DNA from: an uncultured Bacteroidia bacterium
GTDB taxonomy: Bacteria > Bacteroidota > Bacteroidia > J057
Reading direction: 5' to 3'
DNA length: 64,000 bases
Assembly: GCA_964521065.1 (NCBI GenBank)
Contig: CAZFPQ010000002.1
Span: forward strand, 21,909-85,908
In this document: piece by piece, positions 1 to 64,000 of the stretch
Position numbering within the stretch: position 1 is the first letter of the stretch
How the letters are laid out: the number at the start of each line of letters is the position of its first letter
The notes under the pieces: model-generated
Database searches by the model: none
What the model was told of the DNA's origin: nothing
The model's input: the letters and a program-made list of their open reading frames with translations, nothing else
Position numbers and translations under genes: made by a program

Positions 1-1
1 G

Positions 2-523
2 TACTACAACATCGAATCAGAATTGGGCAACAGAGGAGTACTTAGGGCAGCTCCCGATTCAGCGCTAATAAACACCAACTTCTCTAGTCCAATAGCTGAT
101 ACGGATAAGCTATGGAAAGCCATCCACCAATGGGGGAATGTTTATCGTTTTGAAAGCAAAGTGCCAGTTAGAGACTACCTATGGGGCAAAACGACCTCTG
201 GAGAAGTCCTTTGGGGGCCAAGCCAAGCAAATGATACTCGCTGGGGATTGGAGCGTGTTTCTGTAACGGAAATAAACTCAATCGAAGAAAGCCCATACAC
301 CATATACCCCAACCCAGCTACCAGTTCCGTATGGATTGATCAAATCAAACACTTTCATACCCTTCGCTTGCTAGATGTGGCCGGACGCGAGCTCTTGCGT
401 CAGACACTGCCAGTGGGGACCTCCCAATGGAAATTGTCTGTCGAATCCTTGCCATCTGGCATGTACCACCTACAACTCATAGGTAGAGAATCCCTAGTTA
501 GCAATAAATTGATGATTGAGTAA
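2..523 (+). CDS. 3' end of a secreted protein with a T9SS (Por) type-A C-terminal sorting domain; the 5' part lies outside the window
   Basis: The reading frame is open back to base 2; the track start at 23 is a TTG inside an open frame. The last ~75 aa (YTIYPNPATSSVWIDQ...LPSGMYHLQLIGRESLVSNKLMIE) show the 'YPNP' entry and 'G.Y.....' pattern typical of Bacteroidota T9SS CTDs. The same pattern occurs in the ORFs ending at 40943 and 43385. Confidence 0.6.
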   Translation, partial: YYNIESELGNRGVLRAAPDSALINTNFSSPIADTDKLWKAIHQWGNVYRFESKVPVRDYLWGKTTSGEVLWGPSQANDTRWGLERVSVTEINSIEESPYTIYPNPATSSVWIDQIKHFHTLRLLDVAGRELLRQTLPVGTSQWKLSVESLPSGMYHLQLIGRESLVSNKLMIE

Positions 524-638
524 TGAATGAATAGGGGCAAATTCAGCTGCCTATAGATTCCCAAGGTTGGAATCGGCTCCCGAGGCTTTTCTGAATGGAG
601 TAAACTACCGCTTCATACCCTAAAAAGTTGCTGCTCAC

Positions 639-1517
639 TCAAAACACCCTACTCCTCTTTCTGTAGGTACCAGGGGCGATACCTGTTTTCTTTTTGAAAG
701 CAGTATTAAAGTAGTATTCATTCTGATAGCCCAAGGAAAACGCAATCTCTTTGATGGGGGCTTTGCTTTGGGTGAGCAGGATCTTTGCCTGATTCAACCG
801 CAATTGCTGATGATACTGCCCCAAGGACATGCCCACATAATCTCGAAAAGTCTTACGCATTTTTGAATAGCTCACCCCATTGAGCCTGCCAAGTTCATTC
901 CAGTCTATTTTTTGGGCAATGCGCTCTGCAATCTGGGTCTTTATCCTACGAATCAAGATTTCGGTGGCGGTATCAACGGTGTTATTCTTGATCAGGTAAA
1001 GCAAGTCCCCAATGAGGTGAAAAACTGCAGCACTTGCGGCTTGTTGCCAGCCTACCTTCTCTGCTTTGGCCAACTGAAAAACCTGATGATAGTGTCTGAC
1101 TAAATGCTCGTGGAACCCAACTTCATAAATAGGTTGCTCAATGGACAAAAAGCCATTTTCTAATAGGCTATCAAGCAGTTTCCCATTTACCCCTACATAG
1201 TACTCCGTCCAACCCGTTTCAGTAAGCGGTTTGTAGCGATGGGCCACTTTGGGAAAAAGCAAAAAAATGGTCCCCGGATTTACCTGATAACGGATCCCTC
1301 CCTCTACCTCAAACAGGCCCTTGCCTGCAGTGATGTAGATGATTTGGTACTCGTCCAACTTTCGGGGTCTAAGGGAATCAAATTGATACTCCTTTGGATG
1401 TACCATAGGGGGATAAGAAGTGCCTGCCGGTGTACGAGAGAAGCCTAAAGTATGAATAGCCATCCCCCATTTCAGGTCTTCCCCACTGTGCGTTGGGTAT
1501 TCAAAAAAGTTTTCCAT
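639..1517 (-). CDS. AraC-family transcriptional regulator (cupin-like sensor N-domain plus C-terminal HTH), paralog of the regulator at 43651-44556
   Basis: The C-terminus (GVSYSKMRKTFRDYVGMSLGQYHQQLRLNQAKILLTQSKAPIKEIAFSLGYQNEYYFNTAFKKKTGIAPGTYRK) is a classic AraC double-HTH. The start is moved to the internal ATG at 1517 (MENFFEYP...), which aligns with MKDFFTYL... of the second AraC. The gene is divergent from the isomerase/rhaT operon. Confidence 0.85.
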   Translation of the reverse strand: MENFFEYPTHSGEDLKWGMAIHTLGFSRTPAGTSYPPMVHPKEYQFDSLRPRKLDEYQIIYITAGKGLFEVEGGIRYQVNPGTIFLLFPKVAHRYKPLTETGWTEYYVGVNGKLLDSLLENGFLSIEQPIYEVGFHEHLVRHYHQVFQLAKAEKVGWQQAASAAVFHLIGDLLYLIKNNTVDTATEILIRRIKTQIAERIAQKIDWNELGRLNGVSYSKMRKTFRDYVGMSLGQYHQQLRLNQAKILLTQSKAPIKEIAFSLGYQNEYYFNTAFKKKTGIAPGTYRKRSRVF

Positions 1518-1552
1518 CGATATCAAAAAATGTAAAAAACAAATCAAAAAAT
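1501..1552. promoter_or_regulatory. Helically phased A6 tracts / TCAAAAAA repeats in the divergent AraC-isomerase promoter region
   Basis: TCAAAAAA occurs at 1501, 1523 and 1544 (spacing 22 and 21 bp), with an extra A6 tract at 1534-1539. The A-tract starts at 1503, 1525, 1534 and 1546 lie close to multiples of 10.5 bp. The first copy lies in the first codons of the AraC gene. Confidence 0.3.
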
Positions 1553-1605
1553 CAACATGATTGGCCCAGCCATGTCCTAGATTAGACTACTATCCTCGCA
1601 AAATC

Positions 1606-3036
1606 ATGCTACCAAAATCAGAAAATATAAAAGTAGGCTTATTTGGCATTGGACTGGACACCTATTGGCCGCAGTTTGACGGCCTCCTAGAAAATCTAAA
1701 AGGTTACCAGAAGCAGATTCGCCAGCGTATAGCAGAATATGGAGTTGAGGTAATAGACGCTGGCATGGTAGACTGTCCAGTAAAGGCCCGACAAGCAGCG
1801 AATATGCTCAAGACAGCAGATGTAGAAATCGTGTTTCTGTACGTATCTACCTATGCGCTATCCTCCACTGTGCTCCCAATAGCACAAAAAGTTAAATCCC
1901 ACATAATCATACTTAATCTCCAGCCTAGAGCCCAACTGGACTATGCAGCTTTTAATCAACTAGGAGATCGAGGAGTGATGACGGGCGTTTGGCTCGAAAA
2001 CTGCCAGGCTTGCTCCGTCCCTGAGATCGCGTCGGTGTTCAATCGTTCGGGGGTCTCCTATGATTTTGTAACGGGCCATTTGCAAGACGAAGAGGCTTGG
2101 ACAGAAATCCAGGCATGGACGGAAGCAGCAAGAGTGGCTGCTTACATGCGGAGCAATCGCTTAGGGATTTTGGGACATTACTACAATGGCATGCTCGATG
2201 TCTATTCGGACCTTACGCGGCATTCAGCTGCTTTTGGAACACACATGGAATTATTAGAAATGTGTGAATTAAAACAGTATCGGGATGAAGTGACCAGCGA
2301 GCAGGTCACAGAAAAGATCAGTGAGTTTTATGAAGCCTTTGATGTAGCTGAAGATTGCAAACAATCGGAGCTAGCAAGAGCAGCTACCACGTCCATTGCC
2401 CTAGACAGATTGGTGGCAGCACATGATCTGGGTGCCATGGCTTACTATTATGAAGGAGCGCCGGGGAACGAATATGAAAACATTGTCACCTCAGTCATAG
2501 CAGGGAACACCTTACTGACAGGAAAAAACATTCCCATTGCGGGTGAGTGCGAAGTAAAAAATGCCCAGGCGATGAAGATCATGTCTGAGTTTGGGGCTGG
2601 AGGATCCTTTTCAGAATTCTACTTAATGGATTTCCAAGAAGATGTGATATTTCTAGGACATGATGGGCCTGCACATTTTGCCATTGCAGAAGGGCGAGTC
2701 AACCTGGTCCCACTCCCCGTTTACCATGGAAAGCCGGGTCAGGGGCTCTCCATCCAAATGTCCGTAAAACATGGTCCAGTAACTCTTTTGTCCGTGGTGG
2801 AAGGCAGAGATGACGTATTCTTACTAGTGGCAGAAGCCCACTCGGTAAAAGGTCCAGTTTTACATATTGGCAATACCAACAGCCGATACAAATTTTCCAT
2901 TGGCGCTAAGCAGTTCATGAATGATTGGTCCAAGCATGGTCCATCCCACCACTGTGCAATCGGTGTCGGCCATATCGCACACAAAATCGAGAAGCTCGGA
3001 CAAGTATTGAGTATTCGGGTGGAACGTGTTTGTTGA
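1606..3036 (+). CDS. L-arabinose isomerase (AraA)-family sugar isomerase, substrate unknown
   Basis: Length is ~476 aa from the ATG at 1606 (MLPKSENIKVGLFGIG...). Blocks PIAGECEVKNAQAMKIM, GGSFSEFYLMDF..VIFLGHDGP and HGPSHHCAIGVGH parallel the E. coli AraA blocks GFAGEGDWKTAALLRIM, GGTSFMEDYTYHF..LGSHMLE and AGGAHHTVFSHA, which contain the metal and catalytic Glu/His positions. Confidence 0.6.
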   Translation: MLPKSENIKVGLFGIGLDTYWPQFDGLLENLKGYQKQIRQRIAEYGVEVIDAGMVDCPVKARQAANMLKTADVEIVFLYVSTYALSSTVLPIAQKVKSHIIILNLQPRAQLDYAAFNQLGDRGVMTGVWLENCQACSVPEIASVFNRSGVSYDFVTGHLQDEEAWTEIQAWTEAARVAAYMRSNRLGILGHYYNGMLDVYSDLTRHSAAFGTHMELLEMCELKQYRDEVTSEQVTEKISEFYEAFDVAEDCKQSELARAATTSIALDRLVAAHDLGAMAYYYEGAPGNEYENIVTSVIAGNTLLTGKNIPIAGECEVKNAQAMKIMSEFGAGGSFSEFYLMDFQEDVIFLGHDGPAHFAIAEGRVNLVPLPVYHGKPGQGLSIQMSVKHGPVTLLSVVEGRDDVFLLVAEAHSVKGPVLHIGNTNSRYKFSIGAKQFMNDWSKHGPSHHCAIGVGHIAHKIEKLGQVLSIRVERVC

Positions 3037-3054
3037 TAAGAAAATCTAAAAAGC

Positions 3055-4107
3055 ATGCAGGCATTATTTGGTGTACTTTTTCACTCCATCGGAGGTGTCG
3101 CAGCAGGTAGCTTCTATATGCCCTACAACCAAGTCAAGGGTTGGGCTTGGGAAAGCTTCTGGATGCTTGGCGGCGTGGTTTCGTGGCTCATTGCCCCCAT
3201 GGTCGCTGCAGGGTTCACGGTTCCAAGCTTCCTGGCCATCATTACGGGTACCGACGGTCAGGTGATCACGTTTACCTACCTCATGGGTTTACTTTGGGGC
3301 ATTGGAGGCTTATCGTTTGGTTTAGGTGTACGCTATTTGGAGATGTCCTTAGGCAACTCTGTGGTGCTGGGTTTTTGTGCAGCATTTGGCGCCTTGATGC
3401 CAGCCATTTACTACGACTTTGTCCCCCAGCAGGGAAAAAATTCCTTAACGGACATGCTTGGTTCGCCAGGAGGTCAGTTGGTTCTGATCGGTGTGTTGTT
3501 ATGCCTGATCGGAATTGGTATTTGCGGCAAGGCAGGCATGATGAAGGAGAAAGAGCTATCTGAGGAAGAGCAAGCAAAGAGCATTGCAGAGTTCAACTTA
3601 GGCAAGGGGTTAATCGTGGCAACCGTTTCTGGAATCCTGAGTTCTTTTTTCAATTTTGGTATAGAGGCTGGTAAAGAAATGGCAGAGGCAGCGATTTTAT
3701 CAGGCTCAAACCCCCTCTTTCAAAACAATGTCACCTTTGTCGTAATTCTCTGGGGAGGCTTGACGACCAATTTTATATGGACTTCCGTTTTGAGTGTTCG
3801 GAATAGGTCCTACCAAGACTATTCCAATAAGTCCACCCCCATATTCCATAACACCCTCTTCTCATCCTTAGCTGGGATCACTTGGTTCCTTCAGTTCTTC
3901 TTCTATGGCATGGGCGAAAGCAGACTGGGAAATGGAGCCAGCTCATGGATACTGCACATGTCCACCATCATTCTTACCGCTAACCTCTGGGGAATCCAAC
4001 GAAAGGAATGGAACGGAGTCAATCCCATAACCAAGTGGACAATTGCCGCAGGCATCTTGGTCATCATCTTATCTGTGATCCTCGTAGGGATCGGAAATAC
4101 CATGTAG
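3055..4107 (+). CDS. rhaT: L-rhamnose/H+ symporter
   Basis: Collinear similarity to E. coli RhaT across the protein: [36 protein letters not shown] versus [44 protein letters not shown] versus [19 protein letters not shown] versus WYLQFFFYAWG. Length is ~350 aa with about 10 TM segments. Confidence 0.9.
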   Translation: [350 protein letters not shown]

Positions 4108-4110
4108 ACG

Positions 4111-5610
4111 ATGGCAGCAATAAATAAAACAATGAAGAAATTGAATCCTGTTTACATGTTGCTCTTGCTGATCTCCTATACGGGTTGTCAACAGGATGGA
4201 CATAAAACTAAGCAATCCGGGGCAGAGAGACCTAACGTCATTTACATTTTAACAGACCAATGGCGGACCCAGTCTTTGGGCTATGCGGGCAATCCAGATA
4301 TTCAAACGCCCTACCTCGATGCACTAGCAGAGGAGTCGGTCAATTTCATCCATGCTGTTTCCGTTACCCCGGTTTGCACCCCACACCGCGCGGCATTGCT
4401 CACAGGGAGATTTCCCACCACCACTGGAATGATCGCCAATGACATCTATCTCCCTTCGGAAGAGCTGACCATGGCAGAGCTTTACAAAGATGCGGGCTAC
4501 AGCACCGCATACTATGGAAAGTGGCATCTTGACGGCCATGGAAGGCAAAATAACGTGATCCCCGAAAGACGGCAAGGATTTGACTACTGGAAAGCACTTG
4601 AGTGTTCGCATGCCTACCATAAAATGGCCTATTACGACAATGATGATCCAGAGATGAAGTATTGGCCAGGGTATTCTCCATTTGCCATCATCGAAGATGC
4701 CAAACAGTATTTAACCCTGCGCGCAGGTGATGAAAATCCTTTCTTATTATTTATTTCCCTCGGCACCCCTCACTATCCTCATAGCAGTGCCCCAGAAAAA
4801 TACCAAGACCTATACCCAGAAGATAGCCTGTCAATATCCCTAAATGTTCCAGGAAGGCTCCATGAACGAGTCAAAAAGGAGCTAAAGGGCTACTATGCCC
4901 ATGCTACCGCTACAGACCACGCCATTGGAGGTCTTCTGGACAAAATCAAGGAGCTTGGATTCTGGGACAACTCCATCATTGTATTTTCGGCAGACCATGG
5001 AGAAATGATGGGCGCACATGGCTTTAAGCCCTTTGTTAAACAGCTGGCCTGGGATGAATCTATACGCGTGCCTTTCCTGATCAGATACCCATCCATCGGA
5101 GAAAACCAGGGGACAGTAATCAACGCCCCCTTGACCACGCCAGATATTCTTCCATCCTTACTTTCACTCTCGGGATTGGACATTCCCGAAACTGTGGATG
5201 GCGATGACCTATCCAACTTGATGAGAAATCCTGACCCAGAAGCAGATCGAGCTGCTTTGGTGATGAATGCTGCGCCTTTTGGATCAAACTTTCGAGACCC
5301 AGCCTACAGAGGTATCCGCACCAAGCAATACACCTACGTCAAGACAGTCAATGGAGAAACCTTGCTCTTCGACAACATCGATGACCCTTATCAGATGAAA
5401 AATCTGGTAAGGGACTCAGCGCATAAAGGGCTTCAAGCAAAGCTGGATCAGCTCTTTCATGCAGAGTTGGCGAAAATTAGAGATGAGCTCCACCCCCGTG
5501 AATACTACATGAATAAATGGAACCTGCAGTTTGATGACTCTAGGCGAGCCATCAATTGGTGGGACAATACAGACGGGCAGATGGTTCAGTCTCCCCGCAA
5601 GAAAAATTAA
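4111..5610 (+). CDS. S1-family (formylglycine-dependent) sulfatase, lipoprotein
   Basis: Sulfatase signature CTPHRAALLTGRF (C-x-P-x-R) is preceded by PNVIYILTDQWR. Downstream blocks are GKWHL and FSADHGEMMGAHG. A lipoprotein-type signal is present (LLLISYTGCQQ). Confidence 0.9.
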   Translation: MAAINKTMKKLNPVYMLLLLISYTGCQQDGHKTKQSGAERPNVIYILTDQWRTQSLGYAGNPDIQTPYLDALAEESVNFIHAVSVTPVCTPHRAALLTGRFPTTTGMIANDIYLPSEELTMAELYKDAGYSTAYYGKWHLDGHGRQNNVIPERRQGFDYWKALECSHAYHKMAYYDNDDPEMKYWPGYSPFAIIEDAKQYLTLRAGDENPFLLFISLGTPHYPHSSAPEKYQDLYPEDSLSISLNVPGRLHERVKKELKGYYAHATATDHAIGGLLDKIKELGFWDNSIIVFSADHGEMMGAHGFKPFVKQLAWDESIRVPFLIRYPSIGENQGTVINAPLTTPDILPSLLSLSGLDIPETVDGDDLSNLMRNPDPEADRAALVMNAAPFGSNFRDPAYRGIRTKQYTYVKTVNGETLLFDNIDDPYQMKNLVRDSAHKGLQAKLDQLFHAELAKIRDELHPREYYMNKWNLQFDDSRRAINWWDNTDGQMVQSPRKKN

Positions 5611-5661
5611 TGTCACTTCAGCCCTAGCAACTTAGCCTGGCCTGCATAAGGATTAACTCGA

Positions 5662-8109
5662 ATGATTATGAAAGTATGGATTTACATCCTCTTATCGCTG
5701 GGACCCGTTTCGATGACATTGGCTCAGTCTCTGCAGCATCCCATTATTTGGGTGACTGATGATGATCGGAGTGACATTTTACAAAAAATAAAAGATTACC
5801 CATGGGCAAAGCAGGTGGTGATGAGCCTTGAACAGCGTATTTCTGAAAAACTCACTGCTCACCAAAACGATCCCCAAGCCTTCTTAGCCACCATTCCCTC
5901 TCTTCAAGTCGATGATACATTAACAGAAGCACAGGCATCAAGTGGCACCGCAGCACACCATTGGTTTTTGATTTCGGCATCGGAAGCCGCTTTGCTATAC
6001 TACCTATTCAAAGACGAAAAACATGCTAGATTCGCCGCAGACATCCTTAGCTACTACATAGAAGAATTAGCTCCAAGAACGCCAGAGGTGACGACCATTG
6101 GAGGTAATGAGTTTTACGATCCACGTAGCACCTACCCTCATTTCGCTATCACATATGATTTTATATATACCTACCTCCATAAGCCCGGAACAAGAGTGAC
6201 CAAAGTTGATGGCTCGGTAGTTCCGTATGACAGCACAAAAGCACAAATGGCGATTAGAAACATCGTCGGCAATGTTTTACAAGAATATGGCGCAGCGGAT
6301 GAGCAAGGAAAAAGTGTTAGCAATCACCCTGTTTTAACCGCACCGGGAGCACTCTTCAGCATTCTATGTGTAGAAGATGACGTGGAGAGAGAACGCTTAT
6401 TTGATGTCTTTTGGAACAAAGGCACCAAACATCAAAACTCATTTACCAAAACCCTCCTACCCATGTTTGGAGAGCAGGGCATATGGCCTGAGTCACTCAG
6501 CTATAGTTTCATGCCCAATATCAGCATGATCTTAAACATTGTTGATCGAATTAAACCTGAGCTGAACATAATTGACAGCAATCTTCATATCCTAGATGGG
6601 GTATTCCTATTTGATCACCTAAGAGTCCCCGATGGGAGGTTTGTCCGCTATGGTGACTCGAAAAGAAACAAGGACGCGACCGAGACCCTCTACAGATATA
6701 CGCTCAATATAGCGCAGAGGAAGAATATGCCGCAGTATGTCCAAAAAGCTCAGATCGTGCTAAATAAGGCTTTTGCTGCTTCTAACGGTTACCAGCCACA
6801 CCTTTCTGACAACCCCTTTGGTGGTTTTTCAAGTTTTACTCATTTGCTGTGGGGGCATCCTGTACCTGATACCGTACAAGGCGAAATGGATTTTGAGAAG
6901 CCTACGGTCATCATTAAGCACGCTGGAGTAGCCCTGCAAAGAAACTATGTGGCACAAAACAACGAGGATTACGGTCTCTGCGGCATCATAGGGGGGGCTC
7001 ACTACGTTCATTCGCATGTTACCGGAATTACCATGGAGCTATATGGGGCAGGCTATGTCATGGCTCCTAATGCAGGTTTGCCCCCAAATCTATCTGGTCG
7101 CAAGACACCTGAACATAGGGAATATTTTTGGCGCCATGCAGGTAATAATACCATGATCGTGAATGGGTCCTCAGTTGGACAGTTGGAAGGCTCCTGGAAT
7201 TCAAACTTATGGATGAATACAACAGTCAATGTTGCCGCTGAACCCCGACATTTAGAGGACCCCAGTAATCCCAACTTCAGCTTTGCGACCCAGTATTTAG
7301 GTGACAAAGTAAATAATTGTGAACAGCAGCGTACGCTCAGCACCATCAGGACGAGTCCCACTACGGCTTATTATGTGGATGTATTTCGTTCCCGCTCATT
7401 AGGCCAAAATAAATTCCATGATTATATCTACCACAACATAGGCGACGCTACAACTATCTTCGATGAAACGGGCAAGCCTCTAAGCCTTAGCCCCACCACG
7501 CGCTACCAAACAGATGTAGGGGATTTTCGCAAATCACCTGGCTGGATTCATTTTAGAAATACCCAGGTCACCGATCCAACTTCTAGCGCAACGAACATTC
7601 GATTTGACGTCAAGGTAGGCAACCGCGCTATGCACCTGCTTTTACCAGCAGGGGTAAACAGGGAGTATACCCAGGCTTTGGGTCCTGCTACCCGAGAGGC
7701 AAAAAATGGATATGTAGATCAAGCAACACAGGTTCTTGCCATTCGGCAGCAGGGGGAGGCGTGGAACAACCCATACGTTGTGATCTTGGAGCCTAGCATC
7801 GGTCAGAAAAGTAGCGTTACGGAAGTCGCGCATCTATATGCCGGGGCTTCTATTGTAGGTGTAAAAGTGACCAGCCAGGTAGGAGGCCGGAAGATCCTTG
7901 ACTACGTGATCTGCCACGAAGATGAGGATGGGCATTTCGAACTGCCTGAAAAGGAACTCACCTTCGATGGGCGATTTGCCGTAGTCCGATTTATCACTGA
8001 GCATAATCAAACTGATACGGTGGTATATATCGGGCAGGGAAGATCGCTGCTTTTGGGAGAGCAGACATACAAAGGCAACGTGTCCATTCCTCCCCGTGTC
8101 GAACCTTAA
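5662..8109 (+). CDS. Heparinase II/III-like protein (alpha/alpha-toroid N-domain plus heparinase II/III C-domain); candidate polysaccharide lyase
   Basis: A signal peptide is present. The N-terminal 'HPIIWVTDDDRSDILQKIKDYPWAKQVV' resembles the start of alginate-lyase/heparinase toroid domains. The central 'GGAHYVHSHVTGITMELYGAGYVMAPNAG' fits the H.H.D.gsf.l...G block of Pfam Hepar_II_III. CAZy family not assignable by eye. Confidence 0.5.
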   Translation: MIMKVWIYILLSLGPVSMTLAQSLQHPIIWVTDDDRSDILQKIKDYPWAKQVVMSLEQRISEKLTAHQNDPQAFLATIPSLQVDDTLTEAQASSGTAAHHWFLISASEAALLYYLFKDEKHARFAADILSYYIEELAPRTPEVTTIGGNEFYDPRSTYPHFAITYDFIYTYLHKPGTRVTKVDGSVVPYDSTKAQMAIRNIVGNVLQEYGAADEQGKSVSNHPVLTAPGALFSILCVEDDVERERLFDVFWNKGTKHQNSFTKTLLPMFGEQGIWPESLSYSFMPNISMILNIVDRIKPELNIIDSNLHILDGVFLFDHLRVPDGRFVRYGDSKRNKDATETLYRYTLNIAQRKNMPQYVQKAQIVLNKAFAASNGYQPHLSDNPFGGFSSFTHLLWGHPVPDTVQGEMDFEKPTVIIKHAGVALQRNYVAQNNEDYGLCGIIGGAHYVHSHVTGITMELYGAGYVMAPNAGLPPNLSGRKTPEHREYFWRHAGNNTMIVNGSSVGQLEGSWNSNLWMNTTVNVAAEPRHLEDPSNPNFSFATQYLGDKVNNCEQQRTLSTIRTSPTTAYYVDVFRSRSLGQNKFHDYIYHNIGDATTIFDETGKPLSLSPTTRYQTDVGDFRKSPGWIHFRNTQVTDPTSSATNIRFDVKVGNRAMHLLLPAGVNREYTQALGPATREAKNGYVDQATQVLAIRQQGEAWNNPYVVILEPSIGQKSSVTEVAHLYAGASIVGVKVTSQVGGRKILDYVICHEDEDGHFELPEKELTFDGRFAVVRFITEHNQTDTVVYIGQGRSLLLGEQTYKGNVSIPPRVEP

Positions 8110-8152
8110 GCCTCCCATAATCCTTGTCCCTAACCCCTATGTCCCTACTACT

Positions 8153-11100
8153 ATGAGCAATCGAATCTTTCTTTACCTTTTTGGGATTATGATCCTTTTG
8201 GCCTGTAACCAGAGGGAATCAAGCTCTCAACTGGCCTTAGGTTTTGAACACCCCCCCTTTGAGTATCGCCCCGAAACCTGGTTCCACTTCATTGGAAATA
8301 ACATTAGCAAGGAAGGAATCACTCAGGACCTAGAAGCGATTAAGGAAGCAGGTTTGCAGGGTATTCATCTGTTTAACAAATCGGGACAGGCTTTTCCTAA
8401 GGTAGAGCAAATTGAAATCCTTTCCCCCGAATGGGAAGAAATGATCCGTCACGCAGCCAATGAGTGTGAGCGTTTAGGCTTAAAATTCACCATGCAAAAC
8501 TGCCCAGGATGGTCCATGACTGGTGGCCCTTGGGTACCTGCACAGGAGGCGCAGCGAGAACTGGTAGAAACGGTTTATCATTTCAAAGGAGGTCAGGCTC
8601 TCTCAACTCATCTAGAGATGGAGCCTAAGTATGAGGAGACAGATTATAATTATCAAGATGTTGCACTGCTCGCATTTCCAAGCCCAAACGGGGATGCCTC
8701 TCCCCTGCTTAGCCCCATTAGCACTTCCTCCAACAATTCGGCTGTACCTTGGGAGAGAATTATCAATCCAGTCAAACGGGTAGAAATGGTGAACCGGAAG
8801 CTTCCCGCAGACTGGAAGCCTTATTCGGAAATAGGCATCACTCCTGTGGGTAACGAAAGGACCTGGGTACGCATCACCTTTGACGAACCTCTATGCCTAC
8901 GTTCTCTCATTTTCCCACCCATCCGCTTCATGCTACCAGGAACAGAGTATCCGGTCATCGATGTACGGATCAAAGTCCAAGCAAAGATCGATGGCCAACT
9001 TGCTGAGGTAGCGGAAATAAAAATCCCAGATGGGAATTGGAACGATCGACAGCTGGACCTGACCCTTGCTGTTCCAGAGGCCACTTCAAATGAGTTTGTT
9101 CTAAGCTTTCTTGGTGACCATGTACTCAATCCTGGATACATATACCTAAGCTCAAAACCCCGCTTGCATAACCATGAAGCCATGGCGGCGAGGGCGTTTA
9201 GAAGATTACAAAGGTCAGTTGATGTTGAGTTTGGGCAAGAAAGCATGGTAGGCCTTTCGCAAATTGTAGATCTATCTGGCAAGATGGATCAAGAGGGGAA
9301 TCTGAATTGGGATATGCCGGAGGGTGAGTGGACATTGGTACGATTTGGGCACGTAAACATGCGGCGCACCAATAAGCCCGCCGTTCCTGAAGCTACAGGC
9401 TGGGAAGCCAGCAAACTCGATAAAATTTCCATTGAAAATCACCTAAGAAAGGGAATGATCGGCAACTTGATGCGAGAGGATGGTCCCATAGCTGGAGGTA
9501 AGTTGGATGGCCTGCTGATTGATAGTTGGGAAAGCTTTATCCCCACCTGGAGCATGCACTCAGAAGACATGTTCCGCGAATTTGAAGCCAGACGTGGATA
9601 TCCGCTGAAGTCATTTTTACCCGCAACTATGGGCTACATCGTGGAGAGTCCTGAGGTCACGACCAAATTCCTTCGAGACCTCAGGCATACCATGGATGAA
9701 CTATACGTTGAGAACTTTTTCAGTCATTTCGCTACCGTTGCCCATGAAATGGGAGCAGAAGTTTACACCGAAGGTGCAGGGGGTGAAGTACTGCCCATCG
9801 ATCCCATGCGCTATTATGGAGTTGCAGACATTCCCATGACTGAGTTTTGGTACCCAGGACCTCCCTCTGCCCAAAATGAGTACGCAAAACCCATCTTTCA
9901 TGCTGCTTCGGCCATGCATGTATACAACAAACCCAAACTGGCGGCAGAGGCATGTACCCAAATCGGAGTAAAATGGAACGAACATCCCTATTCGGTCAAA
10001 GGGCTAATTGACTACAATTTAACCAAAGGAGTAAACCACCTCGTTTTCCACACCTTCACCCATACACCCCAAAATGATGTTTATCCAGGTTCTAGCTTTG
10101 GTGGGAATATCGGGTTTCCACTAGTCAGGCAGCAGACATGGTGGCAGCATATGTCGGCATGGACGGATTACCTCACTCGAAATCAGTTCATGCTGCAGCA
10201 AGGGGAATACGTAGCAGATGTACTTAGGTACTATGGAGACCATTATGAGCGTCCACCCTTTGACTTGGATTTTTTTCCGAAAGGGTATCGTTTCGATTAT
10301 CTCAATGCGGAAATCCTGCACAACAAACTACGTGTACATAATGGCCTGATCCATGTCGAAGAGGCAGGCAGTTATAGGGTAATCGATTTGGGAGACTCAA
10401 GAGAATTGATGCTTTCAACGATCAAACGCTTAAAAGAACTGGTCATAGCAGGAGCAGTGGTGCTAGGGGACAAACCCGTAGACTCGCCCAGTTTGATGGA
10501 TGATGATGATGACCTCAAGGCATTGAAAAAAATTTCCGATGAGCTTTGGGGCGATGGCCACAGTGGGGTAAAAGCTGTAGGCAGAGGACGTGTTTATTGG
10601 GGGAAGAATATTGAAGAAGTCCTTGACTTAGAAGGGGTCAGTCCAGATTTTCATTCCCCTGAGGAACTTCAAATCAATTGGATACATCGAGAAACTGAGA
10701 ACGAGGATATCTACTTTATTTCCTCTAGAAACAAACATACGTTAAGGGCTTCTGTAGGATTTAGAATTCAGGATGCTGCGCCTGAAATCTGGGATGCTTT
10801 TACGGGGAAGAGGCAGAAAGCGCTGGTTTGGGATAGAGATGAAACCCATACCCAAGTAGCGATTACGCTGGATCCAAAAGGGAGTACAATCGTGGTATTT
10901 CCCAAAGGAAGTAAAGGTAGCACCTGTAGCGAGATTCAATGGAATGGACAAACCATCTTACAAGCGAAAGCTGATTGGACCCCTGATACAAGTCATGACT
11001 CATTGGTCCATATCGAATACTACGGCGAGGATTTGGTGGCTTCGAAGAGCGGGACCTATACTTTCCATTACGGGTATGGAAACAAGGACATTGAAGTTGA

Positions 11101-11584
11101 AACCGAGAAAACGCCCATTACTGAAATTTGGGACATTGCCTTTGATCAAGCTTGGGACACTCCAGAACTCACTTCTACAGCCCAGTTAGCGTCACTGACT
11201 GAGTTTGATGACGAGTCCATCAAGTATTTCTCTGGTACGGCCACTTATTCTAGCAGCTTTTCCTTTCAAAAGCAGCCTGGACAAGTCTCAGTCGATCTAG
11301 GTGATGTCCACAACATTGCCAGCCTTTGGTGCAATGGAAAACCAGTGGGTACCCGTTGGGCTCCACCTTATTCATTTGCTGTCACAGAATATGTAAAAGA
11401 CGGCGAAAACGAGATTGTGGTGAAAGTCACCAATACCTGGCGTAACCAGTTGATCTACGATCAAGCAAAAAAAGCTGAGGACAAAAGAACCTGGACCACC
11501 GGGTGGAAGGGTTCCCAAAATGAGCCTCTAGACATGAGTGGCCTGGTTGGTCCCGTTTTCATCAACACTTGCATAACAAAATAG
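8153..11584 (+). CDS. GH106-like large exo-glycosidase (alpha-L-rhamnosidase family), lipoprotein
   Basis: The start is moved to the ATG at 8153 (MSNRIFLYLFGIMILLACNQ, lipobox). The N-terminal block FEHPPFEYRPETWFHFIGNNISKEGITQDLEAIKEAGLQGIHLFN and the C-terminal block IKYFSGTATYSSSF...LGDVHNIASLWCNGKPVG...VKVTNTWRNQL match the architecture I associate with GH106/'glycosyl hydrolase' giants (BT0986 type). Family call not verified by HMM. Confidence 0.5.
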   Translation: MSNRIFLYLFGIMILLACNQRESSSQLALGFEHPPFEYRPETWFHFIGNNISKEGITQDLEAIKEAGLQGIHLFNKSGQAFPKVEQIEILSPEWEEMIRHAANECERLGLKFTMQNCPGWSMTGGPWVPAQEAQRELVETVYHFKGGQALSTHLEMEPKYEETDYNYQDVALLAFPSPNGDASPLLSPISTSSNNSAVPWERIINPVKRVEMVNRKLPADWKPYSEIGITPVGNERTWVRITFDEPLCLRSLIFPPIRFMLPGTEYPVIDVRIKVQAKIDGQLAEVAEIKIPDGNWNDRQLDLTLAVPEATSNEFVLSFLGDHVLNPGYIYLSSKPRLHNHEAMAARAFRRLQRSVDVEFGQESMVGLSQIVDLSGKMDQEGNLNWDMPEGEWTLVRFGHVNMRRTNKPAVPEATGWEASKLDKISIENHLRKGMIGNLMREDGPIAGGKLDGLLIDSWESFIPTWSMHSEDMFREFEARRGYPLKSFLPATMGYIVESPEVTTKFLRDLRHTMDELYVENFFSHFATVAHEMGAEVYTEGAGGEVLPIDPMRYYGVADIPMTEFWYPGPPSAQNEYAKPIFHAASAMHVYNKPKLAAEACTQIGVKWNEHPYSVKGLIDYNLTKGVNHLVFHTFTHTPQNDVYPGSSFGGNIGFPLVRQQTWWQHMSAWTDYLTRNQFMLQQGEYVADVLRYYGDHYERPPFDLDFFPKGYRFDYLNAEILHNKLRVHNGLIHVEEAGSYRVIDLGDSRELMLSTIKRLKELVIAGAVVLGDKPVDSPSLMDDDDDLKALKKISDELWGDGHSGVKAVGRGRVYWGKNIEEVLDLEGVSPDFHSPEELQINWIHRETENEDIYFISSRNKHTLRASVGFRIQDAAPEIWDAFTGKRQKALVWDRDETHTQVAITLDPKGSTIVVFPKGSKGSTCSEIQWNGQTILQAKADWTPDTSHDSLVHIEYYGEDLVASKSGTYTFHYGYGNKDIEVETEKTPITEIWDIAFDQAWDTPELTSTAQLASLTEFDDESIKYFSGTATYSSSFSFQKQPGQVSVDLGDVHNIASLWCNGKPVGTRWAPPYSFAVTEYVKDGENEIVVKVTNTWRNQLIYDQAKKAEDKRTWTTGWKGSQNEPLDMSGLVGPVFINTCITK

Positions 11585-11588
11585 AAAA

Positions 11589-14500
11589 ATGAAAACAGCA
11601 ACTTCTGCCCTCATTTTTCCCCAAAGCATTTGGCCTAAGACTTTACCACTCCTAGATGCTCATATCGTTGGGTTCATTCTCATCTGGGTAATCTTGGGTA
11701 TGAGCTGCTCCTCCTCTCCCCTATTCATCTCCGACCTTCAATGCGAATACCGCAGAGATCCGCTAGGCATTGACAACACCTCACCACGGCTGAGTTGGAA
11801 ACTCTTGGACCCAAATAAGGAACGAGGGCAGAAGCAAACTGCCTATCAAGTTCTAGTAGCAAGTAGCCGGGAAAAACTTAACGAGGATGAAGCTGATCTA
11901 TGGAACTCCGAAAAGGTCAATTCAGCACAATCAGTCAATGTGGTCTACCAAGGAACTAAGCTTAATTCAGGCCAACCATGCCACTGGAAGGTAAGGATTT
12001 GGGATATGGATGGAGGTGTTTCAGTTTGGAGCGCCCCAGCGAAGTTCTCCATTGGCCTCCTTTACCCTGAGGATTGGAAAGGGGAATGGATACAAAAAGC
12101 GGATCAAGATCGAAAAGACCATAACTGGTATCGCAAGAATTTCATACTGAAAAAAGAGCCCGAATCTGCAATGGTTTATGTCGCTTCATTTGGTTATCAC
12201 GAGCTATATGTGAATGGACAAAAAGTTGGGAAGGGAGTGATGAATCCGGTACAATCCCATCTAAAAAAGCGACTACCCTATTTAAGCTACGATATCCATG
12301 AGTATCTAAAGGAAGGGGACAATGTAATTGGTATCTGGCATGCAGCGGGATGGGCCAGATGGGGAAGGGTAAAGGAATACCACAAACCGCCATTTGTTTT
12401 CAAGGCTCAAGCAGAGATCCAACAGGAGGGAAACACAGTTACTATCTCGACAGATGAAACCTGGAAATGTAAAAGGAGCTATAGTGCTTATTGGGGAGAT
12501 TGGGACATCCTAGACTTTGGCGGTGAGATCATCGACGAACGTCTAAGAGAAAATGACTGGAACACAGCCAGCTATGATGATTCCGACTGGGATCATGCGA
12601 GAGTTTTTGATGAATCAAGGACCGGAAGCATAGACATCAGTAAAATTGACCTAGGTCCAAAAGGGGCCAGACGGGTTGATAATTCTTCGCAGGATATCCC
12701 TACTAACCCCATCACTGCTAAGTTGAGTGCGCAAAGGGTCGAACTCCAAGTCAAGTACCAAGAAGTCCATCCCATTTCGGTTACCCCACAACACAATGGC
12801 ACTTATCTCATTGACATGGGGACGAATTATACGGGCCACTTTTCCATGGAGCTACACCATGGACGCGAAGGTGATACAGTTACTTTTGAAATCGCCGACC
12901 ACCAGGAGCTAACTTCCTCCTGGGAACAACGAAGTAAATACATCTTTGATAAGACAGGTACAGGCCGGTTTGCCAACCGGTTCAATGTAGCCGGTGGGCG
13001 ATGGGTCACGGTGTATGGATTGAATTACAAACCTGATTTACAGGACATCAAAGGCTACGTCATCACCAATGACCGTAAGCAGATCAGCAGCTTTGAAAGC
13101 TCCAGCAAACTGCTCAACCAGATCTATCAAACCAACCTAAATACTTCTATTGCCAACACCATTGACGGCATTTTGGTGGATTGCCCACACCGAGAACGGC
13201 GGGGATGGGGAGAGGTCACCGTAGCCTGTATGTATGGAGATCTCTTGCCCAATTTTGAGAGCGGGGCCTTTGTAAGCCAGTATGCCCAGTTCCTCGCCGA
13301 TGCACAAGCAGAGGACGGAAAAATGAAAGCCGTTGTCAATGGCGATGATTTTCAATTCCTCATGTGGATGGCAAATAGTCCCATCACCATTTGGGAAACC
13401 TATCGGAGCTTTGGCGATAAAAAACTACTCAAAGATCACTACCCAAGTATGGTGAAATGGATGGAGTGGATGAAGCGAAATTCAGGCTATGACTTAGGCC
13501 AGGGACTGATCATTGGGACACAAGGCAGCCTTGAGTTTCCGGGACTGGGGGATTGGTGCACGCCAAGGGGCAACTTCTGGTCAGCCAGTAATTCTCCAGA
13601 ATCTGCCCACTTCAACAACTGCGTTTATGCCTTTATGCTGGAATGTGCCAGGAAAATCGCCATTGAGCTCGGGAAAACGGGAGATGCAGATACTTACGCA
13701 AAGCGCCTATCTGTCCAGCGAAAAGCCACACACACACAATCTTATGATCCCATCACGGGTAAGTACCTTGATGGCCGACAGGTCAATCAGGCTTTTGCCT
13801 TGCTGACAGGCGTTTCGCCTGAGGCGGAAAGGGAAAAAGTAATGGCCCATCTTGTGGATAACGTGCTCTACAAGTTTCCCTACTACGATACAGGCAGTTC
13901 TGGTCAAGCGTTGTACACCCGGTTCTTCACGGAGCATGCAGAGCGAATGGACTTGATTTATGAACTTCTCCAGGATAGGAGTCACCCTAGCTATGGGTAC
14001 TTTATTGATCAGGGAAAAACCGTATGGCCAGAGCGATGGTCGGCCGTAGGCACCAGTCAGATACACACCTGCTACACGGGAATTGGGGGCTATTTCATCA
14101 AAGGCTTTGGCGGAATTCGACCTGACCCAGTGCACCCAGGCATGCAACAATTCATCATCAAGCCCTCTCCTGTTGGTGACCTTACTTTTGCCAATACCAC
14201 TCATCGATCCATGTACGGCGACATCGTGGTTAATTGGACAAAAGACCAAGGGTCAGCCTCATTTCACATCGAGATACCCGTCAATACTACCGCCCAGGTT
14301 TTCATTCCAGCCTTGCAAGCACAGGATGTGAGTGAGAGCGGCCAACTTGCTGATCGAGCAGACGGCATTCAATACCTAGGCAGGGAAAAAAGCGAAGCAG
14401 TCGGAAACTATGTGATCTATCAACTGGGAGCTGGAAGCTATGATTTTGGCGTAAACCAATTGCCCCAAACCAGCTACCCAGACCCAATAGGCAAGGCGAA

Positions 14501-14888
14501 AAACCTGGCTCTCATTGGAAGGATGAATGCTTCCTCAATGCACATCGTTACCGAAAAGCTACCTGGTTTTGAAGCCTTCAAAGCCAATGACCAGAGCCTG
14601 CAAACCGCATGGCAAGCCAATAGCAAGGGTCATGAATGGCTAGAAATAGAATGGGTAAAACCCACAACCTTTAATCAGCTGATTATCAAAGAGAAAACAA
14701 AATCAATCAAGCGCTTCAAGGTTCAATACCTACGTCATAACCAATGGGTTGATTTGGCAGAAGGAAATGAGATAGGAAAAAATCTTTCCCTTTCAGTAAA
14801 CACAGTCACCACGCATAAATGCAGACTCCTGATGGAGGAATCAAGCAACAAGCCTCAAATATTAGAATGGGAAATTTTCAAAGAGTAA
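11589..14888 (+). CDS. GH78 alpha-L-rhamnosidase with C-terminal F5/8 type C (discoidin/CBM32-like) domain
   Basis: Canonical GH78 N-terminus DLQCEYRRDPLGIDNTSPRLSWKL...QTAYQVLVASS...WKVRIWD. The (alpha/alpha)6 block is VDCPHRERRGWGEVT. The C-terminal ~150 aa (AFKANDQSLQTAWQANSKGHEWLEIEW...) is discoidin-like. The gene starts 4 nt after the preceding CDS. Confidence 0.9.
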   Translation: MKTATSALIFPQSIWPKTLPLLDAHIVGFILIWVILGMSCSSSPLFISDLQCEYRRDPLGIDNTSPRLSWKLLDPNKERGQKQTAYQVLVASSREKLNEDEADLWNSEKVNSAQSVNVVYQGTKLNSGQPCHWKVRIWDMDGGVSVWSAPAKFSIGLLYPEDWKGEWIQKADQDRKDHNWYRKNFILKKEPESAMVYVASFGYHELYVNGQKVGKGVMNPVQSHLKKRLPYLSYDIHEYLKEGDNVIGIWHAAGWARWGRVKEYHKPPFVFKAQAEIQQEGNTVTISTDETWKCKRSYSAYWGDWDILDFGGEIIDERLRENDWNTASYDDSDWDHARVFDESRTGSIDISKIDLGPKGARRVDNSSQDIPTNPITAKLSAQRVELQVKYQEVHPISVTPQHNGTYLIDMGTNYTGHFSMELHHGREGDTVTFEIADHQELTSSWEQRSKYIFDKTGTGRFANRFNVAGGRWVTVYGLNYKPDLQDIKGYVITNDRKQISSFESSSKLLNQIYQTNLNTSIANTIDGILVDCPHRERRGWGEVTVACMYGDLLPNFESGAFVSQYAQFLADAQAEDGKMKAVVNGDDFQFLMWMANSPITIWETYRSFGDKKLLKDHYPSMVKWMEWMKRNSGYDLGQGLIIGTQGSLEFPGLGDWCTPRGNFWSASNSPESAHFNNCVYAFMLECARKIAIELGKTGDADTYAKRLSVQRKATHTQSYDPITGKYLDGRQVNQAFALLTGVSPEAEREKVMAHLVDNVLYKFPYYDTGSSGQALYTRFFTEHAERMDLIYELLQDRSHPSYGYFIDQGKTVWPERWSAVGTSQIHTCYTGIGGYFIKGFGGIRPDPVHPGMQQFIIKPSPVGDLTFANTTHRSMYGDIVVNWTKDQGSASFHIEIPVNTTAQVFIPALQAQDVSESGQLADRADGIQYLGREKSEAVGNYVIYQLGAGSYDFGVNQLPQTSYPDPIGKAKNLALIGRMNASSMHIVTEKLPGFEAFKANDQSLQTAWQANSKGHEWLEIEWVKPTTFNQLIIKEKTKSIKRFKVQYLRHNQWVDLAEGNEIGKNLSLSVNTVTTHKCRLLMEESSNKPQILEWEIFKE

Positions 14889-14949
14889 GGCCCTTCGAAA
14901 TGAGTCCCAATCCCCCAAAACCAAAAAGTTTATCTCCAAGAAAGCGCTC

Positions 14950-17900
14950 ATGCTTAATTCCTCCAACGCATCAAAAAAAGCCCGATCCTCAAAGTGGCTT
15001 ACCCTCCTGATGACACTGTCATCTTTACTCATCTGCTCATTGGCATCATCAGCTAACCATACAAGCGAGCAAGAACTAATTTATTTAAATGGAGAGCGGC
15101 TAGAGCTAGCCAAACAACAGATTAAAGCCCAAAATCCTTTTTATGTAGAGGCGTATGACAAGCTCATTACCCTCGCTATGAGGGAATTAGAAAGAGAGAT
15201 TGATCCAGTCACCCATAAGACCATTCTACCGGCCAGTGGGGACATTCATGACTACCATACCCTAGGGTCATATTACTGGCCAGATACCCGTAAAGAAGAC
15301 GGCTTACCGTGGATTTACAAAGACGGAGAGTTCAACCCTATCAACCGAGGCCCTGAAACTGATTGGACACGTCTGAGAGAAATGTTTACCTCCTTACACA
15401 CACTGAATTTGGCCTACTATTTTTCAGGAGAGGAGGTCTACCTACATAAGGCCCACCATATTGTCCGAGTTTGGTTTATTGAAGAAAAGACTAAGGTAAA
15501 TCCTAACGTCAATTACGGCAAAGCCATACCGGGTAAGGTTTCGGGAACCAACTTCGCCATCATTGATTGGACGGATATAGGCAAGGTCATTACGACCATT
15601 CAACTACTGGATGAGGGGGGCATGTGGAGTGCTCGTGATAAGAGCATCATGAATAAGTGGCTGGAAGACTATTACACCTGGCTGACCGAAAGTGAATTCG
15701 GCATTCGTGAGAGCACCAGAACCAATAACCACGGAACAAACTATGACTATCAGCTGATAGGTCTCATGATCTATCTTGGAAAGTTAAGCGAAGCTGAAGT
15801 CAAACTAGAGGAAGTCAAGGAAACACGCATAGCATCACAGATTAATCCAGATGGCAGTCAACCCCGCGAACTGGCTCGTACAAAATCCGTCAACTATACG
15901 GTCAACAACTTATGGGCGCTGGCGCGTATGGCGGATCTGGCTTATCGCTTCACCGAGATAGACCTGTGGCATTACCAAAGTGAAGACGGAGTCAGCTTGA
16001 AAAAGGCCTTTGAATTTGTGATTCCCTTTCTGACTGGAAAAAAAACCTGGGAGTGGAAACAAATCACAGGAGGAGGAGCCGACAGCCAATTGGTCAATAT
16101 GGCTTTACCCATGCTTCACAGAAGCGAGTTGATGCTGGGCGTAAACATCCTCCCCATAGGTTTCCTTGGACATGAAAAATTTACTCCTCAAGAGATCCTG
16201 ATGTATGCCCCCGAAACCAAAGGCTCAGACCCGAACTGGGGAAATGCCCGATGGATCTGGCAAGCAGAAGAGGGACCTGCTAATACCTGGGTCGCGTTTA
16301 GGAAAACCTTTGACCTGGAAGAATTACCCATGTCTGCTATGGCCAAAATTGCCGTTGATACCAAATATTGGCTTTGGGTAAATGGCGAGAGGGTCTTGTT
16401 TGAAGGCGGACTTGCCAGAGGGGCTGGGCCTGGTACAACTTATTTTGACCTGGTAGATATTGCATCCTTTTTAACAGAAGGACAAAACACCATCGCTGTC
16501 CTCGTCTGGTATTGGGGCAGAACCAGAAAAGTACATGATGACAGTGGATGGGGAGGCCTGATTGTCCATGCGGATTTGGGAGAAAAAGCCCTCATCACGG
16601 ACAGTAGCTGGAAGCTAACCTTGCACCCAGCCTATGATCCGGCTAGTGGAGGGGGCGGAAAAAGCGCCAATCGGGTCAATGCTTACAATGTCTATTTTGA
16701 CGGTCGTAAAGCCTTGGGGGATTGGTCTGATCATGCTTGGTATCTACCGGGCTATGATGACAGCAGCTGGGGTCTCCCGACGGAAAAAGGATGTGCGAAC
16801 GCTAATCCTTGGGGTAGATTAGTAGAAAGGAGCATTCCGCGATGGAATGATCGAGGACTAGCTGATTATGGCTCCCTTAAACTAGATAATCAGGCGATCG
16901 AACTTCCTTTCTTCAACATGTCCGATTCTGTAAGGGAGATTCATGCTTTCCTACCCTTCAACCAGCAAGTCACACCTTTTTTGAAGGCAAACTGCGAAGC
17001 CGGGCAGATCCTCACCATAGACACCGACAATCCTTTCAATTTACTTGAGGCAAAGTATACAACCCGAAAGGGCGTCCAGTCGTTCGAATCCTATTCCTGG
17101 TTTAACGGACACGAAGTGATCTACCATATCCCGCCGGGGGTAGAAATCCTTGAGCTGAAGTATCGTTGGACGGGTCTAGGAGAAATGACTGGATCATTTG
17201 AAGTTAGCGACTCCTTTTATACGCGCTTATGGTGGATGGCGAGAAATACCTTGTACATCTGTGCCAGGGATGGTTTTATGGATTGTCCAGACCGGGAACG
17301 AGGCCTTTGGATCGGGGATGTGGGCGATCAGACAGGAGCCGTTTTTTACACCTTGGATGAAGCGGGTCGATTATTGTTGAAAAAGGCAATAGATAACACC
17401 ATCGCCTACAGAGATGGAGACACCTTACAGGGTTTAGCCCCTGGTTTTGGAGCTTATCGTGGCAAAAGTAGTGAATTGACTTGCCAGAGCCTCCAGTTCA
17501 TTGACCACGTAGTTTGGCAATATTATTATCATACCGGAGACACAGTGACCCTAGCTCATGCCTATCCGGCCATTTTTCGCTACCTGAACCTATGGAAAAT
17601 GATGCCCGATGGACTGCCAGAACCTCGCCAAGGTTACGCCAACTGGGTGGATTGGGGAGCAGATCCTGATCCCGAACCTGTGAATGTTTGCTGGTATTAT
17701 ATCGCGTTAAAAGCGGCAAAGAACATGGCGCTCACCTTGCAAGTGTATGAGGATACGACTTGGTATGAAGATCGAATCGAAAGCATAGAGAGGAACTTTG
17801 CGAAAAAATATTGGAGGGGAACCCATTATGGATCAGCAGGAAAGCCAAGAGAAGAACGGACGAGTTCCCTGGCTCTCATAAGCGGATTGGCCAACGAGGG

Positions 17901-18510
17901 TTTCTACAAAATACTGGTTGATAGCACCTTGTTTCCAGTAAGGAAATCCAGTCCGCATATGGAGTGGCTCGCCGAGGAAGCTCTTATGGTAGCCGGGCAA
18001 TATGACAAAGGCCTGCTGCGCATGAAGCAGCGTTATATGGACCAGGTTACAAGCGAAAACCTAAGCACCCTATACGAACGCTTTGATGTCAACAGACGAG
18101 GGACATACAACCATGCCTGGAATGCCCCGAATTATGTTCTGTCTAGGTATATAGCTGGAATCAAACCTAGCGCCGTGGCCTGGGCCAGCTTTGAGGTAAA
18201 GCCCCAATTGGTACATCTCACCTATCTCAAACAAACAGTCCCTTCGGTGAAAGGAGACATCACCATAGAAATCAAGCAGGAAGCACACAGCTTTGCCATC
18301 GAGGTGAATGTACCTGAGCAAACCACTGCAACCGTCTACCTTCCCAAATCTCCAACAGGCATTTCAGAAGCCTGGGTGAATGGGCAATTAGCCTGGGAGA
18401 ATGAAACATTCAATGATGAAGTAGAAGGCGTAAAACTCCATGATGTAGACCTGCAGTGGCTAAGCTTCGAGGTGAGGCCGGGCCAGTGGCACTTCATCGC
18501 AAAAAGGTAA
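14950..18510 (+). CDS. Two-module protein: N-terminal PL5-like 'alginate lyase' toroid domain fused to a GH78-like alpha-L-rhamnosidase-related module
   Basis: A signal peptide is present. The N-terminal module (about 15070-16180) has GDIHDYHTLGSYYWPD...DGLPWIYKDGEFNP and RTNNHGTNYDYQ (compare the PL5 AlgL NNHSYW block). The C-terminal module (from about 16240) has ARWIWQAEEG...FRKTFDL...AKIAVDTKYWLWVNGERV and the (alpha/alpha)6 block MDCPDRERGLWIGDVGDQ, typical of Bac_rhamnosid6H. Confidence 0.65.
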   Translation: MLNSSNASKKARSSKWLTLLMTLSSLLICSLASSANHTSEQELIYLNGERLELAKQQIKAQNPFYVEAYDKLITLAMRELEREIDPVTHKTILPASGDIHDYHTLGSYYWPDTRKEDGLPWIYKDGEFNPINRGPETDWTRLREMFTSLHTLNLAYYFSGEEVYLHKAHHIVRVWFIEEKTKVNPNVNYGKAIPGKVSGTNFAIIDWTDIGKVITTIQLLDEGGMWSARDKSIMNKWLEDYYTWLTESEFGIRESTRTNNHGTNYDYQLIGLMIYLGKLSEAEVKLEEVKETRIASQINPDGSQPRELARTKSVNYTVNNLWALARMADLAYRFTEIDLWHYQSEDGVSLKKAFEFVIPFLTGKKTWEWKQITGGGADSQLVNMALPMLHRSELMLGVNILPIGFLGHEKFTPQEILMYAPETKGSDPNWGNARWIWQAEEGPANTWVAFRKTFDLEELPMSAMAKIAVDTKYWLWVNGERVLFEGGLARGAGPGTTYFDLVDIASFLTEGQNTIAVLVWYWGRTRKVHDDSGWGGLIVHADLGEKALITDSSWKLTLHPAYDPASGGGGKSANRVNAYNVYFDGRKALGDWSDHAWYLPGYDDSSWGLPTEKGCANANPWGRLVERSIPRWNDRGLADYGSLKLDNQAIELPFFNMSDSVREIHAFLPFNQQVTPFLKANCEAGQILTIDTDNPFNLLEAKYTTRKGVQSFESYSWFNGHEVIYHIPPGVEILELKYRWTGLGEMTGSFEVSDSFYTRLWWMARNTLYICARDGFMDCPDRERGLWIGDVGDQTGAVFYTLDEAGRLLLKKAIDNTIAYRDGDTLQGLAPGFGAYRGKSSELTCQSLQFIDHVVWQYYYHTGDTVTLAHAYPAIFRYLNLWKMMPDGLPEPRQGYANWVDWGADPDPEPVNVCWYYIALKAAKNMALTLQVYEDTTWYEDRIESIERNFAKKYWRGTHYGSAGKPREERTSSLALISGLANEGFYKILVDSTLFPVRKSSPHMEWLAEEALMVAGQYDKGLLRMKQRYMDQVTSENLSTLYERFDVNRRGTYNHAWNAPNYVLSRYIAGIKPSAVAWASFEVKPQLVHLTYLKQTVPSVKGDITIEIKQEAHSFAIEVNVPEQTTATVYLPKSPTGISEAWVNGQLAWENETFNDEVEGVKLHDVDLQWLSFEVRPGQWHFIAKR

Positions 18511-18575
18511 CAGCATGAGAAGGGCTTTGGGGTACACTGGGATTGAGAGATAAGCTCAATTGTTTTTGAAACCAA

Positions 18576-19607
18576 ATGAATCAAGCAATGACAAAAAAAG
18601 TAAACGAGAATCGCATAAAATGGGGAATCCTAGGTGTGGGAGATGTATGTGAGGTAAAAAGTGCTCCTGCCATGCAGATCATCAAGAACTCAGGGGTGGT
18701 GGCAGTGATGCGTAGGAATGGAGCGAAAGCAAAAGATTATGCAAAAAGGCACCAAGTGCCGAAATGGTATGACCGCGCCGAAGACCTTATCCAGGACCCT
18801 GAGGTCAACGCTATTTATATCGCCACCCCTCCAAATGCCCATTCAGAACTCACAATTAAGGCAGCTTCAGCCGGAAAGCCTATCTATGTAGAAAAGCCAA
18901 TGGCCAAGTCATTCGCTGAGTGCAAACAAATGATGGCTGCATGTAAGCAAGCCCATGTCCCCCTCTATGTAGCCTATTACCGCAGGATGCTCCCAAACTT
19001 TTTGAAGTTCAAAGAGCTCGTCGAGTCAGGGATTATTGGCGAAATTCGACTGGTTAAAATTGAACTCTACAAAACCGCAGAGCCTGACATAGTTGCGAAC
19101 AAGGAAGCAAACCAGGCTTCAAACTGGAGGGTGAATCCAGAGATTTCTGGAGGAGGATATTTCTTTGACCTAGCCTCTCATCAGTTGGATTTTTTGGACT
19201 TTGTATTTGGACCTGTCCAATCCGTTGGAGGACATGCAGCCAATCAGGCAGGCCTATATCCAGCTGCGGACGTGGTAGTGGGGTATTTTACGTTTGAGAA
19301 TAATATTCAGGGAGTCGGGAGTTGGTGTTTTACCGCAGATGAAACAGCAGAAAAGGATGAGTTGACAGTCATAGGGAGCAAAGGGACATTGAGCACCTCG
19401 TTCTTTGGAAAGCCCGAGATCTCATTGGCACTCTCTGGGGGTAAGGAGAACCAAAAGCTTAGTTTTCAACTACCCAAGCACATTCAGCAACCCCTGATCC
19501 AGACAGTAGTGGATGATCTGTTGGGTAAGGGCACCTGTCCCAGTACCGGCGCTACTGCGATCCGCACAAATTGGGTCATAGAGGAAATGACCAATAGGTT
19601 CGCCTAG
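18576..19607 (+). CDS. Gfo/Idh/MocA-family NAD(P)-dependent oxidoreductase, no signal peptide
   Basis: The N-terminal Rossmann block is IKWGILGVGDVCEVKSAPAM, followed by AIYIATPPNAHSELTIKAASAGKPIYVEKPMA, the typical EKP motif of the family. The CDS ends in tandem in-frame TAG TAG (19605-19610). Confidence 0.8.
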   Translation: MNQAMTKKVNENRIKWGILGVGDVCEVKSAPAMQIIKNSGVVAVMRRNGAKAKDYAKRHQVPKWYDRAEDLIQDPEVNAIYIATPPNAHSELTIKAASAGKPIYVEKPMAKSFAECKQMMAACKQAHVPLYVAYYRRMLPNFLKFKELVESGIIGEIRLVKIELYKTAEPDIVANKEANQASNWRVNPEISGGGYFFDLASHQLDFLDFVFGPVQSVGGHAANQAGLYPAADVVVGYFTFENNIQGVGSWCFTADETAEKDELTVIGSKGTLSTSFFGKPEISLALSGGKENQKLSFQLPKHIQQPLIQTVVDDLLGKGTCPSTGATAIRTNWVIEEMTNRFA

Positions 19608-19669
19608 TAGTCGAATTACAAGAACGCCTGGAATTCCTCATCACCTTCCACATTCTCAATGGTTTCCCT

Positions 19670-21526
19670 ATGAGCTCCTATCATGCCCTGCTTACATTGG
19701 CCTCCGGGCTACTTCTTATCAGCACAATTAGCGGTTGCAAAGAGACAGCCCCACTCCCACCGCCCAACATTCTCTGGATCGTAAGTGAAGACAACTCCCC
19801 TTTCCTGGGAGCCTATGGCGACAGCTTTGCCACTACCCCCAACCTTGACAAGTTGGCGGCTGAAGGGGTGCTATACGAACATGCTTTTGCCTCGGCCCCG
19901 GTCTGCGCGCCTTCTCGCAATACCCTCATTACCGGCGTTTATCCTCCTTCGATGGGTACCCAGCACATGCGGAGCAAGTATGCTTTGCCTGCCTTTATAC
20001 GATTCTTCCCCACTTACCTGAGAGAAGCTGGCTACTACACGACCAACAATTTCAAGAAAGATTACAACGTAGCCGTAGATCAGTCTGAACAGGCCTGGGA
20101 CGAGTCTAGCAAGGAGGCTACTTATCAAAATCGCCGACCCGGCCAACCTTTCTTTGCCGTATTCAACCATACAGTTTCTCACGAAAAAAGTATTCATACG
20201 TCGATCCCATCAGTCAACCTTCGCCATGATCCCGAGCGAGTGCCTATTCCTCCTTATCACCCACCTACCGAGGAGATGAAGCACGACTGGGCCCAGTACT
20301 ACGATAAGGTAGAGGACATGGACAGGCAAGCGGGAGACCTGCTGGCGCAATTGGAAGCTGATGGCTTAGCAGACAATACAATCGTATTTTACTACAGCGA
20401 CCACGGAGGCATACTAGGACGTAGCAAGCGTTTTCTTTTTGAGTCTGGGTTACGCATTCCCCTGATCGTGCGGGTACCAGAGAGGTATAAACACCTGATT
20501 GACCTACCCCCTGGCAGCAAAAGCAATCGCCTTGTAAGCTTTATTGACTTTGCTCCTACGGTACTGAGTCTGGCGGGGATCGAGATTCCCGATTACATGC
20601 AGGGCAATGCCTTTATGGGCGAGTCAGCCATCGAAGACCTCGCATATGCTTTTGGATTTCGAGGGAGAATGGATGAAGTGTATGACCTAGGCCGCACTGC
20701 CAGGGACGAACGCTTCCGCTACGTCCGCAATTTCATGCCGCATCGTATCTACGGCCAATACCTGAGCTACCTGTGGCGGGCCCCTTCCATGCAATCGTGG
20801 GACAGTGCCTTTCAGGCCGGGGGGCTAACCGAGGTCCAATCTGCCTTCTTTCAGCCCAAACCCACCGAAGAACTCTATGACGTACGAGTCGATCCCCATA
20901 ACACCCAGAACCTCGCCGGAAACCCTGCTTATGCAGAAGACCTGAGGCGAATGCGTCAGGCGACCTTTGATTGGATGGCCACCATTCGTGATGCGGGACT
21001 GATGCCAGAGGCAGAGATGATCCACCGGACGGGCGACAGCAGTACCTATGAATACGTCCACAGCGACGCCTATCCCTTTGATCGGATTCTAGAGACTGCT
21101 GACTGGGCTACCCAACGTGATCCAGCTTATGTGCCAGCCTTGCTAGACCGTAAGGATGATCCCAATGAAGCCGTGCGATACTGGGTCGCTACAGGGTTGA
21201 CAATCCTGAGTAAAGAGAAGCCTGAAGTGAGCGCTGTCTTGGCTCAGCTATGCATGGATCAATCTCCTAATGTAGCTATCGCTGCTGCAGAGGGACTGTT
21301 GAACACAGGAGAGAATGAGTTGGGACTTTCGGTCCTGGAGCGGTACCTCGACCACCCAGAAGAGAAAGTACGCGTCCATGCCCTAAATATCATCCGGGTC
21401 ATTGGAGAGGCCGCGCGGCCTCTCTTTCCCAAATTGCGAAAGCTGGTAGAGACAGGCGAGGACGGTTTCCAAGTTTATGATGTGCAGGCAGCCAAGGGAG
21501 TACTTAAACGGATGGAGGGAAGATAA
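19670..21526 (+). CDS. S1-family sulfatase with C-terminal HEAT-repeat extension, lipoprotein
   Basis: A lipobox is present (LLLISTISGCKE). Sulfatase blocks are PNILWIVSEDNSP, the CAPSRNTLITGVY signature, and YYSDHGG. The last ~130 aa carry three HEAT-like units (DDPNEAVRYWVATGL / DQSPNVAIAAAEGLL / HPEEKVRVHALNII). Confidence 0.85.
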   Translation: MSSYHALLTLASGLLLISTISGCKETAPLPPPNILWIVSEDNSPFLGAYGDSFATTPNLDKLAAEGVLYEHAFASAPVCAPSRNTLITGVYPPSMGTQHMRSKYALPAFIRFFPTYLREAGYYTTNNFKKDYNVAVDQSEQAWDESSKEATYQNRRPGQPFFAVFNHTVSHEKSIHTSIPSVNLRHDPERVPIPPYHPPTEEMKHDWAQYYDKVEDMDRQAGDLLAQLEADGLADNTIVFYYSDHGGILGRSKRFLFESGLRIPLIVRVPERYKHLIDLPPGSKSNRLVSFIDFAPTVLSLAGIEIPDYMQGNAFMGESAIEDLAYAFGFRGRMDEVYDLGRTARDERFRYVRNFMPHRIYGQYLSYLWRAPSMQSWDSAFQAGGLTEVQSAFFQPKPTEELYDVRVDPHNTQNLAGNPAYAEDLRRMRQATFDWMATIRDAGLMPEAEMIHRTGDSSTYEYVHSDAYPFDRILETADWATQRDPAYVPALLDRKDDPNEAVRYWVATGLTILSKEKPEVSAVLAQLCMDQSPNVAIAAAEGLLNTGENELGLSVLERYLDHPEEKVRVHALNIIRVIGEAARPLFPKLRKLVETGEDGFQVYDVQAAKGVLKRMEGR

Positions 21527-21644
21527 CTCAGTGTGCTCAATCAGGTATAACTCAGACTCGCAACAAGCGGTGGTGTCCTATGAGGATCAAAATGCACAGA
21601 CACTTAACCCAATGCTTTGGGTTTGGACCACGCTACTAAACAGG

Positions 21645-23024
21645 ATGAATGACATGAAACCTTTACTTTCAATCCTTTTCATACTCGCCTGTATGATCTT
21701 TTCTTGTTCCCAAACAGAACAAGAGGTTGAATACTTCGCAAACAATGCCTTTGGCAACCCCATTACAGGCAATGCTGGGGAATATTATCAGGGGGTAACC
21801 TATGTCGCCTTCCAAGGAGAAAAGGAAGACCCTTACGTAGCAGCTTATGACCATGAAGAGGGCAAATGGCTTGGTCCCTTTAAGGCTGGCACAAGCCTAC
21901 TGGGCAAAACCCCTGGGAAGAAGATTGATAACCACGGAAAACCCTCTCTAGTCGTAGACAGTGAAGGCTATATTCACCTGGTATTCGGAGGACATGGCGG
22001 AACCAGAGACCTAGGCGAAAATACCCTAGGCAATTACAATGATGGGAAACAAATCCACGTAAAGACCCGCAACCCAGAGGATATTAGTTCTTGGGAGGTG
22101 GTAGATAACCTCCCGCCATTCGCTACCTACAGTCAGTTTGTCAAAATGGACAATGGCGATATTTATTTGTTCTATCGTCATGGCGCGCACCGCAGCGATT
22201 GGGTGTATCAGGTGTCAAAAGATGATTGTCGTACCTTCTCGCCTAAAGTGTCCTTTCTTAAAGCAAAACCTGCCGCTCCGATCCCTGCTAGTGATAACGT
22301 TTGGGACTCGTGGTACATCAATCTCAGGAGAGGCAGAGGCAGTGATATCCTTGTATCCTACAACTACCATGTATGCCATAACATGAGTCCTGGTGTACAC
22401 GCAGGCAGACGCCACAATTGCTACTTCATGCGGTTTGACACCGATCAAAACCAATGGCACAACATAAAGGGGGAGACGCTACAGCTTCCTATTACAAAAG
22501 CCTATGCGGATACGATGACATTGGCTATAAATACCGAAGACAGATGGAACCATCTCGGACGGGTAGGACTTACCAAAGACGGCTATCCCATTATCAATTG
22601 GTATGAAGGGAAAAATGATGGTTCCAGACATGGCGGCCCCAAACAACTGGTACAGTATCACTGGTCCGGTGAAAAATGGATGGGAGGTAGGACGAATGTA
22701 CCCTTAGAGGCTAGAGGGGAGGTACAAGCCAAATCTCGGGACTCGATTAGTTATTTATTGGGTTCTACAGAGGCGCAATCAGGGGAAGTTAGCTGGTGGG
22801 AAAGTGTCAATGGGGGAGAAACCTTTAGCCAAGGAGAGGTGCTGGTAAGTGCTGAAGGAGGAACGTTTAGCCTGTCGCATTTCGTCAGAAATGCCCATCC
22901 GGATGCCCGCATACTCGCCACCCAGAAAATAGCCGGAACCGACTATTCCAAAATTTACCTTTTGGGAAACCAGGGAGCAATCTCTCGATCAGGGTCAGAA
23001 GCCCATACCCAGCATGTTGAGTAG
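21645..23024 (+). CDS. BNR_4-type beta-propeller protein, lipoprotein, function unknown
   Basis: The start is moved to the ATG at 21645 (MNDMKPLLSILFILACMIFSCSQ, lipobox). The track start at 21477 would overlap the upstream sulfatase by 50 nt with no signal peptide. The block KIDNHGKPSLVVDSEGYIHLVFGGHGG is analogous to DRHNHISMGICEGDGTIHLTFDHHAH in ORF 41148, and I associate it with Pfam BNR_4 (PF15892). Confidence 0.5.
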   Translation: MNDMKPLLSILFILACMIFSCSQTEQEVEYFANNAFGNPITGNAGEYYQGVTYVAFQGEKEDPYVAAYDHEEGKWLGPFKAGTSLLGKTPGKKIDNHGKPSLVVDSEGYIHLVFGGHGGTRDLGENTLGNYNDGKQIHVKTRNPEDISSWEVVDNLPPFATYSQFVKMDNGDIYLFYRHGAHRSDWVYQVSKDDCRTFSPKVSFLKAKPAAPIPASDNVWDSWYINLRRGRGSDILVSYNYHVCHNMSPGVHAGRRHNCYFMRFDTDQNQWHNIKGETLQLPITKAYADTMTLAINTEDRWNHLGRVGLTKDGYPIINWYEGKNDGSRHGGPKQLVQYHWSGEKWMGGRTNVPLEARGEVQAKSRDSISYLLGSTEAQSGEVSWWESVNGGETFSQGEVLVSAEGGTFSLSHFVRNAHPDARILATQKIAGTDYSKIYLLGNQGAISRSGSEAHTQHVE

Positions 23025-23031
23025 CAAGCAT

Positions 23032-23847
23032 ATGAATATGAAATTCAAAAAAATCAAGTTGTTGAGCATCGCCTTCATCATGCTCTTGCCATTAAAGGCC
23101 GCATGTCAGGAAAAAGGATTTGGCTTTGATTGCTTGAATGAGTCAGATGAATGGAAATTAGCCTTCGCAGACGAATGCACCGACGACTGGACAAAAAAAT
23201 GGTTTTGGGATGGGCTTCTCGCTACCGTAGAAAACACACAGGAAGGCATGCATTTTTCTGCTGGGCCTGAAGCGAAAAATGACGCCCATCACGCCGTTTT
23301 ATGGGCCAAAGAATCCTTCCAGGGGGATATCAAAATTGAGTACGATTACACCCGAACAGATTCGGCAATTCGATACGTTACCATTCTGTACATTCAGGCT
23401 ACCGGAGATCAAGAGGGGGACTTTATGGCTGATATCGCAGAATGGAACCAGTTCAGAGAGGTTCCTTCTATGCGGAAATATTTTGAAAACGTGAACCTGC
23501 TCCACATAAGCTATGCGGCATTTGGCAACGAAGGGGACGGCTTGCATTACATCCGGGCCCGCAGGTATCCCAAGCCGCAGGATAAGGGATTTGACATAAC
23601 CCGCATCGCGCCTTCTTACGACTACAAAGGCTTTGTCAAGACTGGTCAACGCTACCCAACTATCAAGTCAGAGGACAAGTTATTCTTCAGGCTTGAGAGT
23701 ACGGATGGGGAAGAACTATTCACCTGGGACTTATCAACCGTCGAACCTATCACAGAAGGGAGAATAGGGTTGCGCCACATGTATTCCCGTTCCGCTATTT
23801 ACAAGGATTTCAAGGTCTACACCAGACAACGTAAAAACGAGCATTAG
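23032..23847 (+). CDS. Secreted concanavalin-A-like / DUF1961-like protein, function unknown
   Basis: A signal peptide starts at the internal ATG (MNMKFKKIKLLSIAFIMLLPLKAACQ). The blocks WFWDG...ATVENTQEGMHF, GDIKIEYDYTRTD..IRYVTILYIQA, LLHISYAAFGNEGDG.HYIRARRYP and GRIGLRHMY look like a jelly-roll of the DUF1961 (B. subtilis YesU) type. This is from memory only. Confidence 0.35.
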   Translation: MNMKFKKIKLLSIAFIMLLPLKAACQEKGFGFDCLNESDEWKLAFADECTDDWTKKWFWDGLLATVENTQEGMHFSAGPEAKNDAHHAVLWAKESFQGDIKIEYDYTRTDSAIRYVTILYIQATGDQEGDFMADIAEWNQFREVPSMRKYFENVNLLHISYAAFGNEGDGLHYIRARRYPKPQDKGFDITRIAPSYDYKGFVKTGQRYPTIKSEDKLFFRLESTDGEELFTWDLSTVEPITEGRIGLRHMYSRSAIYKDFKVYTRQRKNEH

Positions 23848-24008
23848 CATCCTGCTTCTTTTGTCCTTGATCCTGAGTATACTTTGGGCAATTGGCCAGT
23901 TCATTTATGCAGGGAATCAAAAGCCTAAGAGCATCTTTTTCAAATCGGATGATCAAGAAATCAACAAGAAGACTATCTGATCATCGAGCACTGGCAATCA
24001 ACAGAAAC

Positions 24009-25415
24009 ATGCAAAAATCTTTCTTTCTCATAGTTGCTTCAATTGCCATCTGGGGATCTTGCACCCCTCAGCAAGAGCAAGCTGGAAAAGCATATACCAC
24101 ACCCAACATTCTCTTCATAGCCGTAGACGACTTGAGGCCAGAACTCAACTTTTACGGGGCTACTCACATCCAGTCTCCGAACTTGGATAAACTTGCAAGT
24201 AAGAGTCTGGTATTTGACCGTGCATACTGCAACATTCCGGTTTGCGGGGCCTCTCGGGCTAGTCTGATGACCGGGGCTCGACCGACCCGAAAGCGCTTCA
24301 TTAATTACAGTTCACAAAAGGACATAGATTATCCAGAAGCAGTCTCTTTGCCGATGATACTCAAGCAGCATAACTATATCACCATATCGAATGGGAAAAT
24401 ATATCATCATAAATATGACGATTCCCTCGCTTGGGATGAGATTTGGCATCCCGATCCACAGTGGGACTTCGCCTTGCCAGAAAGTCAGCAGATAAAAAAG
24501 GAAACCAAAAGAGGCTTACCCATAGAGGCAGCAGATGTGGCAGATTCGGTTTATCGAGATGGGAAGCTGGCCTTGAAGGTGATCGCTGATTTACGGAAGC
24601 TTAAGCAGCAAACCCAACCTTTCTTTCTGGCTATGGGCGTTGCAAAGCCTCATCTCCCCTTTACCGCCCCCAAGAAATATTGGGACCTGTATGACCGAGA
24701 TTCTATCGCCTTGCCAGAGAGTTACGTCCAGCCTGAGAACACGCCTAAAAGAGCATTTCATAAGTTTGGAGAGTTACGTCAATACAAGGGAATTCCAAAA
24801 CAAGGAGACGTACCCGAAGGGTTGGCAAAAGAACTTATCCACGGATATTATGCCTGCGTGAGCTACATAGACGCTCAGATTGGGCTGGTACTTGATGAGT
24901 TGGAGAGCTTGGGGTTAGCTGAGAATACCATCGTCATTCTCTGGGGGGATCACGGATGGAACCTTGGGGATCACAAACTGTGGTGTAAACACGTGACCTT
25001 CGAAACGGCCATGAGAACGCCCCTCATCTTGAAAGTACCGGGGAAAACGAATGGGGAAAGGACGAATGTGATTACAGAGTATATCGACATTTACCCAACC
25101 CTTACAGAGCTTGCTGGATTGACTGCCCCAGAAACAGCAGTTGGTCAAAGCATGGTTCCAATTCTCAATGGAATTGATAGTGACAAAGATTGGGCAGTCT
25201 CCAAATTCAAAGATGCTGTCACATTGATCAAAGGTGATCTCTTTTACACCGAGTGGACGGACGACCAAGGCATCGCCAGCGAGCGAATGCTTTTTGACCA
25301 TAGAACCGATCCATTAGAATTGGATAACCTAGCGGAAAAAGAGCAACACGAGGAACTCGTAAAAAGCCTATCTACAGAACTAAGGGTACGCTGGGGAAAA
25401 CACTTTTTGGATTAG
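24009..25415 (+). CDS. S1-family sulfatase (iduronate-2-sulfatase-like), lipoprotein
   Basis: The start is moved to the ATG at 24009 ([21 protein letters not shown]). Sulfatase blocks are [19 protein letters not shown], the signature [14 protein letters not shown] (C-x-A-x-R variant), KPHLPFTAP and [11 protein letters not shown]. Confidence 0.85.
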
Positions 25416-25467
25416 CATCTACTCTGATACACAATTTCCAAAAATATACCAAAGAGCAGGAATAGTC

Positions 25468-28400
25468 ATGAACGTTTACCTAGCTAAATGGATAAGCTCG
25501 CTTGCTAAGTGGGAAGTAGGATCTGTGATGTTACTCGTACTCCTGCTTCCGTTAAGCTCTTGTAATACCTCAAATGTCAACCTATTAGATCTCCGCTGCG
25601 AATACCGTAGAGATCCGCTGGGAATTGATAATACAAGGCCCCGTCTGAGTTGGAAACTGCTGGACCCTTCTCGACAGAGGGGACAAAAACAAACTGCTTA
25701 CCAGGTTATAGTCGCCAGTAGCCTTGAAAAGCTGGAAAGGAAAGTGGGGCACCTGTGGGACTCTGGCAAAACGGAATCTCAGCAATCGGTCAATGTCGTA
25801 TACGCTGGGGCCGAACTGTCGTCTGGGCAGTCATGCTACTGGAAAGTCAGGATTTGGGACAAAGATGGGAATCCATCGGCTTGGAGCGAAACGGGCAGAT
25901 TCAGTATGGGCTTGCTATCCGCTGGAGATTGGCAAGGGGAATGGATTATGAAAGAAAATCAACTCAAAACAGATCATAATTGGTACCGCAAGAGTTTTGA
26001 GTTGGAAGACAAGGCGACATCGGCATTCGTGTACGTGGCTTCGTTTGGGTATCACGAGCTCTATGTCAATGGAAAAAAGGTAACTGAGAATGTCTTAAAT
26101 CCAGTTTCCTCTTTCATGAAGAAGCGAATTCCCTATCTGACCTATGACATAGAGAATCTCTTGGAAGAAGGGAAAAATGTAATCGCGGTATGGCATGCAG
26201 CAGGTTGGGCGCGCTGGCCCAGGGTAACAGAGATGATGAATCCCCCTTTTGTGTTCAAGGCACAGGCGAAAATCACCACAAAGGCTGATACGCTTCTTCT
26301 CGGTACCGATCAGAGCTGGAAATGTAAAAAAAGCCATAGTGAGTATGTGGGAAATTGGGATATACTCGACTTTGGGGGAGAGAAGATTGATGACCGAAAG
26401 CGGGAAGATGATTGGAATACGGCAGCGTATGATGACAGGAATTGGGTACACGCGCATGTCTATGATCCCGCGGCCCTCAATGCCCAAATCGAAGGGGACA
26501 ATATCCTCCTGACCTTGAATAGCAATAAGAGTCGATTCTTAAGGAAGGAATACCAAGCCATTACAGCAGAGCTAAGTCCGCAAATGGTAGAACCACAGGT
26601 GCGATATAAAGAGATCGCCCCTGTGGCAGTCGAGAAAAGTAGCGACACTACCTACCTGATTGACATGGGAGAAAACTACACGGGCTTTTTTGAAATAAAC
26701 CTCTACCATGGGCAGGAGGGGGATTCTGTTCTGTTTGAAATTGCAGATCGAGAGGAGGTGACGTCTTCCTGGAACCAAAAAAGCAAGTATATCTATGGAG
26801 CGTCAGGAGAAGGGCGTTTTGCCAATCGATTCAATGTGGCCGGAGGGCGTTGGATTACGGTTTACGGGTTGAAGTATCAACCCGAACTAAAGGATATCAA
26901 GGGCTACGTGGTCACCAACGACCGCAGGCAAATCAGTAGTTTTGAAAGTTCCAGCGAATTGCTCAACCGCATCTATCAGGTCAACCTTAATACCCACCTT
27001 GCCAATACCATGGATGGGATCATGGTGGATTGCCCACACCGGGAACGAAGAGGTTGGGGCGAAGTGACCGTTGCAGGTACCTATGGCGATGCCCTCCCCA
27101 ATTTTGAAAGTGGTGCGTTCCTAGACCAGTATATGCAGTACATGCGCGATGCGCAGTTTGAAGATGGCCGCAACCGTGGGATAGTCAATGAGCAGGATCG
27201 CCCTTTTTTGATGTGGAAGGCCAATAACCCCATCACCATTTGGGAAACCTATCGCCACTTTGGAGACAAGAAGGTATTGGAAGACAACTATGCCTCCATG
27301 CAAAAATGGATGGAGTGGATGCACAATGCTTCTGACTATGCCGAGGGCGGCGCCTTAAAAATAGGCACCCCCGGGAAACGAGAAATGCCAGGCTTGGGAG
27401 ACTGGTGCACCCCCAGAGGCAATTTCTGGACCAGCAGCAATTCACCCGATGCGGCACATTTCAATAACTGCGTGTATGCCTTTATGCTAGAGTGCGCCAT
27501 GAACATGGCCAAAGCCATGAAGCTTACCGCAGACGCTAGCATGTATGCGGATCGATTGGCCGTCCAGCGAAGAGCCACTCACCACAACTCTTATCATCCC
27601 GAAACGGGACAATACCTGGATGGCAAACAGGTAGACCAGGCATTTGCCTTGCTCACAGGTGTTACCCCTATGAGCGAGCGCTCTAAAGTGCTCCGCCAAT
27701 TGGAGAACAACCTACTATATACCTTCCCCTATTACGACACGGGCAGTTCTGGACAGGCGCTTTACACCCGTTATTTCATTGAGCATGAACGCATGGACCT
27801 CATCTATGAGTTGCTCCGAGACAAAGCCCATCCCAGCTATGGTTACTTTTTGGAGCAGGGCAAAACCACCTGGCCGGAGCGTTGGTCAGCGGTAGGCAAC
27901 AGCCAGATTCACACCTGTTACACAGGAATAGGGGGATATTTCATCAAGGGTTTTGGAGGCATTCGAACGGCAAAGGAGCAAGTTGGCTATCAGCATTTTG
28001 AGTTAAAGCCAGCCCCCGTCGGGAATTTGACGTTTGCAAATACGGAGTTTGAGTCCATGTACGGCACCATTGTTTCTAACTGGAAACGAGAGGAAAATAC
28101 CCTCACCTATCATGTAGAAATCCCCGTCAACACCACGGCCAAAGTTTTCATACCCGCGACTTACGCCGATGTCGTATCAGAAAGTGGGGTATTGGCTGCT
28201 AAATCAGAGGGCGTTGCCTATTTAGGCACCGAAGCCCACAAAGCCGTTGGTAATTATGTACTATATGAATTGGCGTCTGGCCAGTATGATTTTACCGTGG
28301 AGGAGATGCCAGATACCTCATTTCCAGATCCCATATCTACTGTAGAAAATCTGGCGACCATCGGCAGGATGAGCGCTTCCTCCATGTTTATAGAAACCGA

Positions 28401-28728
28401 AAAACTTCCGGGTTTTGAGGCATTTAAGGCCAATGATGCAAACCCAGAAACGAGCTGGCAGGCGGCCTCAGCAGAGGACCAATGGCTGGAAGTCGTATGG
28501 CTTAAGCCACAGATATTCAGCCAAGTAGTGATAGATGAGTTGGGCGAAAACATTAGCTCTCACAAAGTGCAATACTGGAAAGAGGGAGAATGGATTGACA
28601 TTGCTAAGGGGACCGATTGTGGGCTGGATAAGCGCTACAGCTTTGCATCTGTGACGAGTACCAAGTGTCGGCTCCTTATCCCTAATGCTGAATTTCCGGC
28701 ACTGATTTCGGAGGTTGAAATTAGGTGA
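25468..28728 (+). CDS. GH78 alpha-L-rhamnosidase with C-terminal F5/8 type C domain; paralog of 11589-14888
   Basis: Collinear with the first GH78 at roughly two-thirds identity by eye: DLRCEYRRDPLGIDNTRPRLSWKL..., VDCPHRERRGWGEVTVAGTYGD, AFKANDANPETSWQAAS.DQWLEVVW. A lipobox-like LLLPLSSC is present. Confidence 0.9.
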   Translation: MNVYLAKWISSLAKWEVGSVMLLVLLLPLSSCNTSNVNLLDLRCEYRRDPLGIDNTRPRLSWKLLDPSRQRGQKQTAYQVIVASSLEKLERKVGHLWDSGKTESQQSVNVVYAGAELSSGQSCYWKVRIWDKDGNPSAWSETGRFSMGLLSAGDWQGEWIMKENQLKTDHNWYRKSFELEDKATSAFVYVASFGYHELYVNGKKVTENVLNPVSSFMKKRIPYLTYDIENLLEEGKNVIAVWHAAGWARWPRVTEMMNPPFVFKAQAKITTKADTLLLGTDQSWKCKKSHSEYVGNWDILDFGGEKIDDRKREDDWNTAAYDDRNWVHAHVYDPAALNAQIEGDNILLTLNSNKSRFLRKEYQAITAELSPQMVEPQVRYKEIAPVAVEKSSDTTYLIDMGENYTGFFEINLYHGQEGDSVLFEIADREEVTSSWNQKSKYIYGASGEGRFANRFNVAGGRWITVYGLKYQPELKDIKGYVVTNDRRQISSFESSSELLNRIYQVNLNTHLANTMDGIMVDCPHRERRGWGEVTVAGTYGDALPNFESGAFLDQYMQYMRDAQFEDGRNRGIVNEQDRPFLMWKANNPITIWETYRHFGDKKVLEDNYASMQKWMEWMHNASDYAEGGALKIGTPGKREMPGLGDWCTPRGNFWTSSNSPDAAHFNNCVYAFMLECAMNMAKAMKLTADASMYADRLAVQRRATHHNSYHPETGQYLDGKQVDQAFALLTGVTPMSERSKVLRQLENNLLYTFPYYDTGSSGQALYTRYFIEHERMDLIYELLRDKAHPSYGYFLEQGKTTWPERWSAVGNSQIHTCYTGIGGYFIKGFGGIRTAKEQVGYQHFELKPAPVGNLTFANTEFESMYGTIVSNWKREENTLTYHVEIPVNTTAKVFIPATYADVVSESGVLAAKSEGVAYLGTEAHKAVGNYVLYELASGQYDFTVEEMPDTSFPDPISTVENLATIGRMSASSMFIETEKLPGFEAFKANDANPETSWQAASAEDQWLEVVWLKPQIFSQVVIDELGENISSHKVQYWKEGEWIDIAKGTDCGLDKRYSFASVTSTKCRLLIPNAEFPALISEVEIR

Positions 28729-28809
28729 ATGGGCATGCTCTGAGGGAGAATCGTAGATACACTCCTGTCGTTGAAAGCCTCGGGTGATTTTTCTTGTAAA
28801 TAGATACCT

Positions 28810-31800
28810 ATGCGTACCGAAATGAATGATTTTAAAGCTTTAGGAGAAGCGATTTCCATTACCTGTAAATCTCTGTTTGCAATTTTTTTCATGAGCATCT
28901 CCATAAAGATTATGTACGCTCAGACAACTTCGCTGGAGCAACAATTCAGGAATCCACCTTCCTCGGCAAAGGTCGGTACCATCTGGTTTTGGATAAACGG
29001 GAATGTAACCAAAGAAGGTATAATCGCTGATCTGGAAGCAATGAAACGGGTTGGCATTCAAGAAGCGATCATTTTCAACGTAAACCTGGGACATCCCAAA
29101 GGAGTTGCCCCCTACTTGGGGGAAGCCTGGCTGGAATTCTTCCATTTTGCGGCTTTGGAAGCCCGGCGCTTAGGGCTTGACCTGGGGTTTCATAATGGCG
29201 CTGGATGGTCTTCATCAGGGAGTCTATCCATTACGCCCGAATACGCCATGCAGGAATTGGTTTATTCGGAAATGACTTACCTTGGGGGCGGGGATCCTCA
29301 CATTCGATTGTCTCAACCTCCCACGCATTTGGGATATTACAGAGACATCGCGGTTCTGGCGTTTCCAAAGCCCCAAAGGGATGTACGTATAGACGACCTT
29401 GACCTCAAAATTCTCTCCCATAAGGTGAGAAGTCATTTGCCCCCGGATGATAAACTGATATCGGCCTCAGCGATTATTAACAAGGAAGAGATTGTTGATT
29501 TGACTTCCAAACTGAAAAGCGATGGTTTCCTTGAGTGGGAAGCTCCAGAAAAGGAGTGGGTCATATTACGATTCGGCCATACTCCAACAGGTGAAATGAA
29601 TCGCTTTCCAAGTGAAGGAGGCCAGGGGCTGGAATGCGATAAGATGAATGCTATGGCCGTAGACTTCTTCTTTGAGCACGCGATTATGCCCATCATCGAC
29701 AGGCTTGATACCCTCGTTGGTACTACCGTATCAAGGTGCCATATAGATAGCTATGAAGTGGGGACGACAAACTGGACGGCTGATTTCGCCAACGAATTTA
29801 GAAAACTACGTGCTTATGACTGTCTCCCTTATCTTCCTTCTCTGGCTGGATACTACGTAGAAAGTGGCGAAGAAACGGAGCGTTTCCTTTGGGACTTCAG
29901 GCGTACGATTGGAGACTTGATTGCCAGTAAATATTACGGGCGGATGAGTGAGCTGAGCCATCAGTATGGCATGGATTTCTCGATCGAGCCCTATTGGGGG
30001 CCGTTTGACAATATGCAAGTGGGAGAAACTGCCGATAGGGTTATGTCGGAATTTTGGAGTGGGAGCCTTGCCTTTTTTGATACGCCTAAGTTTACCGCTT
30101 CCATAGCCAAGTTAAAAGGGAATCCCATAGCCGAAGCAGAAGCTTTCACCGGCGTGAGTGGATGGGACCAGCACCCGGCTACCATAAAAGCAATGGGAGA
30201 TTTAACCTGGGCTCAGGGTATCAATCGCTTTGTCGTACATGGTTATGTTCATCAGCCTTGGGATACAGGGCCGGGGTTGACTCTTCAAAGATTTGGCACA
30301 CACTTCAATCGCCTAAATACCTGGTGGAATCAGAGCAAGCCCTTTTTTGCCTACCTCAATAGAGGTCAGTTTTTGTTGCAACAGGGTAGATCGGTGGCTG
30401 ATATCATGGTTTTTACTGGCGAATCATCCCCTAATGATGCATTGTTGATACCTGAAATCAAGGCGCTTGGGTATGATTATGACCTGATTGGCTCCAATCA
30501 GATTCTTTCCTTATCGGTTAGCAATGGGATGATAGCTACCAGGGCGGGAGATTTCTATCAAGCATTGGTCCTGCCAGAAACCCACTGGATGACTCCTCAG
30601 GTACTGGCTAAACTGAATGAGCTGATAGATTCTGGGGGTACCATCATTAGCTCAAGGCCCAAGAAATCTCCTAGTCTCACCAACTACCCGCACTGTGATG
30701 AAGAAGTGCTATTCCTCACAGACGAATTATGGAATACTGGGCGGATTAAAGAAACTTCCGTAGTCCAATTCCTAAAAAATGGCTCGCATCCACCTGACTT
30801 TTCTATTGAACAGGGAGATAGGGAATCCATCGATTTTATTCATAGAAATACAGAAAATGCGGATATTTACTTTTTGGTTAACTCTCTAGACCAAGGCCGC
30901 GAACTGAAGTGCAGATTTAGGATATCAGGGAAACAGCCTGAGTTTTGGGATGCCGAAACAGGAGATGTCTCAATGGCACCTGTGTGGCAAGATAATGGGG
31001 ATGGGACGACGACCGTTTCTGTCCCATTTAGTCCAAAAGGAACTGTGTTCGTGCTCTTTAGGGAACCTCCTAAGTTGCCTGTGAATATTGTGGAAGCTGA
31101 TATTACGATTTACGATCCCCAATCTTGCCCCCTGCCTAATCTGAGAATTGAAAAAGCAGAATACGGTACCTTTTTACCTAATGGCCTGGTTGATGTTACA
31201 GATGTCGTTAACGCGAAAATCAAACAGAATAAGCTCAGGGTGCAAGCGACCCGAAACCTCTGCTACTGTGATCCGGCTCCAGGGTATGTAAAAGAATTAC
31301 GGATTCGGTATAAGGTGGGAGCGGACGTGCTGGAAAAAAAGGTAAGGGAGTTGGAATGGCTAGACCTGGATGCTTCGGACAAAGGAAAGCTGGAAATCCT
31401 ACAAGCTGTTTTTGGGAAATTTGAGCGAGGCCTTGCTGGGATTCCTCCCGTCTATCCAGCCCATGACATTACCGATAAAGTGAAGGCGATGCTCGCCTCA
31501 GGAATATATGAGATTCCGGTCAACCCCTCTTTATGTGCAGAAGTAGTTTCCCATACTGCACACGCACTGAGGGTGACGTACACCAGCCATGACGAGCCAA
31601 AAACAGTTACAGCCAAGAATGGTGAAGTTTTGAAGCTCACAGAAACGAGGGTTGAGCCACGGATAGAGGTTAGAGAGGGTTCCTACCATTGGGTCACGCC
31701 GTTTGCTGGGGGAATCACTTTTCGATCCTCTACAGGAAAAATATCATCTTACCAGATGGATTATGTCCCGCCACCTATTGAATTGAAGGAAAGTTGGGAC

Positions 31801-32346
31801 GTAGTTTTTCCCTTACATCACCAATCTCCCAAACACACACACTTCGATTCATTGCGCTCTTGGGCTTATTCGGAAGATAAAGCAATCCGATACTTTTCAG
31901 GAACAGCTATCTATATCAGGGAGGTTATGCTCCCTCCGGAGTTTCTTCAACGGGAGTATTCGTTAGTATTGGACTTGGGGCGAGTGAAGGAGATTGCCGA
32001 AGTTTTTATCAATGGAGAGAAAGTAGATATTCTATGGAAAGCCCCTTTCACCCTAAATCTTGATGGGTACGTCAGCGTAGGTTCTAATACATTGGAGGTG
32101 AAAATCACCAACCTATGGCCCAATCGTCTAATAGGAGACGAACACTTACCTCTGGATTATGAACGTCGGGGACCGCATGTGGAGAAATGGCCTGATTGGC
32201 TGCAAGCCGATGTAAATCGGCCTACAGAACGAACAACATTTGCCGGATATAAGCACTGGGACAAGGATGACAACCTGCTGCCCTCAGGTTTGCTAGGGCC
32301 CGTAAAGATTATAATTTCGAAAGTAGGGAAGTTGGACGTTGAATGA
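28810..32346 (+). CDS. GH106-like large exo-glycosidase (alpha-L-rhamnosidase family); distant paralog of 8153-11584
   Basis: Same end blocks as 8153-11584: FRNPPSSAKVGTIWFWINGNVTKEGIIADLEAMKRVGIQEAIIFN at the N-terminus, and IRYFSGTAIYIREV...LGRVKEIAEVFINGEKV...VKITNLWPNRLIGDE at the C-terminus. Identity between the two is about 30% by eye. Confidence 0.5.
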   Translation: MRTEMNDFKALGEAISITCKSLFAIFFMSISIKIMYAQTTSLEQQFRNPPSSAKVGTIWFWINGNVTKEGIIADLEAMKRVGIQEAIIFNVNLGHPKGVAPYLGEAWLEFFHFAALEARRLGLDLGFHNGAGWSSSGSLSITPEYAMQELVYSEMTYLGGGDPHIRLSQPPTHLGYYRDIAVLAFPKPQRDVRIDDLDLKILSHKVRSHLPPDDKLISASAIINKEEIVDLTSKLKSDGFLEWEAPEKEWVILRFGHTPTGEMNRFPSEGGQGLECDKMNAMAVDFFFEHAIMPIIDRLDTLVGTTVSRCHIDSYEVGTTNWTADFANEFRKLRAYDCLPYLPSLAGYYVESGEETERFLWDFRRTIGDLIASKYYGRMSELSHQYGMDFSIEPYWGPFDNMQVGETADRVMSEFWSGSLAFFDTPKFTASIAKLKGNPIAEAEAFTGVSGWDQHPATIKAMGDLTWAQGINRFVVHGYVHQPWDTGPGLTLQRFGTHFNRLNTWWNQSKPFFAYLNRGQFLLQQGRSVADIMVFTGESSPNDALLIPEIKALGYDYDLIGSNQILSLSVSNGMIATRAGDFYQALVLPETHWMTPQVLAKLNELIDSGGTIISSRPKKSPSLTNYPHCDEEVLFLTDELWNTGRIKETSVVQFLKNGSHPPDFSIEQGDRESIDFIHRNTENADIYFLVNSLDQGRELKCRFRISGKQPEFWDAETGDVSMAPVWQDNGDGTTTVSVPFSPKGTVFVLFREPPKLPVNIVEADITIYDPQSCPLPNLRIEKAEYGTFLPNGLVDVTDVVNAKIKQNKLRVQATRNLCYCDPAPGYVKELRIRYKVGADVLEKKVRELEWLDLDASDKGKLEILQAVFGKFERGLAGIPPVYPAHDITDKVKAMLASGIYEIPVNPSLCAEVVSHTAHALRVTYTSHDEPKTVTAKNGEVLKLTETRVEPRIEVREGSYHWVTPFAGGITFRSSTGKISSYQMDYVPPPIELKESWDVVFPLHHQSPKHTHFDSLRSWAYSEDKAIRYFSGTAIYIREVMLPPEFLQREYSLVLDLGRVKEIAEVFINGEKVDILWKAPFTLNLDGYVSVGSNTLEVKITNLWPNRLIGDEHLPLDYERRGPHVEKWPDWLQADVNRPTERTTFAGYKHWDKDDNLLPSGLLGPVKIIISKVGKLDVE

Positions 32347-32368
32347 GACTTAAAAGAAATTCCCATTT

Positions 32369-34840
32369 CTATTTCGCCTCTAACCTAACCCTAACCGTTT
32401 CTAACCCTTTACCTTTTATCTCAACTTCTACCTCACCCTTCTCCCCCGTACTTTGCAAAATCATCAAGGCTTTTCCGTTAAATACGCGGCGCACATTCAG
32501 TTTGGTGGAGCTAAGATCAAGTGGGTCGCCATTGTCTAGTCCGATATTTCTTGCGGGTCCCGCAATCTCAAACTCAAGCATATCATCTGCATTGGGGACA
32601 AAATTTCCCTCAGCGTCGAGGATGTTGACCTCGAGATGTACACAACTTACCCCATCGGCCCTAAAGGCCTTTTTGTCTGTGATGACCTCTATATGTGTGG
32701 GAGCGCCTGCGGTCTTTACGATTTGTTCGCTTACTACCTCACCCTGGATTCGGGCGATGGCCTTTAGTTCACCCGGTTCATAGGGGACGTCCCAGGACAG
32801 ATTTTGCTTCCCGACATTGGCCTGTGCCCCCAGGGATGATCCGTTAAGGTATAGCTCTACTTCCTCTGAATTTGAATAGGCCCAAACAGGAATTACCGTC
32901 CCTTCTTTTCCAGGCCAGGTCCAATGAGGCAGTATGTGAACCATCGGTTTACTTGTCCACTGGCTTTGATAGAAGTAAAAATGATCTTTGGGGAAACCAC
33001 ACAAATCAATGATGCCAAAATTGAAAAACCTCGCTGGCCATCCTTTTATGGATTCTCCCAAATAATCAAATCCTGTCCACCGAAATTCTCCCGCCACATA
33101 ATCCAGGCTGTCAGTTCTTCGCCAGGAATCACGAGCGCTAATCCTGACGCTTGAGTTATCATAAGAAGACGAGTAAAACCTGGACGTAAACTCAGGAAAG
33201 ACCTCTTCTTCGGTTAAATCCGGCACCCTGATTCCCTGATGGGGGGAGCGCATTTCAGTCTTGGTTTGGTAGTATCCCCGGGTTTGAAATGAATGAGGAA
33301 TCTCCGTGGCGATAAACTTTCGATTGGGATAAACGGCCTTATCCTTTTCATAAAATACCGATCCTCCTCCTCCATTATAGCCAGTTACATCCAGCAAGGA
33401 GGAGAAGCCGGAAGCATTGGCCAGGTGGATGAAGCAACAGCCTGCCGTTATCGGGCGGGTAGAATCCAAACGGTGTACTGTCTCCATAAGAGGCTTGAGG
33501 CGCTCTGGGCCTTCGGGATAGCATTGGTCGGGAATCTCATTGCCTACACTCCACATAAAAATGCTGGGGTGATTTCGATCGCGAATGATGATATCAGCTA
33601 AGTCCTGTTGCGCCCATTGCTCAAAGTGCTGATGATAGCCATGTTTTACTTTGCCCTGATCCTTATATTTCACCCAAGGCCAAGAAGCAATCCATTCATC
33701 AAAAACCTCATCCATCACTAGGAAGCCCATGGTGTCAGCCATGTGATAGAATCCAGGGGAAAAGGGATTGTGCGCCGTCCGGATGGCATTGCAACCCATT
33801 TCCTTGAGAAGTTTTAGCCTTCGGTACAGCACATCGTCTGGTACAGCCGCGCCTACTGGGCCGCCGTCATGGTGGTTGTTGACTCCCTTGACCTTTATAT
33901 TTTCCCCATTTAGCCAAAAGCCCGACTCAGTTTCAAATCGAATCTCTCGGACCCCAAAGGGGGTTTCATATTCATCAATCACCCCAGACCCAGAAATGAG
34001 TTTGGTATGGAGGACATACATATTCGGGGTATCCAAAGACCACAAAGAGGGATGGGTGATCGCGACCTGTTGTTGGATCTTGGCCTGCTCATTTCCATTA
34101 AGGAATTGGGCTCCTTCCACTTTTGCCACCTCATGTCCTGCTTGATCAAGGATGGTGGAAATGACTTGTACCTCGGCATCTTTTGATGTGGTGTTGTCGA
34201 TGCTGGTCTCAATCTTTATGCTTGCGTTTTCTCTACTGATGTCTTCAGCTACCACGTAGGTACCATGCTGAGCCACAGCGATTTTGTGCTTAACGTTAAG
34301 CCAGACATTTCGGTAAATACCAGCTCCCGTATACCATCGACTGTTGGGCTGAGCAGAGTTACCGGCTTTGACGACTATTAGGTTTTCCTTTTGGGATAAA
34401 TAGGGGGTCAAATCATAGGTGAATCCCACATAGCCACTCGGTCTTTTGCCCAAGTGATGGCCATTAATCCAAACCTCGCTGTTACTCATGACCCCATCAA
34501 AGGTGATGGAGATATTCTTTCCTGCCCACGCTGGATCATACTCAAATGTTTTTCTGTAGAAGCCTACTCCTCCAGGATAAAAGCCTCCAAAATGCCCAGA
34601 GGGATTATCTTGTTCTATTTCCCCTTCTATGCTCCAATCATGAGGAACCTGGACTTCGGACCAGTCGGAATTGTCAAAACTGGGCATTTCTGATCCAACC
34701 CCATCGTCGAGCAAAAACTCCCATCCAGCATTGAACAGGGATGTTCTCGGAGATCTATCTCGACCATCTTTATATTCGCTACAGGAGAAAGAGTAGATAC
34801 AAAGGGCGATAAATAAAATTAGAAGCTTGGTAATTTTCAT
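32369..34840 (-). CDS. GH2 glycoside hydrolase (beta-galactosidase/beta-glucuronidase family), lipoprotein
   Basis: The GH2 sugar-binding N-terminus is FNAGWEFLLDD...DWSEVQVPHDWSIEG. The TIM barrel has NAIRTAHNP and the acid/base block PSIFMWSVGNEIPD, followed by C-terminal Ig-like domains. It is convergent with the preceding gene, with only a 22-nt spacer. Confidence 0.85.
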   Translation of the reverse strand: MKITKLLILFIALCIYSFSCSEYKDGRDRSPRTSLFNAGWEFLLDDGVGSEMPSFDNSDWSEVQVPHDWSIEGEIEQDNPSGHFGGFYPGGVGFYRKTFEYDPAWAGKNISITFDGVMSNSEVWINGHHLGKRPSGYVGFTYDLTPYLSQKENLIVVKAGNSAQPNSRWYTGAGIYRNVWLNVKHKIAVAQHGTYVVAEDISRENASIKIETSIDNTTSKDAEVQVISTILDQAGHEVAKVEGAQFLNGNEQAKIQQQVAITHPSLWSLDTPNMYVLHTKLISGSGVIDEYETPFGVREIRFETESGFWLNGENIKVKGVNNHHDGGPVGAAVPDDVLYRRLKLLKEMGCNAIRTAHNPFSPGFYHMADTMGFLVMDEVFDEWIASWPWVKYKDQGKVKHGYHQHFEQWAQQDLADIIIRDRNHPSIFMWSVGNEIPDQCYPEGPERLKPLMETVHRLDSTRPITAGCCFIHLANASGFSSLLDVTGYNGGGGSVFYEKDKAVYPNRKFIATEIPHSFQTRGYYQTKTEMRSPHQGIRVPDLTEEEVFPEFTSRFYSSSYDNSSVRISARDSWRRTDSLDYVAGEFRWTGFDYLGESIKGWPARFFNFGIIDLCGFPKDHFYFYQSQWTSKPMVHILPHWTWPGKEGTVIPVWAYSNSEEVELYLNGSSLGAQANVGKQNLSWDVPYEPGELKAIARIQGEVVSEQIVKTAGAPTHIEVITDKKAFRADGVSCVHLEVNILDAEGNFVPNADDMLEFEIAGPARNIGLDNGDPLDLSSTKLNVRRVFNGKALMILQSTGEKGEVEVEIKGKGLETVRVRLEAK

Positions 34841-36129
34841 TGGTTAATTAGTTGGTATTCGATTGACCATCCATCTCCCGAAGCTCAGCATGGGTCATCG
34901 AACTTTCACCAGGCATGGACAAAAGCTTAGTACTAAGGAGTCCAGATCTAGGTGAAAAAAGGACAACTGGTAATTATGGTTGACCGAGACACATGCATAG
35001 CTAGCGGTAGAACAGGCCGAAGAGATAGCGACCTATGTCACACTTTTCCCATCTCCCCTCTTCATGAAGGGTGGAGACTTTTGTGGATATAAGGTTTGGA
35101 AACACCAAGAGAGTAAGCGGCGGACCAAAGTAGCTTCTAGTTCAATTTGCCTGCCCAAAGACAAATTGCTAACCCTTTGATCCTGGTATCAAGATTTTCC
35201 AAAACGATTGAATGCAGAGCTTAAACTCCAATCTAGATAGGTTTAAAACTAAGGGGAATCAGCTGCGCAGTCCGAATTTGAAAATTGCATCTCGATGTCG
35301 AAAGTTATGATTTTTCCGATATCAACAAAATAAGAGCTGAAAAGATTCAATTCATTTCCTACTACTTCTCTCCCCTACTCTTTCTTCTTAAAGCCAAGGT
35401 CGCCATTTAGAGCAATCCGCACCATCCAAAAGGCCTTCCATAACCGAGTATTCTGAGCATGCGGCTCATGAATTGCCATTTTATCCAAATTGGGACAGCT
35501 CTCAGCTGAAGACCACAAAGTGAAGGAAACCTTTCAAAGCGAAATCGTGGCCCAAGGCGCCACAGAGCACATAAATGCTTCTGACTTCCTCAATTCGCAA
35601 GGGGTGTTATTTACTAAAAAAACCTGATTTTTATCGCCAAAAAGTGCAACAAAATTCCCACAAAGTGCATTTATGCAGCCCAGCACATGCACTACCTTTA
35701 TGTAAAGGAACAAATCAGGTCTCAGTAGATCATTCATCTTTAAGAAATCATATGCTCATTTTTTCCAAAGAGGTTTGACCTGGGCAGATCCTTTCAAATA
35801 ACTACTACTAACTACTAGCTTATGCCTAGCTCTACATCTTACCCGTCCACTCAAGCACCCGAGGCCCTTGCCTCACCCGCTTGGCTATGTACAAAGAATT
35901 ATTTTAGGGATTATTCAAATCCTGGCGATCCCGCTAATTCTGGTACAAAACTCAGTCTATCAATTTATTTCAACGAACACTGAAGTTTGATCGAAAGGGA
36001 GTTCAGGCCCAAGATCTCACCTTCTAGCATGAAACATAATCCTTATCACTTAAGCCTTGCAAACACAAGGCAAGGACGCTTTTTATGTGCTAAGTGTGCA
36101 CTACTACCTATCCTCAAAAAATTTGACCT

Positions 36130-39093
36130 ATGAAGAGGTTCATTTGTTCATCTTTCCTAGTTTGTATTGGCTGGTTTTTGCTCTCCTCCAATGTATATGC
36201 GCAAAGCAAACAGGTTAGAATAACCGGTCGAGTCAGCGATCAATCAAGCAATGATTTTTTAGCTGGTACCAGGATCATTGTTGAAGGAACGACCCAAGGC
36301 ACTATTACAGAAATAGATGGAAGATATAGCCTAGTTGTCCCAGGACCTGATGCGGTATTGGTTTTTTCGTTCATTGGGTATGAGGGGCAAAAAATTCGCG
36401 TGGGGGAACAGCGGGTCATCGATGTAGAATTAAGCCCTAAAGCAGTAGAGATTGGTGAAGTAACCATATCGACCCAAGCAAGGGGACAAATAGGTGCCCG
36501 GCAGCAGCAGATTAACTCAAACACCATCAAAAATGTGGTGGCCTCTGACCGCCTTCAGGAGAACCCCGATGCAAATGCGATCGAGGCCATTGGACGACTG
36601 CCAGGCCTATCCGTAATACGCTCCGGAGGAGAGGGCAACCAGCTGATAGTCAGAGGCATGCAACCACAATACACCAATGTCACCCTGAACGGAATCAACT
36701 TAGCAGGTGGTCAGTCAAATTTGAGAGGCATCTCTCAGTTTGCTCTTCAAGGCGCTGAGGTATACAAATCCTTGACCCCAGACTTAGAGTCTAATGCCGT
36801 GGGAGGTACCATTAACCTGACCACCCCAGAAGTACGGGATGGCCTCCACTACAACTTCCTTGTACAAGGGGGATACAACGATCTCAATTCCTACTTCGGT
36901 AACTATTTGGTGCAGGGAGAAATCAGCAACCGATTCTTTAATAAGAAACTCGGTGTCTCACTGATCGGAACGGCCGAGCAGGTAAATAGAAGTGTAGAGA
37001 CAATGAGTGCCAGCTACGGTATAATCGGACAAGAAATTGACATATTAATCAATCGATCTAGCCTCAATCTGATTGAACGAACTAATACCCGACGCTCGCT
37101 CAACTTATCACTCGATTACCGCCTCAATTCTTCAACTACCCTGAAATTTAATGGGATTTATGCCTACTCTAATACCAACACCCAAAGGCAATCCAAAAAC
37201 TATACTCATACTGGGGCAGGAGCAGTCAGTTATAGCATGCAGTATACCCCGATAAATGAAAGGGTAACCCTGCACACCTCCATGAGTGGCCGTACCAATA
37301 CCAACTTCCTGAATATGGTGCTGGACTATGGTTTTGTATTTTCAAACAACACAACCAATACACCCAACTCGAGAACCTGGGGCTTTGGGGTGAGGAATGC
37401 ATCAAATTCCGATATCACCACCGTTGAAATGCGCCGGATGAGTCCAGAAGAACTTATACCCTTGTTTACCGATGAGGAAGTAGGCCTAGAAAATACTGCC
37501 AGTAACGCCTTCACCGTATCCAATACCGAAGGCTTCAATCGGGACATTACGGGCTACCTTGACGTCAAGACACCGATCAAGGTAGGCAACTGGATCACCG
37601 GACATATCAAGTTCGGAGGCAGGTATCGACAGAAGAGCCTGTTTTCGGACGTTTTGAGTGGTAGAGCTACCCTCAACAACTTCAATGATGAATTGTGGTA
37701 CAATGCCTTGCCAGATCTTCAGCGAATCACTCCTCAAGAAGCTGCCTATTCTCTCGTTGGATTTGACGCCTACCAAGTTCCAAGCTTTCTAGATGGCTCA
37801 TTCAACTACGGCACCTACTTTGACTTTGACAAGCTCAATCGAAATACAGACTGGTGGACAAACTACTCAGATTCGCTTTTTGCCGAAGGACTTGATGTTT
37901 GGTTTCCCTTGGTAGGAGGAAAGTCCCAAGCTCTTGGTTTTACCCAGCAGTTAGAGCGCAGCATGTTTAACGATCGAGACATTGTTCAGGACTACTATGC
38001 TGGCTACGCCATGGCTGAGGTAAATATTGGCAAGTGGGCGATGTTGTTACCTGGGTTTCGCTACGAAAGAACGGATGCATTGATGAATGGATTGCTCTCT
38101 ATTCTACCTGATGAGAACTCTATACCCAACATCACCGAGCCCATTGTTGGCAATGACACCACAGCAAGGAGGATAGATGAGTTTTTGCTTCCCATGGTCC
38201 ACCTTCGGATCAAGCCTGCCAAATTTGTATATCTACACTTGGCTTATACCCAGTCTCTTAGCCGACCCAGTTTCAACCAAATCTCCCCTAACATCTTTGT
38301 CGACCCAGGATCAGCACCTGGAGTATTCAAATCTAAAAACCCTGAGCTTAGAACAGAACACTGGACCAACTATGATGCCCAACTAACCTTCCACAACCAA
38401 AAAATCGGACTGCTCTCCGTGAGTGGATTCTACAAAACGGTGGTGGATAAAATCTGGAATCGGGAATTCACACGGATCAAAGGAGACCCACTCGTTAGGT
38501 TTTATGGAGAGAGAGATGTAGTAGACATGGATATTTGGGAAAACCATCCGTTTACGGTGACTTTACGCGGGGCTGAATTTGAATGGCAAACTTCCTTCTG
38601 GTATTTACCAGGCATATTCAAGCATTTTACCCTCAACGTGAACTACACTTTCACCGATAGTGAAACCAAATATCCCAATTCTCGGCTAGAACAAGTCACT
38701 CCTGAAGGAGGTGGACGCCCGGTTACCGTTCGAATCGACTCTGTCATTGCGGGCCCCATGCTATTCCAACCCAGGCACATTGTCAACACCTCGCTTGGAT
38801 TTAACTACAAGGGCTTCAATACTTGGCTCTCCTACCAGTACAATGGCCAAATATTTACTTCCAAGAACTTCTTTGTCGACGAATTGGACGGGGTAAGGGA
38901 AAACTTTTATCGCGTTGATCTTCAAATGGCTTACAGCATCCCAAGCAAGATCCCTGGCAAGCTACAAGTGCTGGGCAATATCGCCAACATGACCAACTTC
39001 AATGAAGTCTCACGCCTCAGAGGAGACTCACGCTTTACCTATCGAGAGGCCTATGGCTTCACCATCGATATGGGGATACGATACAGATTCTGA
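36130..39093 (+). CDS. TonB-dependent outer-membrane receptor (CarboxypepD_reg-like domain plus plug plus barrel), non-SusC type
   Basis: After the signal peptide comes VRITGRVSDQSSNDFLAGTRIIVEGTTQGTITEIDGRYSL (carboxypeptidase-regulatory-like). The plug block is DANAIEAIGRLPGLSVIRSGGEGNQLIVRGMQPQYTNVTLNGINL, which resembles the Xanthomonas/Caulobacter carbohydrate TBDR subfamily rather than the SusC 'VVVGYGT' type. The C-terminal residue is aromatic (...GIRYRF). Confidence 0.8.
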   Translation: MKRFICSSFLVCIGWFLLSSNVYAQSKQVRITGRVSDQSSNDFLAGTRIIVEGTTQGTITEIDGRYSLVVPGPDAVLVFSFIGYEGQKIRVGEQRVIDVELSPKAVEIGEVTISTQARGQIGARQQQINSNTIKNVVASDRLQENPDANAIEAIGRLPGLSVIRSGGEGNQLIVRGMQPQYTNVTLNGINLAGGQSNLRGISQFALQGAEVYKSLTPDLESNAVGGTINLTTPEVRDGLHYNFLVQGGYNDLNSYFGNYLVQGEISNRFFNKKLGVSLIGTAEQVNRSVETMSASYGIIGQEIDILINRSSLNLIERTNTRRSLNLSLDYRLNSSTTLKFNGIYAYSNTNTQRQSKNYTHTGAGAVSYSMQYTPINERVTLHTSMSGRTNTNFLNMVLDYGFVFSNNTTNTPNSRTWGFGVRNASNSDITTVEMRRMSPEELIPLFTDEEVGLENTASNAFTVSNTEGFNRDITGYLDVKTPIKVGNWITGHIKFGGRYRQKSLFSDVLSGRATLNNFNDELWYNALPDLQRITPQEAAYSLVGFDAYQVPSFLDGSFNYGTYFDFDKLNRNTDWWTNYSDSLFAEGLDVWFPLVGGKSQALGFTQQLERSMFNDRDIVQDYYAGYAMAEVNIGKWAMLLPGFRYERTDALMNGLLSILPDENSIPNITEPIVGNDTTARRIDEFLLPMVHLRIKPAKFVYLHLAYTQSLSRPSFNQISPNIFVDPGSAPGVFKSKNPELRTEHWTNYDAQLTFHNQKIGLLSVSGFYKTVVDKIWNREFTRIKGDPLVRFYGERDVVDMDIWENHPFTVTLRGAEFEWQTSFWYLPGIFKHFTLNVNYTFTDSETKYPNSRLEQVTPEGGGRPVTVRIDSVIAGPMLFQPRHIVNTSLGFNYKGFNTWLSYQYNGQIFTSKNFFVDELDGVRENFYRVDLQMAYSIPSKIPGKLQVLGNIANMTNFNEVSRLRGDSRFTYREAYGFTIDMGIRYRF

Positions 39094-39125
39094 CCAACCT
39101 AATTCTTAACCTCAATTTTCCTACG

Positions 39126-40943
39126 ATGAAAAAAAATTACAACTACTATTTGTCACTTTTACTCACGTGCCTGATGGCATCCAGTAGTCTTGTTGCCCAA
39201 GACACATTGGATGTCACACCAGGACAGGGGACACTAAATGCGGCCATCGATGCCAACTTAGGTACCAAGATTTACCGACTTCAAGCAGGGGCTTATTACG
39301 GATTAGATAAGCCCATCGAAAATGTAGACTACCATCTACAGATCGTTGGGGAGGACGTAAACATCTACACCGGCACACAGTTACCCGCCACCCTTCAGAC
39401 TGGCTCACAAGCCTCTGGTGCCCCATTAGCGAGAATGTTTGATGCCAAAGGAGATCTGACCTTAAAGAATCTTTACTGCATGAATGTGGATCTCAATGGT
39501 GCAATAGGACAGCGGTTTATCCGACAAGCTGACTCTGGGGCATTTGTAAAGATTAGCAACTGTATCATCGATCCCTTGGGTGATACCCACGGCATTGAAT
39601 TAACTGGAGGTTCTAATGATCTGTTCTTCACCGATAACCTCCTTTTGCGGCACGGAAAAAATCGGGTTCAACGAGATGGCCACCTATTCAGGATCACCGT
39701 GGGCTCAGCCCCTACGGGAGCAGATACAGTTTGGATCGAGAACAACACCTTCTTTGGAATTGGGGTGTTCTTTATCTGGGGTAACTGGACCAGAGACAAT
39801 AACATGATTTTCGTTAATCACAATACCTTCATCCACCATGAAGGAGAATGGATTAACTCTGTATTTACCAGGGAGTTGTTTCATACCAACAACTTGATGA
39901 TGGACATCAGCATGATTCCCATCCAAGATGCAACAGGGGTATTGCCAGGAAAAGATCCAAATTTTCCCAAACGACAGCTGATCATGTCGGATAGTCTACC
40001 AGGTGAGGCTTTGCCGGTGCAGAGGACATCTTATGTACATTATAACAGCCTTTATCGTACGCCTGACTGGTTCCCAATTTTGGATCAGTGGAATGACTCT
40101 TTGAAGAAACTAAACTTGGATACGGCTTTCTTCCAACCCTTGATGTGGGACGGAGCCACTCCAGAAAATTATGGCGTGGATCCCATGCTAGCGATGATGG
40201 ATTCCAAGGAACCTCAGATCTTCAACTTTGTCAACAACAATGGGGATACCCTCACCAATAGCAACTTCCCTAACTTTTCATACGGGAGTATGACCTATGG
40301 CAAAGATCCCTTGTTCAACGAAGACTCTATATATCGCAAATCGCAGCTCTATGCTGCCATGGCTTTCAACGTCTCCCTTAGAGATCAACTTGGATACCCA
40401 AATCCAACACTCTTGACAGATCGCATTACGGCGCAGGAAGATTGGTGGTGGGATCCAGACGGAGACATCAGCCTTAACGATGTTTTCCCCGTTTTTGACG
40501 GCAGCTATACAGACCCTGCAACTCTCACGGGCTCCATTGAGAGCATGCCCTTGGGAGACCTAAACTGGTATCCTTCTGAAAAAGCGATTTGGGATACCCT
40601 TAGCACAGACGTGTTTGAGTACATGAAAGCAGGTAATACCGCTCCCTTCCGCTTTGCTACCAACATTGCCGATCTTGACTATAGCGCCCTGCCTTCTCGG
40701 ATTTATCCTACTGTAGTGACTCACTCTGCCACCGTAGAGTTTACCCTAGAGACAGCCGAAACGGTCGAGATTTCCTTGTACAACACGGCAGGACAGCAAA
40801 TCCAGACCCTTCAAGGAGGCAAAAAAGCTCCTGGTACACACCAAGTCCAATTTGACCGTGGGGGAATGGCAGCAGGTGTATACGTTTGCATCATTAAGGC
40901 TGGTAGTACTGGTGCCGCACATAAGATAATCGTGTCCGACTAA
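39126..40943 (+). CDS. Secreted protein with probable right-handed beta-helix region and T9SS C-terminal sorting domain
   Basis: A signal peptide is present. Repetitive N/I/F-rich turns (ISNCIIDP, FFTDNLLL, WIENNTFFG, FVNHNTFIH, FHTNNLMM) suggest a parallel beta-helix. The last ~80 aa (IYPTVVTHSATVEFTLETAETVEISLYNTAGQQ...GVYVCIIKAGSTGAAHKIIVSD) are a T9SS CTD. The gene starts 32 nt after the TBDR. Confidence 0.5.
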   Translation: MKKNYNYYLSLLLTCLMASSSLVAQDTLDVTPGQGTLNAAIDANLGTKIYRLQAGAYYGLDKPIENVDYHLQIVGEDVNIYTGTQLPATLQTGSQASGAPLARMFDAKGDLTLKNLYCMNVDLNGAIGQRFIRQADSGAFVKISNCIIDPLGDTHGIELTGGSNDLFFTDNLLLRHGKNRVQRDGHLFRITVGSAPTGADTVWIENNTFFGIGVFFIWGNWTRDNNMIFVNHNTFIHHEGEWINSVFTRELFHTNNLMMDISMIPIQDATGVLPGKDPNFPKRQLIMSDSLPGEALPVQRTSYVHYNSLYRTPDWFPILDQWNDSLKKLNLDTAFFQPLMWDGATPENYGVDPMLAMMDSKEPQIFNFVNNNGDTLTNSNFPNFSYGSMTYGKDPLFNEDSIYRKSQLYAAMAFNVSLRDQLGYPNPTLLTDRITAQEDWWWDPDGDISLNDVFPVFDGSYTDPATLTGSIESMPLGDLNWYPSEKAIWDTLSTDVFEYMKAGNTAPFRFATNIADLDYSALPSRIYPTVVTHSATVEFTLETAETVEISLYNTAGQQIQTLQGGKKAPGTHQVQFDRGGMAAGVYVCIIKAGSTGAAHKIIVSD

Positions 40944-41147
40944 TTTTTTCTCTGAGTTAATGTGTTGAATGCCCCACATGATCTTTACACAATTTTGGCA
41001 AAACAAATCAGTTGTCATTTGCGGTAAAGGTTATGTGGGCATCATTCCCCTCCTGTCAACAAATCAGCATATACCATTCCTTGCTTAAAGCTTTCTTAGG
41101 AATCATATATTCCGGGATAAATTCTACGTTAATCTATTACTACTGCC

Positions 41148-43385
41148 ATGCTAAGACATTTATGCATAATGTGCTACCTATGCTTGACTTCAAGTATTGG
41201 TTTAGCGCAGATCGATGTAAGCGAGTCGATGGATCACGAGTTGGGGCCAGGTTTTGCGATTCCCAATAATACGTCCAGGTTTACTGGATCTATGAACAAT
41301 CACATCTCTGGACAGGAGAACATCTTAAGCTATAAAAACCATCAATACATCGCCTTCTACAACGACGAGCGCAAGGTAGTCGTAGGCCGCAGGGATTTAT
41401 GTGGTGATCTTTGGGAGTTACTTGTATTGGACGACTATGTTCAAACGCTCAATGACAGACATAATCACATTAGCATGGGCATATGTGAAGGCGATGGAAC
41501 CATTCATTTGACTTTTGACCACCACGCCCATAACCTTCGCTACCGGGTCTCCACGCTAGGCCTTGCGGTTAATCCTGAAAAATATGCCTGGGAGGCTAGC
41601 CTGTTTGGTCCAATCCAGAACAACTTGGTGGAAGGGATGGCAGAAATACGGGTGACCTACCCGGTTTTCGTGTCCAGTAAGGATGGGCATTTGAATTTTT
41701 CCTGGCGTAAGGGAGGGTCGGGTAATGGCGAATCAAGAATCGCTTTTTACAACGGCAAAACGCACACTTGGGAAAACGTTCACACCTTCGTAGATGCAGG
41801 GGGAACCTACCAGGACCCCTACCTTAGCGGCAGTTCTACCAGTAGGAACGCCTACCACTTCGATTATGTGTACGACGATAAAAATGTACTACATGCCAGT
41901 TGGGTCTGGCGAGAAGGTTCACAATCTGGATTTAACCACGACATCGCTTATGCCTGGTCGCCTGATTATGGATTTACCTGGTACAACAACGACAGCGTCA
42001 AAATCGCCGAGTACTCAGACACCAATCCTTCCTATATCAGCTACAACAGTCCAGGCTTGCACGTCTGGACCTTAGATAGCCGCTACGGCATGATCAATGG
42101 CGGAGGTCAGACGATTGACCACCTAAACCAGCCTCACCTCATTGCCAGACACCGGATACAGCCAGAGGAATTTTCCTCCCCTCGCTACGCCAATTCCAGC
42201 GATGGCAGCTTTTTCCACTATTGGAGGGATACCGTCGGGGTCTGGCATCAGCAGCAAATCCCATTTTATGGGAGTAGAACTAAGCTATATAGCGATGCTT
42301 TTGGCAACCTATATATGCCATACGGCACCAATCGACTAAGAGTAGTCGTAGCAGAAGCTTCTGACCACTGGACAAGCTGGACCCAGCTATACCAAGCCAA
42401 TAGAGTTACTCAGCGGAACGAGCATCATGCAGACCGCAACAGACTCAAGCAGGATGGAGTGTTTACCGTTGTCAGTCACGAATTTGATGGAGCGATTACA
42501 GATGGTCCTATGTTTGTCACAGACTTTAAGTTCAACCTGAATCAAAATAGTCATATTCAACTTGACCCTGAAGCAGACACCTACGTACGGGCAGATTCAT
42601 TTAGTAACCAAAATTTTGGAAGAAGCAGTAGCCTGATCGTTAAAGACAACTTACAAAACTCATTTGACCGTCAAATCTTTTTGCGTTTTGACCTCAATCA
42701 GCTTGCCGACTTGTCAGTATCAAACATCCAAAAGGCAGAGCTAGTCATGGATGTCAAAACTAGGCAAAATGCGTCCCCAGGAGAAACGTATGACCTATAT
42801 AAGATCGATGACGATAGCTGGAATGAAGACAGCATCAACCTAGACAATGCCCCTGTTCCAAGCACCTTGCTACAAACCATAGAAGGAGATTCCATTCAAA
42901 TGCGCTGGGACCTTACCCAGGAAGTCATCTCAGAGTGGTCCGCTGATGGGCGCCTATCACTTTCTTTAAGCAACAGTACTGAGGGAGGGAATTCGATTAT
43001 TCACTTCTTTTCAAAAGAAGCTTCTGCCAATGGCTTAGGTCCTAGACTGGAAATCATTGCCGACTCTTCCTGCAGCCAGACGATTATGGCCACGACCAAG
43101 ACGACTACAGATATCGACGACACTAATTTTGGCAAGCCTGCTACCCTATCTCCCAATCCAACAACAGGGATACTTAACCTACATCTTCACCAGGAGCATG
43201 CTACAGAGCTAAAATGGGAGATTAGCGACCTACAAGGCCGGTTACTTCGCAAGTCCAAATCACACCTGTCCTCTGCTTCAGCCACCCATCGCATTGATGT
43301 CCGTGAATTACCCAAAGGCATTTACCTATTCTACCTTTATTCCGATCAGGGATCTCTATTCACTCAAAAAATCATGAAACTTTAG
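41148..43385 (+). CDS. BNR_4-type beta-propeller protein plus DNRLRE/CBM96-like domain plus T9SS C-terminal sorting domain
   Basis: A signal peptide is present. The propeller block is DRHNHISMGICEGDGTIHLTFDHHAHNLRY. The middle block DPEADTYVRADSFSNQNFGRSSSLIVKD...RQIFLRFDL fits the DNRLRE domain pattern. The C-terminus LSPNPTTGILNLHL...LPKGIYLFYLYSDQGSLFTQKIMKL is a T9SS CTD. Confidence 0.55.
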   Translation: MLRHLCIMCYLCLTSSIGLAQIDVSESMDHELGPGFAIPNNTSRFTGSMNNHISGQENILSYKNHQYIAFYNDERKVVVGRRDLCGDLWELLVLDDYVQTLNDRHNHISMGICEGDGTIHLTFDHHAHNLRYRVSTLGLAVNPEKYAWEASLFGPIQNNLVEGMAEIRVTYPVFVSSKDGHLNFSWRKGGSGNGESRIAFYNGKTHTWENVHTFVDAGGTYQDPYLSGSSTSRNAYHFDYVYDDKNVLHASWVWREGSQSGFNHDIAYAWSPDYGFTWYNNDSVKIAEYSDTNPSYISYNSPGLHVWTLDSRYGMINGGGQTIDHLNQPHLIARHRIQPEEFSSPRYANSSDGSFFHYWRDTVGVWHQQQIPFYGSRTKLYSDAFGNLYMPYGTNRLRVVVAEASDHWTSWTQLYQANRVTQRNEHHADRNRLKQDGVFTVVSHEFDGAITDGPMFVTDFKFNLNQNSHIQLDPEADTYVRADSFSNQNFGRSSSLIVKDNLQNSFDRQIFLRFDLNQLADLSVSNIQKAELVMDVKTRQNASPGETYDLYKIDDDSWNEDSINLDNAPVPSTLLQTIEGDSIQMRWDLTQEVISEWSADGRLSLSLSNSTEGGNSIIHFFSKEASANGLGPRLEIIADSSCSQTIMATTKTTTDIDDTNFGKPATLSPNPTTGILNLHLHQEHATELKWEISDLQGRLLRKSKSHLSSASATHRIDVRELPKGIYLFYLYSDQGSLFTQKIMKL

Positions 43386-43596
43386 CTTGTATTTGGGAAA
43401 GGAAGGAGAGGTTTTTCAGTCAATGAAAGTCACATTCTCGACCTCACCTATCCAATTAATAACCCAATGTTGTGGTTTGGAAACCGTTCTTTCGAGTAGA
43501 TTTTCCCATGGTTTATTAGCTGGCGTCGAATAGCCCAAGTCCGAAATTGCCTGAAAGGCTATGGGGAATGTTGCCACCCTTTTGTGGATAGAGCCC

Positions 43597-43625
43597 AGCC
43601 CAGCTGGGCTTTACTTTTTCTGTTT
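43597..43625 (+). terminator. GC-rich palindrome plus T-rich tail in the convergent gap between the BNR_4/T9SS gene and rhaR
   Basis: AGCCCAGCTGGGCT (43597-43610) is a perfect 14-bp palindrome, followed by ttactttttctgtttt. Confidence 0.35.
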
Positions 43626-43650
43626 TGGTACCTGTTCTGTATTGTCGAGA

Positions 43651-44556
43651 TTACTCCTCATCATGGTCGAGATCATTTGGCTTCAAAAGGGTATTTTCTC
43701 TAATCTCGGTAGGTTTGAAACCGGTTTTCTTCTTAAAAAGTCGACTGAAATAGTGGACGGATTCGAAACCTAGCTCATATCCAATCTCCTTGATGCTTTT
43801 CTGAGTGGTAAGGAGCAGTTCTTTGGCTCGCATAATTTTCAGTTCAAGATGATATTGATGAGGCGAGACCCCTGTATAGTTTTTGAACATCTTACGAAGA
43901 TACGCGTAGCCAACCCGATGCTCTTCAGCAAAGGCCTGAAGATCAACCTTATCCTCTAGGTTCTCGCGCATATGGAAACGAGCTTTTTGAATTACTTTTT
44001 CAATGTGCTTGCCTGAGAGGTTACGCTTCTTTTGAAAAGTAATCAGGTATCCCAGCAGCTTGATGACGAGCCCAGAACAAATTTGCTGGAACCCTGGCTC
44101 TTCCTTCTGGGCGAGGTCAAAAATTTTGTAGTAGGTATCTAATAATTCCTCTCTTATTCCACAGTGGATCACCGATGGCTTGGATGCGAAAACAGATTGG
44201 TTAAGCAGTTTTTCGGCCAGCTCTCCTTCAAACCCAATATAATGTTCCACCCAACCGACTTTTTTCAAAGGCCTATATCGATGCCAATCGCCCGGCCGCA
44301 CAATCAAAAGGCTTCCTGGTCTGATGGGAAACTTGCCAAACTCGTTTTCCAGTACTCCATTTCCCTCAGTAATGTAATTGATTTGATACTCTTGAAGGAC
44401 TCGCCCTCTACTCCAATGAAAATAATATCCAGTTGGATGATCCAAGGAGGGATAGACGGTTTTGGGAGCAATGTTAGCTTTTCCAGCAACATTGAGATAT
44501 AGGCCCCAATTCTTATCCTCCTCGCCAGCAGTTAAATAGGTGAAAAAATCTTTCAT
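43651..44556 (-). CDS. rhaR: AraC-family transcriptional regulator, divergent from the rhamnose catabolic operon (probable rhamnose regulator)
   Basis: The C-terminal AraC HTH is RVGYAYLRKMFKNYTGVSPHQYHLELKIMRAKELLLTTQKSIKEIGYELGFESVHYFSRLFKKKTGFKPTEIR. The start is moved to the ATG at 44556 (MKDFFTYL...). The symbol comes from position and from the known use of AraC-type RhaR in Bacteroidota; it is not proven. Confidence 0.7.
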   Translation of the reverse strand: MKDFFTYLTAGEEDKNWGLYLNVAGKANIAPKTVYPSLDHPTGYYFHWSRGRVLQEYQINYITEGNGVLENEFGKFPIRPGSLLIVRPGDWHRYRPLKKVGWVEHYIGFEGELAEKLLNQSVFASKPSVIHCGIREELLDTYYKIFDLAQKEEPGFQQICSGLVIKLLGYLITFQKKRNLSGKHIEKVIQKARFHMRENLEDKVDLQAFAEEHRVGYAYLRKMFKNYTGVSPHQYHLELKIMRAKELLLTTQKSIKEIGYELGFESVHYFSRLFKKKTGFKPTEIRENTLLKPNDLDHDEE

Positions 44557-44595
44557 ATTGGTCCAAAAAGTGCAAACAAAAGTACACTTTATTAA

Positions 44596-44616
44596 TTGAT
44601 AATCCCTGGTTATCAA
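44596..44616. promoter_or_regulatory. Perfect 7-bp inverted repeat TTGATAA-N7-TTATCAA in the rhaR / rhaEW divergent intergenic region (candidate operator)
   Basis: Read directly from the sequence: ttgataa (44596-44602), tccctgg, ttatcaa (44610-44616). It lies 40 bp upstream of the AraC ATG and 62 bp upstream of the rhaEW ATG. Confidence 0.25.
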
Positions 44617-44678
44617 CCTATTATTGTATAAAGGATCATTCAATAAGGTAGACAAAAAATAAGCGGATTGCTAAAATT

Positions 44679-46778
44679 ATGAACGTAAAGTCGTTTTCTC
44701 ATGTGGAATATCTCTGGGACGAAGCGAAAGCTTTGGAACTCGATGGAGATGAGGTGGCTCTCTTCCTATACCGGTCCAATATTCTGGGTGCAGACTTGCG
44801 CATCACCAATTTTGGTGGCGGCAATACCAGCTGCAAAACCGTTGAGAAAGACCCTTTAACCGGGCAAGAGACAGAGGTAATGTGGGTAAAAGGTTCGGGG
44901 GGTGACATTGGTACCCTCACCCGGGCGGGGATCGCGGGCTTGTATACCGACCGGCTAAGGGCATTAAAGAATATTTATCGAGGTCTCGAACACGAAGATG
45001 AAATGGTTGGGCTATTCTACCATTGTATTTACGACCTAGATAGCCGGGCCCCTTCTATCGATACCGCATTGCATGGCCTTCTTCCTTTTAAACATATAGA
45101 TCACCTTCATCCGGACGCACTTATTGCCATAGCGGCGGCAGAAGACAGCCAAGCCATCACCAAGGAAATATGGGGAGATAGCATGGGATGGATTCCCTGG
45201 CAGAGGCCTGGCTTTGACCTGGGACTACAATTAGAAAAATGCCTCAACGAAAACCCTGGTATTCGAGGTATTGTCCTAGGTGGGCATGGCTTATTTACCT
45301 GGGGAGACAGCTCCTATGACTGCTACATGAATAGCTTGGAGGTAATTGAGCAAGCTTCTGTATACATTGAAGAGCGTCTAGGGAAGGAAAGACCCGTTTT
45401 TGGAGGACCTAAAATAGAAAGCTTAGAGGAGGGAAGTCGTAAAAAGCAGGCGGCCAAACTGGCTCCTATTCTTAGAGGTCTTTGTTCCAGTGAAAAGCGA
45501 ATGATTGGCCACTTCACTGACGATGAAAGGGTACTTGCCTTTATCAATAGCCACGACTTAGACAAATTGGCCCCGCTAGGCACTTCTTGTCCAGATCACT
45601 TCCTACGCACCAAAATCCAACCCTTGGTCTTAGATCTAGCCGCAGATGCAGATCTAAGTCTGGTAGATGAAGTTAAAGCCCAGCTCATACCCAGCTTTGA
45701 ACAATATCGCCGGGAATATGCCGAATATTATGAAAGCTGTAAGCATCCCAATAGTCCCGCTATGCGCGACCCAAATCCAGTGGTCATTTTATATCCTGGC
45801 GTGGGCATGTTTACTTTTGCAAAAAACAAACAAACTGCGCGGGTGGCGAGTGAGTTTTACCTCAATGCCATCAATGTCATGCGGGGGGCTGAAGCCATCT
45901 CCAAGTACACAGCCCTTTCTAGGCAAGAAGCCTTCAACATCGAATACTGGCTTTTAGAAGAAGCCAAATTACAACGTCAGCCAGCAGAAAAACCCCTTTC
46001 GCGTAAAGTTGCCCTGATCACCGGTGCGGGAGGAGGAATTGGCAAAGCCATAGCTGACAAACTAGCCAAGGAAGGAGCCAATGTGGTCCTAACAGATATT
46101 TCCGAAGAGCGACTGGTCGAGGCCAATGCATCCTACAAAAGGGATGTTTCAACCTACTCTAAATGCAACGTTCGCAGCAAAGAAGACATTCAAAATGCAT
46201 TTGAGCATGCATGCTTAGAGTTTGGGGGAGTTGACATAGTTGTCCACTCTGCAGGATTGGCCATATCGAAGTCTTTGGAAGATCATAGCGAATCAGATTG
46301 GGACATCCTTCAAGACGTTCTCGTAAAAGGTCAGTTTTTATTGGATCAGGAGGGTGTACAGATCATGCGGAAGCAAGGGATTGGAGGTAACATCGTGCAC
46401 ATTGCATCCAAAAATGGGTTGGTATCTGGCCCCAATAATGTGGGCTATGGCACGGCCAAAGCTGCCCAGCAGCATATGACTCGATTATTGGCAGCCGAAT
46501 TGGGCAAAGAGAAAATCCGCGTCAACACGGTCAATCCTGACGGGGTGATCGTAGGCAGTAAAATTTGGGAGGGAGATTGGGCTAAAGGGCGAGCAAAGGC
46601 CCATGGGATTTCAGTAGAGGACCTACCTGCCCACTATGCCAAAAGAAACCTTATAAATGAGATCATATATCCAGAAGACATTGCCAATGGAGTGTTTGCC
46701 TTAGTAGGCATACTGGACAAGAGCACCGGCAATACCATAAATGTAGATGGAGGCATGGCCCCTGCCTTTGTCAGATAG
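44679..46778 (+). CDS. rhaEW: Bifunctional L-rhamnulose-1-phosphate aldolase / short-chain (lactaldehyde) dehydrogenase, RhaEW type
   Basis: Length is ~700 aa. The N-terminal class II aldolase/adducin-like domain has ITNFGGGNTSCK and VKGSGGD. The C-terminal SDR has the Rossmann motif ALITGAGGGIGKAIA and catalytic YGTAKAA (YxxxK). This architecture is the one described for RhaEW fusions in rhamnose regulons. Confidence 0.85.
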   Translation: MNVKSFSHVEYLWDEAKALELDGDEVALFLYRSNILGADLRITNFGGGNTSCKTVEKDPLTGQETEVMWVKGSGGDIGTLTRAGIAGLYTDRLRALKNIYRGLEHEDEMVGLFYHCIYDLDSRAPSIDTALHGLLPFKHIDHLHPDALIAIAAAEDSQAITKEIWGDSMGWIPWQRPGFDLGLQLEKCLNENPGIRGIVLGGHGLFTWGDSSYDCYMNSLEVIEQASVYIEERLGKERPVFGGPKIESLEEGSRKKQAAKLAPILRGLCSSEKRMIGHFTDDERVLAFINSHDLDKLAPLGTSCPDHFLRTKIQPLVLDLAADADLSLVDEVKAQLIPSFEQYRREYAEYYESCKHPNSPAMRDPNPVVILYPGVGMFTFAKNKQTARVASEFYLNAINVMRGAEAISKYTALSRQEAFNIEYWLLEEAKLQRQPAEKPLSRKVALITGAGGGIGKAIADKLAKEGANVVLTDISEERLVEANASYKRDVSTYSKCNVRSKEDIQNAFEHACLEFGGVDIVVHSAGLAISKSLEDHSESDWDILQDVLVKGQFLLDQEGVQIMRKQGIGGNIVHIASKNGLVSGPNNVGYGTAKAAQQHMTRLLAAELGKEKIRVNTVNPDGVIVGSKIWEGDWAKGRAKAHGISVEDLPAHYAKRNLINEIIYPEDIANGVFALVGILDKSTGNTINVDGGMAPAFVR

Positions 46779-46814
46779 ATTAGTAGTAGTAGTCTTTTTA
46801 TTTGCACACACATC

Positions 46815-46840
46815 GGTCGGGGAAACGTAGTTCCCCGACC
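46815..46840 (+). terminator. Stem-loop (10-bp perfect stem, 6-nt loop) between rhaEW and rhaI; intrinsic terminator/attenuator or mRNA stabiliser
   Basis: GGTCGGGGAA-acgtag-TTCCCCGACC is followed by cttttacc. It sits 37 nt after the rhaEW stop and 25 nt before the rhaI ATG. Confidence 0.4.
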
Positions 46841-46865
46841 CTTTTACCGCCCTCAATGAACCACT

Positions 46866-48149
46866 ATGCATATATCCCGAGATCAAATTGAGTCCATCAA
46901 TAAAACATCCTACGCGGAGCATTATAAGCAGCTAGAAGTGCTAAGTAGTCAGCTTGATAAGCGGGGATTAAACGTAGAGCAGTTAATAAAAAAGATCGAG
47001 TCTTTTCAGGTTGCCATCCCTAGCTGGGCCCTTGGCGCCGGAGGGACTAGATTTGGACGATTCTCTTTTGGCGGAGAACCTTCCAATCTGGAAGAGAAAA
47101 TAGATGATATCGGGATCATCCACGCCATCACCCAATCAGCCGGAGCTATTTCTTTGCATATCCCTTGGGATATTCCCCAGGACCCCAAAGCTATCCAAGA
47201 GCGAGCAGCTTCACATGGGATTGTATTTGATGCCATGAATTCCAATACATTCCAAGATCAGCCTAACCAGAAATTTAGCTACAAATATGGCTCTCTGGGG
47301 AACCGAGATTCCTCCGTAAGAGCAGCGGCAGTAACGCATAACAAGGAAGTAATCGACATGGGAGTCTCCTTAGGCTCCAAAAGCCTAACCGTCTGGTTAT
47401 CAGATGGGTCATCTTTCCCTGGGCAGCTAAACTTTCGGAAGGCTTTGGCTAGGACTTTGGAAAGTCTCAAAGAGATTTATGCCTACATGCCTGATGACTG
47501 GAAACTTTACATAGAGTATAAGCCATACGAGCCCAGCTTTTACAGCACGGTAATACAGGACTGGGGAACTTCTCACCTTTTGGCCAATGAATGTGGAGAA
47601 AACGCCTATTGCCTCGTGGACCTTGGCCATCATCTTCCCAATACCAACATTGAACAGATTGTTGCGACACTACTCTGGCGGGGAAAGCTGGGTGGCTTTC
47701 ATTTCAATGATAGCAAGTATGGCGATGACGACCTGACCGTGGGTAGCCTCAAGCCCTATCAACTCTTCTTGATTTTCAACGAGTTGGTGTATGGCATGGA
47801 AAACAACGAAGCCAACAATCCCGATCTGGCATGGATGATAGACGCCAGTCATAACGTCAAAGACCCTCTCGAAGACCTTCTTCAAAGCCTGGAAGCCATT
47901 CGGCTTGCCTATGCCCAAGCCTTGATCGTAGATAGAGATGAGTTAGATCATTTAAGAGGTCAAAATGAAGTAGTCCTTACCCAAGAATTGCTACAGGATG
48001 CCTACCGTACAGACCTAAGGCCTCTGGTGAGGGAGGCCAGACGCAGATCTGGAGGTGCCCTTGACCCCATTCACTGCTACAGAAAGGCTGAGATCCGTAA
48101 AAGTCTAATTGCCGAAAGAGGCTGGGAAACCATCGCAACAGGATTATAA
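46866..48149 (+). CDS. rhaI: L-rhamnose isomerase (RhaI / xylose-isomerase-like TIM-barrel type)
   Basis: Length is ~427 aa. The blocks VAIPSWALGAGGTRFGRF, AISLHIPWD, LYIEYKPYEP, VDLGHH and GGFHFNDSKYGDDDL are typical of the non-RhaA rhamnose isomerase family. The position between the aldolase and kinase genes supports the call. Confidence 0.8.
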   Translation: MHISRDQIESINKTSYAEHYKQLEVLSSQLDKRGLNVEQLIKKIESFQVAIPSWALGAGGTRFGRFSFGGEPSNLEEKIDDIGIIHAITQSAGAISLHIPWDIPQDPKAIQERAASHGIVFDAMNSNTFQDQPNQKFSYKYGSLGNRDSSVRAAAVTHNKEVIDMGVSLGSKSLTVWLSDGSSFPGQLNFRKALARTLESLKEIYAYMPDDWKLYIEYKPYEPSFYSTVIQDWGTSHLLANECGENAYCLVDLGHHLPNTNIEQIVATLLWRGKLGGFHFNDSKYGDDDLTVGSLKPYQLFLIFNELVYGMENNEANNPDLAWMIDASHNVKDPLEDLLQSLEAIRLAYAQALIVDRDELDHLRGQNEVVLTQELLQDAYRTDLRPLVREARRRSGGALDPIHCYRKAEIRKSLIAERGWETIATGL

Positions 48150-49453
48150 TGAAAGTAAGGGGCATCTTCGATATCGGAAAAACCAACAAAAAGTTCTTTC
48201 TCTTCGATGAGAGCTTGAAGGAGGTATACAGGGATTATACCCGTTTTGAGGAAACTCAAGACGATGAAGGTTTTCCTTGCGACGATGTTGTAGCCATCAA
48301 GAGCTGGATTGGTGAGATCTTCCGGCAAGTCTCACAAGAAGGTCAATTCGAAATCGTATCCCTCAATTTCTCTGCTTATGGAGCCAGCTTTGTCCACCTA
48401 GACAAAGAAGGGAAGGTAATTGCCCCCTTGTATAACTATCTAAAGCCTTACCCAAAAGATCTTTTGGATTCTTTTCATCACAAGTATGGAGAGGAATTGA
48501 ATCTGGCCACTGAGACGGCATCTCCCCCCCTAGGAATGCTCAACTCTGGGCTTCAGCTATATTGGCTCAAGCATACACATCCCGAGAAATTCAAGAAAAT
48601 CAGATGGTCTCTTCACCTTCCTCAGTATTTGAGCTACCTATTTACCGGTATTCCACTCAGTGAATATACCAGTGTTGGTTGTCACACCATGCTTTGGGAT
48701 TACGAAAAAGGTGATTATCACCGCTGGGTTTACGCGGAGGGGATTGACCACATATTGCCCCCTTTGGTAGAGACGGGACACAAGATTCATCATAAAACAG
48801 AAAAAACAGAGCTCAGCATTGGTGTTGGAATCCATGACAGTTCGGCTGCCTTGCTACCCTACCAAAAACTGAGTAATGACCCCTTTCTGCTTTTGTCTAC
48901 TGGAACTTGGAGCATCAGTCTCAACCCTTTCAACAACGAAGCCTTAACCCAAGATCAACTCCAAAAAGATTGCCTAAACTTCATGGGGATAAAAGGCAAT
49001 ACGGTGAGGGCATCACGACTTTTTCTTGGGAATGAATATAAAATATGGGCCCGACAGTTGGCAGATCACTTTCATCAACCCTATGAAAAGCATTCCTCGG
49101 TACCCATTGACCACCAGATCTTAGAATCCTTAGGTCGCTTCCCTGCCAACACCTTTCACTGGGAGAGCCTGTCCAAGACAGCCTGCCGCTGTTCCGAAAC
49201 AAACTTGAATCAGTTCGAATCTTATGAGACTGCCTATCACAAATTGATGCAGGAATTGGTCAATCTCCAGGTGGAAATCTTGCTCCTGGCCAAAGGGAAA
49301 AGTCCTATCCAAAAGATTTTTATCGATGGCGGATTTGCCGACAATCAGCTATTCATCCACCTGCTGAAACAACGATTAACTGGCTTTGACATTCAGGCTA
49401 CGAAAACCCCACTTGGCTCTGCCAAAGGGGCAGCCATGGTTTTGAATAACTAA
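48149..49453 (+). CDS. rhaB: FGGY-family carbohydrate kinase, probable rhamnulokinase
   Basis: FGGY-like N-terminus (GIFDIGKTNKKFFLFD), a central sugar-binding region, and the C-terminal IFIDGGFADNQLF. The start overlaps the rhaI stop (TAATG at 48147-48151), suggesting translational coupling. Substrate is inferred from context. Confidence 0.65.
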   Translation: MKVRGIFDIGKTNKKFFLFDESLKEVYRDYTRFEETQDDEGFPCDDVVAIKSWIGEIFRQVSQEGQFEIVSLNFSAYGASFVHLDKEGKVIAPLYNYLKPYPKDLLDSFHHKYGEELNLATETASPPLGMLNSGLQLYWLKHTHPEKFKKIRWSLHLPQYLSYLFTGIPLSEYTSVGCHTMLWDYEKGDYHRWVYAEGIDHILPPLVETGHKIHHKTEKTELSIGVGIHDSSAALLPYQKLSNDPFLLLSTGTWSISLNPFNNEALTQDQLQKDCLNFMGIKGNTVRASRLFLGNEYKIWARQLADHFHQPYEKHSSVPIDHQILESLGRFPANTFHWESLSKTACRCSETNLNQFESYETAYHKLMQELVNLQVEILLLAKGKSPIQKIFIDGGFADNQLFIHLLKQRLTGFDIQATKTPLGSAKGAAMVLNN

Positions 49454-49473
49454 CCCTTGAATACCCTAATTCG

Positions 49474-50679
49474 ATGAGTACCCCCTTCGATCCGAGATAT
49501 CCTGACATTTCATACCTAAGAGACCGGGCAAAACGCCGGATACCCCGCTTTGCTTTCGAGTATCTGGACGGAGGGTGTAATGCTGAGGTAAATCTCCATA
49601 GAAATACAGCTGAAATAAGGGAGGTACAACTAAGGCCTTACTACCTGCGAGAGCAAAATGAAATTTCCTTGCAAACTACCCTTTTTGGACATACTTATGA
49701 CGCTCCTTTTGGCATTGCCCCCATTGGTTTACAAGGGTTGATGTGGCCCAAGGCTTCAGAAATTTTAGCCAAGGCAGCTTTCGAACACAACATCCCCTAT
49801 ATCCTAAGCACTGTCGGTACCGCAAGCATAGAAACGATAGCCAAAATCACGGAAGGGAATGCTTGGTTTCAATTGTATCACCCCGCGGAAGCAGTCATCC
49901 GAAATGATTTACTTAATCGGGCCCAGGCTGCAGGTTATCCCGTCTTGGTGATCCTAGCAGATGTCCCCAGCTTTGGGTATCGCTCCAAAGAAATCAAGAA
50001 CGGATTGGCCATTCCGCCCCGAATGACCGCGCGGAACATCGCCCAGATCATGAGTCACCCAAACTGGGCTTTACAGACGCTATTTGCCGGGCAACCTACC
50101 TTCAAAACCTTAGCTCCCTACATTCCTAAAGGAATGAGTTTGCGCCACCTAGGCTTGTTCATGAACAAAACTTTCTCTGGTAAGCTCAACGAAGAACGGG
50201 TCCGTCAGATTAGGGACCTCTGGAAAGGCAAACTAGTACTTAAGGGTGTCGCCAGTGAAGAAGATGCAGATAAAGCGGTTAGCTGGGGGGTCGATGGGCT
50301 GATCTTGTCCAACCATGGCGGGCGCCAGCTAGACGCAGGCCCCTCTGCCATCAGCACGGTAGGTCCTATAGCCGATGCCTACAAGGATAAAGTCACCATC
50401 ATGATGGACAGTGGGATCCGTACGGGCCCCGATATTGCTGCCACCCTTGCGAGCGGCGCTGATTTTACTTTCTTAGGCCGCTCTTTCATGTATGGGGTAG
50501 CGGCTTTAGGAAAAAAAGGAGGCACCCACACCATCTCCCTACTTACCAGACAGCTTCAACAAGTGATGCAGCAATTAGGCTGTGAAAAGGTGTCTCACCT
50601 TCCTCAATTCTTGATTCCCAAAAACTACTACTTAAATGCAAGCCGAAGCCACGCAAATATCGCAGACCGAAGAATTTGA
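49474..50679 (+). CDS. lldD: FMN-dependent alpha-hydroxy-acid dehydrogenase (L-lactate dehydrogenase/oxidase family)
   Basis: Family blocks are IPRFAFEYLDGG, PFGIAPIGLQGL, WFQLY, LVLKGV, DGLILSNHGGRQLD and DSGIRTGPDIA. The context fits oxidation of the L-lactate produced by RhaEW. Confidence 0.8.
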   Translation: MSTPFDPRYPDISYLRDRAKRRIPRFAFEYLDGGCNAEVNLHRNTAEIREVQLRPYYLREQNEISLQTTLFGHTYDAPFGIAPIGLQGLMWPKASEILAKAAFEHNIPYILSTVGTASIETIAKITEGNAWFQLYHPAEAVIRNDLLNRAQAAGYPVLVILADVPSFGYRSKEIKNGLAIPPRMTARNIAQIMSHPNWALQTLFAGQPTFKTLAPYIPKGMSLRHLGLFMNKTFSGKLNEERVRQIRDLWKGKLVLKGVASEEDADKAVSWGVDGLILSNHGGRQLDAGPSAISTVGPIADAYKDKVTIMMDSGIRTGPDIAATLASGADFTFLGRSFMYGVAALGKKGGTHTISLLTRQLQQVMQQLGCEKVSHLPQFLIPKNYYLNASRSHANIADRRI

Positions 50680-52027
50680 ACGCCAGAAGGTTCCGGCGAG
50701 CCACCTCAAGGATTGGAAAAGCTTCCTGGGGATGTATGCCGGAGAACATGCTGCAGGGACAGAATTCCTTATCGGTCCCCTCTTCTTAACGACTGGGGTA
50801 AGTGCTTTTGACCTGATCTTTGGCCTCCTGATCGGCAACTTCCTCGCCGTACTTAGTTGGCGCTACCTCACTGCTGAGATTGCCGTCAAAAATCGCCTAA
50901 CCTTATACTATCAATTAGAGAAGATCTGTGGCAGGAAGTTGGTGACCGCCTATAACCTAGCCAATGGGATCTTGTTCTGCTTCCTAGCCGGAGCCATGAT
51001 CACCGTTTCCGCTACCGCCGTGGGAGTCCCCTTTGACATGGAGATGCCTAAACTCACCGATACCACCCCTAACGGGCCTACTTGGGTAATCATCGTACTA
51101 ATCATTGGCGCAGTGATATCAGTCATTGCGGCCAAGGGATATGCCACCGTCTCTAAAGTAGCCAACTGGATGGCTCCATTCATCGTCCTGGCTTTTATTG
51201 CCTGTGGAATTGTAGCCCTGGGACAGTTGGAAGTAAATAGCTTTGCCGACTTCTGGGCGATTTGGGGAGAAGGGAACGAACCGTTTCCTGGGCAGGTCAA
51301 ATATACCTTTTGGCACGTAGTCCTATGGTCTTGGTTCTGCAACGCCGCTATGCACATAGGCATGTCGGACCTTTCGGTTTTCCGGTACGCCCAAAACCCC
51401 AAAGTGGGTTGGACCACCGCCGCAGGGATCTACATAGGCCATTACATTGCCTGGATTGCGGCCGCGCTACTGTATGCTGTATACCTAAAAACCGGAGAAG
51501 CCCAAGCCTTTTTAAGCAATGGGGAAGCCCCTCCGGTAGCACCTGGCCCCTTGGCTTACAACGCTATCGGTGTCTTCGGTATCATCGCCGTGATTCTTGC
51601 CGGGTGGACCACCGCCAATCCGACCATATACCGAGCTGGTCTGGCCTTTCAGGCTATCTCACCTGGGACCTCTACCTTTTGGGTAACCATCTTCGCTGGG
51701 GCAATCGCCACCATCGCAGGACTATTTCCCGCCTTTGCCATGAAACTCCTCGACTTTGTGGCAGTATATGGCTTCATCTTAGCGCCTGTAGGAGCAATCA
51801 TCGTATTCGAACACTTTTTTGCAGAAAAACTAGGAATACCTAAAAATTATGCGGAGCAGGCTGGGATCTCATTTAACACTTCTGTTTTCCTAGCCTGGGC
51901 GATCAGCTTTGGTGGCTTTTACCTGCTTTCGGTCTCTCAGGGAGTGTTTTTGTCCTTTCTCACCCTCCCCGCCTGGGTTCTATGTGGGGTGCTTTTCTTG
52001 ATCTTTAGCAAAAGGAAATTGTCCTAG
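50636..52027 (+). CDS. Polytopic inner-membrane permease, NCS1/CodB-like (substrate unknown)
   Basis: About 12 hydrophobic segments. The N-terminus QKVPASHLKDWKSFLGMYAGEHAAGTEFLIGPLF resembles the cytoplasmic lead-in plus TM1 of purine-cytosine-permease-like proteins. The ATG at 50636 overlaps lldD by 44 nt; an alternative ATG at 50732 (MYAGEH) would remove the overlap. Confidence 0.45.
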   Translation: MQAEATQISQTEEFERQKVPASHLKDWKSFLGMYAGEHAAGTEFLIGPLFLTTGVSAFDLIFGLLIGNFLAVLSWRYLTAEIAVKNRLTLYYQLEKICGRKLVTAYNLANGILFCFLAGAMITVSATAVGVPFDMEMPKLTDTTPNGPTWVIIVLIIGAVISVIAAKGYATVSKVANWMAPFIVLAFIACGIVALGQLEVNSFADFWAIWGEGNEPFPGQVKYTFWHVVLWSWFCNAAMHIGMSDLSVFRYAQNPKVGWTTAAGIYIGHYIAWIAAALLYAVYLKTGEAQAFLSNGEAPPVAPGPLAYNAIGVFGIIAVILAGWTTANPTIYRAGLAFQAISPGTSTFWVTIFAGAIATIAGLFPAFAMKLLDFVAVYGFILAPVGAIIVFEHFFAEKLGIPKNYAEQAGISFNTSVFLAWAISFGGFYLLSVSQGVFLSFLTLPAWVLCGVLFLIFSKRKLS

Positions 52028-52069
52028 GCGTCCAAAGAAACTTTAACCCTTATTCGACCCCCGAAATCT

Positions 52070-55000
52070 ATGCCCATGACTGCCTACAAATGGATTGTAC
52101 TGGCCATTGCTTTTCTAAGCTATGTCTTGCCACGGATAGCCCAAGCCCAGCAACCCAACATCATTTTTATCCTTACGGATGATCAGCGATTTGACGCCTT
52201 GGGCTATGCTGGCAATGAGCTGATTCATACTCCAGAAATGGACAAACTGGCCCAAACAGGGACCTACTTCAAGCAGGCCATGGCATCTACACCGATTTGC
52301 GCCGCCAGCCGGGCAAGTATTTTAAGTGGTCGGTATGAGCGGACCCACCGTTTTACCTTCCAAACTGGAAATGTGCGCCAAGAATACATGGACCAAGCCT
52401 ATCCCAAGTTATTACGGGATGCGGGGTACGTCACGGGTTTTTATGGCAAATATGGCATTCGCTATGACGGAGAAGACAAGCTATTTGACCAATACGAGAC
52501 CTATGATCGAAACAATGCATTCAAGGATAGGCGGGGTTATTATTATAAGAAGCTAGGAGAGGATACGGTTCACCTAACTCGATACACGGGACAAAAAGCC
52601 ATCGACTTTATCGATCAAGCGGATGACGGGAAGCCCTTTTGTCTCTCACTGAGCTTCAGTGCTCCACACGCCCATGACCCAGCCAAGGATCAATATTTCT
52701 GGCAGACAGAAACAGATCCTTTGCTACAAGGAACCACCATGCCAGGCCCAGACTTGGCAGAAGACAAATACTTTGAGGCCCAGCCTGATTTCGTTCGGGC
52801 AGGCTTTAACCGCCTAAGATGGACCTGGCGCTATGACACCCCAGAGAAGTATCAACACAGTGTAAAAGGTTATTATCGGATGATCTCAGGCGTTGACTTA
52901 GAAATAGGGAAGATCCGTGAAAAGCTAGCCGAAAAAGGCCTGGACAAAAACACTGTCATCATCCTTATGGGAGATAATGGATACTTTTTGGGGGAGAGAC
53001 AGTTTGCGGGCAAATGGCTTTTGTATGACAATTCTATCAGGGTACCCTTGATCATATTTGACCCCAGAACTGAGCATCAAGATATCGATGTGCAAGTACA
53101 GAATGTTGATGTTCCTTCTACCATACTTGACCTAGCCGGTATCGAAGCACCGTCATCTTGGCAGGGCATGAGCCTTTTGCCTTTGGTCCAAAAAGAAAAA
53201 AGCAGCCTGGGGCGGGATACCGTTCTGATCGAGCATATCTGGGAATTTCAGCACATCCCGCCAAGTGAAGGCGTGAGAACCCAGGAGTGGAAGTACTTTC
53301 GCTATGTCAATGACAAGTCCGTCGAGGAGCTTTACCATTTGGTAAAAGATCCCAAAGAGATTAATAATCTGGCGAGTGATCCTGCTTATAGAGAGGTATT
53401 GGAGAAAATGAGAAAAAGCTGTGATGGGCTGATCCTCAAAAACAGCGACCCTTATTCTTTGCCTCCTGGCAATCTGAGTCTTGAATTTATCCGCGAGCCT
53501 TCTTTGGTTTTGCTGCAGGACTCTAAACCAGAATTTTCATGGACGCTAGCCAAAGAGTCCGTCTTTCAAAGTGCCTATCAAATACTGGTGGCATCCTCTC
53601 AAGCCAAGATCGATAACAACATAGGTGATGTGTGGGATAGTGGTCAGGTAAGAGGAGGCAAGTCCACGGATATTGAATATCAAGGCGCCCCATTATCATC
53701 TGGCCAGGCATACTATTGGAAGGTTAGAATTTGGGATGAAGCAAACCGCCTGTCTCAGTATGCAGCCAGTCAAACCTTCCAAATCGGGGAAGCCAAAACC
53801 TTATTAACCACGCCCAACACCATCCAAATTGACCGGATCAAGCCCAGTTTCTTCGAAAAGCGAGGTAAAGGCTCCTACTTCATTGACTTTGGTAAGGCAG
53901 CTTTTGCCAACATGGAAATTTCTTACGAAGCCAAGCGCCCCCATGTCCTGCTGATAAGAATTGGAGAGCAATTAGAAGGAGAGAACCTCAATCGCCATCC
54001 CGAGGGGAATATTCGTTACCAAGAAATACGCCTACCAGTCAAGCGGGGGCAACATACCTACCAGTTGCCTATTCAAGCTGATGAACGCAATACCAAGTCT
54101 ATCGCTGTTCAGTTACCCGACTCATTTCCGGTCCTGTTACCATTTCGGTATGCAGAAATTGATCAAGTAAAAGGAGAACTGAAGCAAGAGGAAATAACCC
54201 AGTTGGCTTACCATAGCTATTGGGAGGATGACCAAAGCAGTTTTTCCAGCTCAAACGACATCCTTAATCAGGTATGGGACCTATGCCGCTACTCCATCAA
54301 AGCCACTACTTTTGCTGGTTATTACGTAGACGGAGACCGAGAGCGCATCCCTTACGAAGCCGATGCTTACCTGAATCAGCTCAGCCATTATAGCGTTGAT
54401 CGGGAATATGCCATAGGTCGCAAGACCATTGAATACTTTTTTGAAAGTAAGCCCACCTGGCCCACTGAATGGCAACTACATGTAGCCATGATGATGTATC
54501 AAGACTACATGTACACGGGAAATGCTGAAATGATTGAAAAATATTATGAGCGATTAAAGGTCAAAACCCTGATGGATCTAGAGGTGGAAGATGGCTTTAT
54601 CAGCACGGAATCCCCTCACCACAATGGCCAGTTTTTGCTTGATCTGGGCTTTCCTGATTCGACTAAGAAGCTAAGAGATATTGTGGACTGGCCACCAGAA
54701 GCAAAACGATTTGGAGGAGTGGACAAGTACCAAAAGGGGGAGCGTGATGGCTACGTGTTCAAACGGATAAATACCGTAGTAAATGGATTTTACTACCACA
54801 ATATGAAGATCATGGCCACCTTTGCCCAGATCCTCGATAAGCCAAGCGAAGCCCTCGACTTTGAACTACGAGCCGCTAAGGTCAAAAAGTCCATCAATGA
54901 ACTGCTGTTTGATGAGGAAGCGGGATACTACGTTGACGGAATAGGAACCGACCATGGATCTCTGCATGCCAACATGATCTTAATGGCCTTTGACCTTGTT

Positions 55001-55588
55001 CCTGAGAAGAGAAAAGCCACTGTGGTTGAGCACATAAAGTCTCGCGGACTGGCTTGCAGTGTGTACGGTGCCCAATATTTATTAGAAGCCCTATACAAAG
55101 CAGGAGAAGCCAAATATGCTGAAGAGCTCATGACTGCTACCCATGACCGGAGTTGGTACAACATGATCAAGGTGGGATCTACCATTACCCTTGAAGCCTG
55201 GGACATGAAGTATAAAGTCAATGCTGATTGGAATCATGCTTGGGGGGCAGCTCCTGCCAACATAATCCCTAGATTTCTCTGGGGCATTCAGCCCAAGACT
55301 CCTGGTTATGGAATCGCCAGCATCAAGCCCCAAATGGGGACCTTGACTCGCAGTTCTATCAAGGTTCCCACGATCAAGGGGCCCATTTTGGGATCATACC
55401 GATACATCAATGCCAGGCGGCAGACCTTCACCATAGATATCCCTGCCAACATGGTCGCTGAATTTGAACTTCCTTCAGCTTCAGGTCAGGTGATCAAACT
55501 TAATGGGGAAAAAGTCAATTCAGCCTTTGGGACTATTCGCCTGACACCTGGCCAGAATAAAATCGAGTTGGTGGTAAACTCTTTTTAA
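52070..55588 (+). CDS. Fusion protein: N-terminal S1 sulfatase plus C-terminal GH78-like alpha-L-rhamnosidase module
   Basis: A signal peptide is present. The sulfatase half (to about 53450) has [14 protein letters not shown], the signature [27 protein letters not shown] and [16 protein letters not shown]. The GH78 half has PEFSWTL...[11 protein letters not shown]...[10 protein letters not shown] and the (alpha/alpha)6 block [20 protein letters not shown]. It is one uninterrupted 1172-codon ORF. Confidence 0.8.
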
Positions 55589-55626
55589 TCCTTTGCATGA
55601 TTGCTCTAGGTTTCGAAATCAAATAA

Positions 55627-56217
55627 ATGGGACAAATGCGGACGCAAAATAAAGCTCGGTATCCTCAGCCAGACGGCCCCATAAGCCTTCGTGTTATTTC
55701 TGATCATGAATCCATGTTCAAGAAATACTACCCGGGTTTGTGCGCATTCGCCTGTCGCATTTTGAAAGACCCCAATGTTGCAGAGGATATCGTTCAGGAA
55801 GTGTTTATGAAATTCTGGCGTGACCGACATATGTTAATCATTTCGGAGTCCACCCAGGCCTATCTCTATTTGGCCACCAAAAACCTCTCCATTAACTACC
55901 TCAAAAAGCAACGTCGCCGTTCTGAGCTAATGAATATTTACCTCGAGGATCTAGGTCAGATCACCTATAATCAGGATTCCTACGTCAATCTTCAAGATTT
56001 AAATGGGAGTATAGAAAAGGCCATAGAGCTCTTGCCCCCTAAATGTCGCCAAGTTTTTGAGCTCAGCCGAAACCATTATAAAAGCCATGTGGAGATAGCA
56101 GAGCAATTAAAAATCTCCCCAAAAACAGTCGCCAATCAAATTGGAAAGGCCTTAAAGATCCTGAGGAAAAATTTATCGGGTTTTTTGATGCTATTTGGCT
56201 TGATCTGCATTTTATAA
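55627..56217 (+). CDS. ECF-type RNA polymerase sigma-70 factor
   Basis: Region 2 is EDIVQEVFMKFWRDR. Region 4 HTH is LPPKCRQVFELSRNHYKSHVEIAEQLKISPKTVANQIGKALKILRKNL. A FecR-like gene follows immediately. Confidence 0.85.
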   Translation: MGQMRTQNKARYPQPDGPISLRVISDHESMFKKYYPGLCAFACRILKDPNVAEDIVQEVFMKFWRDRHMLIISESTQAYLYLATKNLSINYLKKQRRRSELMNIYLEDLGQITYNQDSYVNLQDLNGSIEKAIELLPPKCRQVFELSRNHYKSHVEIAEQLKISPKTVANQIGKALKILRKNLSGFLMLFGLICIL

Positions 56218-56303
56218 GCAAGCAAAAAAATGAAATAATTATCACCTGGCAATAGGTATTGCCCCTGCCTCGCCTGCTATACAATTATAAGCACCATAAC
56301 AGA

Positions 56304-57311
56304 ATGAATGACGAGTACATCTGGAGCCTGATTGCCAAATTTTGCGATGGCAGTATCAAGGAAAAAGAAGAGGGAGTACTGCTCGCCTGGATAGGTGCGG
56401 ATTCAGAAAATCGTAAGATCTTTAAAGAAGTGGTCCAGTTGATGGAAACTAAAAAGTCTACCCCTCAGGTAGATACCAAGCAAGCTTGGCAAAAGGTCAA
56501 AGGCAAACTGATAGAGGAGGAATTGATAAGAAATTCAGCAGAAAAAAACTTCCGTTTTTCTAACCCCTATGGCTTAGCCGCAGTATTTCTACTCCTAGCC
56601 ATGTTAGCAGGGGCTTCCTTTTTTATCCCTTGGCAAGGGGAAGGTAGTCAAAAGGTCATAAGCATCAGTCATCCCGGTGATGTAGATTCATTTTTGGTGC
56701 GACTACCTGATGGCAGCAGGGTCTGGCTAAATAAGACCGCCCAGCTAACTTATGAAAAATCATTTGGTCAAGATGAGCGGATGGTAGAGCTGCTTGGTGA
56801 AGGTTTTTTCGAAGTGGTAAAAGATTCTAAGAGGCCATTTGTAGTGGTTTCGCAAGGAGTTCGCACCATGGCCTTGGGTACGTCCTTTAATGTCCAAGCC
56901 TTTGCAGATCAGGACGAGGTGATTATATCCCTCGCCACCGGCAAGGTGCGTGTCAGTACACCCCTAAAATCCCAACCCGTTGTACTTGCCCCTGGGGAAG
57001 AAATAAAGGTCTCCCCGAGAGATGGCAGCCACCAAAAAAGAGTCTTTGAACCAGAAGAGCGATTAGCCTGGAAAGAAGGAATGATTTATTTCAAATCGGC
57101 TGATGTACAGCAGGTAGTGAAAACCTTGAGCCGGTGGTACGGCATCAGTTTTGAAATCAAGGACCGTGAGAAAATGAAAAGCCAACTCTCTGCTACCTAT
57201 AAGCAGGAGAGCCTGGAGGACATACTTGACATGATCAGCTTCTCTGCTGATTATGAATTTACAATCAATGGGAGTACGGTGACGGTGCACCCTAGCATTT
57301 CGGGACTATAA
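56304..57311 (+). CDS. FecR-family anti-sigma factor / transmembrane sensor
   Basis: The start is moved to the ATG at 56304 (MNDEYIWSLIAKF...). There is a single TM segment (GLAAVFLLLAMLAGASFFI). The FecR domain is VRLPDGSRVWLNKTAQLTYEK...VELLGEGFFEVVKDSKRPFVV...TSFNV. Confidence 0.85.
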   Translation: MNDEYIWSLIAKFCDGSIKEKEEGVLLAWIGADSENRKIFKEVVQLMETKKSTPQVDTKQAWQKVKGKLIEEELIRNSAEKNFRFSNPYGLAAVFLLLAMLAGASFFIPWQGEGSQKVISISHPGDVDSFLVRLPDGSRVWLNKTAQLTYEKSFGQDERMVELLGEGFFEVVKDSKRPFVVVSQGVRTMALGTSFNVQAFADQDEVIISLATGKVRVSTPLKSQPVVLAPGEEIKVSPRDGSHQKRVFEPEERLAWKEGMIYFKSADVQQVVKTLSRWYGISFEIKDREKMKSQLSATYKQESLEDILDMISFSADYEFTINGSTVTVHPSISGL

Positions 57312-57509
57312 ACCTTATGACTATGAACTACTACCAAGACTCTTACCACGACTCTAGCTGAGTGGCACTCTGGGTCAGTAATCAAGGATGACTGACCGCA
57401 TAAGTTAAATCATTTAGGGATTACAACTCACTTGGAATGTTCGGCCTGGGCAGTCCTAGGGTCCCTATATCCTTTACGAAGGCTTCCTTCTATTATTAAT
57501 AAAAACAAT

Positions 57510-60500
57510 ATGGACACTACAACAACTACTAGGCAACTAATTGCTTTGTCCAAAATTGCCCTATTTACCTTTTGCATCGGCTGCTTTAGCCTATATCCGG
57601 CAATGGCAGAAACGGACTATCCGGGTCAGCCTGATATAAAAGAGGTAAAGCTATCCGTCAACTGGAATCAGATGACCCTAGGCAAAGCATTCTCAGAAAT
57701 CGAACGAAAAACAGACTTTTTCTTTTCCTACGACGAAACACTACTCAGAGACCAGAGCGTAATTACCTATCGGGCAGAAAAAGAACCATTAACCCGGGTA
57801 TTACAGCACATCTCGAATCAGACAGATCTCACCTTCAAGCAAGTAAAGGACTACATCCTGGTTCGACGAAAGAAAAAAGCCAGTACGGGTACTCTAAAGC
57901 AGCTCGAGCCGGCGCCCGTTCGCGCTCCTCTGGCCCACCCCCTGCGGCAGCCCGAGCTTAGCTCACTTTATCCGTTAGAAAAAGAAATCTCTGGCACCGT
58001 GACCAACGAAGCGGGAGAACCGCTTACGGGAGCGACCGTCATCGCCAAAGGTACCAACATTGGGATGATCACAGATGAGGAAGGAAAATTTAGCATAACC
58101 GTGCCCGATAAGGTGACTACCTTAACCATATCTTTTATTGGCTTCGTGCCTCTAGACGTCTCTATTGCCGGCCAAAGTACCATCAATGTTTCGCTGGAAA
58201 TTGATGCCCTCAGCTTGAATGAGGTGGTGGTGGTAGGCTATGGAACCACCAAAAAATCTGACTTAACCGGTTCCGTTGCCTCTGTAAGTGCTGAAGATAT
58301 CGTAGCAGTTCCTAATTCAAGGGTTGACCAAGCCCTACAAGGCCGAGCAGCGGGAGTACATGTTACCCAAACCAGTGGAGCACCAGGAGCCGGAACCGTT
58401 ATCCGGGTTCGAGGAGGAAACTCTATTACTGGCAGCAATGAGCCTCTTTGGGTCATCGATGGAATCATTGTAGGGACGAATTTCAACTTGAACAACATCA
58501 ACTCAAATGACATTCAGTCGATAGAAGTCTTGAAGGATGCTTCCTCTATTGCCATTTATGGCTCTAGGGGAGCCAACGGGGTGGTCTTGGTTACCACCAA
58601 AAGTGGTGGTGGAGCAGTTCGCGGAAAACCTCAAGTAAGCTTTAACCTATACTCTGGTGTACAACTGGTACCTGAGCTGCCCGAAATGCTCACCCAAGAA
58701 GAGCAAATTGCCTTTACCAATGAGAGCGCTAGGTTCAGATCTGCGGCCGAACCATTTCCTGACGATCCATCTACCTACCCCAACAACGATTGGTATGACT
58801 TACTGCTTGGCCCTTCCCCTATGTACAACGCCGATGTCTCTATCGCCGGTTCTTCAGAAAATGGGAAAGTCAACTATTACAACTCTTTCAACTATTTCAA
58901 CCAAGATGGGCTGGTTATCAGCTCAGGCATTGAGAAATATATTTACCGATCCAACTTAGACCTGAAGCTCAGCGATAAAGTCAGCGCAGGTTTCCGACTC
59001 AATTACTCAAGGATTGCCAGGGATAATGGCGTGGTGAGCTTTGGCAACGCTTTTGCCACCCTGCCGACTCAGCCTATCCGCAATGAGGATGGAAGTTTTA
59101 ATGGGTTCAATGAGGTAGTAGGATCCCCTTTTTCCAATCCCATTGCCAATGCAGAGTTGAACACCAACGAGACTTTCACCAACAACCTGCTCGCAACGGC
59201 TTATGTAGAGTATCGTCCCTCTCCAAAGTGGACCATTCGCTCTACCTTCAACCCAGAATTCAACAACACCAAGCAAAATGTATTCAATTCCAGTGAGCGT
59301 CCAGACTTCCTTGAAGTAGGAGAGCTAGGGAATGCCCGGGTTCGCACAGTAGCCAGCACAGGATGGAACAATGAAAATACCATCCAGTACCAATCCGATA
59401 TTGGTACAGATCATCGCATTACGGTACTTGGTGGTGCATCTTTCCAGCAGGTACAGACCGAAATCACTGAAGCTGAAGCATTTGGTATCACCAGTGATGC
59501 CGCAGGTTTCAACAACCTAGCCTTTTCAGACCCCACCAGAGCAGTGGTTTCCAGTGATTTTACCGGCTTTCAAATCGCCTCCTTCTTTGGCAGGCTGAAC
59601 TATGTCTTCAGGGATAAATACCTCTTTACCGTAGTGGGAAGAACGGATGGCAGTTCCGTATTTGCCCCTGGGAACAAGTATGAATTCTACCCCTCAGTAG
59701 CTGCGGCTTGGAAAATATCTGAAGAGGCCTTTATGCAAAGTCAAAACTTTGTAGAAGACCTTAAACTGAGAGCGAGCTACGGACGTTCAGGCAATCAGGC
59801 CATCGGCCCCTACAGGACCCTAGGGCTGCTGACCGAGGCCAACACGACCCTCAATGGACTGCAAAATCCAGGACTGACCTTGGGACGGCCTGCCAACCCC
59901 AACCTGCGTTGGGAAACAACCACTTCCTTCGATGTCGCCCTAGAAGCGGCATTCCTTCGAGGCCGAATCTTTGCGGAATTGAATTACTATTATAAGAGAA
60001 CCGAAGACCTACTCCTGGATGTGACCATTCCCCGCCAAACTGGATTTACGAGTCAGTTACAAAATATCGGCTCCCTACAAAACCAAGGTTGGGAACTGTT
60101 GCTGACCTCTCGAAACTTCGTACAGGATAAATTCACCTGGTCTTCTACCGTTACTTTGGCGGCCAACAATAACGAAATCCTTGATCTAGGTGGCGCTGAG
60201 TTTATCGATGTAACCGTAGATGAGATTTTAGGCTCAGGAAATACACGCCTCATCGTCGGCCAACCCGTACCTGTATTTACTGGAGTTCAATACCTAGGTA
60301 CCTGGAAAAGTCAAGAGGAGATTGATGCTTCTGGCCTCAGTTCTCAAGTCGTAGGTGGACCTCGCTACGAGGACCTAAATGGAGACGGCATTATTTCTAC
60401 AGAAGATAACATCGTGATTGGAGATCCTACTCCCGACCTAATCTTTGGTGTTGACAATACCTTCTCGATCCAGAACTTTGATTTCTCTTTTTACTTCCAG

Positions 60501-60929
60501 GGAACGCTTGGCAATGAGGTATACAACCTCAGAATGCGAAACCACTATTTCAACCGAGGTGAAACCACCAAGTTTGCGGACTTAGCTAATCGCTGGACCC
60601 CAGAAAACCCTGCCTCAGATATTCCTAGAGCAGGATCAGATGCGGTCACCACCAATCTGAGCAACACGGAATACGTGGAAGATGGGTCTCATCTGCGCCT
60701 AAAAACCGTCCGACTAGCTTACAACATTTTCGGAACCGATCGGATCCAGAATGCCACCATCTATCTGACTGGCACTAACCTACTGTTGTTATCCAACTTC
60801 CGGCTCATTGACCCAGAGACCAGTCGTTTTGGCAGAAATGGCCTAGGAAACATTGCCCAAGGCTATGCCAACGGGGAATATCCAAATCCTCGCATTATAA
60901 CCCTTGGATTTAACATCACCTTTAAATAG
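57510..60929 (+). CDS. susC: SusC/RagA-family TonB-dependent transporter with N-terminal STN signalling domain
   Basis: The start is moved to the ATG at 57510 (MDTTTTTRQLIALSKIALF...). The STN-like block is VNWNQMTLGKAFSEIERKTDFFFSYDE. The CarboxypepD_reg block is ISGTVTNEAGEPLTGATVIAKGTNIGMITDEEGKFSI. The SusC hallmark LNEVVVVGYGTTKKSDLTGSVASV is present, and the C-terminus is ...GFNITFK. Confidence 0.9.
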   Translation: MDTTTTTRQLIALSKIALFTFCIGCFSLYPAMAETDYPGQPDIKEVKLSVNWNQMTLGKAFSEIERKTDFFFSYDETLLRDQSVITYRAEKEPLTRVLQHISNQTDLTFKQVKDYILVRRKKKASTGTLKQLEPAPVRAPLAHPLRQPELSSLYPLEKEISGTVTNEAGEPLTGATVIAKGTNIGMITDEEGKFSITVPDKVTTLTISFIGFVPLDVSIAGQSTINVSLEIDALSLNEVVVVGYGTTKKSDLTGSVASVSAEDIVAVPNSRVDQALQGRAAGVHVTQTSGAPGAGTVIRVRGGNSITGSNEPLWVIDGIIVGTNFNLNNINSNDIQSIEVLKDASSIAIYGSRGANGVVLVTTKSGGGAVRGKPQVSFNLYSGVQLVPELPEMLTQEEQIAFTNESARFRSAAEPFPDDPSTYPNNDWYDLLLGPSPMYNADVSIAGSSENGKVNYYNSFNYFNQDGLVISSGIEKYIYRSNLDLKLSDKVSAGFRLNYSRIARDNGVVSFGNAFATLPTQPIRNEDGSFNGFNEVVGSPFSNPIANAELNTNETFTNNLLATAYVEYRPSPKWTIRSTFNPEFNNTKQNVFNSSERPDFLEVGELGNARVRTVASTGWNNENTIQYQSDIGTDHRITVLGGASFQQVQTEITEAEAFGITSDAAGFNNLAFSDPTRAVVSSDFTGFQIASFFGRLNYVFRDKYLFTVVGRTDGSSVFAPGNKYEFYPSVAAAWKISEEAFMQSQNFVEDLKLRASYGRSGNQAIGPYRTLGLLTEANTTLNGLQNPGLTLGRPANPNLRWETTTSFDVALEAAFLRGRIFAELNYYYKRTEDLLLDVTIPRQTGFTSQLQNIGSLQNQGWELLLTSRNFVQDKFTWSSTVTLAANNNEILDLGGAEFIDVTVDEILGSGNTRLIVGQPVPVFTGVQYLGTWKSQEEIDASGLSSQVVGGPRYEDLNGDGIISTEDNIVIGDPTPDLIFGVDNTFSIQNFDFSFYFQGTLGNEVYNLRMRNHYFNRGETTKFADLANRWTPENPASDIPRAGSDAVTTNLSNTEYVEDGSHLRLKTVRLAYNIFGTDRIQNATIYLTGTNLLLLSNFRLIDPETSRFGRNGLGNIAQGYANGEYPNPRIITLGFNITFK

Positions 60930-60937
60930 AAGCTCCA

Positions 60938-62509
60938 ATGAAAGCTATACATATAAATATCGGTGCCTTAATCTTGATCCTTTGCCTAGGTTGTCAGAAC
61001 TTTTTGGAAGAGGACCCAAGAGCGATCATTGCACCAGAAAACTTCTTTGCCTCAGAAAATGATGCCAGGCAAGCCATCAACGGGATCTACGCCATCTACA
61101 AGAACAATTCCCTATATGGGCAGGTAGGGCTAGACCATTTTTATGACAATGGAGCAGACATCATCGAACCCAATCGTTCTGCAAACTTTGTAGAGCCCAT
61201 TGGAAACTACTCAATGAATGAAGCCTTAGCTGATGTATCGGTTCAAAAGATGAGCGTTTCCGACACTTGGAAGGACCTCTACCGAATCGTGTTAAACGCC
61301 AACATTATTTTGGACCGAGTAGAAGGAAACGAGGCAATCCTTCCAGATATCCAAACCGACATCATCGCTGAAGTATTATTCCTGCGCTCGCTTGCTTATT
61401 GGCACATCACCAATCTTTGGGGAGATGCTCCATATTACACCGAGAACCTTAGCATTGATGAAATCAAAGTATTGGGGAGAACGGATGAGGAGACCATCAT
61501 AGCTGGTATCCTAACCGATCTGCAGTTTGCCCAAGACAACATGCCGAGAAGGGACGAAATACCAGCGTCTAATCGAGGTCGTGCATCTAAGTGGGCGGCC
61601 GCCATCGTCATGGCGAAAATCTACATGAAGCAACAAAACTGGCAAGCAGGCCTAGACAAATGTCTAGAAATCATCAACGAATCTTCGCATTTGCTCATGC
61701 CCGCCTATGCCGATGTATTTGATCCGGCTCAGGAATACAATGACGAGATCATCTGGTCTTTGGACTTTGCGAAAGACATCAGGGGTCAATTTGAAGAAGG
61801 AGTCCCAAGAATCGCCGGCAACGGCAATTGGCGCCCCAGCATGTTCAACCCTCGCTTGAGAGACGAGCCTCTCAATACCGATGAGAGAGGAGCCCTTAGG
61901 GATGCTCTGTCCGCGAGAGGAGAAGCATTTAATGGTACAGGTCTGCAAGTCGCGTCCAAAGACTTTGCAGAGAAGTTCCCCATGAATGATCTGAGAAGAC
62001 CTTTGAATGTCTTGGATAACTACCTAGGATTTGATTTGGTATTCCCATACATGCCCAAATTCATGAATTTGAGTCTAGAGAGCTCCCCCAGATTCAACCA
62101 CTCTGACAATCGAATGATATTTCGACTAGGAGATGTCTATCTAATGGCTGCGGAGTGCGAAAATGAATTGAACGGACCGGCCAATGCCTACCCATATATT
62201 CACGCCATCCGGGAACGAGCTTATGAAACCCAAGCTGAATGGGAACTGACCGGATTGTCTCAACAAGAGTTCCGAGAAGCAATTTATGATGAACGTAAGT
62301 GGGAGTTGGCTGGAGAGGCGCATAGGCGCTATGACCTTATTCGATGGGGAATTCTATTGGAGGTTGTCCAGAACTTAGAATATCGGTTTTGGACCCCCGC
62401 CGAAAATATCAGACCCTACCATGTGTTGCTTCCTATCCCTTTACAAGAACTGCAGCTAAACCCTGCCTTGCTTGAATCGGATCCAACGAATAACGGATAC
62501 AGACAGTGA
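60938..62509 (+). CDS. susD: SusD/RagB-family outer-membrane glycan-binding lipoprotein
   Basis: The lipobox is LILILCLGCQNF. The typical SusD start is EEDPRAIIAPENFFASENDARQAINGIYA, and the C-terminal block is RKWELAGEAHRRYDLIRWG. The gene starts 8 nt after susC. Confidence 0.9.
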   Translation: MKAIHINIGALILILCLGCQNFLEEDPRAIIAPENFFASENDARQAINGIYAIYKNNSLYGQVGLDHFYDNGADIIEPNRSANFVEPIGNYSMNEALADVSVQKMSVSDTWKDLYRIVLNANIILDRVEGNEAILPDIQTDIIAEVLFLRSLAYWHITNLWGDAPYYTENLSIDEIKVLGRTDEETIIAGILTDLQFAQDNMPRRDEIPASNRGRASKWAAAIVMAKIYMKQQNWQAGLDKCLEIINESSHLLMPAYADVFDPAQEYNDEIIWSLDFAKDIRGQFEEGVPRIAGNGNWRPSMFNPRLRDEPLNTDERGALRDALSARGEAFNGTGLQVASKDFAEKFPMNDLRRPLNVLDNYLGFDLVFPYMPKFMNLSLESSPRFNHSDNRMIFRLGDVYLMAAECENELNGPANAYPYIHAIRERAYETQAEWELTGLSQQEFREAIYDERKWELAGEAHRRYDLIRWGILLEVVQNLEYRFWTPAENIRPYHVLLPIPLQELQLNPALLESDPTNNGYRQ

Positions 62510-62563
62510 GAGTAGTAGTAGTTTTGCCTGTTGACTTGCTTTAGCAAGAGGCAAATTCAGTGA

Positions 62564-62590
62564 GAGAAGCTACTGCCACAGTAGCTTCTC
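62564..62590 (+). terminator. Perfect 12-bp stem / 3-nt loop hairpin downstream of susD, preceded by a second composite hairpin at 62524-62554
   Basis: GAGAAGCTACTG-cca-CAGTAGCTTCTC was read directly from the sequence. The upstream element is TTGCCT..CTTGCT-tt-AGCAAG-AGGCAA. There is no strong U-run after it (aatttcat), so it may be a processing or stability element rather than a classical terminator. Confidence 0.45.
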
Positions 62591-62623
62591 AATTTCATCT
62601 CCACATTTTTCGACCTAAGTGAA

Positions 62624-64000
62624 ATGAAAAACCTTTTCTGGCTTTTAGTCCTCTTTGTTCATCACTCGATTCAGGCCCAAAACCCAATCGTAGCCAACCA
62701 AGGCTTGAACGATCCGCATATCCACATTTTCAATGACACGGCATATCTCTACGCCACGCATGATAAATCCATGGATAACCAATCCTTTGTCATGGAAGAC
62801 TGGTGGGTATGGTCCTCTATTGACTTGGTCAATTGGAAAAAAGAGAGCGTGCTAAAGCCTGAGGAAACCTACATCGGCAAGGCCTCTTCCGATTGTTGGG
62901 CCACCCATGCCGCATACCGTGACGGCAAGTATTACTGGTACTTTTCCGAGGGAAATCGCCAAACAGGGGTGATGGTTGGGCCTTCCCCCACAGGCCCTTG
63001 GCAGGATCCATTAGGGAAGCCCCTCTTGCCATCAGAACTGACTCTTACGGATGAGTACGACGCGGCAATCTTCGAAGAGAATGGGGAACACTACATCATA
63101 TTTGGGGTATGGGAATACTACATCGCTAAACTGAATGAAGACATGGTCAGTTTAGCTGAATCCCCTAGGCCAATTTCCATTCGTCATAAAGAAGGGCCGT
63201 ACGGAAAGGGTAAAACAGATGACAAGCCCTTTCTCCATAAATACCAAGATAAATACTACCTATCCTGGGGCTGTTTCTATGCCATGTCCGAGGACTTGTA
63301 TGGACCGTACACCTATGCCGGCACGGTAATGAACCACGAAAGCTTTGCCCAAGGCTACGCAGCACTTACCTGGCCAAATGGCTACTTACAAGGTCGGCAC
63401 GGTTCCTTCTTTGAATGGCACAATCAATGGTATTTCACCTACTGTGATATAAGCCAAACCGGCAATCCAAAGTTCAGAGATTCGTTCATCAGCTATGTCC
63501 ATTATAAGAAAAATGGCAAAATAGCGATGGTTCGCGTTGATGGGGTAGGAGTTGGACAATATGATGCTCAGCAGCCTCAGATCGAAGCCGAAGAGTATTT
63601 CGATGCCCAAGGTTGGAGCAAATCAGAGAAGGTAGAAGGAGGATTCATGGTGACGACTACCCAGGATAGCAGCTACCTTAATTTTCCCCATGTGCATGGT
63701 TTAGATGAGGTATCCCAGATCCGCTTTAAGCTGGCATCGGCTGATACCGGAAGTTTTACCATCCAGGTAAGGGCTGACAGCTTGAAAGGGAAGCTCTTAG
63801 CTGAGACGGATTGGACTCATAAAGGAAGTTCTGAGGTTTTCCAGACCATGGAACTCAGTCTCCCCAAGATGGAAGAAACAGAAAATCTCTACATTCTCAT
63901 TTATCACAAAACTGGACAATCTCTTCAGTTAGACCATTTTTCCTTTGACGGGGCCATGGACTACAGAGATGCCTCCCTTTCCGTGGAGCAACGAGTAGAA
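62624..64000 (+). CDS. GH43-family glycoside hydrolase plus CBM6/35-like module, truncated by the window end (not in the supplied ORF track because no stop is reached)
   Basis: I translated this by hand from the ATG at 62624; it gives 459 codons with no stop up to 64000. It begins MKNLFWLLVLFVHHSIQAQNPIVANQGLNDPHIHIFNDTAYLYATHD... Further blocks are DCWATHAAYRDGKYYWYFS, DDKPFLHKYQDKYYLSW and GRHGSFFEWHNQWYF (five-bladed GH43 pattern). These are followed by QIEAEEYFDAQGW...IRFKLAS..GSFTIQVRADS..GKLL (CBM6-like). Confidence 0.75.
   Translation, partial: MKNLFWLLVLFVHHSIQAQNPIVANQGLNDPHIHIFNDTAYLYATHDKSMDNQSFVMEDWWVWSSIDLVNWKKESVLKPEETYIGKASSDCWATHAAYRDGKYYWYFSEGNRQTGVMVGPSPTGPWQDPLGKPLLPSELTLTDEYDAAIFEENGEHYIIFGVWEYYIAKLNEDMVSLAESPRPISIRHKEGPYGKGKTDDKPFLHKYQDKYYLSWGCFYAMSEDLYGPYTYAGTVMNHESFAQGYAALTWPNGYLQGRHGSFFEWHNQWYFTYCDISQTGNPKFRDSFISYVHYKKNGKIAMVRVDGVGVGQYDAQQPQIEAEEYFDAQGWSKSEKVEGGFMVTTTQDSSYLNFPHVHGLDEVSQIRFKLASADTGSFTIQVRADSLKGKLLAETDWTHKGSSEVFQTMELSLPKMEETENLYILIYHKTGQSLQLDHFSFDGAMDYRDASLSVEQRVE

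Follow-up and report, generated by a model that had tools for sequence, protein, structure and literature searches.

An ulvan utilization locus of known type predicted in an uncultured Bacteroidia bacterium

The 62-kb stretch of DNA described here is very likely a fairly standard ulvan utilization cluster of the marine Bacteroidota type. Ulvan is the sulfated, rhamnose-rich cell-wall polysaccharide of sea lettuce, a green seaweed. Judged from its predicted proteins, the locus is an ulvan PUL of an already known kind from a Cytophagales-like bacterium, with the usual ulvan lyases included. This reading is based on the combined presence of PL25, PL40, an S1_25|GH78 enzyme, a PL42-like enzyme, four GH78 modules, two GH106 enzymes, GH2, GH43 and four sulfatases, as well as on the similarity of the families flanking PL25 in marine genomes, the synteny with Reichenbachiella ulvae and the rhamnose pathway genes.

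Organization of the locus

The window (the whole stretch of DNA that was analysed, 64 kb) holds four adjacent units (Table 1). In unit A (639-34840), a 14-gene operon lies between an AraC regulator and a convergent GH2 gene, and unit B (36130-43385) consists of a TonB-dependent receptor with two T9SS-secreted proteins. Unit C (43651-55588) is an AraC-regulated L-rhamnose catabolic operon with the S1_25|GH78 enzyme as its last gene, while unit D (55627 to beyond 64000) combines an ECF sigma/anti-sigma pair with SusC/SusD and GH43-CBM6. Only the second of the two TonB-dependent receptors (57432-60929) is accompanied by a SusD. The fourteen genes at 1606-32346 are co-directional, as stated in the preliminary description, but the gaps of 3-161 nt given there become -50 to +81 nt with maximal ORFs. 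No terminator-like hairpins were found on the + strand inside the intergenic gaps of this run, and a single, very long transcription unit is plausible.

Table 1. Predicted features of the window
Feature	Position	Strand	Basis
AraC-family regulator, divergent from 14-gene operon	639..1547	-	NCBIfam AraC/RhaR/RhaS-type matches
L-fucose/L-arabinose-isomerase-family protein, 476 aa from ATG 1606	1606..3036	+	weak Pfam Arabinose_Iso_C
RhaT L-rhamnose/H+ symporter	3055..4107	+	Pfam RhaT E 1.5e-64
S1 (formylglycine) sulfatase	4111..5610	+	Pfam Sulfatase E 5e-56; CTPHR; lipoprotein-type signal
PL40 ulvan lyase	5662..8109	+	PDB 9VTK Uly1040, E 1e-79; weak Hepar_II_III_C
GH106 alpha-L-rhamnosidase	8096..11584	+	Pfam Glyco_hydro_106, 591 bits
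GH78 alpha-L-rhamnosidase	11589..14888	+	five GH78 Pfam domains
PL38-like (alginate-lyase-fold) + GH78 fusion	14950..18510	+	Pfam Alginate_lyase E 4e-66, Bac_rhamnosid6H/C
GFO/IDH/MocA NAD(P) oxidoreductase, without signal peptide	18576..19607	+	Pfam; NCBIfam matches weak
S1 sulfatase, C-terminal HEAT repeats	19670..21526	+	Pfam Sulfatase + HEAT_2; CAPSR
PL25 ulvan lyase	21477..23024	+	PDB 5UAM, E 5e-123; BNR_4 propeller
DUF1961 protein, conserved PL25 neighbour	23014..23847	+	Pfam DUF1961 E 7e-8
S1 sulfatase	23892..25415	+	Pfam Sulfatase E 1e-36; CGASR
GH78 alpha-L-rhamnosidase	25468..28728	+	Pfam
GH106 alpha-L-rhamnosidase	28810..32346	+	Pfam, 577 bits
GH2 glycosidase (beta-glucuronidase/galactosidase type)	32369..34840	-	Pfam GH2 domains
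SusC-like TonB-dependent receptor, without SusD partner	36130..39093	+	Pfam CarbopepD_reg_2 + Plug
T9SS-secreted right-handed beta-helix protein	39126..40943	+	Pfam Por_Secre_tail only; AF2 model pLDDT 88
PL42-like seven-bladed propeller + CBM96 + T9SS tail	41148..43385	+	PDB 7ESK FoRham1 E 1e-41; GH145 E 1e-27
AraC-family regulator, divergent from rhamnose operon	43651..44655	-	Pfam AraC_binding + HTH_18
RhaEW bifunctional rhamnulose-1-P aldolase / lactaldehyde dehydrogenase	44679..46778	+	NCBIfam TIGR02632, NF006191
L-rhamnose isomerase (RhaI type)	46866..48149	+	TIGR02629 E 1e-156, 522 bits, below cut-off 647
FGGY sugar kinase	48149..49453	+	Pfam FGGY_N/C; rhamnulokinase match weak
FMN-dependent L-lactate dehydrogenase-like protein	49474..50679	+	Pfam FMN_dh E 4e-118
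NCS1/purine-cytosine-permease-like membrane transporter	50636..52027	+	homologues annotated NCS1 or purine-cytosine permease
S1_25 sulfatase-GH78 fusion (P36 type)	52070..55588	+	PDB 6HR5 E 1e-223, residues 19-462; Pfam Sulfatase + GH78
ECF sigma factor	55627..56217	+	Pfam Sigma70_r2/r4
FecR-type anti-sigma factor	56259..57311	+	Pfam FecR + FecR_C
SusC-like TonB-dependent receptor, N-terminal extension	57432..60929	+	Pfam; Plug from residue 275
SusD-like protein	60938..62509	+	Pfam SusD_RagB + SusD-like_3
GH43 + CBM6	62624..64000, runs past window end	+	Pfam

Ulvan lyases and lyase-like proteins

The preliminary description saw no canonical lyase set and no ulvan lyase of the PL24/25/28 type, which proved to be wrong, as both a PL25 and a PL40 ulvan lyase are encoded in unit A. 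All six active-site residues are kept in the PL25 protein (H123, H143, Y188, R204, Y246 and H264), and its start is probably M57 or M60 (21645 or 21654), which would yield a lipoprotein signal. The PL40 protein, picked out earlier as heparinase-like, retains five of the six catalytic residues of Uly1040 (N245, Y305, D358, H485 and H487), but W246 is replaced by His, which counts against the ulvan reading. The candidate first described as PL5-like does contain an Alginate_lyase domain, which is PL38-like (PDB 3NFV, E 4e-64; BoPL38 8BDQ/9FHT, E 3e-46). Its fusion to GH78 is a minor point of interest; in Alteromonas aestuariivivens the two are separate genes. Both BNR_4 propellers noted earlier were confirmed by Pfam, one being the PL25 ulvan lyase and the other the PL42-like protein.

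Sulfatases and glycoside hydrolases

Pfam and NCBIfam bear out the earlier inventory of four GH78, two GH106 and four Cys-type sulfatase modules, GH2, GH43-CBM6 and two TonB-dependent importers; the GH78/GH106 family assignment had been set beforehand as a refuting test, and Pfam placed the ORFs in these families. The GH78 modules lie in 11589-14888, 25468-28728 and the C-terminal parts of 14950-18510 and 52070-55588, and the sulfatase modules in 4111-5610, 19670-21526, 23892-25415 and the N-terminal part of 52070-55588, all four with a C-x-P/A-x-R formylglycine motif. A formylglycine-generating enzyme was not found within the window.

Several of these proteins have counterparts in PL25 loci: the sulfatase at 23892-25415 in flavobacteria (64-81% identity), the GH78 enzyme at 11589-14888 in Maribacter (66%) and the GH106 enzyme at 28810-32346 in many Flavobacteriaceae, where homologues of about 50% identity lie immediately upstream of PL25. 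The same is true for the isomerase at 1606-3036, whose homologues are 476 aa long (71% identity in a Maribacter PL25 locus) and which shows weak NCBIfam matches to L-arabinose and sulfoquinovose isomerase, and for the DUF1961 protein, with 43-59% identical homologues close to PL25 in five loci. Homologues of the oxidoreductase (40-41% identity) adjoin GH43 in three metagenome loci.

Unit B and its possible independence

The first receptor (36130-39093) is 79% identical to its counterpart in an ENA contig (L087) that carries the same trio of genes. The beta-helix protein, previously proposed as a lyase-fold candidate, indeed adopts a beta-helix in the AF2 model. A search found 361 homologues but no PDB match by sequence, and in Foldseek the model comes closest to PL6 alginate lyases (E 9e-5, TM ~0.3). 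The protein, whose family is uncharacterised, is a candidate for either a lyase or a binding function. In the PL42-like protein, which carries the Pfam domains CBM96 and Por_Secre_tail, the catalytic residues are conserved, and it is predicted to be of the L-Rha-alpha-1,4-GlcA lyase type, acting on a bond that occurs in ulvan. The residues Y26 and Q276, which contact rhamnose O2/O3 in FoRham1, are replaced by small residues. The conservation of the receptor, beta-helix and PL42-like cassette is a further minor point of interest.

A composite cluster, in which ulvan is the target of units A, C and D only and unit B is an independent module that merely adjoins the ulvan PUL, is the alternative that survives best, although we regard it as rather unlikely. 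Unit B would then serve a different Rha-alpha-1,4-GlcA-capped glycan, such as an arabinogalactan-protein or a gum-arabic-like algal or plant glycan. The suggestion stems from the setting in L087, where the trio forms a block (~80% identity) that is preceded by a hybrid two-component regulator and a GH3, and where neither PL25 nor PL40 occurs in the 18 kb in view. Furthermore, activity on gum arabic is known from characterised PL42/GH145 enzymes, FoRham1 shows only trace activity on ulvan, and a 1.29-kb non-coding gap separates units A and B. Against this, PL42-like genes occur within 10 kb of PL25 in three loci and adjoin the GH43 orthologue in two others, R. ulvae has two BNR_4/CBM96/T9SS genes beside its syntenic locus, and small residues at the Y26/Q276 positions are compatible with 3-O-sulfated rhamnose.

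Substrate and the unsaturated uronyl hydrolases

A sulfated, rhamnose-rich algal glycan was correctly anticipated as target in the preliminary description, with ulvan as one of two options; its preference for a rhamnan-sulfate-like polymer, or a non-canonical enzyme set, is unsupported in view of PL25, PL40 and the P36-type enzyme. It is very improbable that the locus is mainly directed at a different sulfated polymer rich in rhamnose, for instance rhamnan sulfate of the Monostroma type or a rhamnose-rich exopolysaccharide from bacteria or microalgae: six rhamnosidase modules, four sulfatases and the absence of GH88/GH105 from the window fit such a polymer, but rhamnan sulfate lacks the uronic acid for the PL25, PL40, PL42-like and PL38-like domains, whose catalytic residues we count as intact (five of six in PL40), and the P36-type enzyme is ulvan-specific in Formosa agariphila. 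The rhamnosidase load, earlier called much heavier than in the Formosa agariphila ulvan PUL, is not unusual, as many PL25 loci equally carry GH106 and GH78. A literature search found no description of a rhamnan-sulfate PUL for comparison.

Within the 64-kb window, indeed no GH88/GH105, KduI, KduD, KdgK or KdgA was detected, nor any xylose catabolic genes; like the missing formylglycine-generating enzyme, these gaps count against the ulvan reading. Beyond it, synteny points to GH88/105: among the 19 related metagenome loci with sufficient sequence downstream of the GH43-CBM6 orthologue, 13 have a Pfam Glyco_hydro_88 gene within 5 kb, usually past a GH3, and a GH88-type gene lies within 10 kb of PL25 in 19 of 80 PL25 loci. 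Because most of these metagenome loci carry this GH3 and GH88/105-type pair after GH43-CBM6, the gap is probably a window-edge effect, the window covering just 64 kb of an 86-kb contig. A truly non-canonical route without unsaturated uronyl hydrolases, for example exo-lyase or dehydratase chemistry feeding the cytoplasmic AraA-like isomerase and GFO oxidoreductase, could draw on the presence of these two extra enzymes and the missing GH88/GH105 and KduI/KduD, but is hardly credible against this synteny.

Rhamnose catabolism and proposed pathway

The L-rhamnose pathway genes were recovered, namely RhaT, RhaEW with a score above the NCBIfam cut-off (TIGR02632, 929 bits against 568; NF006191, 1333 bits), and RhaI-like, FGGY kinase and LldD-like proteins. 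From its conserved operon position, the kinase is probably a rhamnulokinase. The transporter at 50636-52027 had no match in Pfam or NCBIfam; it follows rhaEW, rhaI and the kinase in two other loci and is a probable rhamnose-related permease. In one of these, the AraC regulator at the position equivalent to 43651-44655 is 291 aa long, and the true start of the latter probably lies further in.

The analysis shows family membership, conservation of catalytic residues and synteny; the substrate, the order of the enzymes and their cellular location are proposed by analogy with the Formosa agariphila cascade. PL25 and PL40 would cleave ulvan at Rha3S-(1->4)-GlcA/IdoA bonds, possibly helped by the secreted PL42-like and beta-helix proteins, and the oligosaccharides would enter via the SusC/SusD pair and the other TonB-dependent receptor. 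The next steps would be periplasmic: the sulfatases, among them the S1_25 Rha3S sulfatase, would act together with the GH78 and GH106 rhamnosidases, GH2, GH43 and the PL38-like domain to remove sulfate, rhamnose, glucuronate and xylose. L-rhamnose may then reach the cytoplasm by RhaT or the NCS1-like permease and be converted to DHAP and pyruvate by RhaI, the kinase, RhaEW and LldD.

Comparison with related loci

The families flanking PL25 are alike in the 80 marine genomes examined and recur around the GH43-CBM6 orthologue in marine metagenomes. Many loci of Polaribacter, Algibacter, Maribacter, Tamlana and Alteromonas have GH106, GH78, PL40, GH2 and the same sulfatases around PL25. Among cultured bacteria, the closest relative that was found is R. 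ulvae, an Ulva isolate with a syntenic locus. Its isomerase is 84% identical, and identity is 70-74% for the sulfatase, GH106 and GH2 (sulfatase 4111-5610 and GH2 both 74%); the AraC regulator at 639-1547 has a counterpart in the same position (59% identity). Finally, the S1_25|GH78 domain order of 52070-55588 is that of Formosa agariphila P36, which desulfates ulvan oligosaccharides and then removes their terminal rhamnose (PMC8511951).

Gene content and layout

The window is probably a cluster for ulvan utilization in which four units lie side by side, and it would work like the degradation cascade of Formosa agariphila. Of the 31 substantial genes in the ORF listing, 28 lie on the + strand, and Pfam and NCBIfam scans found again almost every item in the inventory of the preliminary description. 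Its assignment of proteins to GH78 and GH106 is upheld, as the Pfam models score above the gathering score in four and two proteins, respectively, with Bac_rhamnosid6H reaching 83-194 bits. A sulfatase domain is present in four proteins, and a search for the S1 motif C/S-x-P/A-x-R near the N-terminus of the sulfatase domain yielded the formylglycine motifs CTPHR, CAPSR, CGASR and CAASR in four modules. Two BNR_4 proteins, a weak Hepar_II_III_C match and an Alginate_lyase domain with a strong score (E 4e-66) were found as well. Of the two TonB-dependent receptors (TBDRs), only the second is paired with a SusD. This SusC/SusD pair is adjacent and is preceded by an ECF sigma factor and FecR, the other regulators being two AraC-family proteins. 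The window therefore holds the combination by which a PUL is recognized in Bacteroidota, namely an adjacent SusC/SusD pair, CAZymes and a regulator. The main features are collected in the table.

Positions of the main features in the window, with family assignments predicted from domain and structure-based matches
Feature	Position (nt)	Remark
Beta-tre_PLH30 protein, C-terminal part	23-523	T9SS-secreted
Isomerase, L-fucose/L-arabinose-isomerase family	1606-3036	with rhaT at operon head, 1606-4107
Predicted PL40 ulvan lyase	5662-8109	"heparinase-like"
GH106	8096-11584	Glyco_hydro_106, 591 bits, above Pfam gathering score
GH78	11589-14888	Pfam
PL38-like-GH78 fusion	14950-18510	GH78 by Pfam
GFO/IDH/MocA oxidoreductase	18576-19607	cytoplasmic
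S1 sulfatase	19670-21526	C-terminal HEAT repeats
Predicted PL25 ulvan lyase	21477-23024	first BNR_4 protein
DUF1961 protein	23014-23847	signal peptide
GH78	25468-28728	Pfam
GH106	28810-32346	Glyco_hydro_106, 577 bits, above Pfam gathering score
GH2	32369-34840	Pfam/NCBIfam scans; - strand
Intergenic region	34841-36129	1.29 kb
Receptor/beta-helix/PL42-like cassette	36130-43385	
T9SS beta-helix protein	39126-40943	
PL42-like protein	41148-43385	second BNR_4 protein
Membrane permease	50636-52027	463 aa
Predicted P36-type S1_25-GH78 enzyme	52070-55588	GH78 by Pfam
SusC	57432-60929	
SusD	60938-62509	
GH43+CBM6	62624-64000	runs past window end

The 14 genes between 1606 and 32346 all run in one direction, as first described, but the gaps between them were put at 3-161 nt, whereas maximal ORFs give -50 to +81 nt. 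A hairpin scan detected no terminator-like hairpin on the + strand in any intergenic gap among these genes. The close spacing without hairpins fits a single long transcript, without being proof of one. Counts from the promoter and terminator scan are at or below shuffle expectation, and sigma-70 promoter matches mean little in Bacteroidota. No Rfam family was detected anywhere in the window.

The intergenic region between the GH2 gene and the first TBDR contains no ORF longer than 67 aa and probably serves for divergent promoters. A degraded hybrid two-component regulator, of the kind that precedes the same receptor in the ENA contig L087, was sought in this region and no remnant was found. 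Maximal ORFs overstate two genes, PL25 (21477-21653) and the second AraC gene (44557-44655). The maximal PL25 ORF extends 50 nt into the sulfatase gene upstream of it, and a start at Met57 or Met60, leading into a lipoprotein signal, is probable. For the second AraC protein, the true start most likely lies about 33 codons inside the ORF, which gives back a normal divergent intergenic region before rhaEW. At the left end of the window, just upstream of an AraC regulator, lies the C-terminal part of a 286-aa protein with the beta-trefoil Pfam domain Beta-tre_PLH30 (compare contig L089, 1614-2474).

Predicted ulvan lyases and the sulfatase-rhamnosidase

The locus had been described as a super-locus for a sulfated, rhamnose-rich glycan "without an obvious canonical lyase set". 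The latter claim fails, because PL25, PL40 and P36-type proteins were identified against solved structures. The first BNR_4 protein aligns over nearly its full length with the characterised lyase PLSV_3936 (PDB 5UAM; phmmer E 4.9e-123), residues 78-506 falling on chain residues 20-454. With a numbering offset of 24 residues, all six PL25 residues with catalytic or charge-neutralising roles (PMC11395424), His123, His143, Tyr188, Arg204, Tyr246 and His264, are kept as H153, H173, Y218, R234, Y280 and H298. On sequence grounds, this protein is a predicted PL25 ulvan lyase.

The heparinase-like protein matches both domains of Uly1040, a PL40 ulvan lyase of known structure (PDB 9VTK; E 1.1e-79), with residues 106-798 on chain residues 130-839. 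Five of six residues compared are conserved, Asn245, Tyr305, Asp358, His485 and His487 of Uly1040 corresponding to N221, Y281, D332, H450 and H452. The sixth, Trp246, is replaced by His222; in Uly1040, this Trp and a second residue are said to neutralise the +1 carboxylate. The protein is classified as a predicted PL40 ulvan lyase. Pfam "BNR_4" and weak "heparinase II/III" annotations in marine Bacteroidota are accordingly to be read as possible PL25, PL42 or PL40.

The N-terminal half of the last GH78 protein matches PDB 6HR5, the S1_25 sulfatase domain of F. agariphila P36, at E 1.1e-223 over residues 19-462, the next sulfatase following at E 4e-49. The GH78 domains span residues 480-1144 of the same polypeptide, which is predicted to be a P36-type S1_25 sulfatase-GH78 enzyme. 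P36 is bifunctional; it desulfates ulvan oligosaccharides first and then cuts off the terminal rhamnose (PMC8511951).

Another fusion is the 1186-aa protein in which a lyase domain precedes a divergent GH78. Its N-terminal domain is assigned as PL38-like from its matches to PDB 3NFV (E 4e-64) and to BoPL38 (8BDQ/9FHT, E 3e-46). In many genomes, the PL38-like domain is encoded by a separate gene near PL25, and Alteromonas aestuariivivens encodes the PL38-like part and the GH78 part by two genes (locus L063, 7688-9961 and 14454-15596), so that the fusion is specific to the lineage of the window. The GH78 orthologue of Reichenbachiella ulvae has no PL38-like domain.

A receptor cassette with two T9SS-secreted proteins

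The cassette in the middle of the window is a trio of a SusC-like TBDR, a T9SS beta-helix protein and a T9SS PL42-like protein, with no SusD after the receptor. By Pfam, the last of these carries a CBM96 and a T9SS sorting domain. Its best matches are the PL42 L-Rha-alpha-1,4-GlcA lyase FoRham1 (E 1.4e-41) and then GH145 proteins (E 1e-27), and the PDB search returned no PL24 entry at E 0.01 or better. With FoRham1 and GH145 it shares the seven-bladed propeller and the catalytic residues His85, His105, Tyr150, Arg166 and Tyr202 (PMC8377490), the first four of which are H105, H126, Y171 and R187 in the window protein; Ser170, Asn275, Arg331 and Glu381 of FoRham1 are also kept. Unlike FoRham1 and GH145, however, the window protein is bacterial, is T9SS-secreted, bears CBM96 and does not keep Tyr26 and Gln276. 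In FoRham1, these two residues hydrogen-bond O2/O3 of Rha in a -1 subsite for unsubstituted Rha (PMC8377490). Here, Tyr26 is replaced by Ser or Gly and Gln276 by Gly, and both positions are variable among marine homologues too. The chemistry would thus be retained while the rhamnose pocket is changed, possibly for Rha-3-sulfate, and the natural substrate is probably sulfated.

The beta-helix protein has a T9SS sorting tail but no Pfam domain. AlphaFold, with 57 homologues, models it as a right-handed beta-helix (mean pLDDT 88), for which the best Foldseek matches are PL6 alginate lyases (E 9e-5, TM about 0.3, 13-17% identity). An assignment to PL6 was rejected, as the likeness is at the level of the fold only and neither the PDB nor Pfam gives a sequence match. 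Positions 184-300 hold a cluster of conserved Asp, Asn, His, Lys and Arg residues, which fits an active or binding groove.

The trio is kept as a block, with about 80% identity, in the unrelated ENA contig L087 (6959-14211), where it follows a hybrid two-component regulator and a GH3 gene and is controlled by a regulator other than in the window. This conservation is the main argument for the cassette as a separable module. The intact block and its different regulator also speak for a reading in which the cassette serves a different, Rha-GlcA-capped glycan, which is considered unlikely. Less likely still is the proposal that the trio acts at the cell surface as a hitherto undescribed system for depolymerising sulfated Rha-GlcA glycans, in which the PL42-like pocket has been opened for Rha-3-sulfate. 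If it were true, the PL42-like protein would represent a new type of ulvan lyase, and a new lyase family would begin with the beta-helix protein and its PL6-like fold.

Rhamnose catabolism and accompanying genes

Among the rhamnose genes, Pfam and NCBIfam identified RhaT (E 1.5e-64) and RhaEW, which at 929 bits exceeds its NCBIfam cut-off (568). An isomerase of the RhaI type (E 1e-156) scores below its cut-off, and an FGGY kinase and a dehydrogenase resembling LldD are also encoded. The FGGY kinase is placed at the rhamnulokinase step by family and operon position only. As judged from these matches, all four steps of the phosphorylated L-rhamnose pathway (RhaT, RhaI, RhaB/K, RhaEW) are encoded; a RhaM mutarotase was not found in the window. 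The permease in the same operon has no Pfam or NCBIfam match. Its homologues are 80-86% identical across Bacteroidota (L081, 10001-11380; L082, 10001-11395), are named NCS1 or purine-cytosine permease in the sources, and always follow rhaEW-rhaI-kinase in relatives, with rhaM next in one case. The protein was considered as a possible missing enzyme, a reading that was dropped in favour of a membrane permease belonging to the rhamnose operon. As a probable rhamnose-related transporter, it would supplement RhaT, and it is a candidate for an unrecognised L-rhamnose permease.

Several other genes have homologues in related loci. The isomerase paired with rhaT is 84% identical to its counterpart in R. 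ulvae (L092, 10001-12502) and 71% to that in a Maribacter PL25 locus (L079, 19929-21341); it has a weak NCBIfam match to sulfoquinovose isomerase, and the locus encodes RhaI besides. Homologues of the HEAT-repeat sulfatase (37-40% identity) occur in PL25 loci of Alteromonas and Aliiglaciecola and, in marine metagenomes, downstream of GH43-GH3-GH88. The DUF1961 gene lies directly 3' of PL25, and homologues (43-59%) are found near PL25 in Bacteroidales, Lysobacterales, Polaribacter, Hyunsoonleella and Alteromonas. The GFO/IDH/MocA oxidoreductase stands amid secreted enzymes, with homologues (40-41%) directly upstream of the GH43-CBM6 orthologue in three metagenome loci (L096, L099 and L100, ~8950-9940).

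Proposed route of ulvan degradation

In an ulvan utilization cluster of this composition, the PL25 and PL40 lyases would cut the polymer, perhaps together with the secreted PL42-like and beta-helix proteins. The resulting oligosaccharides would be imported via the SusC/SusD pair and the other TBDR, and dismantled by the S1_25 and other sulfatases, GH78, GH106, GH2, GH43 and the PL38-like domain. Rhamnose would then be imported and catabolised via RhaI, the kinase, RhaEW and LldD.

When species-representative genomes were scanned for the PL25 protein, 80 loci were obtained, the best match being 67% identical (Draconibacterium sediminis). Mapping of the window proteins onto these loci revealed a recurrent neighbourhood of GH106, PL40, GH2, GH78, the same sulfatases (up to 81%), DUF1961, PL38-like proteins and RhaEW with RhaI in Polaribacter, Algibacter, Maribacter, Tamlana, Hyunsoonleella, Alteromonas, Paraglaciecola and others. 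As the same families recur around PL25, a heavy rhamnosidase load is normal for PL25-type ulvan loci. A main substrate other than ulvan, such as rhamnan sulfate or another polymer, is very unlikely because four uronate-lyase-type domains are present in the window; a literature search found no described rhamnan-sulfate degradation locus for comparison.

The GH88/GH105 gene of a complete ulvan PUL of the Formosa type is absent from the window: no protein matches Pfam Glyco_hydro_88, tblastn with a GH88-type protein found nothing, and there is no unassigned ORF left that could hide one. The window ends, however, inside the GH43-CBM6 gene. Marine metagenome loci with a GH43-CBM6 orthologue (50-60% identity) and more than 4.5 kb of downstream sequence carry a Glyco_hydro_88-family gene within 5 kb downstream of it in 13 of 19 cases, mostly after GH3. 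These metagenome loci also bear S1_25-GH78 (62-65% identical), HEAT-sulfatase, GFO oxidoreductase, GH106 and PL40-like genes. A GH88-type gene lies within 10 kb of PL25 in 19 of the 80 PL25 loci. The synteny in the 13 loci, that is, in relatives and not in the source genome, makes an effect of the window edge the simplest explanation, and the gene is predicted just past the end of the window. Because of this downstream arrangement of GH3 and GH88-type genes, a degradation route that truly dispenses with GH88/GH105 is highly improbable.

The ulvan of green-tide Ulva forms a large pool of carbon that is under-used, and the enzymes for processing it come from ulvan PULs. Three candidates that recur near ulvan lyases are possibly worth cloning, namely the secreted PL42-like/CBM96 protein, the PL38-like-GH78 fusion and the family of T9SS beta-helix proteins.

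Comparison with known systems

The locus is a Cytophagales-type version of the known ulvan PUL system; it leaves the general picture unchanged and will not surprise a specialist. The closest cultured relative found is R. ulvae, isolated from Ulva. In strain ABR2-5 (GCA_025833875.1, L092) the order AraC, isomerase-RhaT-sulfatase-GH106-GH78 is syntenic, with GH2 and BNR_4/CBM96/T9SS genes alongside and protein identities of 59-84%. Within the 21 kb of that locus seen, however, GH106 follows the sulfatase with no PL40 in between. Proteins 100% identical to those of the window occur on short ENA/Logan contigs (L084-L086 and L088-L091; e.g., WANG22-1_SAMN08714533 and SRR6869045), and their presence in several metagenome assemblies indicates that the organism has been sampled repeatedly.

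PL24, PL25, PL40 and GH106 were reported in one Pseudoalteromonas locus in 2026 (Pseudoalteromonas marina PUA1001, PMC13050008). The PL25-centred loci of Alteromonas/Pseudoalteromonas (PUA1001) and of Flavobacteriaceae (Polaribacter, Algibacter and Maribacter, L022-L079) share PL25, PL40, GH106, GH78, GH2 and sulfatases with the window, several proteins being 50-80% identical. The window differs from them in gene order, in its T9SS-secreted components, in having no PL24 and in its regulation by AraC and an ECF sigma factor.

PUL H of F. agariphila KMM 3901 (Reisky et al. 2019; Baumgen et al. 2021, PMC8511951) has in common with the window PL40, the S1_25-GH78 enzyme (P36), SusC/SusD, further GH78, GH2 and GH43 enzymes and several S1 sulfatases, as well as the logic of proceeding from lyase to sulfatase to rhamnosidase to monosaccharides. 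However, the initial lyase is PL25 in the window and PL28 in PUL H, and the window shows no PL37 dehydratase, GH39, GH3 or GH105/GH88. Conversely, the window adds two GH106 proteins, the PL38-like-GH78 fusion, the PL42-like T9SS enzyme, the T9SS beta-helix protein and a full, embedded rhamnose catabolic operon, and its host is Cytophagales-like with a GC content of ~47%, whereas Formosa is a flavobacterium.

Follow-up and report, generated by a model that had tools for sequence, protein, structure and literature searches.

The gene analysed here encodes, in one uninterrupted open frame of 1186 amino acids with an ATG start, a lyase and a rhamnosidase in a single polypeptide, and the fusion is real. 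On balance, sequence comparisons favour an exported, probably periplasmic protein with two catalytic modules that would act on ulvan oligosaccharides and that was born from merged PL38 and GH78 genes. Judged by its gene content, the window, the whole 64-kb stretch of DNA that was analysed, is a locus for ulvan utilisation in an uncultured marine member of the Bacteroidota. Gene structure, family membership, catalytic residues and gene context are shown by the comparisons, while the exact substrate and bond of the lyase, the cellular location, and any kinetic benefit of the fusion are inferences.

Domain architecture and active sites

HMM domain mapping upheld the proposal of the initial annotation that a lyase toroid is fused to a GH78-like module (Table 1). 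PF05426 (Alginate_lyase) matches amino acids 87–367 over the whole model (2–275 of 275; E=3.6e-66; 223.9 bits, where the cutoff is 22.2), the GH78 six-hairpin domain PF17389 matches 746–984 (E=2.8e-23), and the GH78 C-terminal domain PF17390 matches 1070–1137 (E=9.5e-12); these scores are far beyond chance. The motifs first cited for the two halves all lie in this frame: DYHTLGSYYWPD at amino acids 101–112, DGLPWIYKDGEFNP at 117–130, RTNNHGTNYDYQ at 257–268, WIWQAEEG at 435–442, and MDCPDRERGLWIGDVGDQ at 777–794. Read from the sequence, the protein has one signal peptide in total and no T9SS tail, and the AF2 model places a lone, low-confidence helix (9–34) at the export signal. The linker connects the last residues of the lyase (…ILMYAP) to the first of the mature rhamnosidase (NWGNARWIWQ…), and in this region pLDDT falls below 50 from amino acid 424 onward.

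Table 1. Features of the fused gene and of its neighbours in the window
Feature	Position	Strand	Basis and remarks
PL40-type ulvan lyase homolog	5662..8109	+	PDB 9VTK Uly1040, E=1.1e-79; Pfam/NCBIfam annotation none
GH106 rhamnosidase	8096..11584	+	Pfam; upstream of fused gene, co-oriented
Rha78A-type GH78	11589..14888	+	Pfam; directly upstream of fused gene, co-oriented
Complete fused gene, predicted PL38-type lyase and RhaB-type GH78 rhamnosidase	14950..18510	+	1186 aa and stop codon; ORF listing, Pfam
N-terminal export signal, ~aa 1-35	14950..15054	+	Basic KKARSSK, hydrophobic WLTLLMTLSSLLI, Cys29, ASSA; read from sequence
PL38-type (alpha/alpha) toroid lyase domain, ~aa 41-421	15070..16212	+	PF05426, 3NFV/BoPL38 similarity, AF2 and Foldseek
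Lys191, rare active-site substitution	15520..15522	+	BoPL38 Gln173; alignments
Glu254...Asn260-His261 in RESTRTNNHG block	15709..15732	+	BoPL38 Glu236, Asn242, His243; alignment
Arg310...Asn315-Tyr316 (RTKSVNY)	15877..15897	+	BoPL38 Arg292, His297, Tyr298; alignment
Fusion linker ETKGSDP, aa 422-428	16213..16233	+	Comparison with split Neiella genes; junction DNA and translation
N-terminal beta-sandwich domains of RhaB-type GH78 module, ~aa 429-752	16234..17205	+	RhaB 2OKX alignment, AF2
GH78 (alpha/alpha)6 catalytic domain, ~aa 755-1068	17212..18153	+	PF17389, RhaB alignment, Foldseek
GH78 C-terminal beta-sandwich domain, ~aa 1070-1186	18157..18507	+	PF17390; AF2 strands
Second BNR_4 gene	21477..23024		Pfam
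PL42/GH145-like beta-propeller (BNR_4) with CBM96 and T9SS tail	41148..43385	+	Pfam; sequence similarity
Sulfatase-GH78 fusion, Formosa agariphila P36 architecture	52070..55588	+	Pfam

The lyase half, originally labelled PL5-like, belongs by sequence to CAZy family PL38, not PL5. It matches 3NFV (E=5.3e-65 in sequence search, 3e-93 in profile search), a structure of the uncharacterised B. ovatus PL38 protein BACOVA_01668 (PDB 3NFV/3NNB), with which it shares the (alpha/alpha) toroid fold; the corresponding values for BoPL38 are about 1e-47 to 5e-47 and about 1e-66 to 2e-66. PL5 structures are matched in both kinds of search only at E about 0.01, and a Foldseek comparison of the AF2 model of the lyase half (pLDDT 83.3 for the domain) gives target-normalised TM scores of 0.81–0.88 for PL38 structures as against 0.57–0.65 for PL5. 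The domain is also 61% identical to Paenibacillus algicola ORF3334, which its genome paper reports as PL38 by annotation, not by individual assay; the related P0057 is 63% identical to the same ORF3334.

BoPL38 (Bacteroides ovatus CP926; PDB 8BDQ, 9FH*/9FI*) shares with the fused protein both the toroid and a catalytic set. Equivalents of its Tyr91, Asp108, Glu236, Asn242, His243, Arg292 and Tyr298 are all present on alignment, as Tyr108, Asp125, Glu254, Asn260, His261, Arg310 and Tyr316. The NNH...R...Y set, whose NNH...Y block was noticed earlier at the position of the AlgL motif, is intact. Six of the seven are invariant in 27 aligned domains of multi-domain homologs, Glu236 being kept in 23; among genome-derived PL38 domains, Tyr91 and Glu236 are found in 97 of 99 and the other five in every one. 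In BoPL38, anti-elimination uses His243 as its base, whereas in syn-elimination the base is Tyr298, which is the catalytic acid as well (bioRxiv 10.1101/2024.12.11.627697). The lyase half thus looks catalytically competent. It differs from BoPL38, however, in three substitutions: Gln173 to Lys, His297 to Asn and Tyr104 to Trp. Gln occupies the first of these positions in 96 of the 99 domains, and Lys appears in the alignments only in the nearest relatives of the fused protein and in both P0085 domains; position 297 is variable across the same 99. Because of the first two changes, activity or specificity might differ strongly from that of BoPL38.

The C-terminal ~750 residues, earlier described as GH78-like, are confirmed as such by PF17389 and PF17390 and by alignment with RhaB of Bacillus sp. 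GL1 (2OKX; E=9e-35, Foldseek E=3e-41), and we assign them by sequence to RhaB-type GH78 alpha-L-rhamnosidases. The order of domains is identical (beta-sandwiches, (alpha/alpha)6 catalytic domain, C-terminal sandwich), but the fused module is only ~18–25% identical to RhaB, is ~200 residues shorter, carries no separate signal peptide and is joined to a lyase. RhaB residues 7–203 align to amino acids 432–637, within a region (~429–752) that is modelled as all-beta and has a weak Glyco_hydro_2_N-like Pfam match. All of the top 11 Foldseek matches are GH78. Asp778, Glu783 and Asp790 (nt 17281–17319) and Glu1043 (nt 18076–18078) in the catalytic domain correspond to RhaB Asp567, Glu572, Asp579 and Glu841 and are kept in 24/24 standalone homologs checked. 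The rhamnosidase half, which falls in a marine clade of ~785-aa proteins from ulvan-type loci, likewise looks catalytically competent.

The surrounding ulvan locus

A substrate built of rhamnose and uronic acid, of the ulvan type, had been proposed for this protein, and its surroundings agree with this: a PL40 homolog, rhamnosidases and sulfatases mark the locus as one for ulvan. The PL40 homolog is matched to Uly1040, a characterised ulvan lyase of that family (PMC12915356). Apart from the P36-like fusion, the locus has another three GH78/GH106 pairs, as well as four sulfatases, SusC/D, and genes for rhamnose transport and catabolism, and at the edge of the window lies an ulvan-lyase beta-trefoil with a T9SS tail (PL28-type tail). 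A Pfam scan detected no GH88 or GH105 gene in the 64-kb window. In Polaribacter, Catenovulum, Labilibacter, Maribacter and Neolewinella, the nearest PL38 relatives also have rhamnosidases, sulfatases and PL40 homologs as neighbours.

Two known systems bear on the pairing of activities. Formosa agariphila P36, an S1_25 sulfatase fused to GH78 in the ulvan pathway, is a precedent for two activities in one protein, and its modules catalyse consecutive steps (PMC8511951); it pairs a sulfatase, however, with a GH78 of Rha78A type (Ig_Rha78A_N), whereas here a lyase is paired with one of RhaB type. FoRham1 (PL42) is a lyase on the rhamnose–uronic acid linkage, the chemistry put forward in the initial annotation, but its fold is unrelated to PL38 and the N-terminal domain studied here is not homologous to PL42/GH145-like proteins. 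PL42 is related by sequence to GH145/BNR_4 proteins, which are beta-propellers. For the Rha-alpha-1,4-GlcA lyase activity of the gum-arabic-cap type that had also been suggested, the separate PL42/GH145-like genes in the window are more plausible carriers (E=1.4e-41 to the L-Rha-alpha-1,4-GlcA lyase 7ESK and 1e-27 to GH145 5MUK); BT0263 (PL27) is another L-Rha-alpha-1,4-GlcA lyase.

Proposed mechanism and competing readings

Ulvan, a polysaccharide of green seaweeds, consists of rhamnose-3-sulfate alternating with GlcA, IdoA or Xyl, and given the alternation of rhamnose and uronate the two modules would therefore catalyse nearby steps in the breakdown of imported oligosaccharides. By analogy with BoPL38, Arg310 and Asn260 of the PL38 module would hold a 4-linked uronate in place at subsite +1 and neutralise it; H5 would be abstracted by Tyr316 for GlcA (syn) or by His261 for IdoA (anti), and Tyr316 would then protonate the leaving O4 to yield a 4,5-unsaturated uronate. 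The GH78 module would act as an inverting alpha-L-rhamnosidase, with Glu783 as general acid and Glu1043 as general base, taking off non-reducing terminal L-rhamnose. The fused enzyme would work alongside the sulfatases and other rhamnosidases of the locus. Fusions of the lyase domain to GH88/105-like, GH2 and sulfatase partners suggest that it makes or handles uronate ends in an exo-acting cascade. Against a two-step reading, an endo-lyase cut would directly give one chain with Rha3S at its reducing end and another that begins with an unsaturated uronate, and GH78 can use neither of them unless GH105 and sulfatase steps come in between. A further point against it is that PL28-, PL40- and PL42-like lyases are already present in the locus.

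With a lower probability, the PL38 module could instead be a lyase of the glucuronan type, acting on GlcA-beta-1,4-GlcA, in ulvan runs or in a separate Ulva wall glucuronan, and not on the Rha3S-alpha-1,4-uronate bond, the GH78 module merely sharing its compartment. Ulva walls contain glucuronan, and ulvan contains GlcA-GlcA runs. Characterised PL38 enzymes act, in the literature, on alginate, glucuronan or glycosaminoglycans and none on ulvan; beta-1,4-glucuronan is an established substrate of the family (CUL-I, TpPL38A), taken as a known substrate of PL38 for Amuc_0778 too, and the three other lyase types of the locus could handle the Rha–uronate bond. However, fusion or adjacency with a rhamnosidase, and the company of rhamnosidases and sulfatases kept by the nearest relatives, indicate substrates that contain rhamnose, and the changes at Gln173 and His297 speak against an unaltered PL38 specificity. 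BoPL38 itself degrades alginate in an alginate context, whereas the fused lyase stands in an ulvan context joined to GH78.

Less probably still, the PL38 module could be exolytic at the non-reducing end, freeing Rha from Rha-alpha-1,4-GlcA/IdoA as PL27 and PL42 enzymes do, or dehydrating a terminal uronate like P29_PDnc, and so complementing GH78 on oligosaccharides that it cannot handle. Both modules would then be aimed at the same Rha–uronate ends, a rationale for the fusion, and the GH88/105-like hydrolases to which PL38-like domains are fused elsewhere are consumers of unsaturated uronates. The tunnel-roof salt bridge of BoPL38, Arg292–Asp108, is nevertheless kept as Arg310/Asp125, which suggests an endo-type tunnel, and two PL42/GH145-like genes are already present for the exo reaction on Rha-GlcA. 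A dehydratase step is used in ulvan pathways by Formosa P29_PDnc, but its catalytic residues differ (Asp, Glu, Arg and Lys at 248–303) and homology is not established (PMC8511951).

The alternative raised at the outset, in which one half has no catalytic function and acts as a carbohydrate-binding or targeting module for the other, is improbable. Among modular CAZymes there are cases in which an inactivated catalytic domain has been recruited. Lys191 also lies at the site where Q173N and Q173L leave BoPL38 with neither lyase nor epimerase activity (bioRxiv 10.1101/2024.12.11.627697). Yet the same Lys stands in relatives that are standalone or fused differently, the unfused Neiella gene among them, and it is therefore older than the fusion and under selection. 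The remaining catalytic and structural residues are intact in both halves and (nearly) invariant over hundreds of millions of years; such invariance across the family disfavours a binding module.

Reality and origin of the fusion

The identical protein is encoded on two metagenome contigs from separate assemblies, which match the window at 99.98% and 100% identity, so the frame is not an assembly chimera or frameshift artefact. It is very improbable that an error in sequencing or assembly lies behind the fusion, or that it is a recent read-through without function or a pseudogene-like deletion chimera: the fusion is confined to one lineage, as a singleton protein cluster, and all three sources apparently come from one population, but two different assemblers gave the same junction, which is in frame with the second signal peptide precisely removed and a short hydrophilic linker left, and the 3.5 kb hold no stop codons or frameshifts and keep the conserved motifs of both halves.

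Searches of 5.8 billion clusters and of 1.84 billion representatives gave no second protein with both domains, in line with the initial statement that no characterised enzyme of this architecture was known. The architecture is less exotic than that statement suggested, the same lyase domain being joined elsewhere to GH2, sulfatase, GH88/105-like and GH95-like partners. Sequence comparison identifies the PL38–GH78 fusion as a lineage-specific merger of a gene pair that stands side by side in Neiella litorisoli HB171785 (L004). There, a 470-bp spacer parts a 444-aa PL38-like gene from the 785-aa GH78-like gene downstream of it, and both encode a signal peptide. Both halves are orthologous to those of the fused protein (lyase 68% identity; GH78 E=6e-196), with the same order and orientation, Lys at the position of Lys191, and GH106 genes upstream, two of them in Neiella; the host, however, is a gammaproteobacterium, whereas that of the fusion is a Bacteroidota. 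When adjacent genes of this kind merged, the spacer would have been deleted together with the signal peptide of the downstream gene, and at the junction (...YAP-ETKGSDP-NWGNARWIWQ) both are lost and ~7 linker residues are left. A RhaB-type GH78 adjoins the lyase gene in only 1 of 65 long related loci, so the case for functional coupling draws on two lineages.

The joining of what are separate neighbouring genes elsewhere suggests a seaweed-related job for a group of PL38 lyases never tested on ulvan. The architecture is new and its families are known, and it may point to a new specificity within PL38.

Family assignment of the two halves

Understanding what the fusion protein may do requires a secure assignment of its parts. 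The fused reading frame claimed by the initial annotation is present, with every quoted motif where expected, and mapping against Pfam placed all three anticipated domains on this one ORF: a complete Alginate_lyase domain (PF05426, aa 87-367, E=3.6e-66), a GH78 six-hairpin domain (PF17389, aa 746-984, E=2.8e-23, 83.2 bits with a cutoff of 24.5), which is partial and covers model positions 2-240 of 339, and a GH78 C-terminal domain (PF17390, aa 1070-1137, 45 bits with a cutoff of 22.1). Contigs of two further metagenome assemblies carry this protein too, in DNA that matches the window at 99.98% and 100% identity, and the long ORF is therefore neither a chimera nor a frameshift artefact. All assemblies that contain the fusion protein appear to sample one population.

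The lyase half had been labelled PL5-like, and here our results lead elsewhere. In a phmmer search of PDB sequences, the only proteins matched by the N-terminal 450 aa were the uncharacterised Bacteroides ovatus 'alginate lyase' 3NFV/3NNB (E=5e-65) and the structures of the B. ovatus PL38 enzyme BoPL38 (8BDQ, 9FH* and 9FI*; E about 1e-47, 4.8e-47), whereas no PL5 chain was found at E<=0.01. A profile built from the query subfamily raised 3NFV/3NNB to E=3e-93 and BoPL38 to about 1e-66 (2.3e-66); the sole PL5 enzyme in that search was Smlt1473, at E=0.0095-0.05 with 18 bits over ~100 residues, and AlgL and A1-III were absent even at E<=10. Structural comparison gave the same ranking. An AF2 model of aa 1-437 (pLDDT 83.3, pTM 0.82) was matched by Foldseek to 3NNB with a target-normalised TM of 0.88 (E=1.6e-21) and to BoPL38 with 0.81-0.85, so that 3NNB, 3NFV and BoPL38 together span 0.81-0.88 (E=1e-18 to 1e-22), as against 0.57-0.65 (E=1e-4 to 1e-2) for PL5 structures. 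The toroid in general terms and the NNH...R...Y motif are common to PL5 and the fusion protein, and PF05426 itself spans both PL5 and PL38; taken with the lower TM values, this points to a distant, clan-level relationship to PL5 and not membership. With a gap from E=5e-65 to about 0.01 in sequence matches, the PL5 label gives way to CAZy family PL38, to which we assign the lyase half on similarity, modelled fold and aligned catalytic residues; beta-elimination itself is a prediction. The best-scoring homolog of the N-domain, at 61% identity, is Paenibacillus algicola ORF3334, a CAZy PL38 member according to the genome paper, where the family was given by annotation and not by an individual assay (PMC9227215).

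The C-terminal 756 aa matched the Bacillus sp. GL1 rhamnosidase RhaB (2OKX) among PDB sequences at E=9e-35, over both the N-terminal sandwich and the catalytic domain, with weaker matches to SaRha78A and BT1001. This half was modelled separately from the lyase half (AF2, pLDDT 87.9), and its best 11 Foldseek matches were all GH78 enzymes, led by 2OKX (3e-41) and 6I60 (query-normalised TM 0.79) and followed by 3W5M, 6GSZ, 3CIH and others. Query residues Asp778, Glu783, Asp790 and Glu1043, kept in 24/24 homologs checked, align to Asp567, Glu572, Asp579 and Glu841 of RhaB, which, following Cui et al. (2007) and Fujimoto et al. (2013), we take to be its catalytic carboxylates, equivalent to Glu636 and Glu895 of SaRha78A. 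On domain content, modelled fold and these carboxylates the C-terminal half belongs to CAZy GH78, with a predicted alpha-L-rhamnosidase activity. Standalone homologs of ~785 aa that are 55-74% identical to it are widespread in marine Flavobacteriia, Cytophagia, Planctomycetota, Verrucomicrobiota and Kiritimatiellota, and the locus of the closest one (74%) also contains PL28 ulvan lyase, GH78, GH106 and GH2 genes. On the contig of that homolog (L003) a Y1 transposase gene (PF01797, 6101..6652) lies directly downstream, in an array that is otherwise syntenic and of ulvan type.

The lyase active site and a lysine at subsite +1

The catalytic mechanism of BoPL38, described by structural and QM/MM work (bioRxiv 10.1101/2024.12.11.627697), provides a framework for reading the lyase half. 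In that enzyme Tyr298 is the base for syn-elimination as well as the catalytic acid, and Tyr91 modulates it; His243 is the base for anti-elimination and is tuned by Glu236; Arg292 makes a salt bridge to Asp108 in the tunnel roof and distorts the substrate; correct placement of the loop and the substrate requires Asn242 and Gln173; and His297 binds the sugar in subsite -1. By alignment, the equivalents of Tyr298, His243, Arg292, Asp108 and Glu236 in the query are Tyr316, His261, Arg310, Asp125 and Glu254, and those of Asn242, Gln173, Tyr91 and His297 are Asn260, Lys191, Tyr108 and Asn315. The Asn/His/Arg/Tyr set that a uronate lyase of this fold was expected to carry is thus complete (Asn260, His261, Arg310 and Tyr316). 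In principle, a site with a tyrosine and a histidine base could handle either C5 epimer, GlcA or IdoA, and ulvan calls for both.

Conservation bears on an alternative raised at the outset, that one half has been recruited as a binding module. The core residues are kept in 27 aligned domains from multi-domain homologs, with the exception of Glu236 (23/27), and each of them is kept in 97 to 99 of 99 PL38 domains from named genomes. For the lyase half this argues for a working catalytic domain and not a decayed binding module.

The substitution at position 173 sets the query apart. Glutamine occupies this position in 96/99 of the genome-derived PL38 domains, and the query carries Lys191 in place of it; Gln173 is not part of the formal definition of the family. 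Otherwise lysine is confined to the nearest clade of the query (the Neiella ortholog, a Flammeovirga PL38-GH2 fusion, a Catenovulum sulfatase-PL38 fusion and one of two Paenibacillus domains) and to both domains of the tandem protein P0085. In BoPL38, where Gln173 lies at subsite +1, the Q173N and Q173L variants lost both lyase and epimerase activity (bioRxiv 10.1101/2024.12.11.627697). We infer that lysine marks a small divergent subclade with an altered +1 subsite.

Rarity and origin of the fusion

The architecture was suspected to be unusual, and database searches returned no second protein with both domains. A word-indexed search of 5.8 billion clusters found the two Pfam domains together in the query only, and in an exhaustive HMMER search of 1.84 billion representatives the top matches each covered one half; these were matches down to 351 bits, a score that a two-half relative at >=35% identity would far exceed. 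A local rescan of 249 retrieved proteins likewise identified both domains in the query alone, its protein cluster is a singleton, and the fusion protein is absent from the representative genomes searched, where the best match reaches 68%.

The origin of the fusion can be traced in Neiella litorisoli. Its locus (L004) encodes the closest lyase homolog, a 444-aa protein that is 68% identical and shares the lysine at position 191, and 470 bp downstream in the same orientation lies a 785-aa GH78-like gene with its own signal peptide. Two GH106 genes stand upstream of this split pair, and one GH106 gene likewise stands upstream of the fusion. The junction in the query (...FTPQEILMYAP-ETKGSDP-NWGNARWIWQ...) consists of a lyase C-terminus, seven linker residues and the N-terminus of a mature rhamnosidase. 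From the split pair and the junction we conclude that two genes lying side by side merged in frame, in a single lineage, to give the fusion gene, and such a merger is a 'Rosetta stone' indication that the two halves work together.

The same lyase domain has been joined to other partners as well, including GH2, sulfatase, PF07470 (GH88/105-like), GH95-like, beta-helix and SLH domains and T9SS tails, and it occurs as tandem duplicates (P0054, P0057, P0085, P0159, P0191, P0208 and P0223). Tandem PL38-like proteins of Paenibacillus also carry SLH cell-wall anchors. P0096 is a 1578-aa triple fusion of PL38-like, GH2 and GH88-like domains, from a cluster of 101 member sequences that occurs on many long contigs; the contig of another fusion, P0097, has housekeeping neighbours only. 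In a Haloferula metagenome-assembled genome (L010, 9611..11188), a PL38-like gene is broken into an ORF of 354 aa and a following one of 171 aa; it is frameshifted, a pseudogene or wrongly sequenced.

The ulvan locus and the proposed role of the fusion

The SusC/D genes, a sigma/anti-sigma pair and the T9SS tails identify the window as a Bacteroidota polysaccharide utilisation locus, and its gene content points to ulvan (see the table).

Principal features of the locus around the fusion gene
Feature	Position	Strand	Remarks
PL28-type C-terminus, open to left edge	2..523	+	Ulvan-lyase (PLH30/PL28-type) beta-trefoil and T9SS sorting tail
PL40 ulvan lyase homolog, 815 aa	5662..8109	+	Uly1040, PDB 9VTK, E=1.1e-79
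Fusion gene, PL38 and GH78, 1186 aa	14950..18510	+	
GFO/IDH/MocA oxidoreductase	18576..19607	+	65 bp downstream of fusion gene
BNR_4 protein, smaller	21477..23024	+	
SusC-like gene	36130..39093		No recognisable SusD partner
605-aa protein	39126..40943	+	Sole recognisable feature a C-terminal T9SS sorting domain
BNR_4 protein, larger	41148..43385	+	CBM96 and T9SS tail
463-aa ORF	50636..52027	+	Overlaps end of FMN-dependent dehydrogenase gene by about 44 bp
Sulfatase-GH78 fusion, 1172 aa	52070..55588	+	P36-like architecture
SusC/D pair	57432-62509		Pfam

Lyase genes of established ulvan families are represented by the PL40 homolog, which has no Pfam or NCBIfam match, and by the frame at the left edge, probably the end of a secreted PL28 ulvan lyase. 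Next to these, the window encodes SusC/SusD proteins, four sulfatases besides the sulfatase-GH78 fusion, four GH78 proteins in total (the sulfatase-GH78 fusion included), two GH106, one GH2, and a full set for rhamnose uptake and catabolism that comprises RhaT, an isomerase-like gene, a kinase, an aldolase/dehydrogenase fusion and an FMN-dependent dehydrogenase. The larger BNR_4 protein resembles both the PL42 L-Rha-alpha-1,4-GlcA lyase FoRham1 (7ESK, E=1.4e-41) and GH145 rhamnosidases, and from these similarities the BNR_4 proteins could act on Rha-GlcA ends, either as lyases or as hydrolases. A reading of the BNR_4 genes as PL40 was rejected on the basis of the Uly1040 paper (PMC12915356) and PDB searches, which attach PL40 to the 815-aa protein. 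The 605-aa protein encoded after the unpaired SusC-like gene could be a novel surface glycan-binding protein, and the 463-aa ORF, a putative gene, has no match in Pfam, NCBIfam or PDB sequences. Homologs of the GFO/IDH/MocA oxidoreductase occur near PL38-like genes in eight other loci (L009, L018, L019, L020, L022, L046, L049 and L073) and may be functionally linked to them. No GH105/GH88 gene (PF07470) was found among the 31 main ORFs of the 64-kb window, that is, the 35 ORFs of >=150 aa less four that overlap or lie antisense. With four or five candidate lyases in the window, the enzyme for unsaturated uronates must be encoded elsewhere or belong to an unrecognised family, and a GH105/GH88 gene may lie outside the window.

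Across 80 related genome loci, rhamnosidases, sulfatases and PL40 homologs accompany mainly the nearest relatives of the query, from Polaribacter, Catenovulum, Labilibacter, Leeuwenhoekiella, Namhaeicola, Maribacter and Neolewinella; PL40 homologs directly adjoin PL38-like genes in L011 (two copies), L025, L046 and L053. PL38 members further removed from the query, found in soil Acidobacteriota and comparable groups, have other gene contexts. The substrates of characterised PL38 enzymes are alginate (Aly38A, BoPL38), beta-1,4-glucuronan (CUL-I, TpPL38A) or glycosaminoglycans (Amuc_0771, RiPL38), and a literature search for PL38 or 'alginate lyase family' enzymes that take part in ulvan breakdown returned nothing.

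The single signal peptide of the fusion protein, without a T9SS tail, points to a periplasmic enzyme that would act on imported oligosaccharides. There, the lyase module would perform beta-elimination at 4-linked GlcA or IdoA, the GH78 module would take off terminal, presumably desulfated, rhamnose, and with sulfatases and other rhamnosidases the two would dismantle the alternating Rha3S-uronate backbone. The lyase could cleave between Rha3S and the uronate; it could also cut a GlcA-GlcA bond, or carry out an exo or dehydratase-like reaction at the chain end. A dehydratase from an ulvan pathway is known in P29_PDnc of Formosa agariphila, which acts on ulvan oligosaccharides. Homology of the N-domain to this enzyme was considered and dropped, since its candidate catalytic residues (Asp, Glu, Arg and Lys, 248-303) are unlike NNH...R...Y, and it serves solely as a possible functional analogy. 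P29 is the founder of family PL37. It was once reported as an ulvan lyase (PMC8511951).

Cleavage between Rha3S and uronate underlies a proposal that we put forward tentatively, at somewhat less than even confidence: the Lys191 subclade (the query, its Neiella, Catenovulum and Flammeovirga relatives and the first Paenibacillus lyase domain) would form a class of ulvan-active lyases that has so far gone unrecognised, the first PL38 enzymes to act on Rha3S-alpha-1,4-GlcA/IdoA in sulfated ulvan oligosaccharides. Replacement of glutamine by lysine would have supplied a binding contact for the rhamnose 3-sulfate or the uronate, and in the fusion protein, where this lyase would be physically joined to a rhamnosidase, a single polypeptide could alternate elimination and hydrolysis along the Rha-uronate repeat.

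Of the original interpretation, the union of a lyase toroid with GH78 stands and the link to ulvan is strengthened, while the family changes from PL5 to PL38; a new two-activity enzyme is plausible as a prediction. The fusion protein represents no new fold and no new mechanism, and both modules come from well-known families. Two activities in one protein have a precedent in ulvan pathways, P36, a sulfatase-GH78 fusion and the earliest multimodular enzyme to be described from ulvan degradation (PMC8511951). What is new is accordingly a domain architecture and not a kind of system, and it is a credible starting point for finding a new specificity in PL38.

Ulvan is a major, under-used polysaccharide of green seaweeds, and some steps of its breakdown are still without an assigned enzyme. 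If active, the fusion protein would be a compact two-activity enzyme for making ulvan oligosaccharides or rhamnose, and would add a new specificity to PL38. Taken together, the fusion, the Neiella split pair and the repeated sulfatase, GH2 and GH88/105-like fusions in rhamnose- and sulfate-rich loci constitute 'Rosetta stone' evidence that places a marine subclade of PL38 in the breakdown of sulfated rhamnose-uronic acid polysaccharides.

Follow-up and report, generated by a model that had tools for sequence, protein, structure and literature searches.

The gene at 52070..55588 (plus strand) of the analysed window, by which we mean the whole stretch of 64,000 nucleotides, very probably encodes an orthologue of P36 (FA22250) of Formosa agariphila, a bifunctional and exo-acting enzyme with which bacteria break down ulvan, a polysaccharide of green seaweeds. 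This reading is derived from the architecture, the homology to the characterised P36, the retained catalytic residues and the ulvan-locus context. The fusion enzyme is an ordinary member of the characterised and widespread P36 family and not a new one; the enzyme type, the structure of the sulfatase module and the two-step role in ulvan breakdown were already published in 2019-2021. The only local peculiarity of the gene is its position, as it follows a rhamnose catabolic operon at a distance of 42 nt. With the open reading frame, the Pfam domains, the match to PDB entry 6HR5 and the relatives taken together, we annotate the whole gene with confidence as an S1_25 sulfatase / GH78 alpha-L-rhamnosidase (P36-type), and the window, which belongs to a Saprospiraceae-like bacterium, as an ulvan-type polysaccharide utilisation locus.

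The gene forms a single open reading frame of 1172 codons plus stop in the window, with an ATG start and no internal stops. A first-pass annotation of this DNA had proposed that a sulfatase and a GH78 module share one polypeptide. This is borne out by the uninterrupted frame, which contains both full Pfam domain sets, and every protein string quoted at that time is present (aa 77-89, 500-510, 548-557 and 751-767). The sulfatase part comprises the Pfam domains Sulfatase (aa 29-358, E=1e-48; the full profile, 1-301, is covered) and SGSH_C (aa 308-451). It is followed by Ig_Rha78A_N (aa 480-573), Bac_rhamnosid (aa 598-713), Bac_rhamnosid6H (aa 721-1067, E=2e-43) and Bac_rhamnosid_C (aa 1072-1144), and PF25788, PF05592, PF17389 and PF17390 each exceed the gathering threshold in the fusion protein. 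The GH78 module is thereby laid out as an N-terminal Ig-like domain, a beta-sandwich, an (alpha/alpha)6 catalytic domain and a C-terminal beta domain. The border between both modules, placed at ~53450 in the first-pass annotation, lies at aa ~462-467 (nt ~53455-53470) according to the Pfam analysis. We regard aa ~27-462 (52148..53455, plus strand) as the S1_25 sulfatase module, based on Pfam Sulfatase, SGSH_C and the 6HR5 match, and aa ~467-1172 (53468..55585, plus strand) as the GH78 module, based on Pfam and structure alignments.

To judge how common this architecture is we considered its relatives. A database search gave 1390 matches, and the architecture occurs in more than 1000 protein clusters. 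The best 120 out of the 1390 matches are 1146-1225 aa long, possess both domain sets and cover 98-100% of the query at 64-78% identity. Among species-representative genomes 591 out of 600 pattern matches were confirmed, i.e. the fusion is present in at least 591 Bacteroidota genomes. The domain order had been considered unknown, yet the sulfatase comes first in 30 out of 30 aligned relatives and in all of the best 120 database matches. In the alignment of the 30 relatives the mean column identity of the family is 73%, and the window protein shows only 14 departures from columns that are at least 90% conserved, all of them conservative and none catalytic. Its closest relatives are found in Saprospiraceae metagenome-assembled genomes (72-78% identity). 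In a library of representatives at 50% identity the sulfatase fusion is one full-length cluster (P0006) accompanied by two apparently truncated entries. The family spread shows that the sulfatase fusion is one tight, widespread clade, and that the large GH78 sub-type around it otherwise consists of stand-alone enzymes.

The connector between both modules (aa ~456-475, 53435..53494, plus strand), delimited by alignment with the 30 relatives, has no insertions or deletions among them. Because its length is fixed in all 30 relatives, it is not a flexible linker. It could hold both active sites in a geometry that favors hand-over of the desulfated chain end. No relic of a signal peptide is seen at the connector in the 30 aligned sequences. 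These observations also speak to the trivial explanation that the fusion is an artefact, in which an error of sequencing or assembly near nt 53450 merged two neighbouring genes. We found no point in its support. The constant connector without a relic signal peptide argues against it, the same single-ORF architecture recurs in the many clusters and genomes counted above, and already in the crystal-structure entry the protein is called a rhamnosidase/sulfatase. We therefore rejected an artefactual fusion, which is hardly conceivable.

The sulfatase module is assigned to SulfAtlas subfamily S1_25 by its close homology to 6HR5, an entry entitled [quoted passage not shown]. Residues 19-462 match this structure at 70% identity (749 bits, E=1e-223), and the next-best solved sulfatase reaches 171 bits (E~1e-49). 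The 6HR5 construct begins directly past the leader peptide. The subfamily, likewise considered unknown before, is thus given by homology, and the precedent of P36 that had been cited is real and a direct homologue. The formylglycine motif C77-A-A-S-R81 (C-x-A-x-R; 52298..52312, plus strand) is conserved in the 30 relatives, with C77, A79, S80 and R81 invariant, and agrees with the S1 signature C/S-x-P/A-x-R. Equally invariant are D37, D38, K127, H200, D302, N303 and K315, to which we ascribe, by analogy with S1 sulfatases in general, the metal-binding and catalytic roles of the conserved Asp/Asp/Asn, Lys and His. The other sulfatases of the window are at most 30% identical to S1_25 proteins of this kind.

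In the GH78 module two motifs are predicted to carry the catalytic residues. The acid-side motif D754-G-D-R-E758-R-I-P-Y762-E-A-D765 (54329..54364, plus strand) was located by alignment with BsRhaB, whose D567, E572 and D579 correspond to D754, E758 and D765, and W576 to Y762. It also aligns with DCPHRER of the other GH78s of the window. The base-side motif L-E1042-A-W-D (55190..55204, plus strand) was located with SaRha78A and BsRhaB, and E1042 aligns with E895 and E841, respectively. With the residue roles taken from the literature (PMC3663046, PMC7263609), E758 is the predicted general acid and E1042 the predicted general base. The identity of the GH78 module was measured against relatives, Nonlabens ulvanivorans among them. 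Among the 30 fused relatives the acid-side motif is invariant except for a conservative D756E in one and A764G in another, with a few changes flanking it, and the base-side motif with E1042 is invariant across the fused family. We looked for loss of catalytic residues in the alignments and found none; both modules keep all catalytic positions.

Compared to DCPxRER the acid-side motif shows a deletion of one residue and a change of W to Y. This departure from DCPxRERxGW is the argument for a further explanation, namely that one module is catalytically dead and has only a binding or scaffolding role. However, the catalytic positions of both modules are invariant in the family, the same motif is present in stand-alone GH78s, and both P36 domains were active when expressed separately (PMC8511951). 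A dead module is therefore very improbable, and an inactive GH78 module in particular was rejected. The term "divergent sub-type", proposed in the first-pass annotation, does not fit: the motif is near-invariant in the fused family and, with conservative substitutions, common to stand-alone GH78s, with the catalytic Asp/Glu/Asp and the base Glu kept. The motif DCP.RER.GW.GD ascribed to the two canonical GH78s of the window (11589..14888 and 25468..28728) is correct except for the last position, which is E and not D, as they read VDCPHRERRGWGE. Two canonical GH78s had been counted; a third GH78-like gene at 14950..18510 reads MDCPDRERGLWIGD. This third gene combines a PL38-like lyase with a GH78-like module in one product and is more unusual than the fusion at 52070..55588, with no second example of such a fusion found. 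Long GH78 relatives were also considered as independent sulfatase fusions and rejected, since their extra parts are CBMs, a SASA esterase or GH127.

A full-length AlphaFold2 model computed from the 30-sequence alignment has a mean pLDDT of 67 and a pTM of 0.51, and neither active site is modelled with good confidence. With this low-confidence model Foldseek retrieved 6I60, 3CIH, 6GSZ, 3W5N, 8IWF and 2OKX, all with probability 1.00.

The genomic context is of the ulvan type. The window contains a PL28 ulvan lyase, present as a C-terminal fragment (23..523), and a PL40-like lyase (5662..8109; match to PDB 9VTK, Uly1040, E=1e-79), and also encodes two GH78, two GH106, a GH2, three further sulfatases, RhaT and SusC/D. 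The genes of the nearest relatives adjoin PL28, Ulvan_lyase_N/C, GH106 and GH3 genes. Nevertheless, ulvan need not be the sole substrate of the family, because the fusion is also found in non-marine Bacteroidota, namely in Spirosoma (including Spirosoma spitsbergense), Lacihabitans, Pelobium and Chitinophagaceae. An alternative is that the P36-type architecture acts here on another substrate, a sulfated rhamnan or 6-deoxyhexose glycan with possibly another sulfate position, such as Monostroma-type rhamnan sulfate or the sulfated methyl-pentose polymers of microalgae. The occurrence in Bacteroidota of fresh water and soil, habitats in which one does not expect ulvan, would fit such a substrate, as would the very variable neighbourhoods of 83 related loci and the unusually many rhamnosidases of the window (three GH78-type and two GH106). 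Against this stand the 70% identity to a characterised Rha3S exo-sulfatase, the near-invariance of the family and the ulvan-lyase genes in the window itself. We consider another substrate unlikely and ulvan the preferred one.

A hint towards localisation arises from the N-terminus, where a signal peptide of the SPase-I type is predicted by reading of the sequence (aa 1-26, 52070..52147, plus strand; cut before QQ). Relatives likewise bear N-terminal hydrophobic leaders. A lipobox Cys is missing ahead of the cleavage site of this leader, and neither the sequence nor Pfam revealed a T9SS C-terminal domain. The enzyme had been described as secreted; given this leader and the missing T9SS domain it is most likely periplasmic.

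Substrate and localisation are inferred, as are the sequence of both steps and a possible coupling, be it of the modules to each other or of the gene to the operon upstream. For P36 it was reported that the sulfatase domain desulfates Rha3S at the non-reducing end and that the GH78 domain then removes this rhamnose (PMC8511951, PMC8360166, PMC12858550), along the route Rha3S-X-Rha3S to Rha-X-Rha3S to Rha + X-Rha3S (PMC8511951). The domains were assayed separately, and each was active when expressed alone (PMC8511951). The channelling of both steps that the first-pass annotation had suggested would go beyond these separate assays. By analogy, Cys77 of the S1_25 module would be converted to formylglycine after export by a maturase that would be encoded elsewhere; no gene for a formylglycine-generating enzyme or anSME was recognised in the window. 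[quoted passage not shown] The freed rhamnose might be imported and catabolised via the adjacent isomerase, kinase and aldolase-dehydrogenase genes.

These adjacent genes belong to the rhamnose catabolic operon (44679..52027, plus strand), which is preceded by a divergent regulator of the AraC family (43651..44655, minus strand). The operon encodes a bifunctional rhamnulose-1-P aldolase/SDR (RhaD), L-rhamnose isomerase (RhaI), an FGGY kinase, an FMN-dependent dehydrogenase and an NCS1-like permease. The permease, a polytopic membrane protein publicly named purine-cytosine/NCS1-family permease, ends at 52027, which confirms the reported spacing of 42 nt to the fusion gene (52028..52069, plus strand, from the ORF ends). 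No terminator-like site was found in this gap. The Bacteroidota -7 motif TAnnTTTG is absent from the intergenic gaps, which is weak negative evidence, and a sigma-70 promoter/terminator scan gave counts no higher than in shuffled sequence, with a promoter model that is inapplicable to Bacteroidota. Taking the same strand, the short gap and the missing terminator-like site together, co-transcription of the fusion gene with the rhamnose operon is plausible. This would be a neat but modest case of tying periplasmic sugar release to cytoplasmic catabolism.

None of 83 related loci (80 genome loci, F. agariphila itself not being one of them, and the three closest metagenome loci) shows the order rhamnose operon, permease and P36-type gene, so that the family does not conserve this arrangement. 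The gene neighbourhoods are highly variable among these loci. A rhamnose operon is located ~4 kb downstream of the fusion gene in one locus (L083), downstream in another (L010) and upstream on the other strand in a third (L012), and the permease is found downstream in a fourth (L045). One might propose that only in this lineage a P36-type gene was moved to the 3' end of the rhamnose operon and is co-transcribed under the divergent AraC-type regulator with product-driven feedback. We regard this as possible but rather doubtful. If true, free rhamnose would induce a periplasmic enzyme that frees more rhamnose, forming a positive feedback loop.

Among known systems the closest is P36 of F. agariphila KMM 3901 (FA22250; P36_S1_25 + P36_GH78), which also carries an N-terminal S1_25 and a C-terminal GH78 module in one polypeptide, and whose ulvan-type locus (PUL H) also holds rhamnose catabolic genes. 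The same chemistry, desulfation of Rha3S followed by release of rhamnose, may be expected by analogy. The lineage differs, as the window protein is closest to Saprospiraceae metagenome-assembled genomes, and the window gene stands directly behind the rhamnose operon and ahead of an ECF sigma / anti-sigma / SusC / SusD set. For Nonlabens ulvanivorans a combination of GH78 and sulfatase has been reported in the literature. Its fusion gene (locus L075) is built alike, with a product that is 63% identical over aa 6-1172, and the nearby canonical GH78s are 64-70% identical to GH78a and GH78b of the window, but a SusC/SusD pair and not a rhamnose operon is located upstream. Stand-alone GH78s (~740 aa; for instance P0121 with 54% identity) possess the same four-domain GH78 body without the sulfatase module and share the motifs Y(I/V)DGDRERI(P/S/A)YE(A/G)DA and T(L/T/M/W)EAWD. 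More distant is BT1001 of Bacteroides thetaiotaomicron (PDB 3CIH), which has a DG-form of the motif (DGIKRDR) and not DCP. SaRha78A (3W5M), BsRhaB (2OKX), DtRha (6I60) and the window GH78s at 11589 and 25468 belong to the same fold family with conserved acid and base Glu. These canonical GH78s differ from the fusion in having DCPxRERxGW instead of D-GDRERIPY and an extra Bac_rhamnosid_N domain, and their structural-alignment identity to the fusion GH78, taken from the low-confidence model, is 11-16%.

The gene at 52070..55588 (+) comprises 1172 codons in one open reading frame, and reading of the sequence revealed no internal stop. This is in agreement with the first-pass annotation, which had described a single uninterrupted frame and whose cited protein strings were each found where expected. 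According to Pfam, the N-terminal part contains a full-length Sulfatase domain (aa 29-358, E=1e-48) and the sulfatase C-terminal sub-domain SGSH_C (aa 308-451), and a complete GH78 alpha-L-rhamnosidase domain set lies C-terminal to them: Ig_Rha78A_N (aa 480-573), Bac_rhamnosid (aa 598-713), the (alpha/alpha)6 catalytic domain Bac_rhamnosid6H (aa 721-1067, E=2e-43) and Bac_rhamnosid_C (aa 1072-1144). The border between both modules falls at aa ~462-467 (nt ~53455-53470), in good agreement with the position near 53450 proposed before. An AlphaFold model of the protein was poor (pLDDT 67, pTM 0.51). The N-terminal 26 residues, followed by QQ, resemble a signal-peptidase-I leader. As this leader possesses no lipoprotein cysteine and the C-terminus no T9SS sorting domain, the protein is predicted to be periplasmic, and not secreted as originally proposed.

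Queried with the fusion protein, 5.8 billion protein clusters yielded 1390 matches. The best 120 of the 1390, which stem from Saprospiraceae, Flavobacteriaceae, Marinilabiliales, Cytophagales and others, are all 1146-1225 aa long, contain both domain sets and share 64-78% identity with the query across 98-100% of its length. With one genome counted per species, the fused architecture was confirmed in at least 591 of the 600 pattern matches listed, among them Nonlabens ulvanivorans PLR and Hyunsoonleella ulvae. Across 30 aligned members of the fused family, column identity averages 73%; the protein of the window deviates 14 times from columns conserved to at least 90%, in each case conservatively and never at a catalytic position. 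The two modules are joined by a connector (aa ~456-475) that is free of insertions and deletions in all 30 members; this argues for a fixed rather than a floppy junction. It also argues against a fusion created by the assembly, an explanation that lacks support and whose probability we consider negligible.

The formylglycine motif of the sulfatase module is C77-A-A-S-R81, and the 30-member alignment shows no variation at D37, D38, K127, H200, D302, N303 and K315. For the GH78 module, equivalent residues were taken from HMMER alignments to BsRhaB (2OKX) and SaRha78A (3W5M), and from a MAFFT alignment with the three other GH78-type proteins of the window. D754, E758, Y762 and D765 correspond to D567, E572, W576 and D579 of BsRhaB, and E1042 to E841 of BsRhaB and E895 of SaRha78A; the catalytic roles of the equivalent residues are described in the literature (PMC3663046; PMC7263609). 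That one of the two modules is inactive lacks support and is very improbable.

Compared to the canonical VDCPHRERRGW, the GH78 block of the fusion protein shows a one-residue deletion and a Trp-to-Tyr exchange. The first-pass annotation was therefore right that it differs from the canonical form, but “divergent” does not describe a block that is near-invariant among the 30 fused members (the only exchanges are D756E and A764G, each in a single, different sequence) and that occurs, with conservative changes only, in stand-alone GH78s of ~700-760 aa at 38-54% identity. The DGIKRDR form of BT1001/3CIH resembles it. An exhaustive search of representative clusters with the GH78 half only (E<=1e-30) found 758 clusters, mostly stand-alone enzymes of 600-780 aa. 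At 50% identity the form fused to a sulfatase is represented by a single full-length cluster (P0006) and by two shorter entries, which seem to be truncated, judging by where they match. None of the longer relatives of this sub-type that we checked contains a sulfatase; they possess CBMs, a SASA esterase or a GH127 instead. Because the motif recurs in stand-alone enzymes and the fused form amounts to one full-length cluster, the motif is, on sequence grounds, the mark of a large GH78 sub-type, with the sulfatase fusion as one tight clade inside it. In another member of the sub-type, the library entry P0203, the GH78 has a SASA-family carbohydrate esterase as its fusion partner, a combination that may repeat the logic of removing a blocking group and then cleaving the sugar, with another blocking group.

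Its gene content marks the window as an ulvan-type polysaccharide utilisation locus. This label is supported by the C-terminal end of a PL28-type endo-ulvan lyase (beta-trefoil and T9SS sorting domain) at 23..523 (+), cut by the window start. A PL40-like lyase of 815 aa at 5662..8109 (+) has no Pfam or NCBIfam match and reaches E=1e-79 to PDB 9VTK, the characterised PL40 ulvan lyase Uly1040. The region further contains two canonical GH78s (starts 11589 and 25468), two GH106s (starts 8096 and 28810), one GH2 (32369, −), three more S1 sulfatases (starts 4111, 19670 and 23892), RhaT (start 3055) and, at various positions, BNR_4 proteins and two SusC/SusD-type sets. Homologues of the PL40-like protein lie near orthologues of P36, the Formosa agariphila S1_25-GH78 enzyme, in 8 of 80 loci. 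The sulfatase at 19670..21526 (+), with 618 aa and a C-terminal HEAT-repeat extension, has homologues (38-42% identity) near such orthologues in about 9 of the 80. Directly downstream of the fusion gene, after only 38 nt, lies a trans-envelope signalling PUL module (55627..62509, +), in which an ECF sigma factor and an anti-sigma factor of the FecR type are followed by a SusC-like receptor of 1165 aa, extended at its N-terminus, and by a SusD-like protein.

A second bimodular gene, at 14950..18510 (+), is more unusual than the sulfatase fusion. Its 1186-aa frame joins an N-terminal alginate-lyase-family domain (PF05426; PDB 3NFV, E=4e-64; 8BDQ/9FI*, E~1e-46) to a GH78-like body with the motif MDCPDRERGLWIGD. 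The 8BDQ/9FI* entries are Bacteroides “alginate lyase family protein” structures, which we take to be PL38, and the domain is probably PL38-like. In the search of 5.8 billion clusters no protein other than the window's own sequence combined both domains: relatives of the C-terminal GH78-like two-thirds are all stand-alone (~785 aa), and the lyase domain has other fusion partners in its relatives, namely GH2, S1 sulfatase, GH88/GH105-like or SLH domains. Both modules meet at a clean junction, as the lyase domain ends (…KFTPQEILMYAP) as in its relatives, the GH78-like part starts (…NWGNARWIWQ) where the mature stand-alone proteins start, and no relic signal peptide is found between them. The gene may represent a unique lyase-glycosidase fusion.

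Upstream of the sulfatase fusion, and on the same strand, lie genes for a bifunctional rhamnulose-1-phosphate aldolase/short-chain dehydrogenase (44679, +; above the NCBIfam cut-off), L-rhamnose isomerase (46866, +), an FGGY kinase most similar to rhamnulokinase (48149, +) and an FMN-dependent dehydrogenase (49474, +). The operon is closed, directly before the fusion gene, by a 463-aa polytopic membrane protein (50636..52027, +), termed a purine-cytosine/NCS1 permease in some sources. Neither Pfam nor NCBIfam nor PDB yields a match for it, even at E=10, yet more than 7800 homologues (79-86% identical) exist in several Bacteroidota families. No characterised member was found among them; we regard the protein as a candidate transporter of rhamnose or a related sugar. 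The gap of 42 nt reported earlier is correct. As a sequence scan of this gap found neither a terminator-like hairpin nor a Bacteroidota -7 motif, co-transcription of the fusion gene with the operon is plausible, if weakly indicated. Between the aldolase/dehydrogenase and isomerase genes, at 46814..46846 (+), a GC-rich hairpin (CGGTCGGGGAA-ACGTAG-TTCCCCGACC) is followed by CTTTTA; located within the putative operon, it may act as an internal attenuator or RNA-processing site.

The order of operon and fusion gene is not a property of the P36-type family, since no rhamnose operon lies immediately upstream of the P36 orthologue in any of 80 genome loci or the three closest metagenome loci. One of the latter (L083) carries it ~4 kb downstream instead. 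Immediately upstream, these three possess a conserved gene for a ~285-aa protein with a leader peptide (L081 9094-9948; L082 9113-9976; L083 8905-9759), 73-75% identical among them, present also in the related loci L003 and L012, without a Pfam match and without a homologue in the window. A move behind the rhamnose operon might have led to rhamnose-induced positive feedback, a suggestion we make tentatively.

The P36 precedent named in the first-pass annotation is real. Residues 19-462 of the fusion protein match PDB 6HR5, [quoted passage not shown], with E=1e-223, and 70% of the 446 aligned columns are identical; the runner-up solved sulfatases, from other subfamilies, do not get beyond E~1e-49. 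In the ulvan locus PUL H of F. agariphila, FA22250 is the protein P36, which is therefore, judged by similarity, the direct homologue. Its sulfatase desulfates the non-reducing-end rhamnose in Rha3S-X-Rha3S trisaccharides and its GH78 domain takes off the same rhamnose after desulfation, the domains having been assayed separately (PMC8511951). Given the architecture, the orthology-level similarity, the conserved catalytic residues and the locus type, the fusion protein very probably works by the P36 mechanism; its substrate, localisation and any kinetic coupling we infer. After export to the periplasm and maturation of C77 to formylglycine, the sulfatase module would remove sulfate from terminal Rha3S in an exo-reaction, E758 and E1042 would hydrolyze the exposed alpha-L-rhamnose with inversion, and neighbouring genes would provide rhamnose uptake and catabolism. 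The main rival, an enzyme of this type whose substrate is a different sulfated rhamnan, is suggested by the occurrence of fused-family members in non-marine Bacteroidota and appears unlikely to us. [quoted passage not shown]
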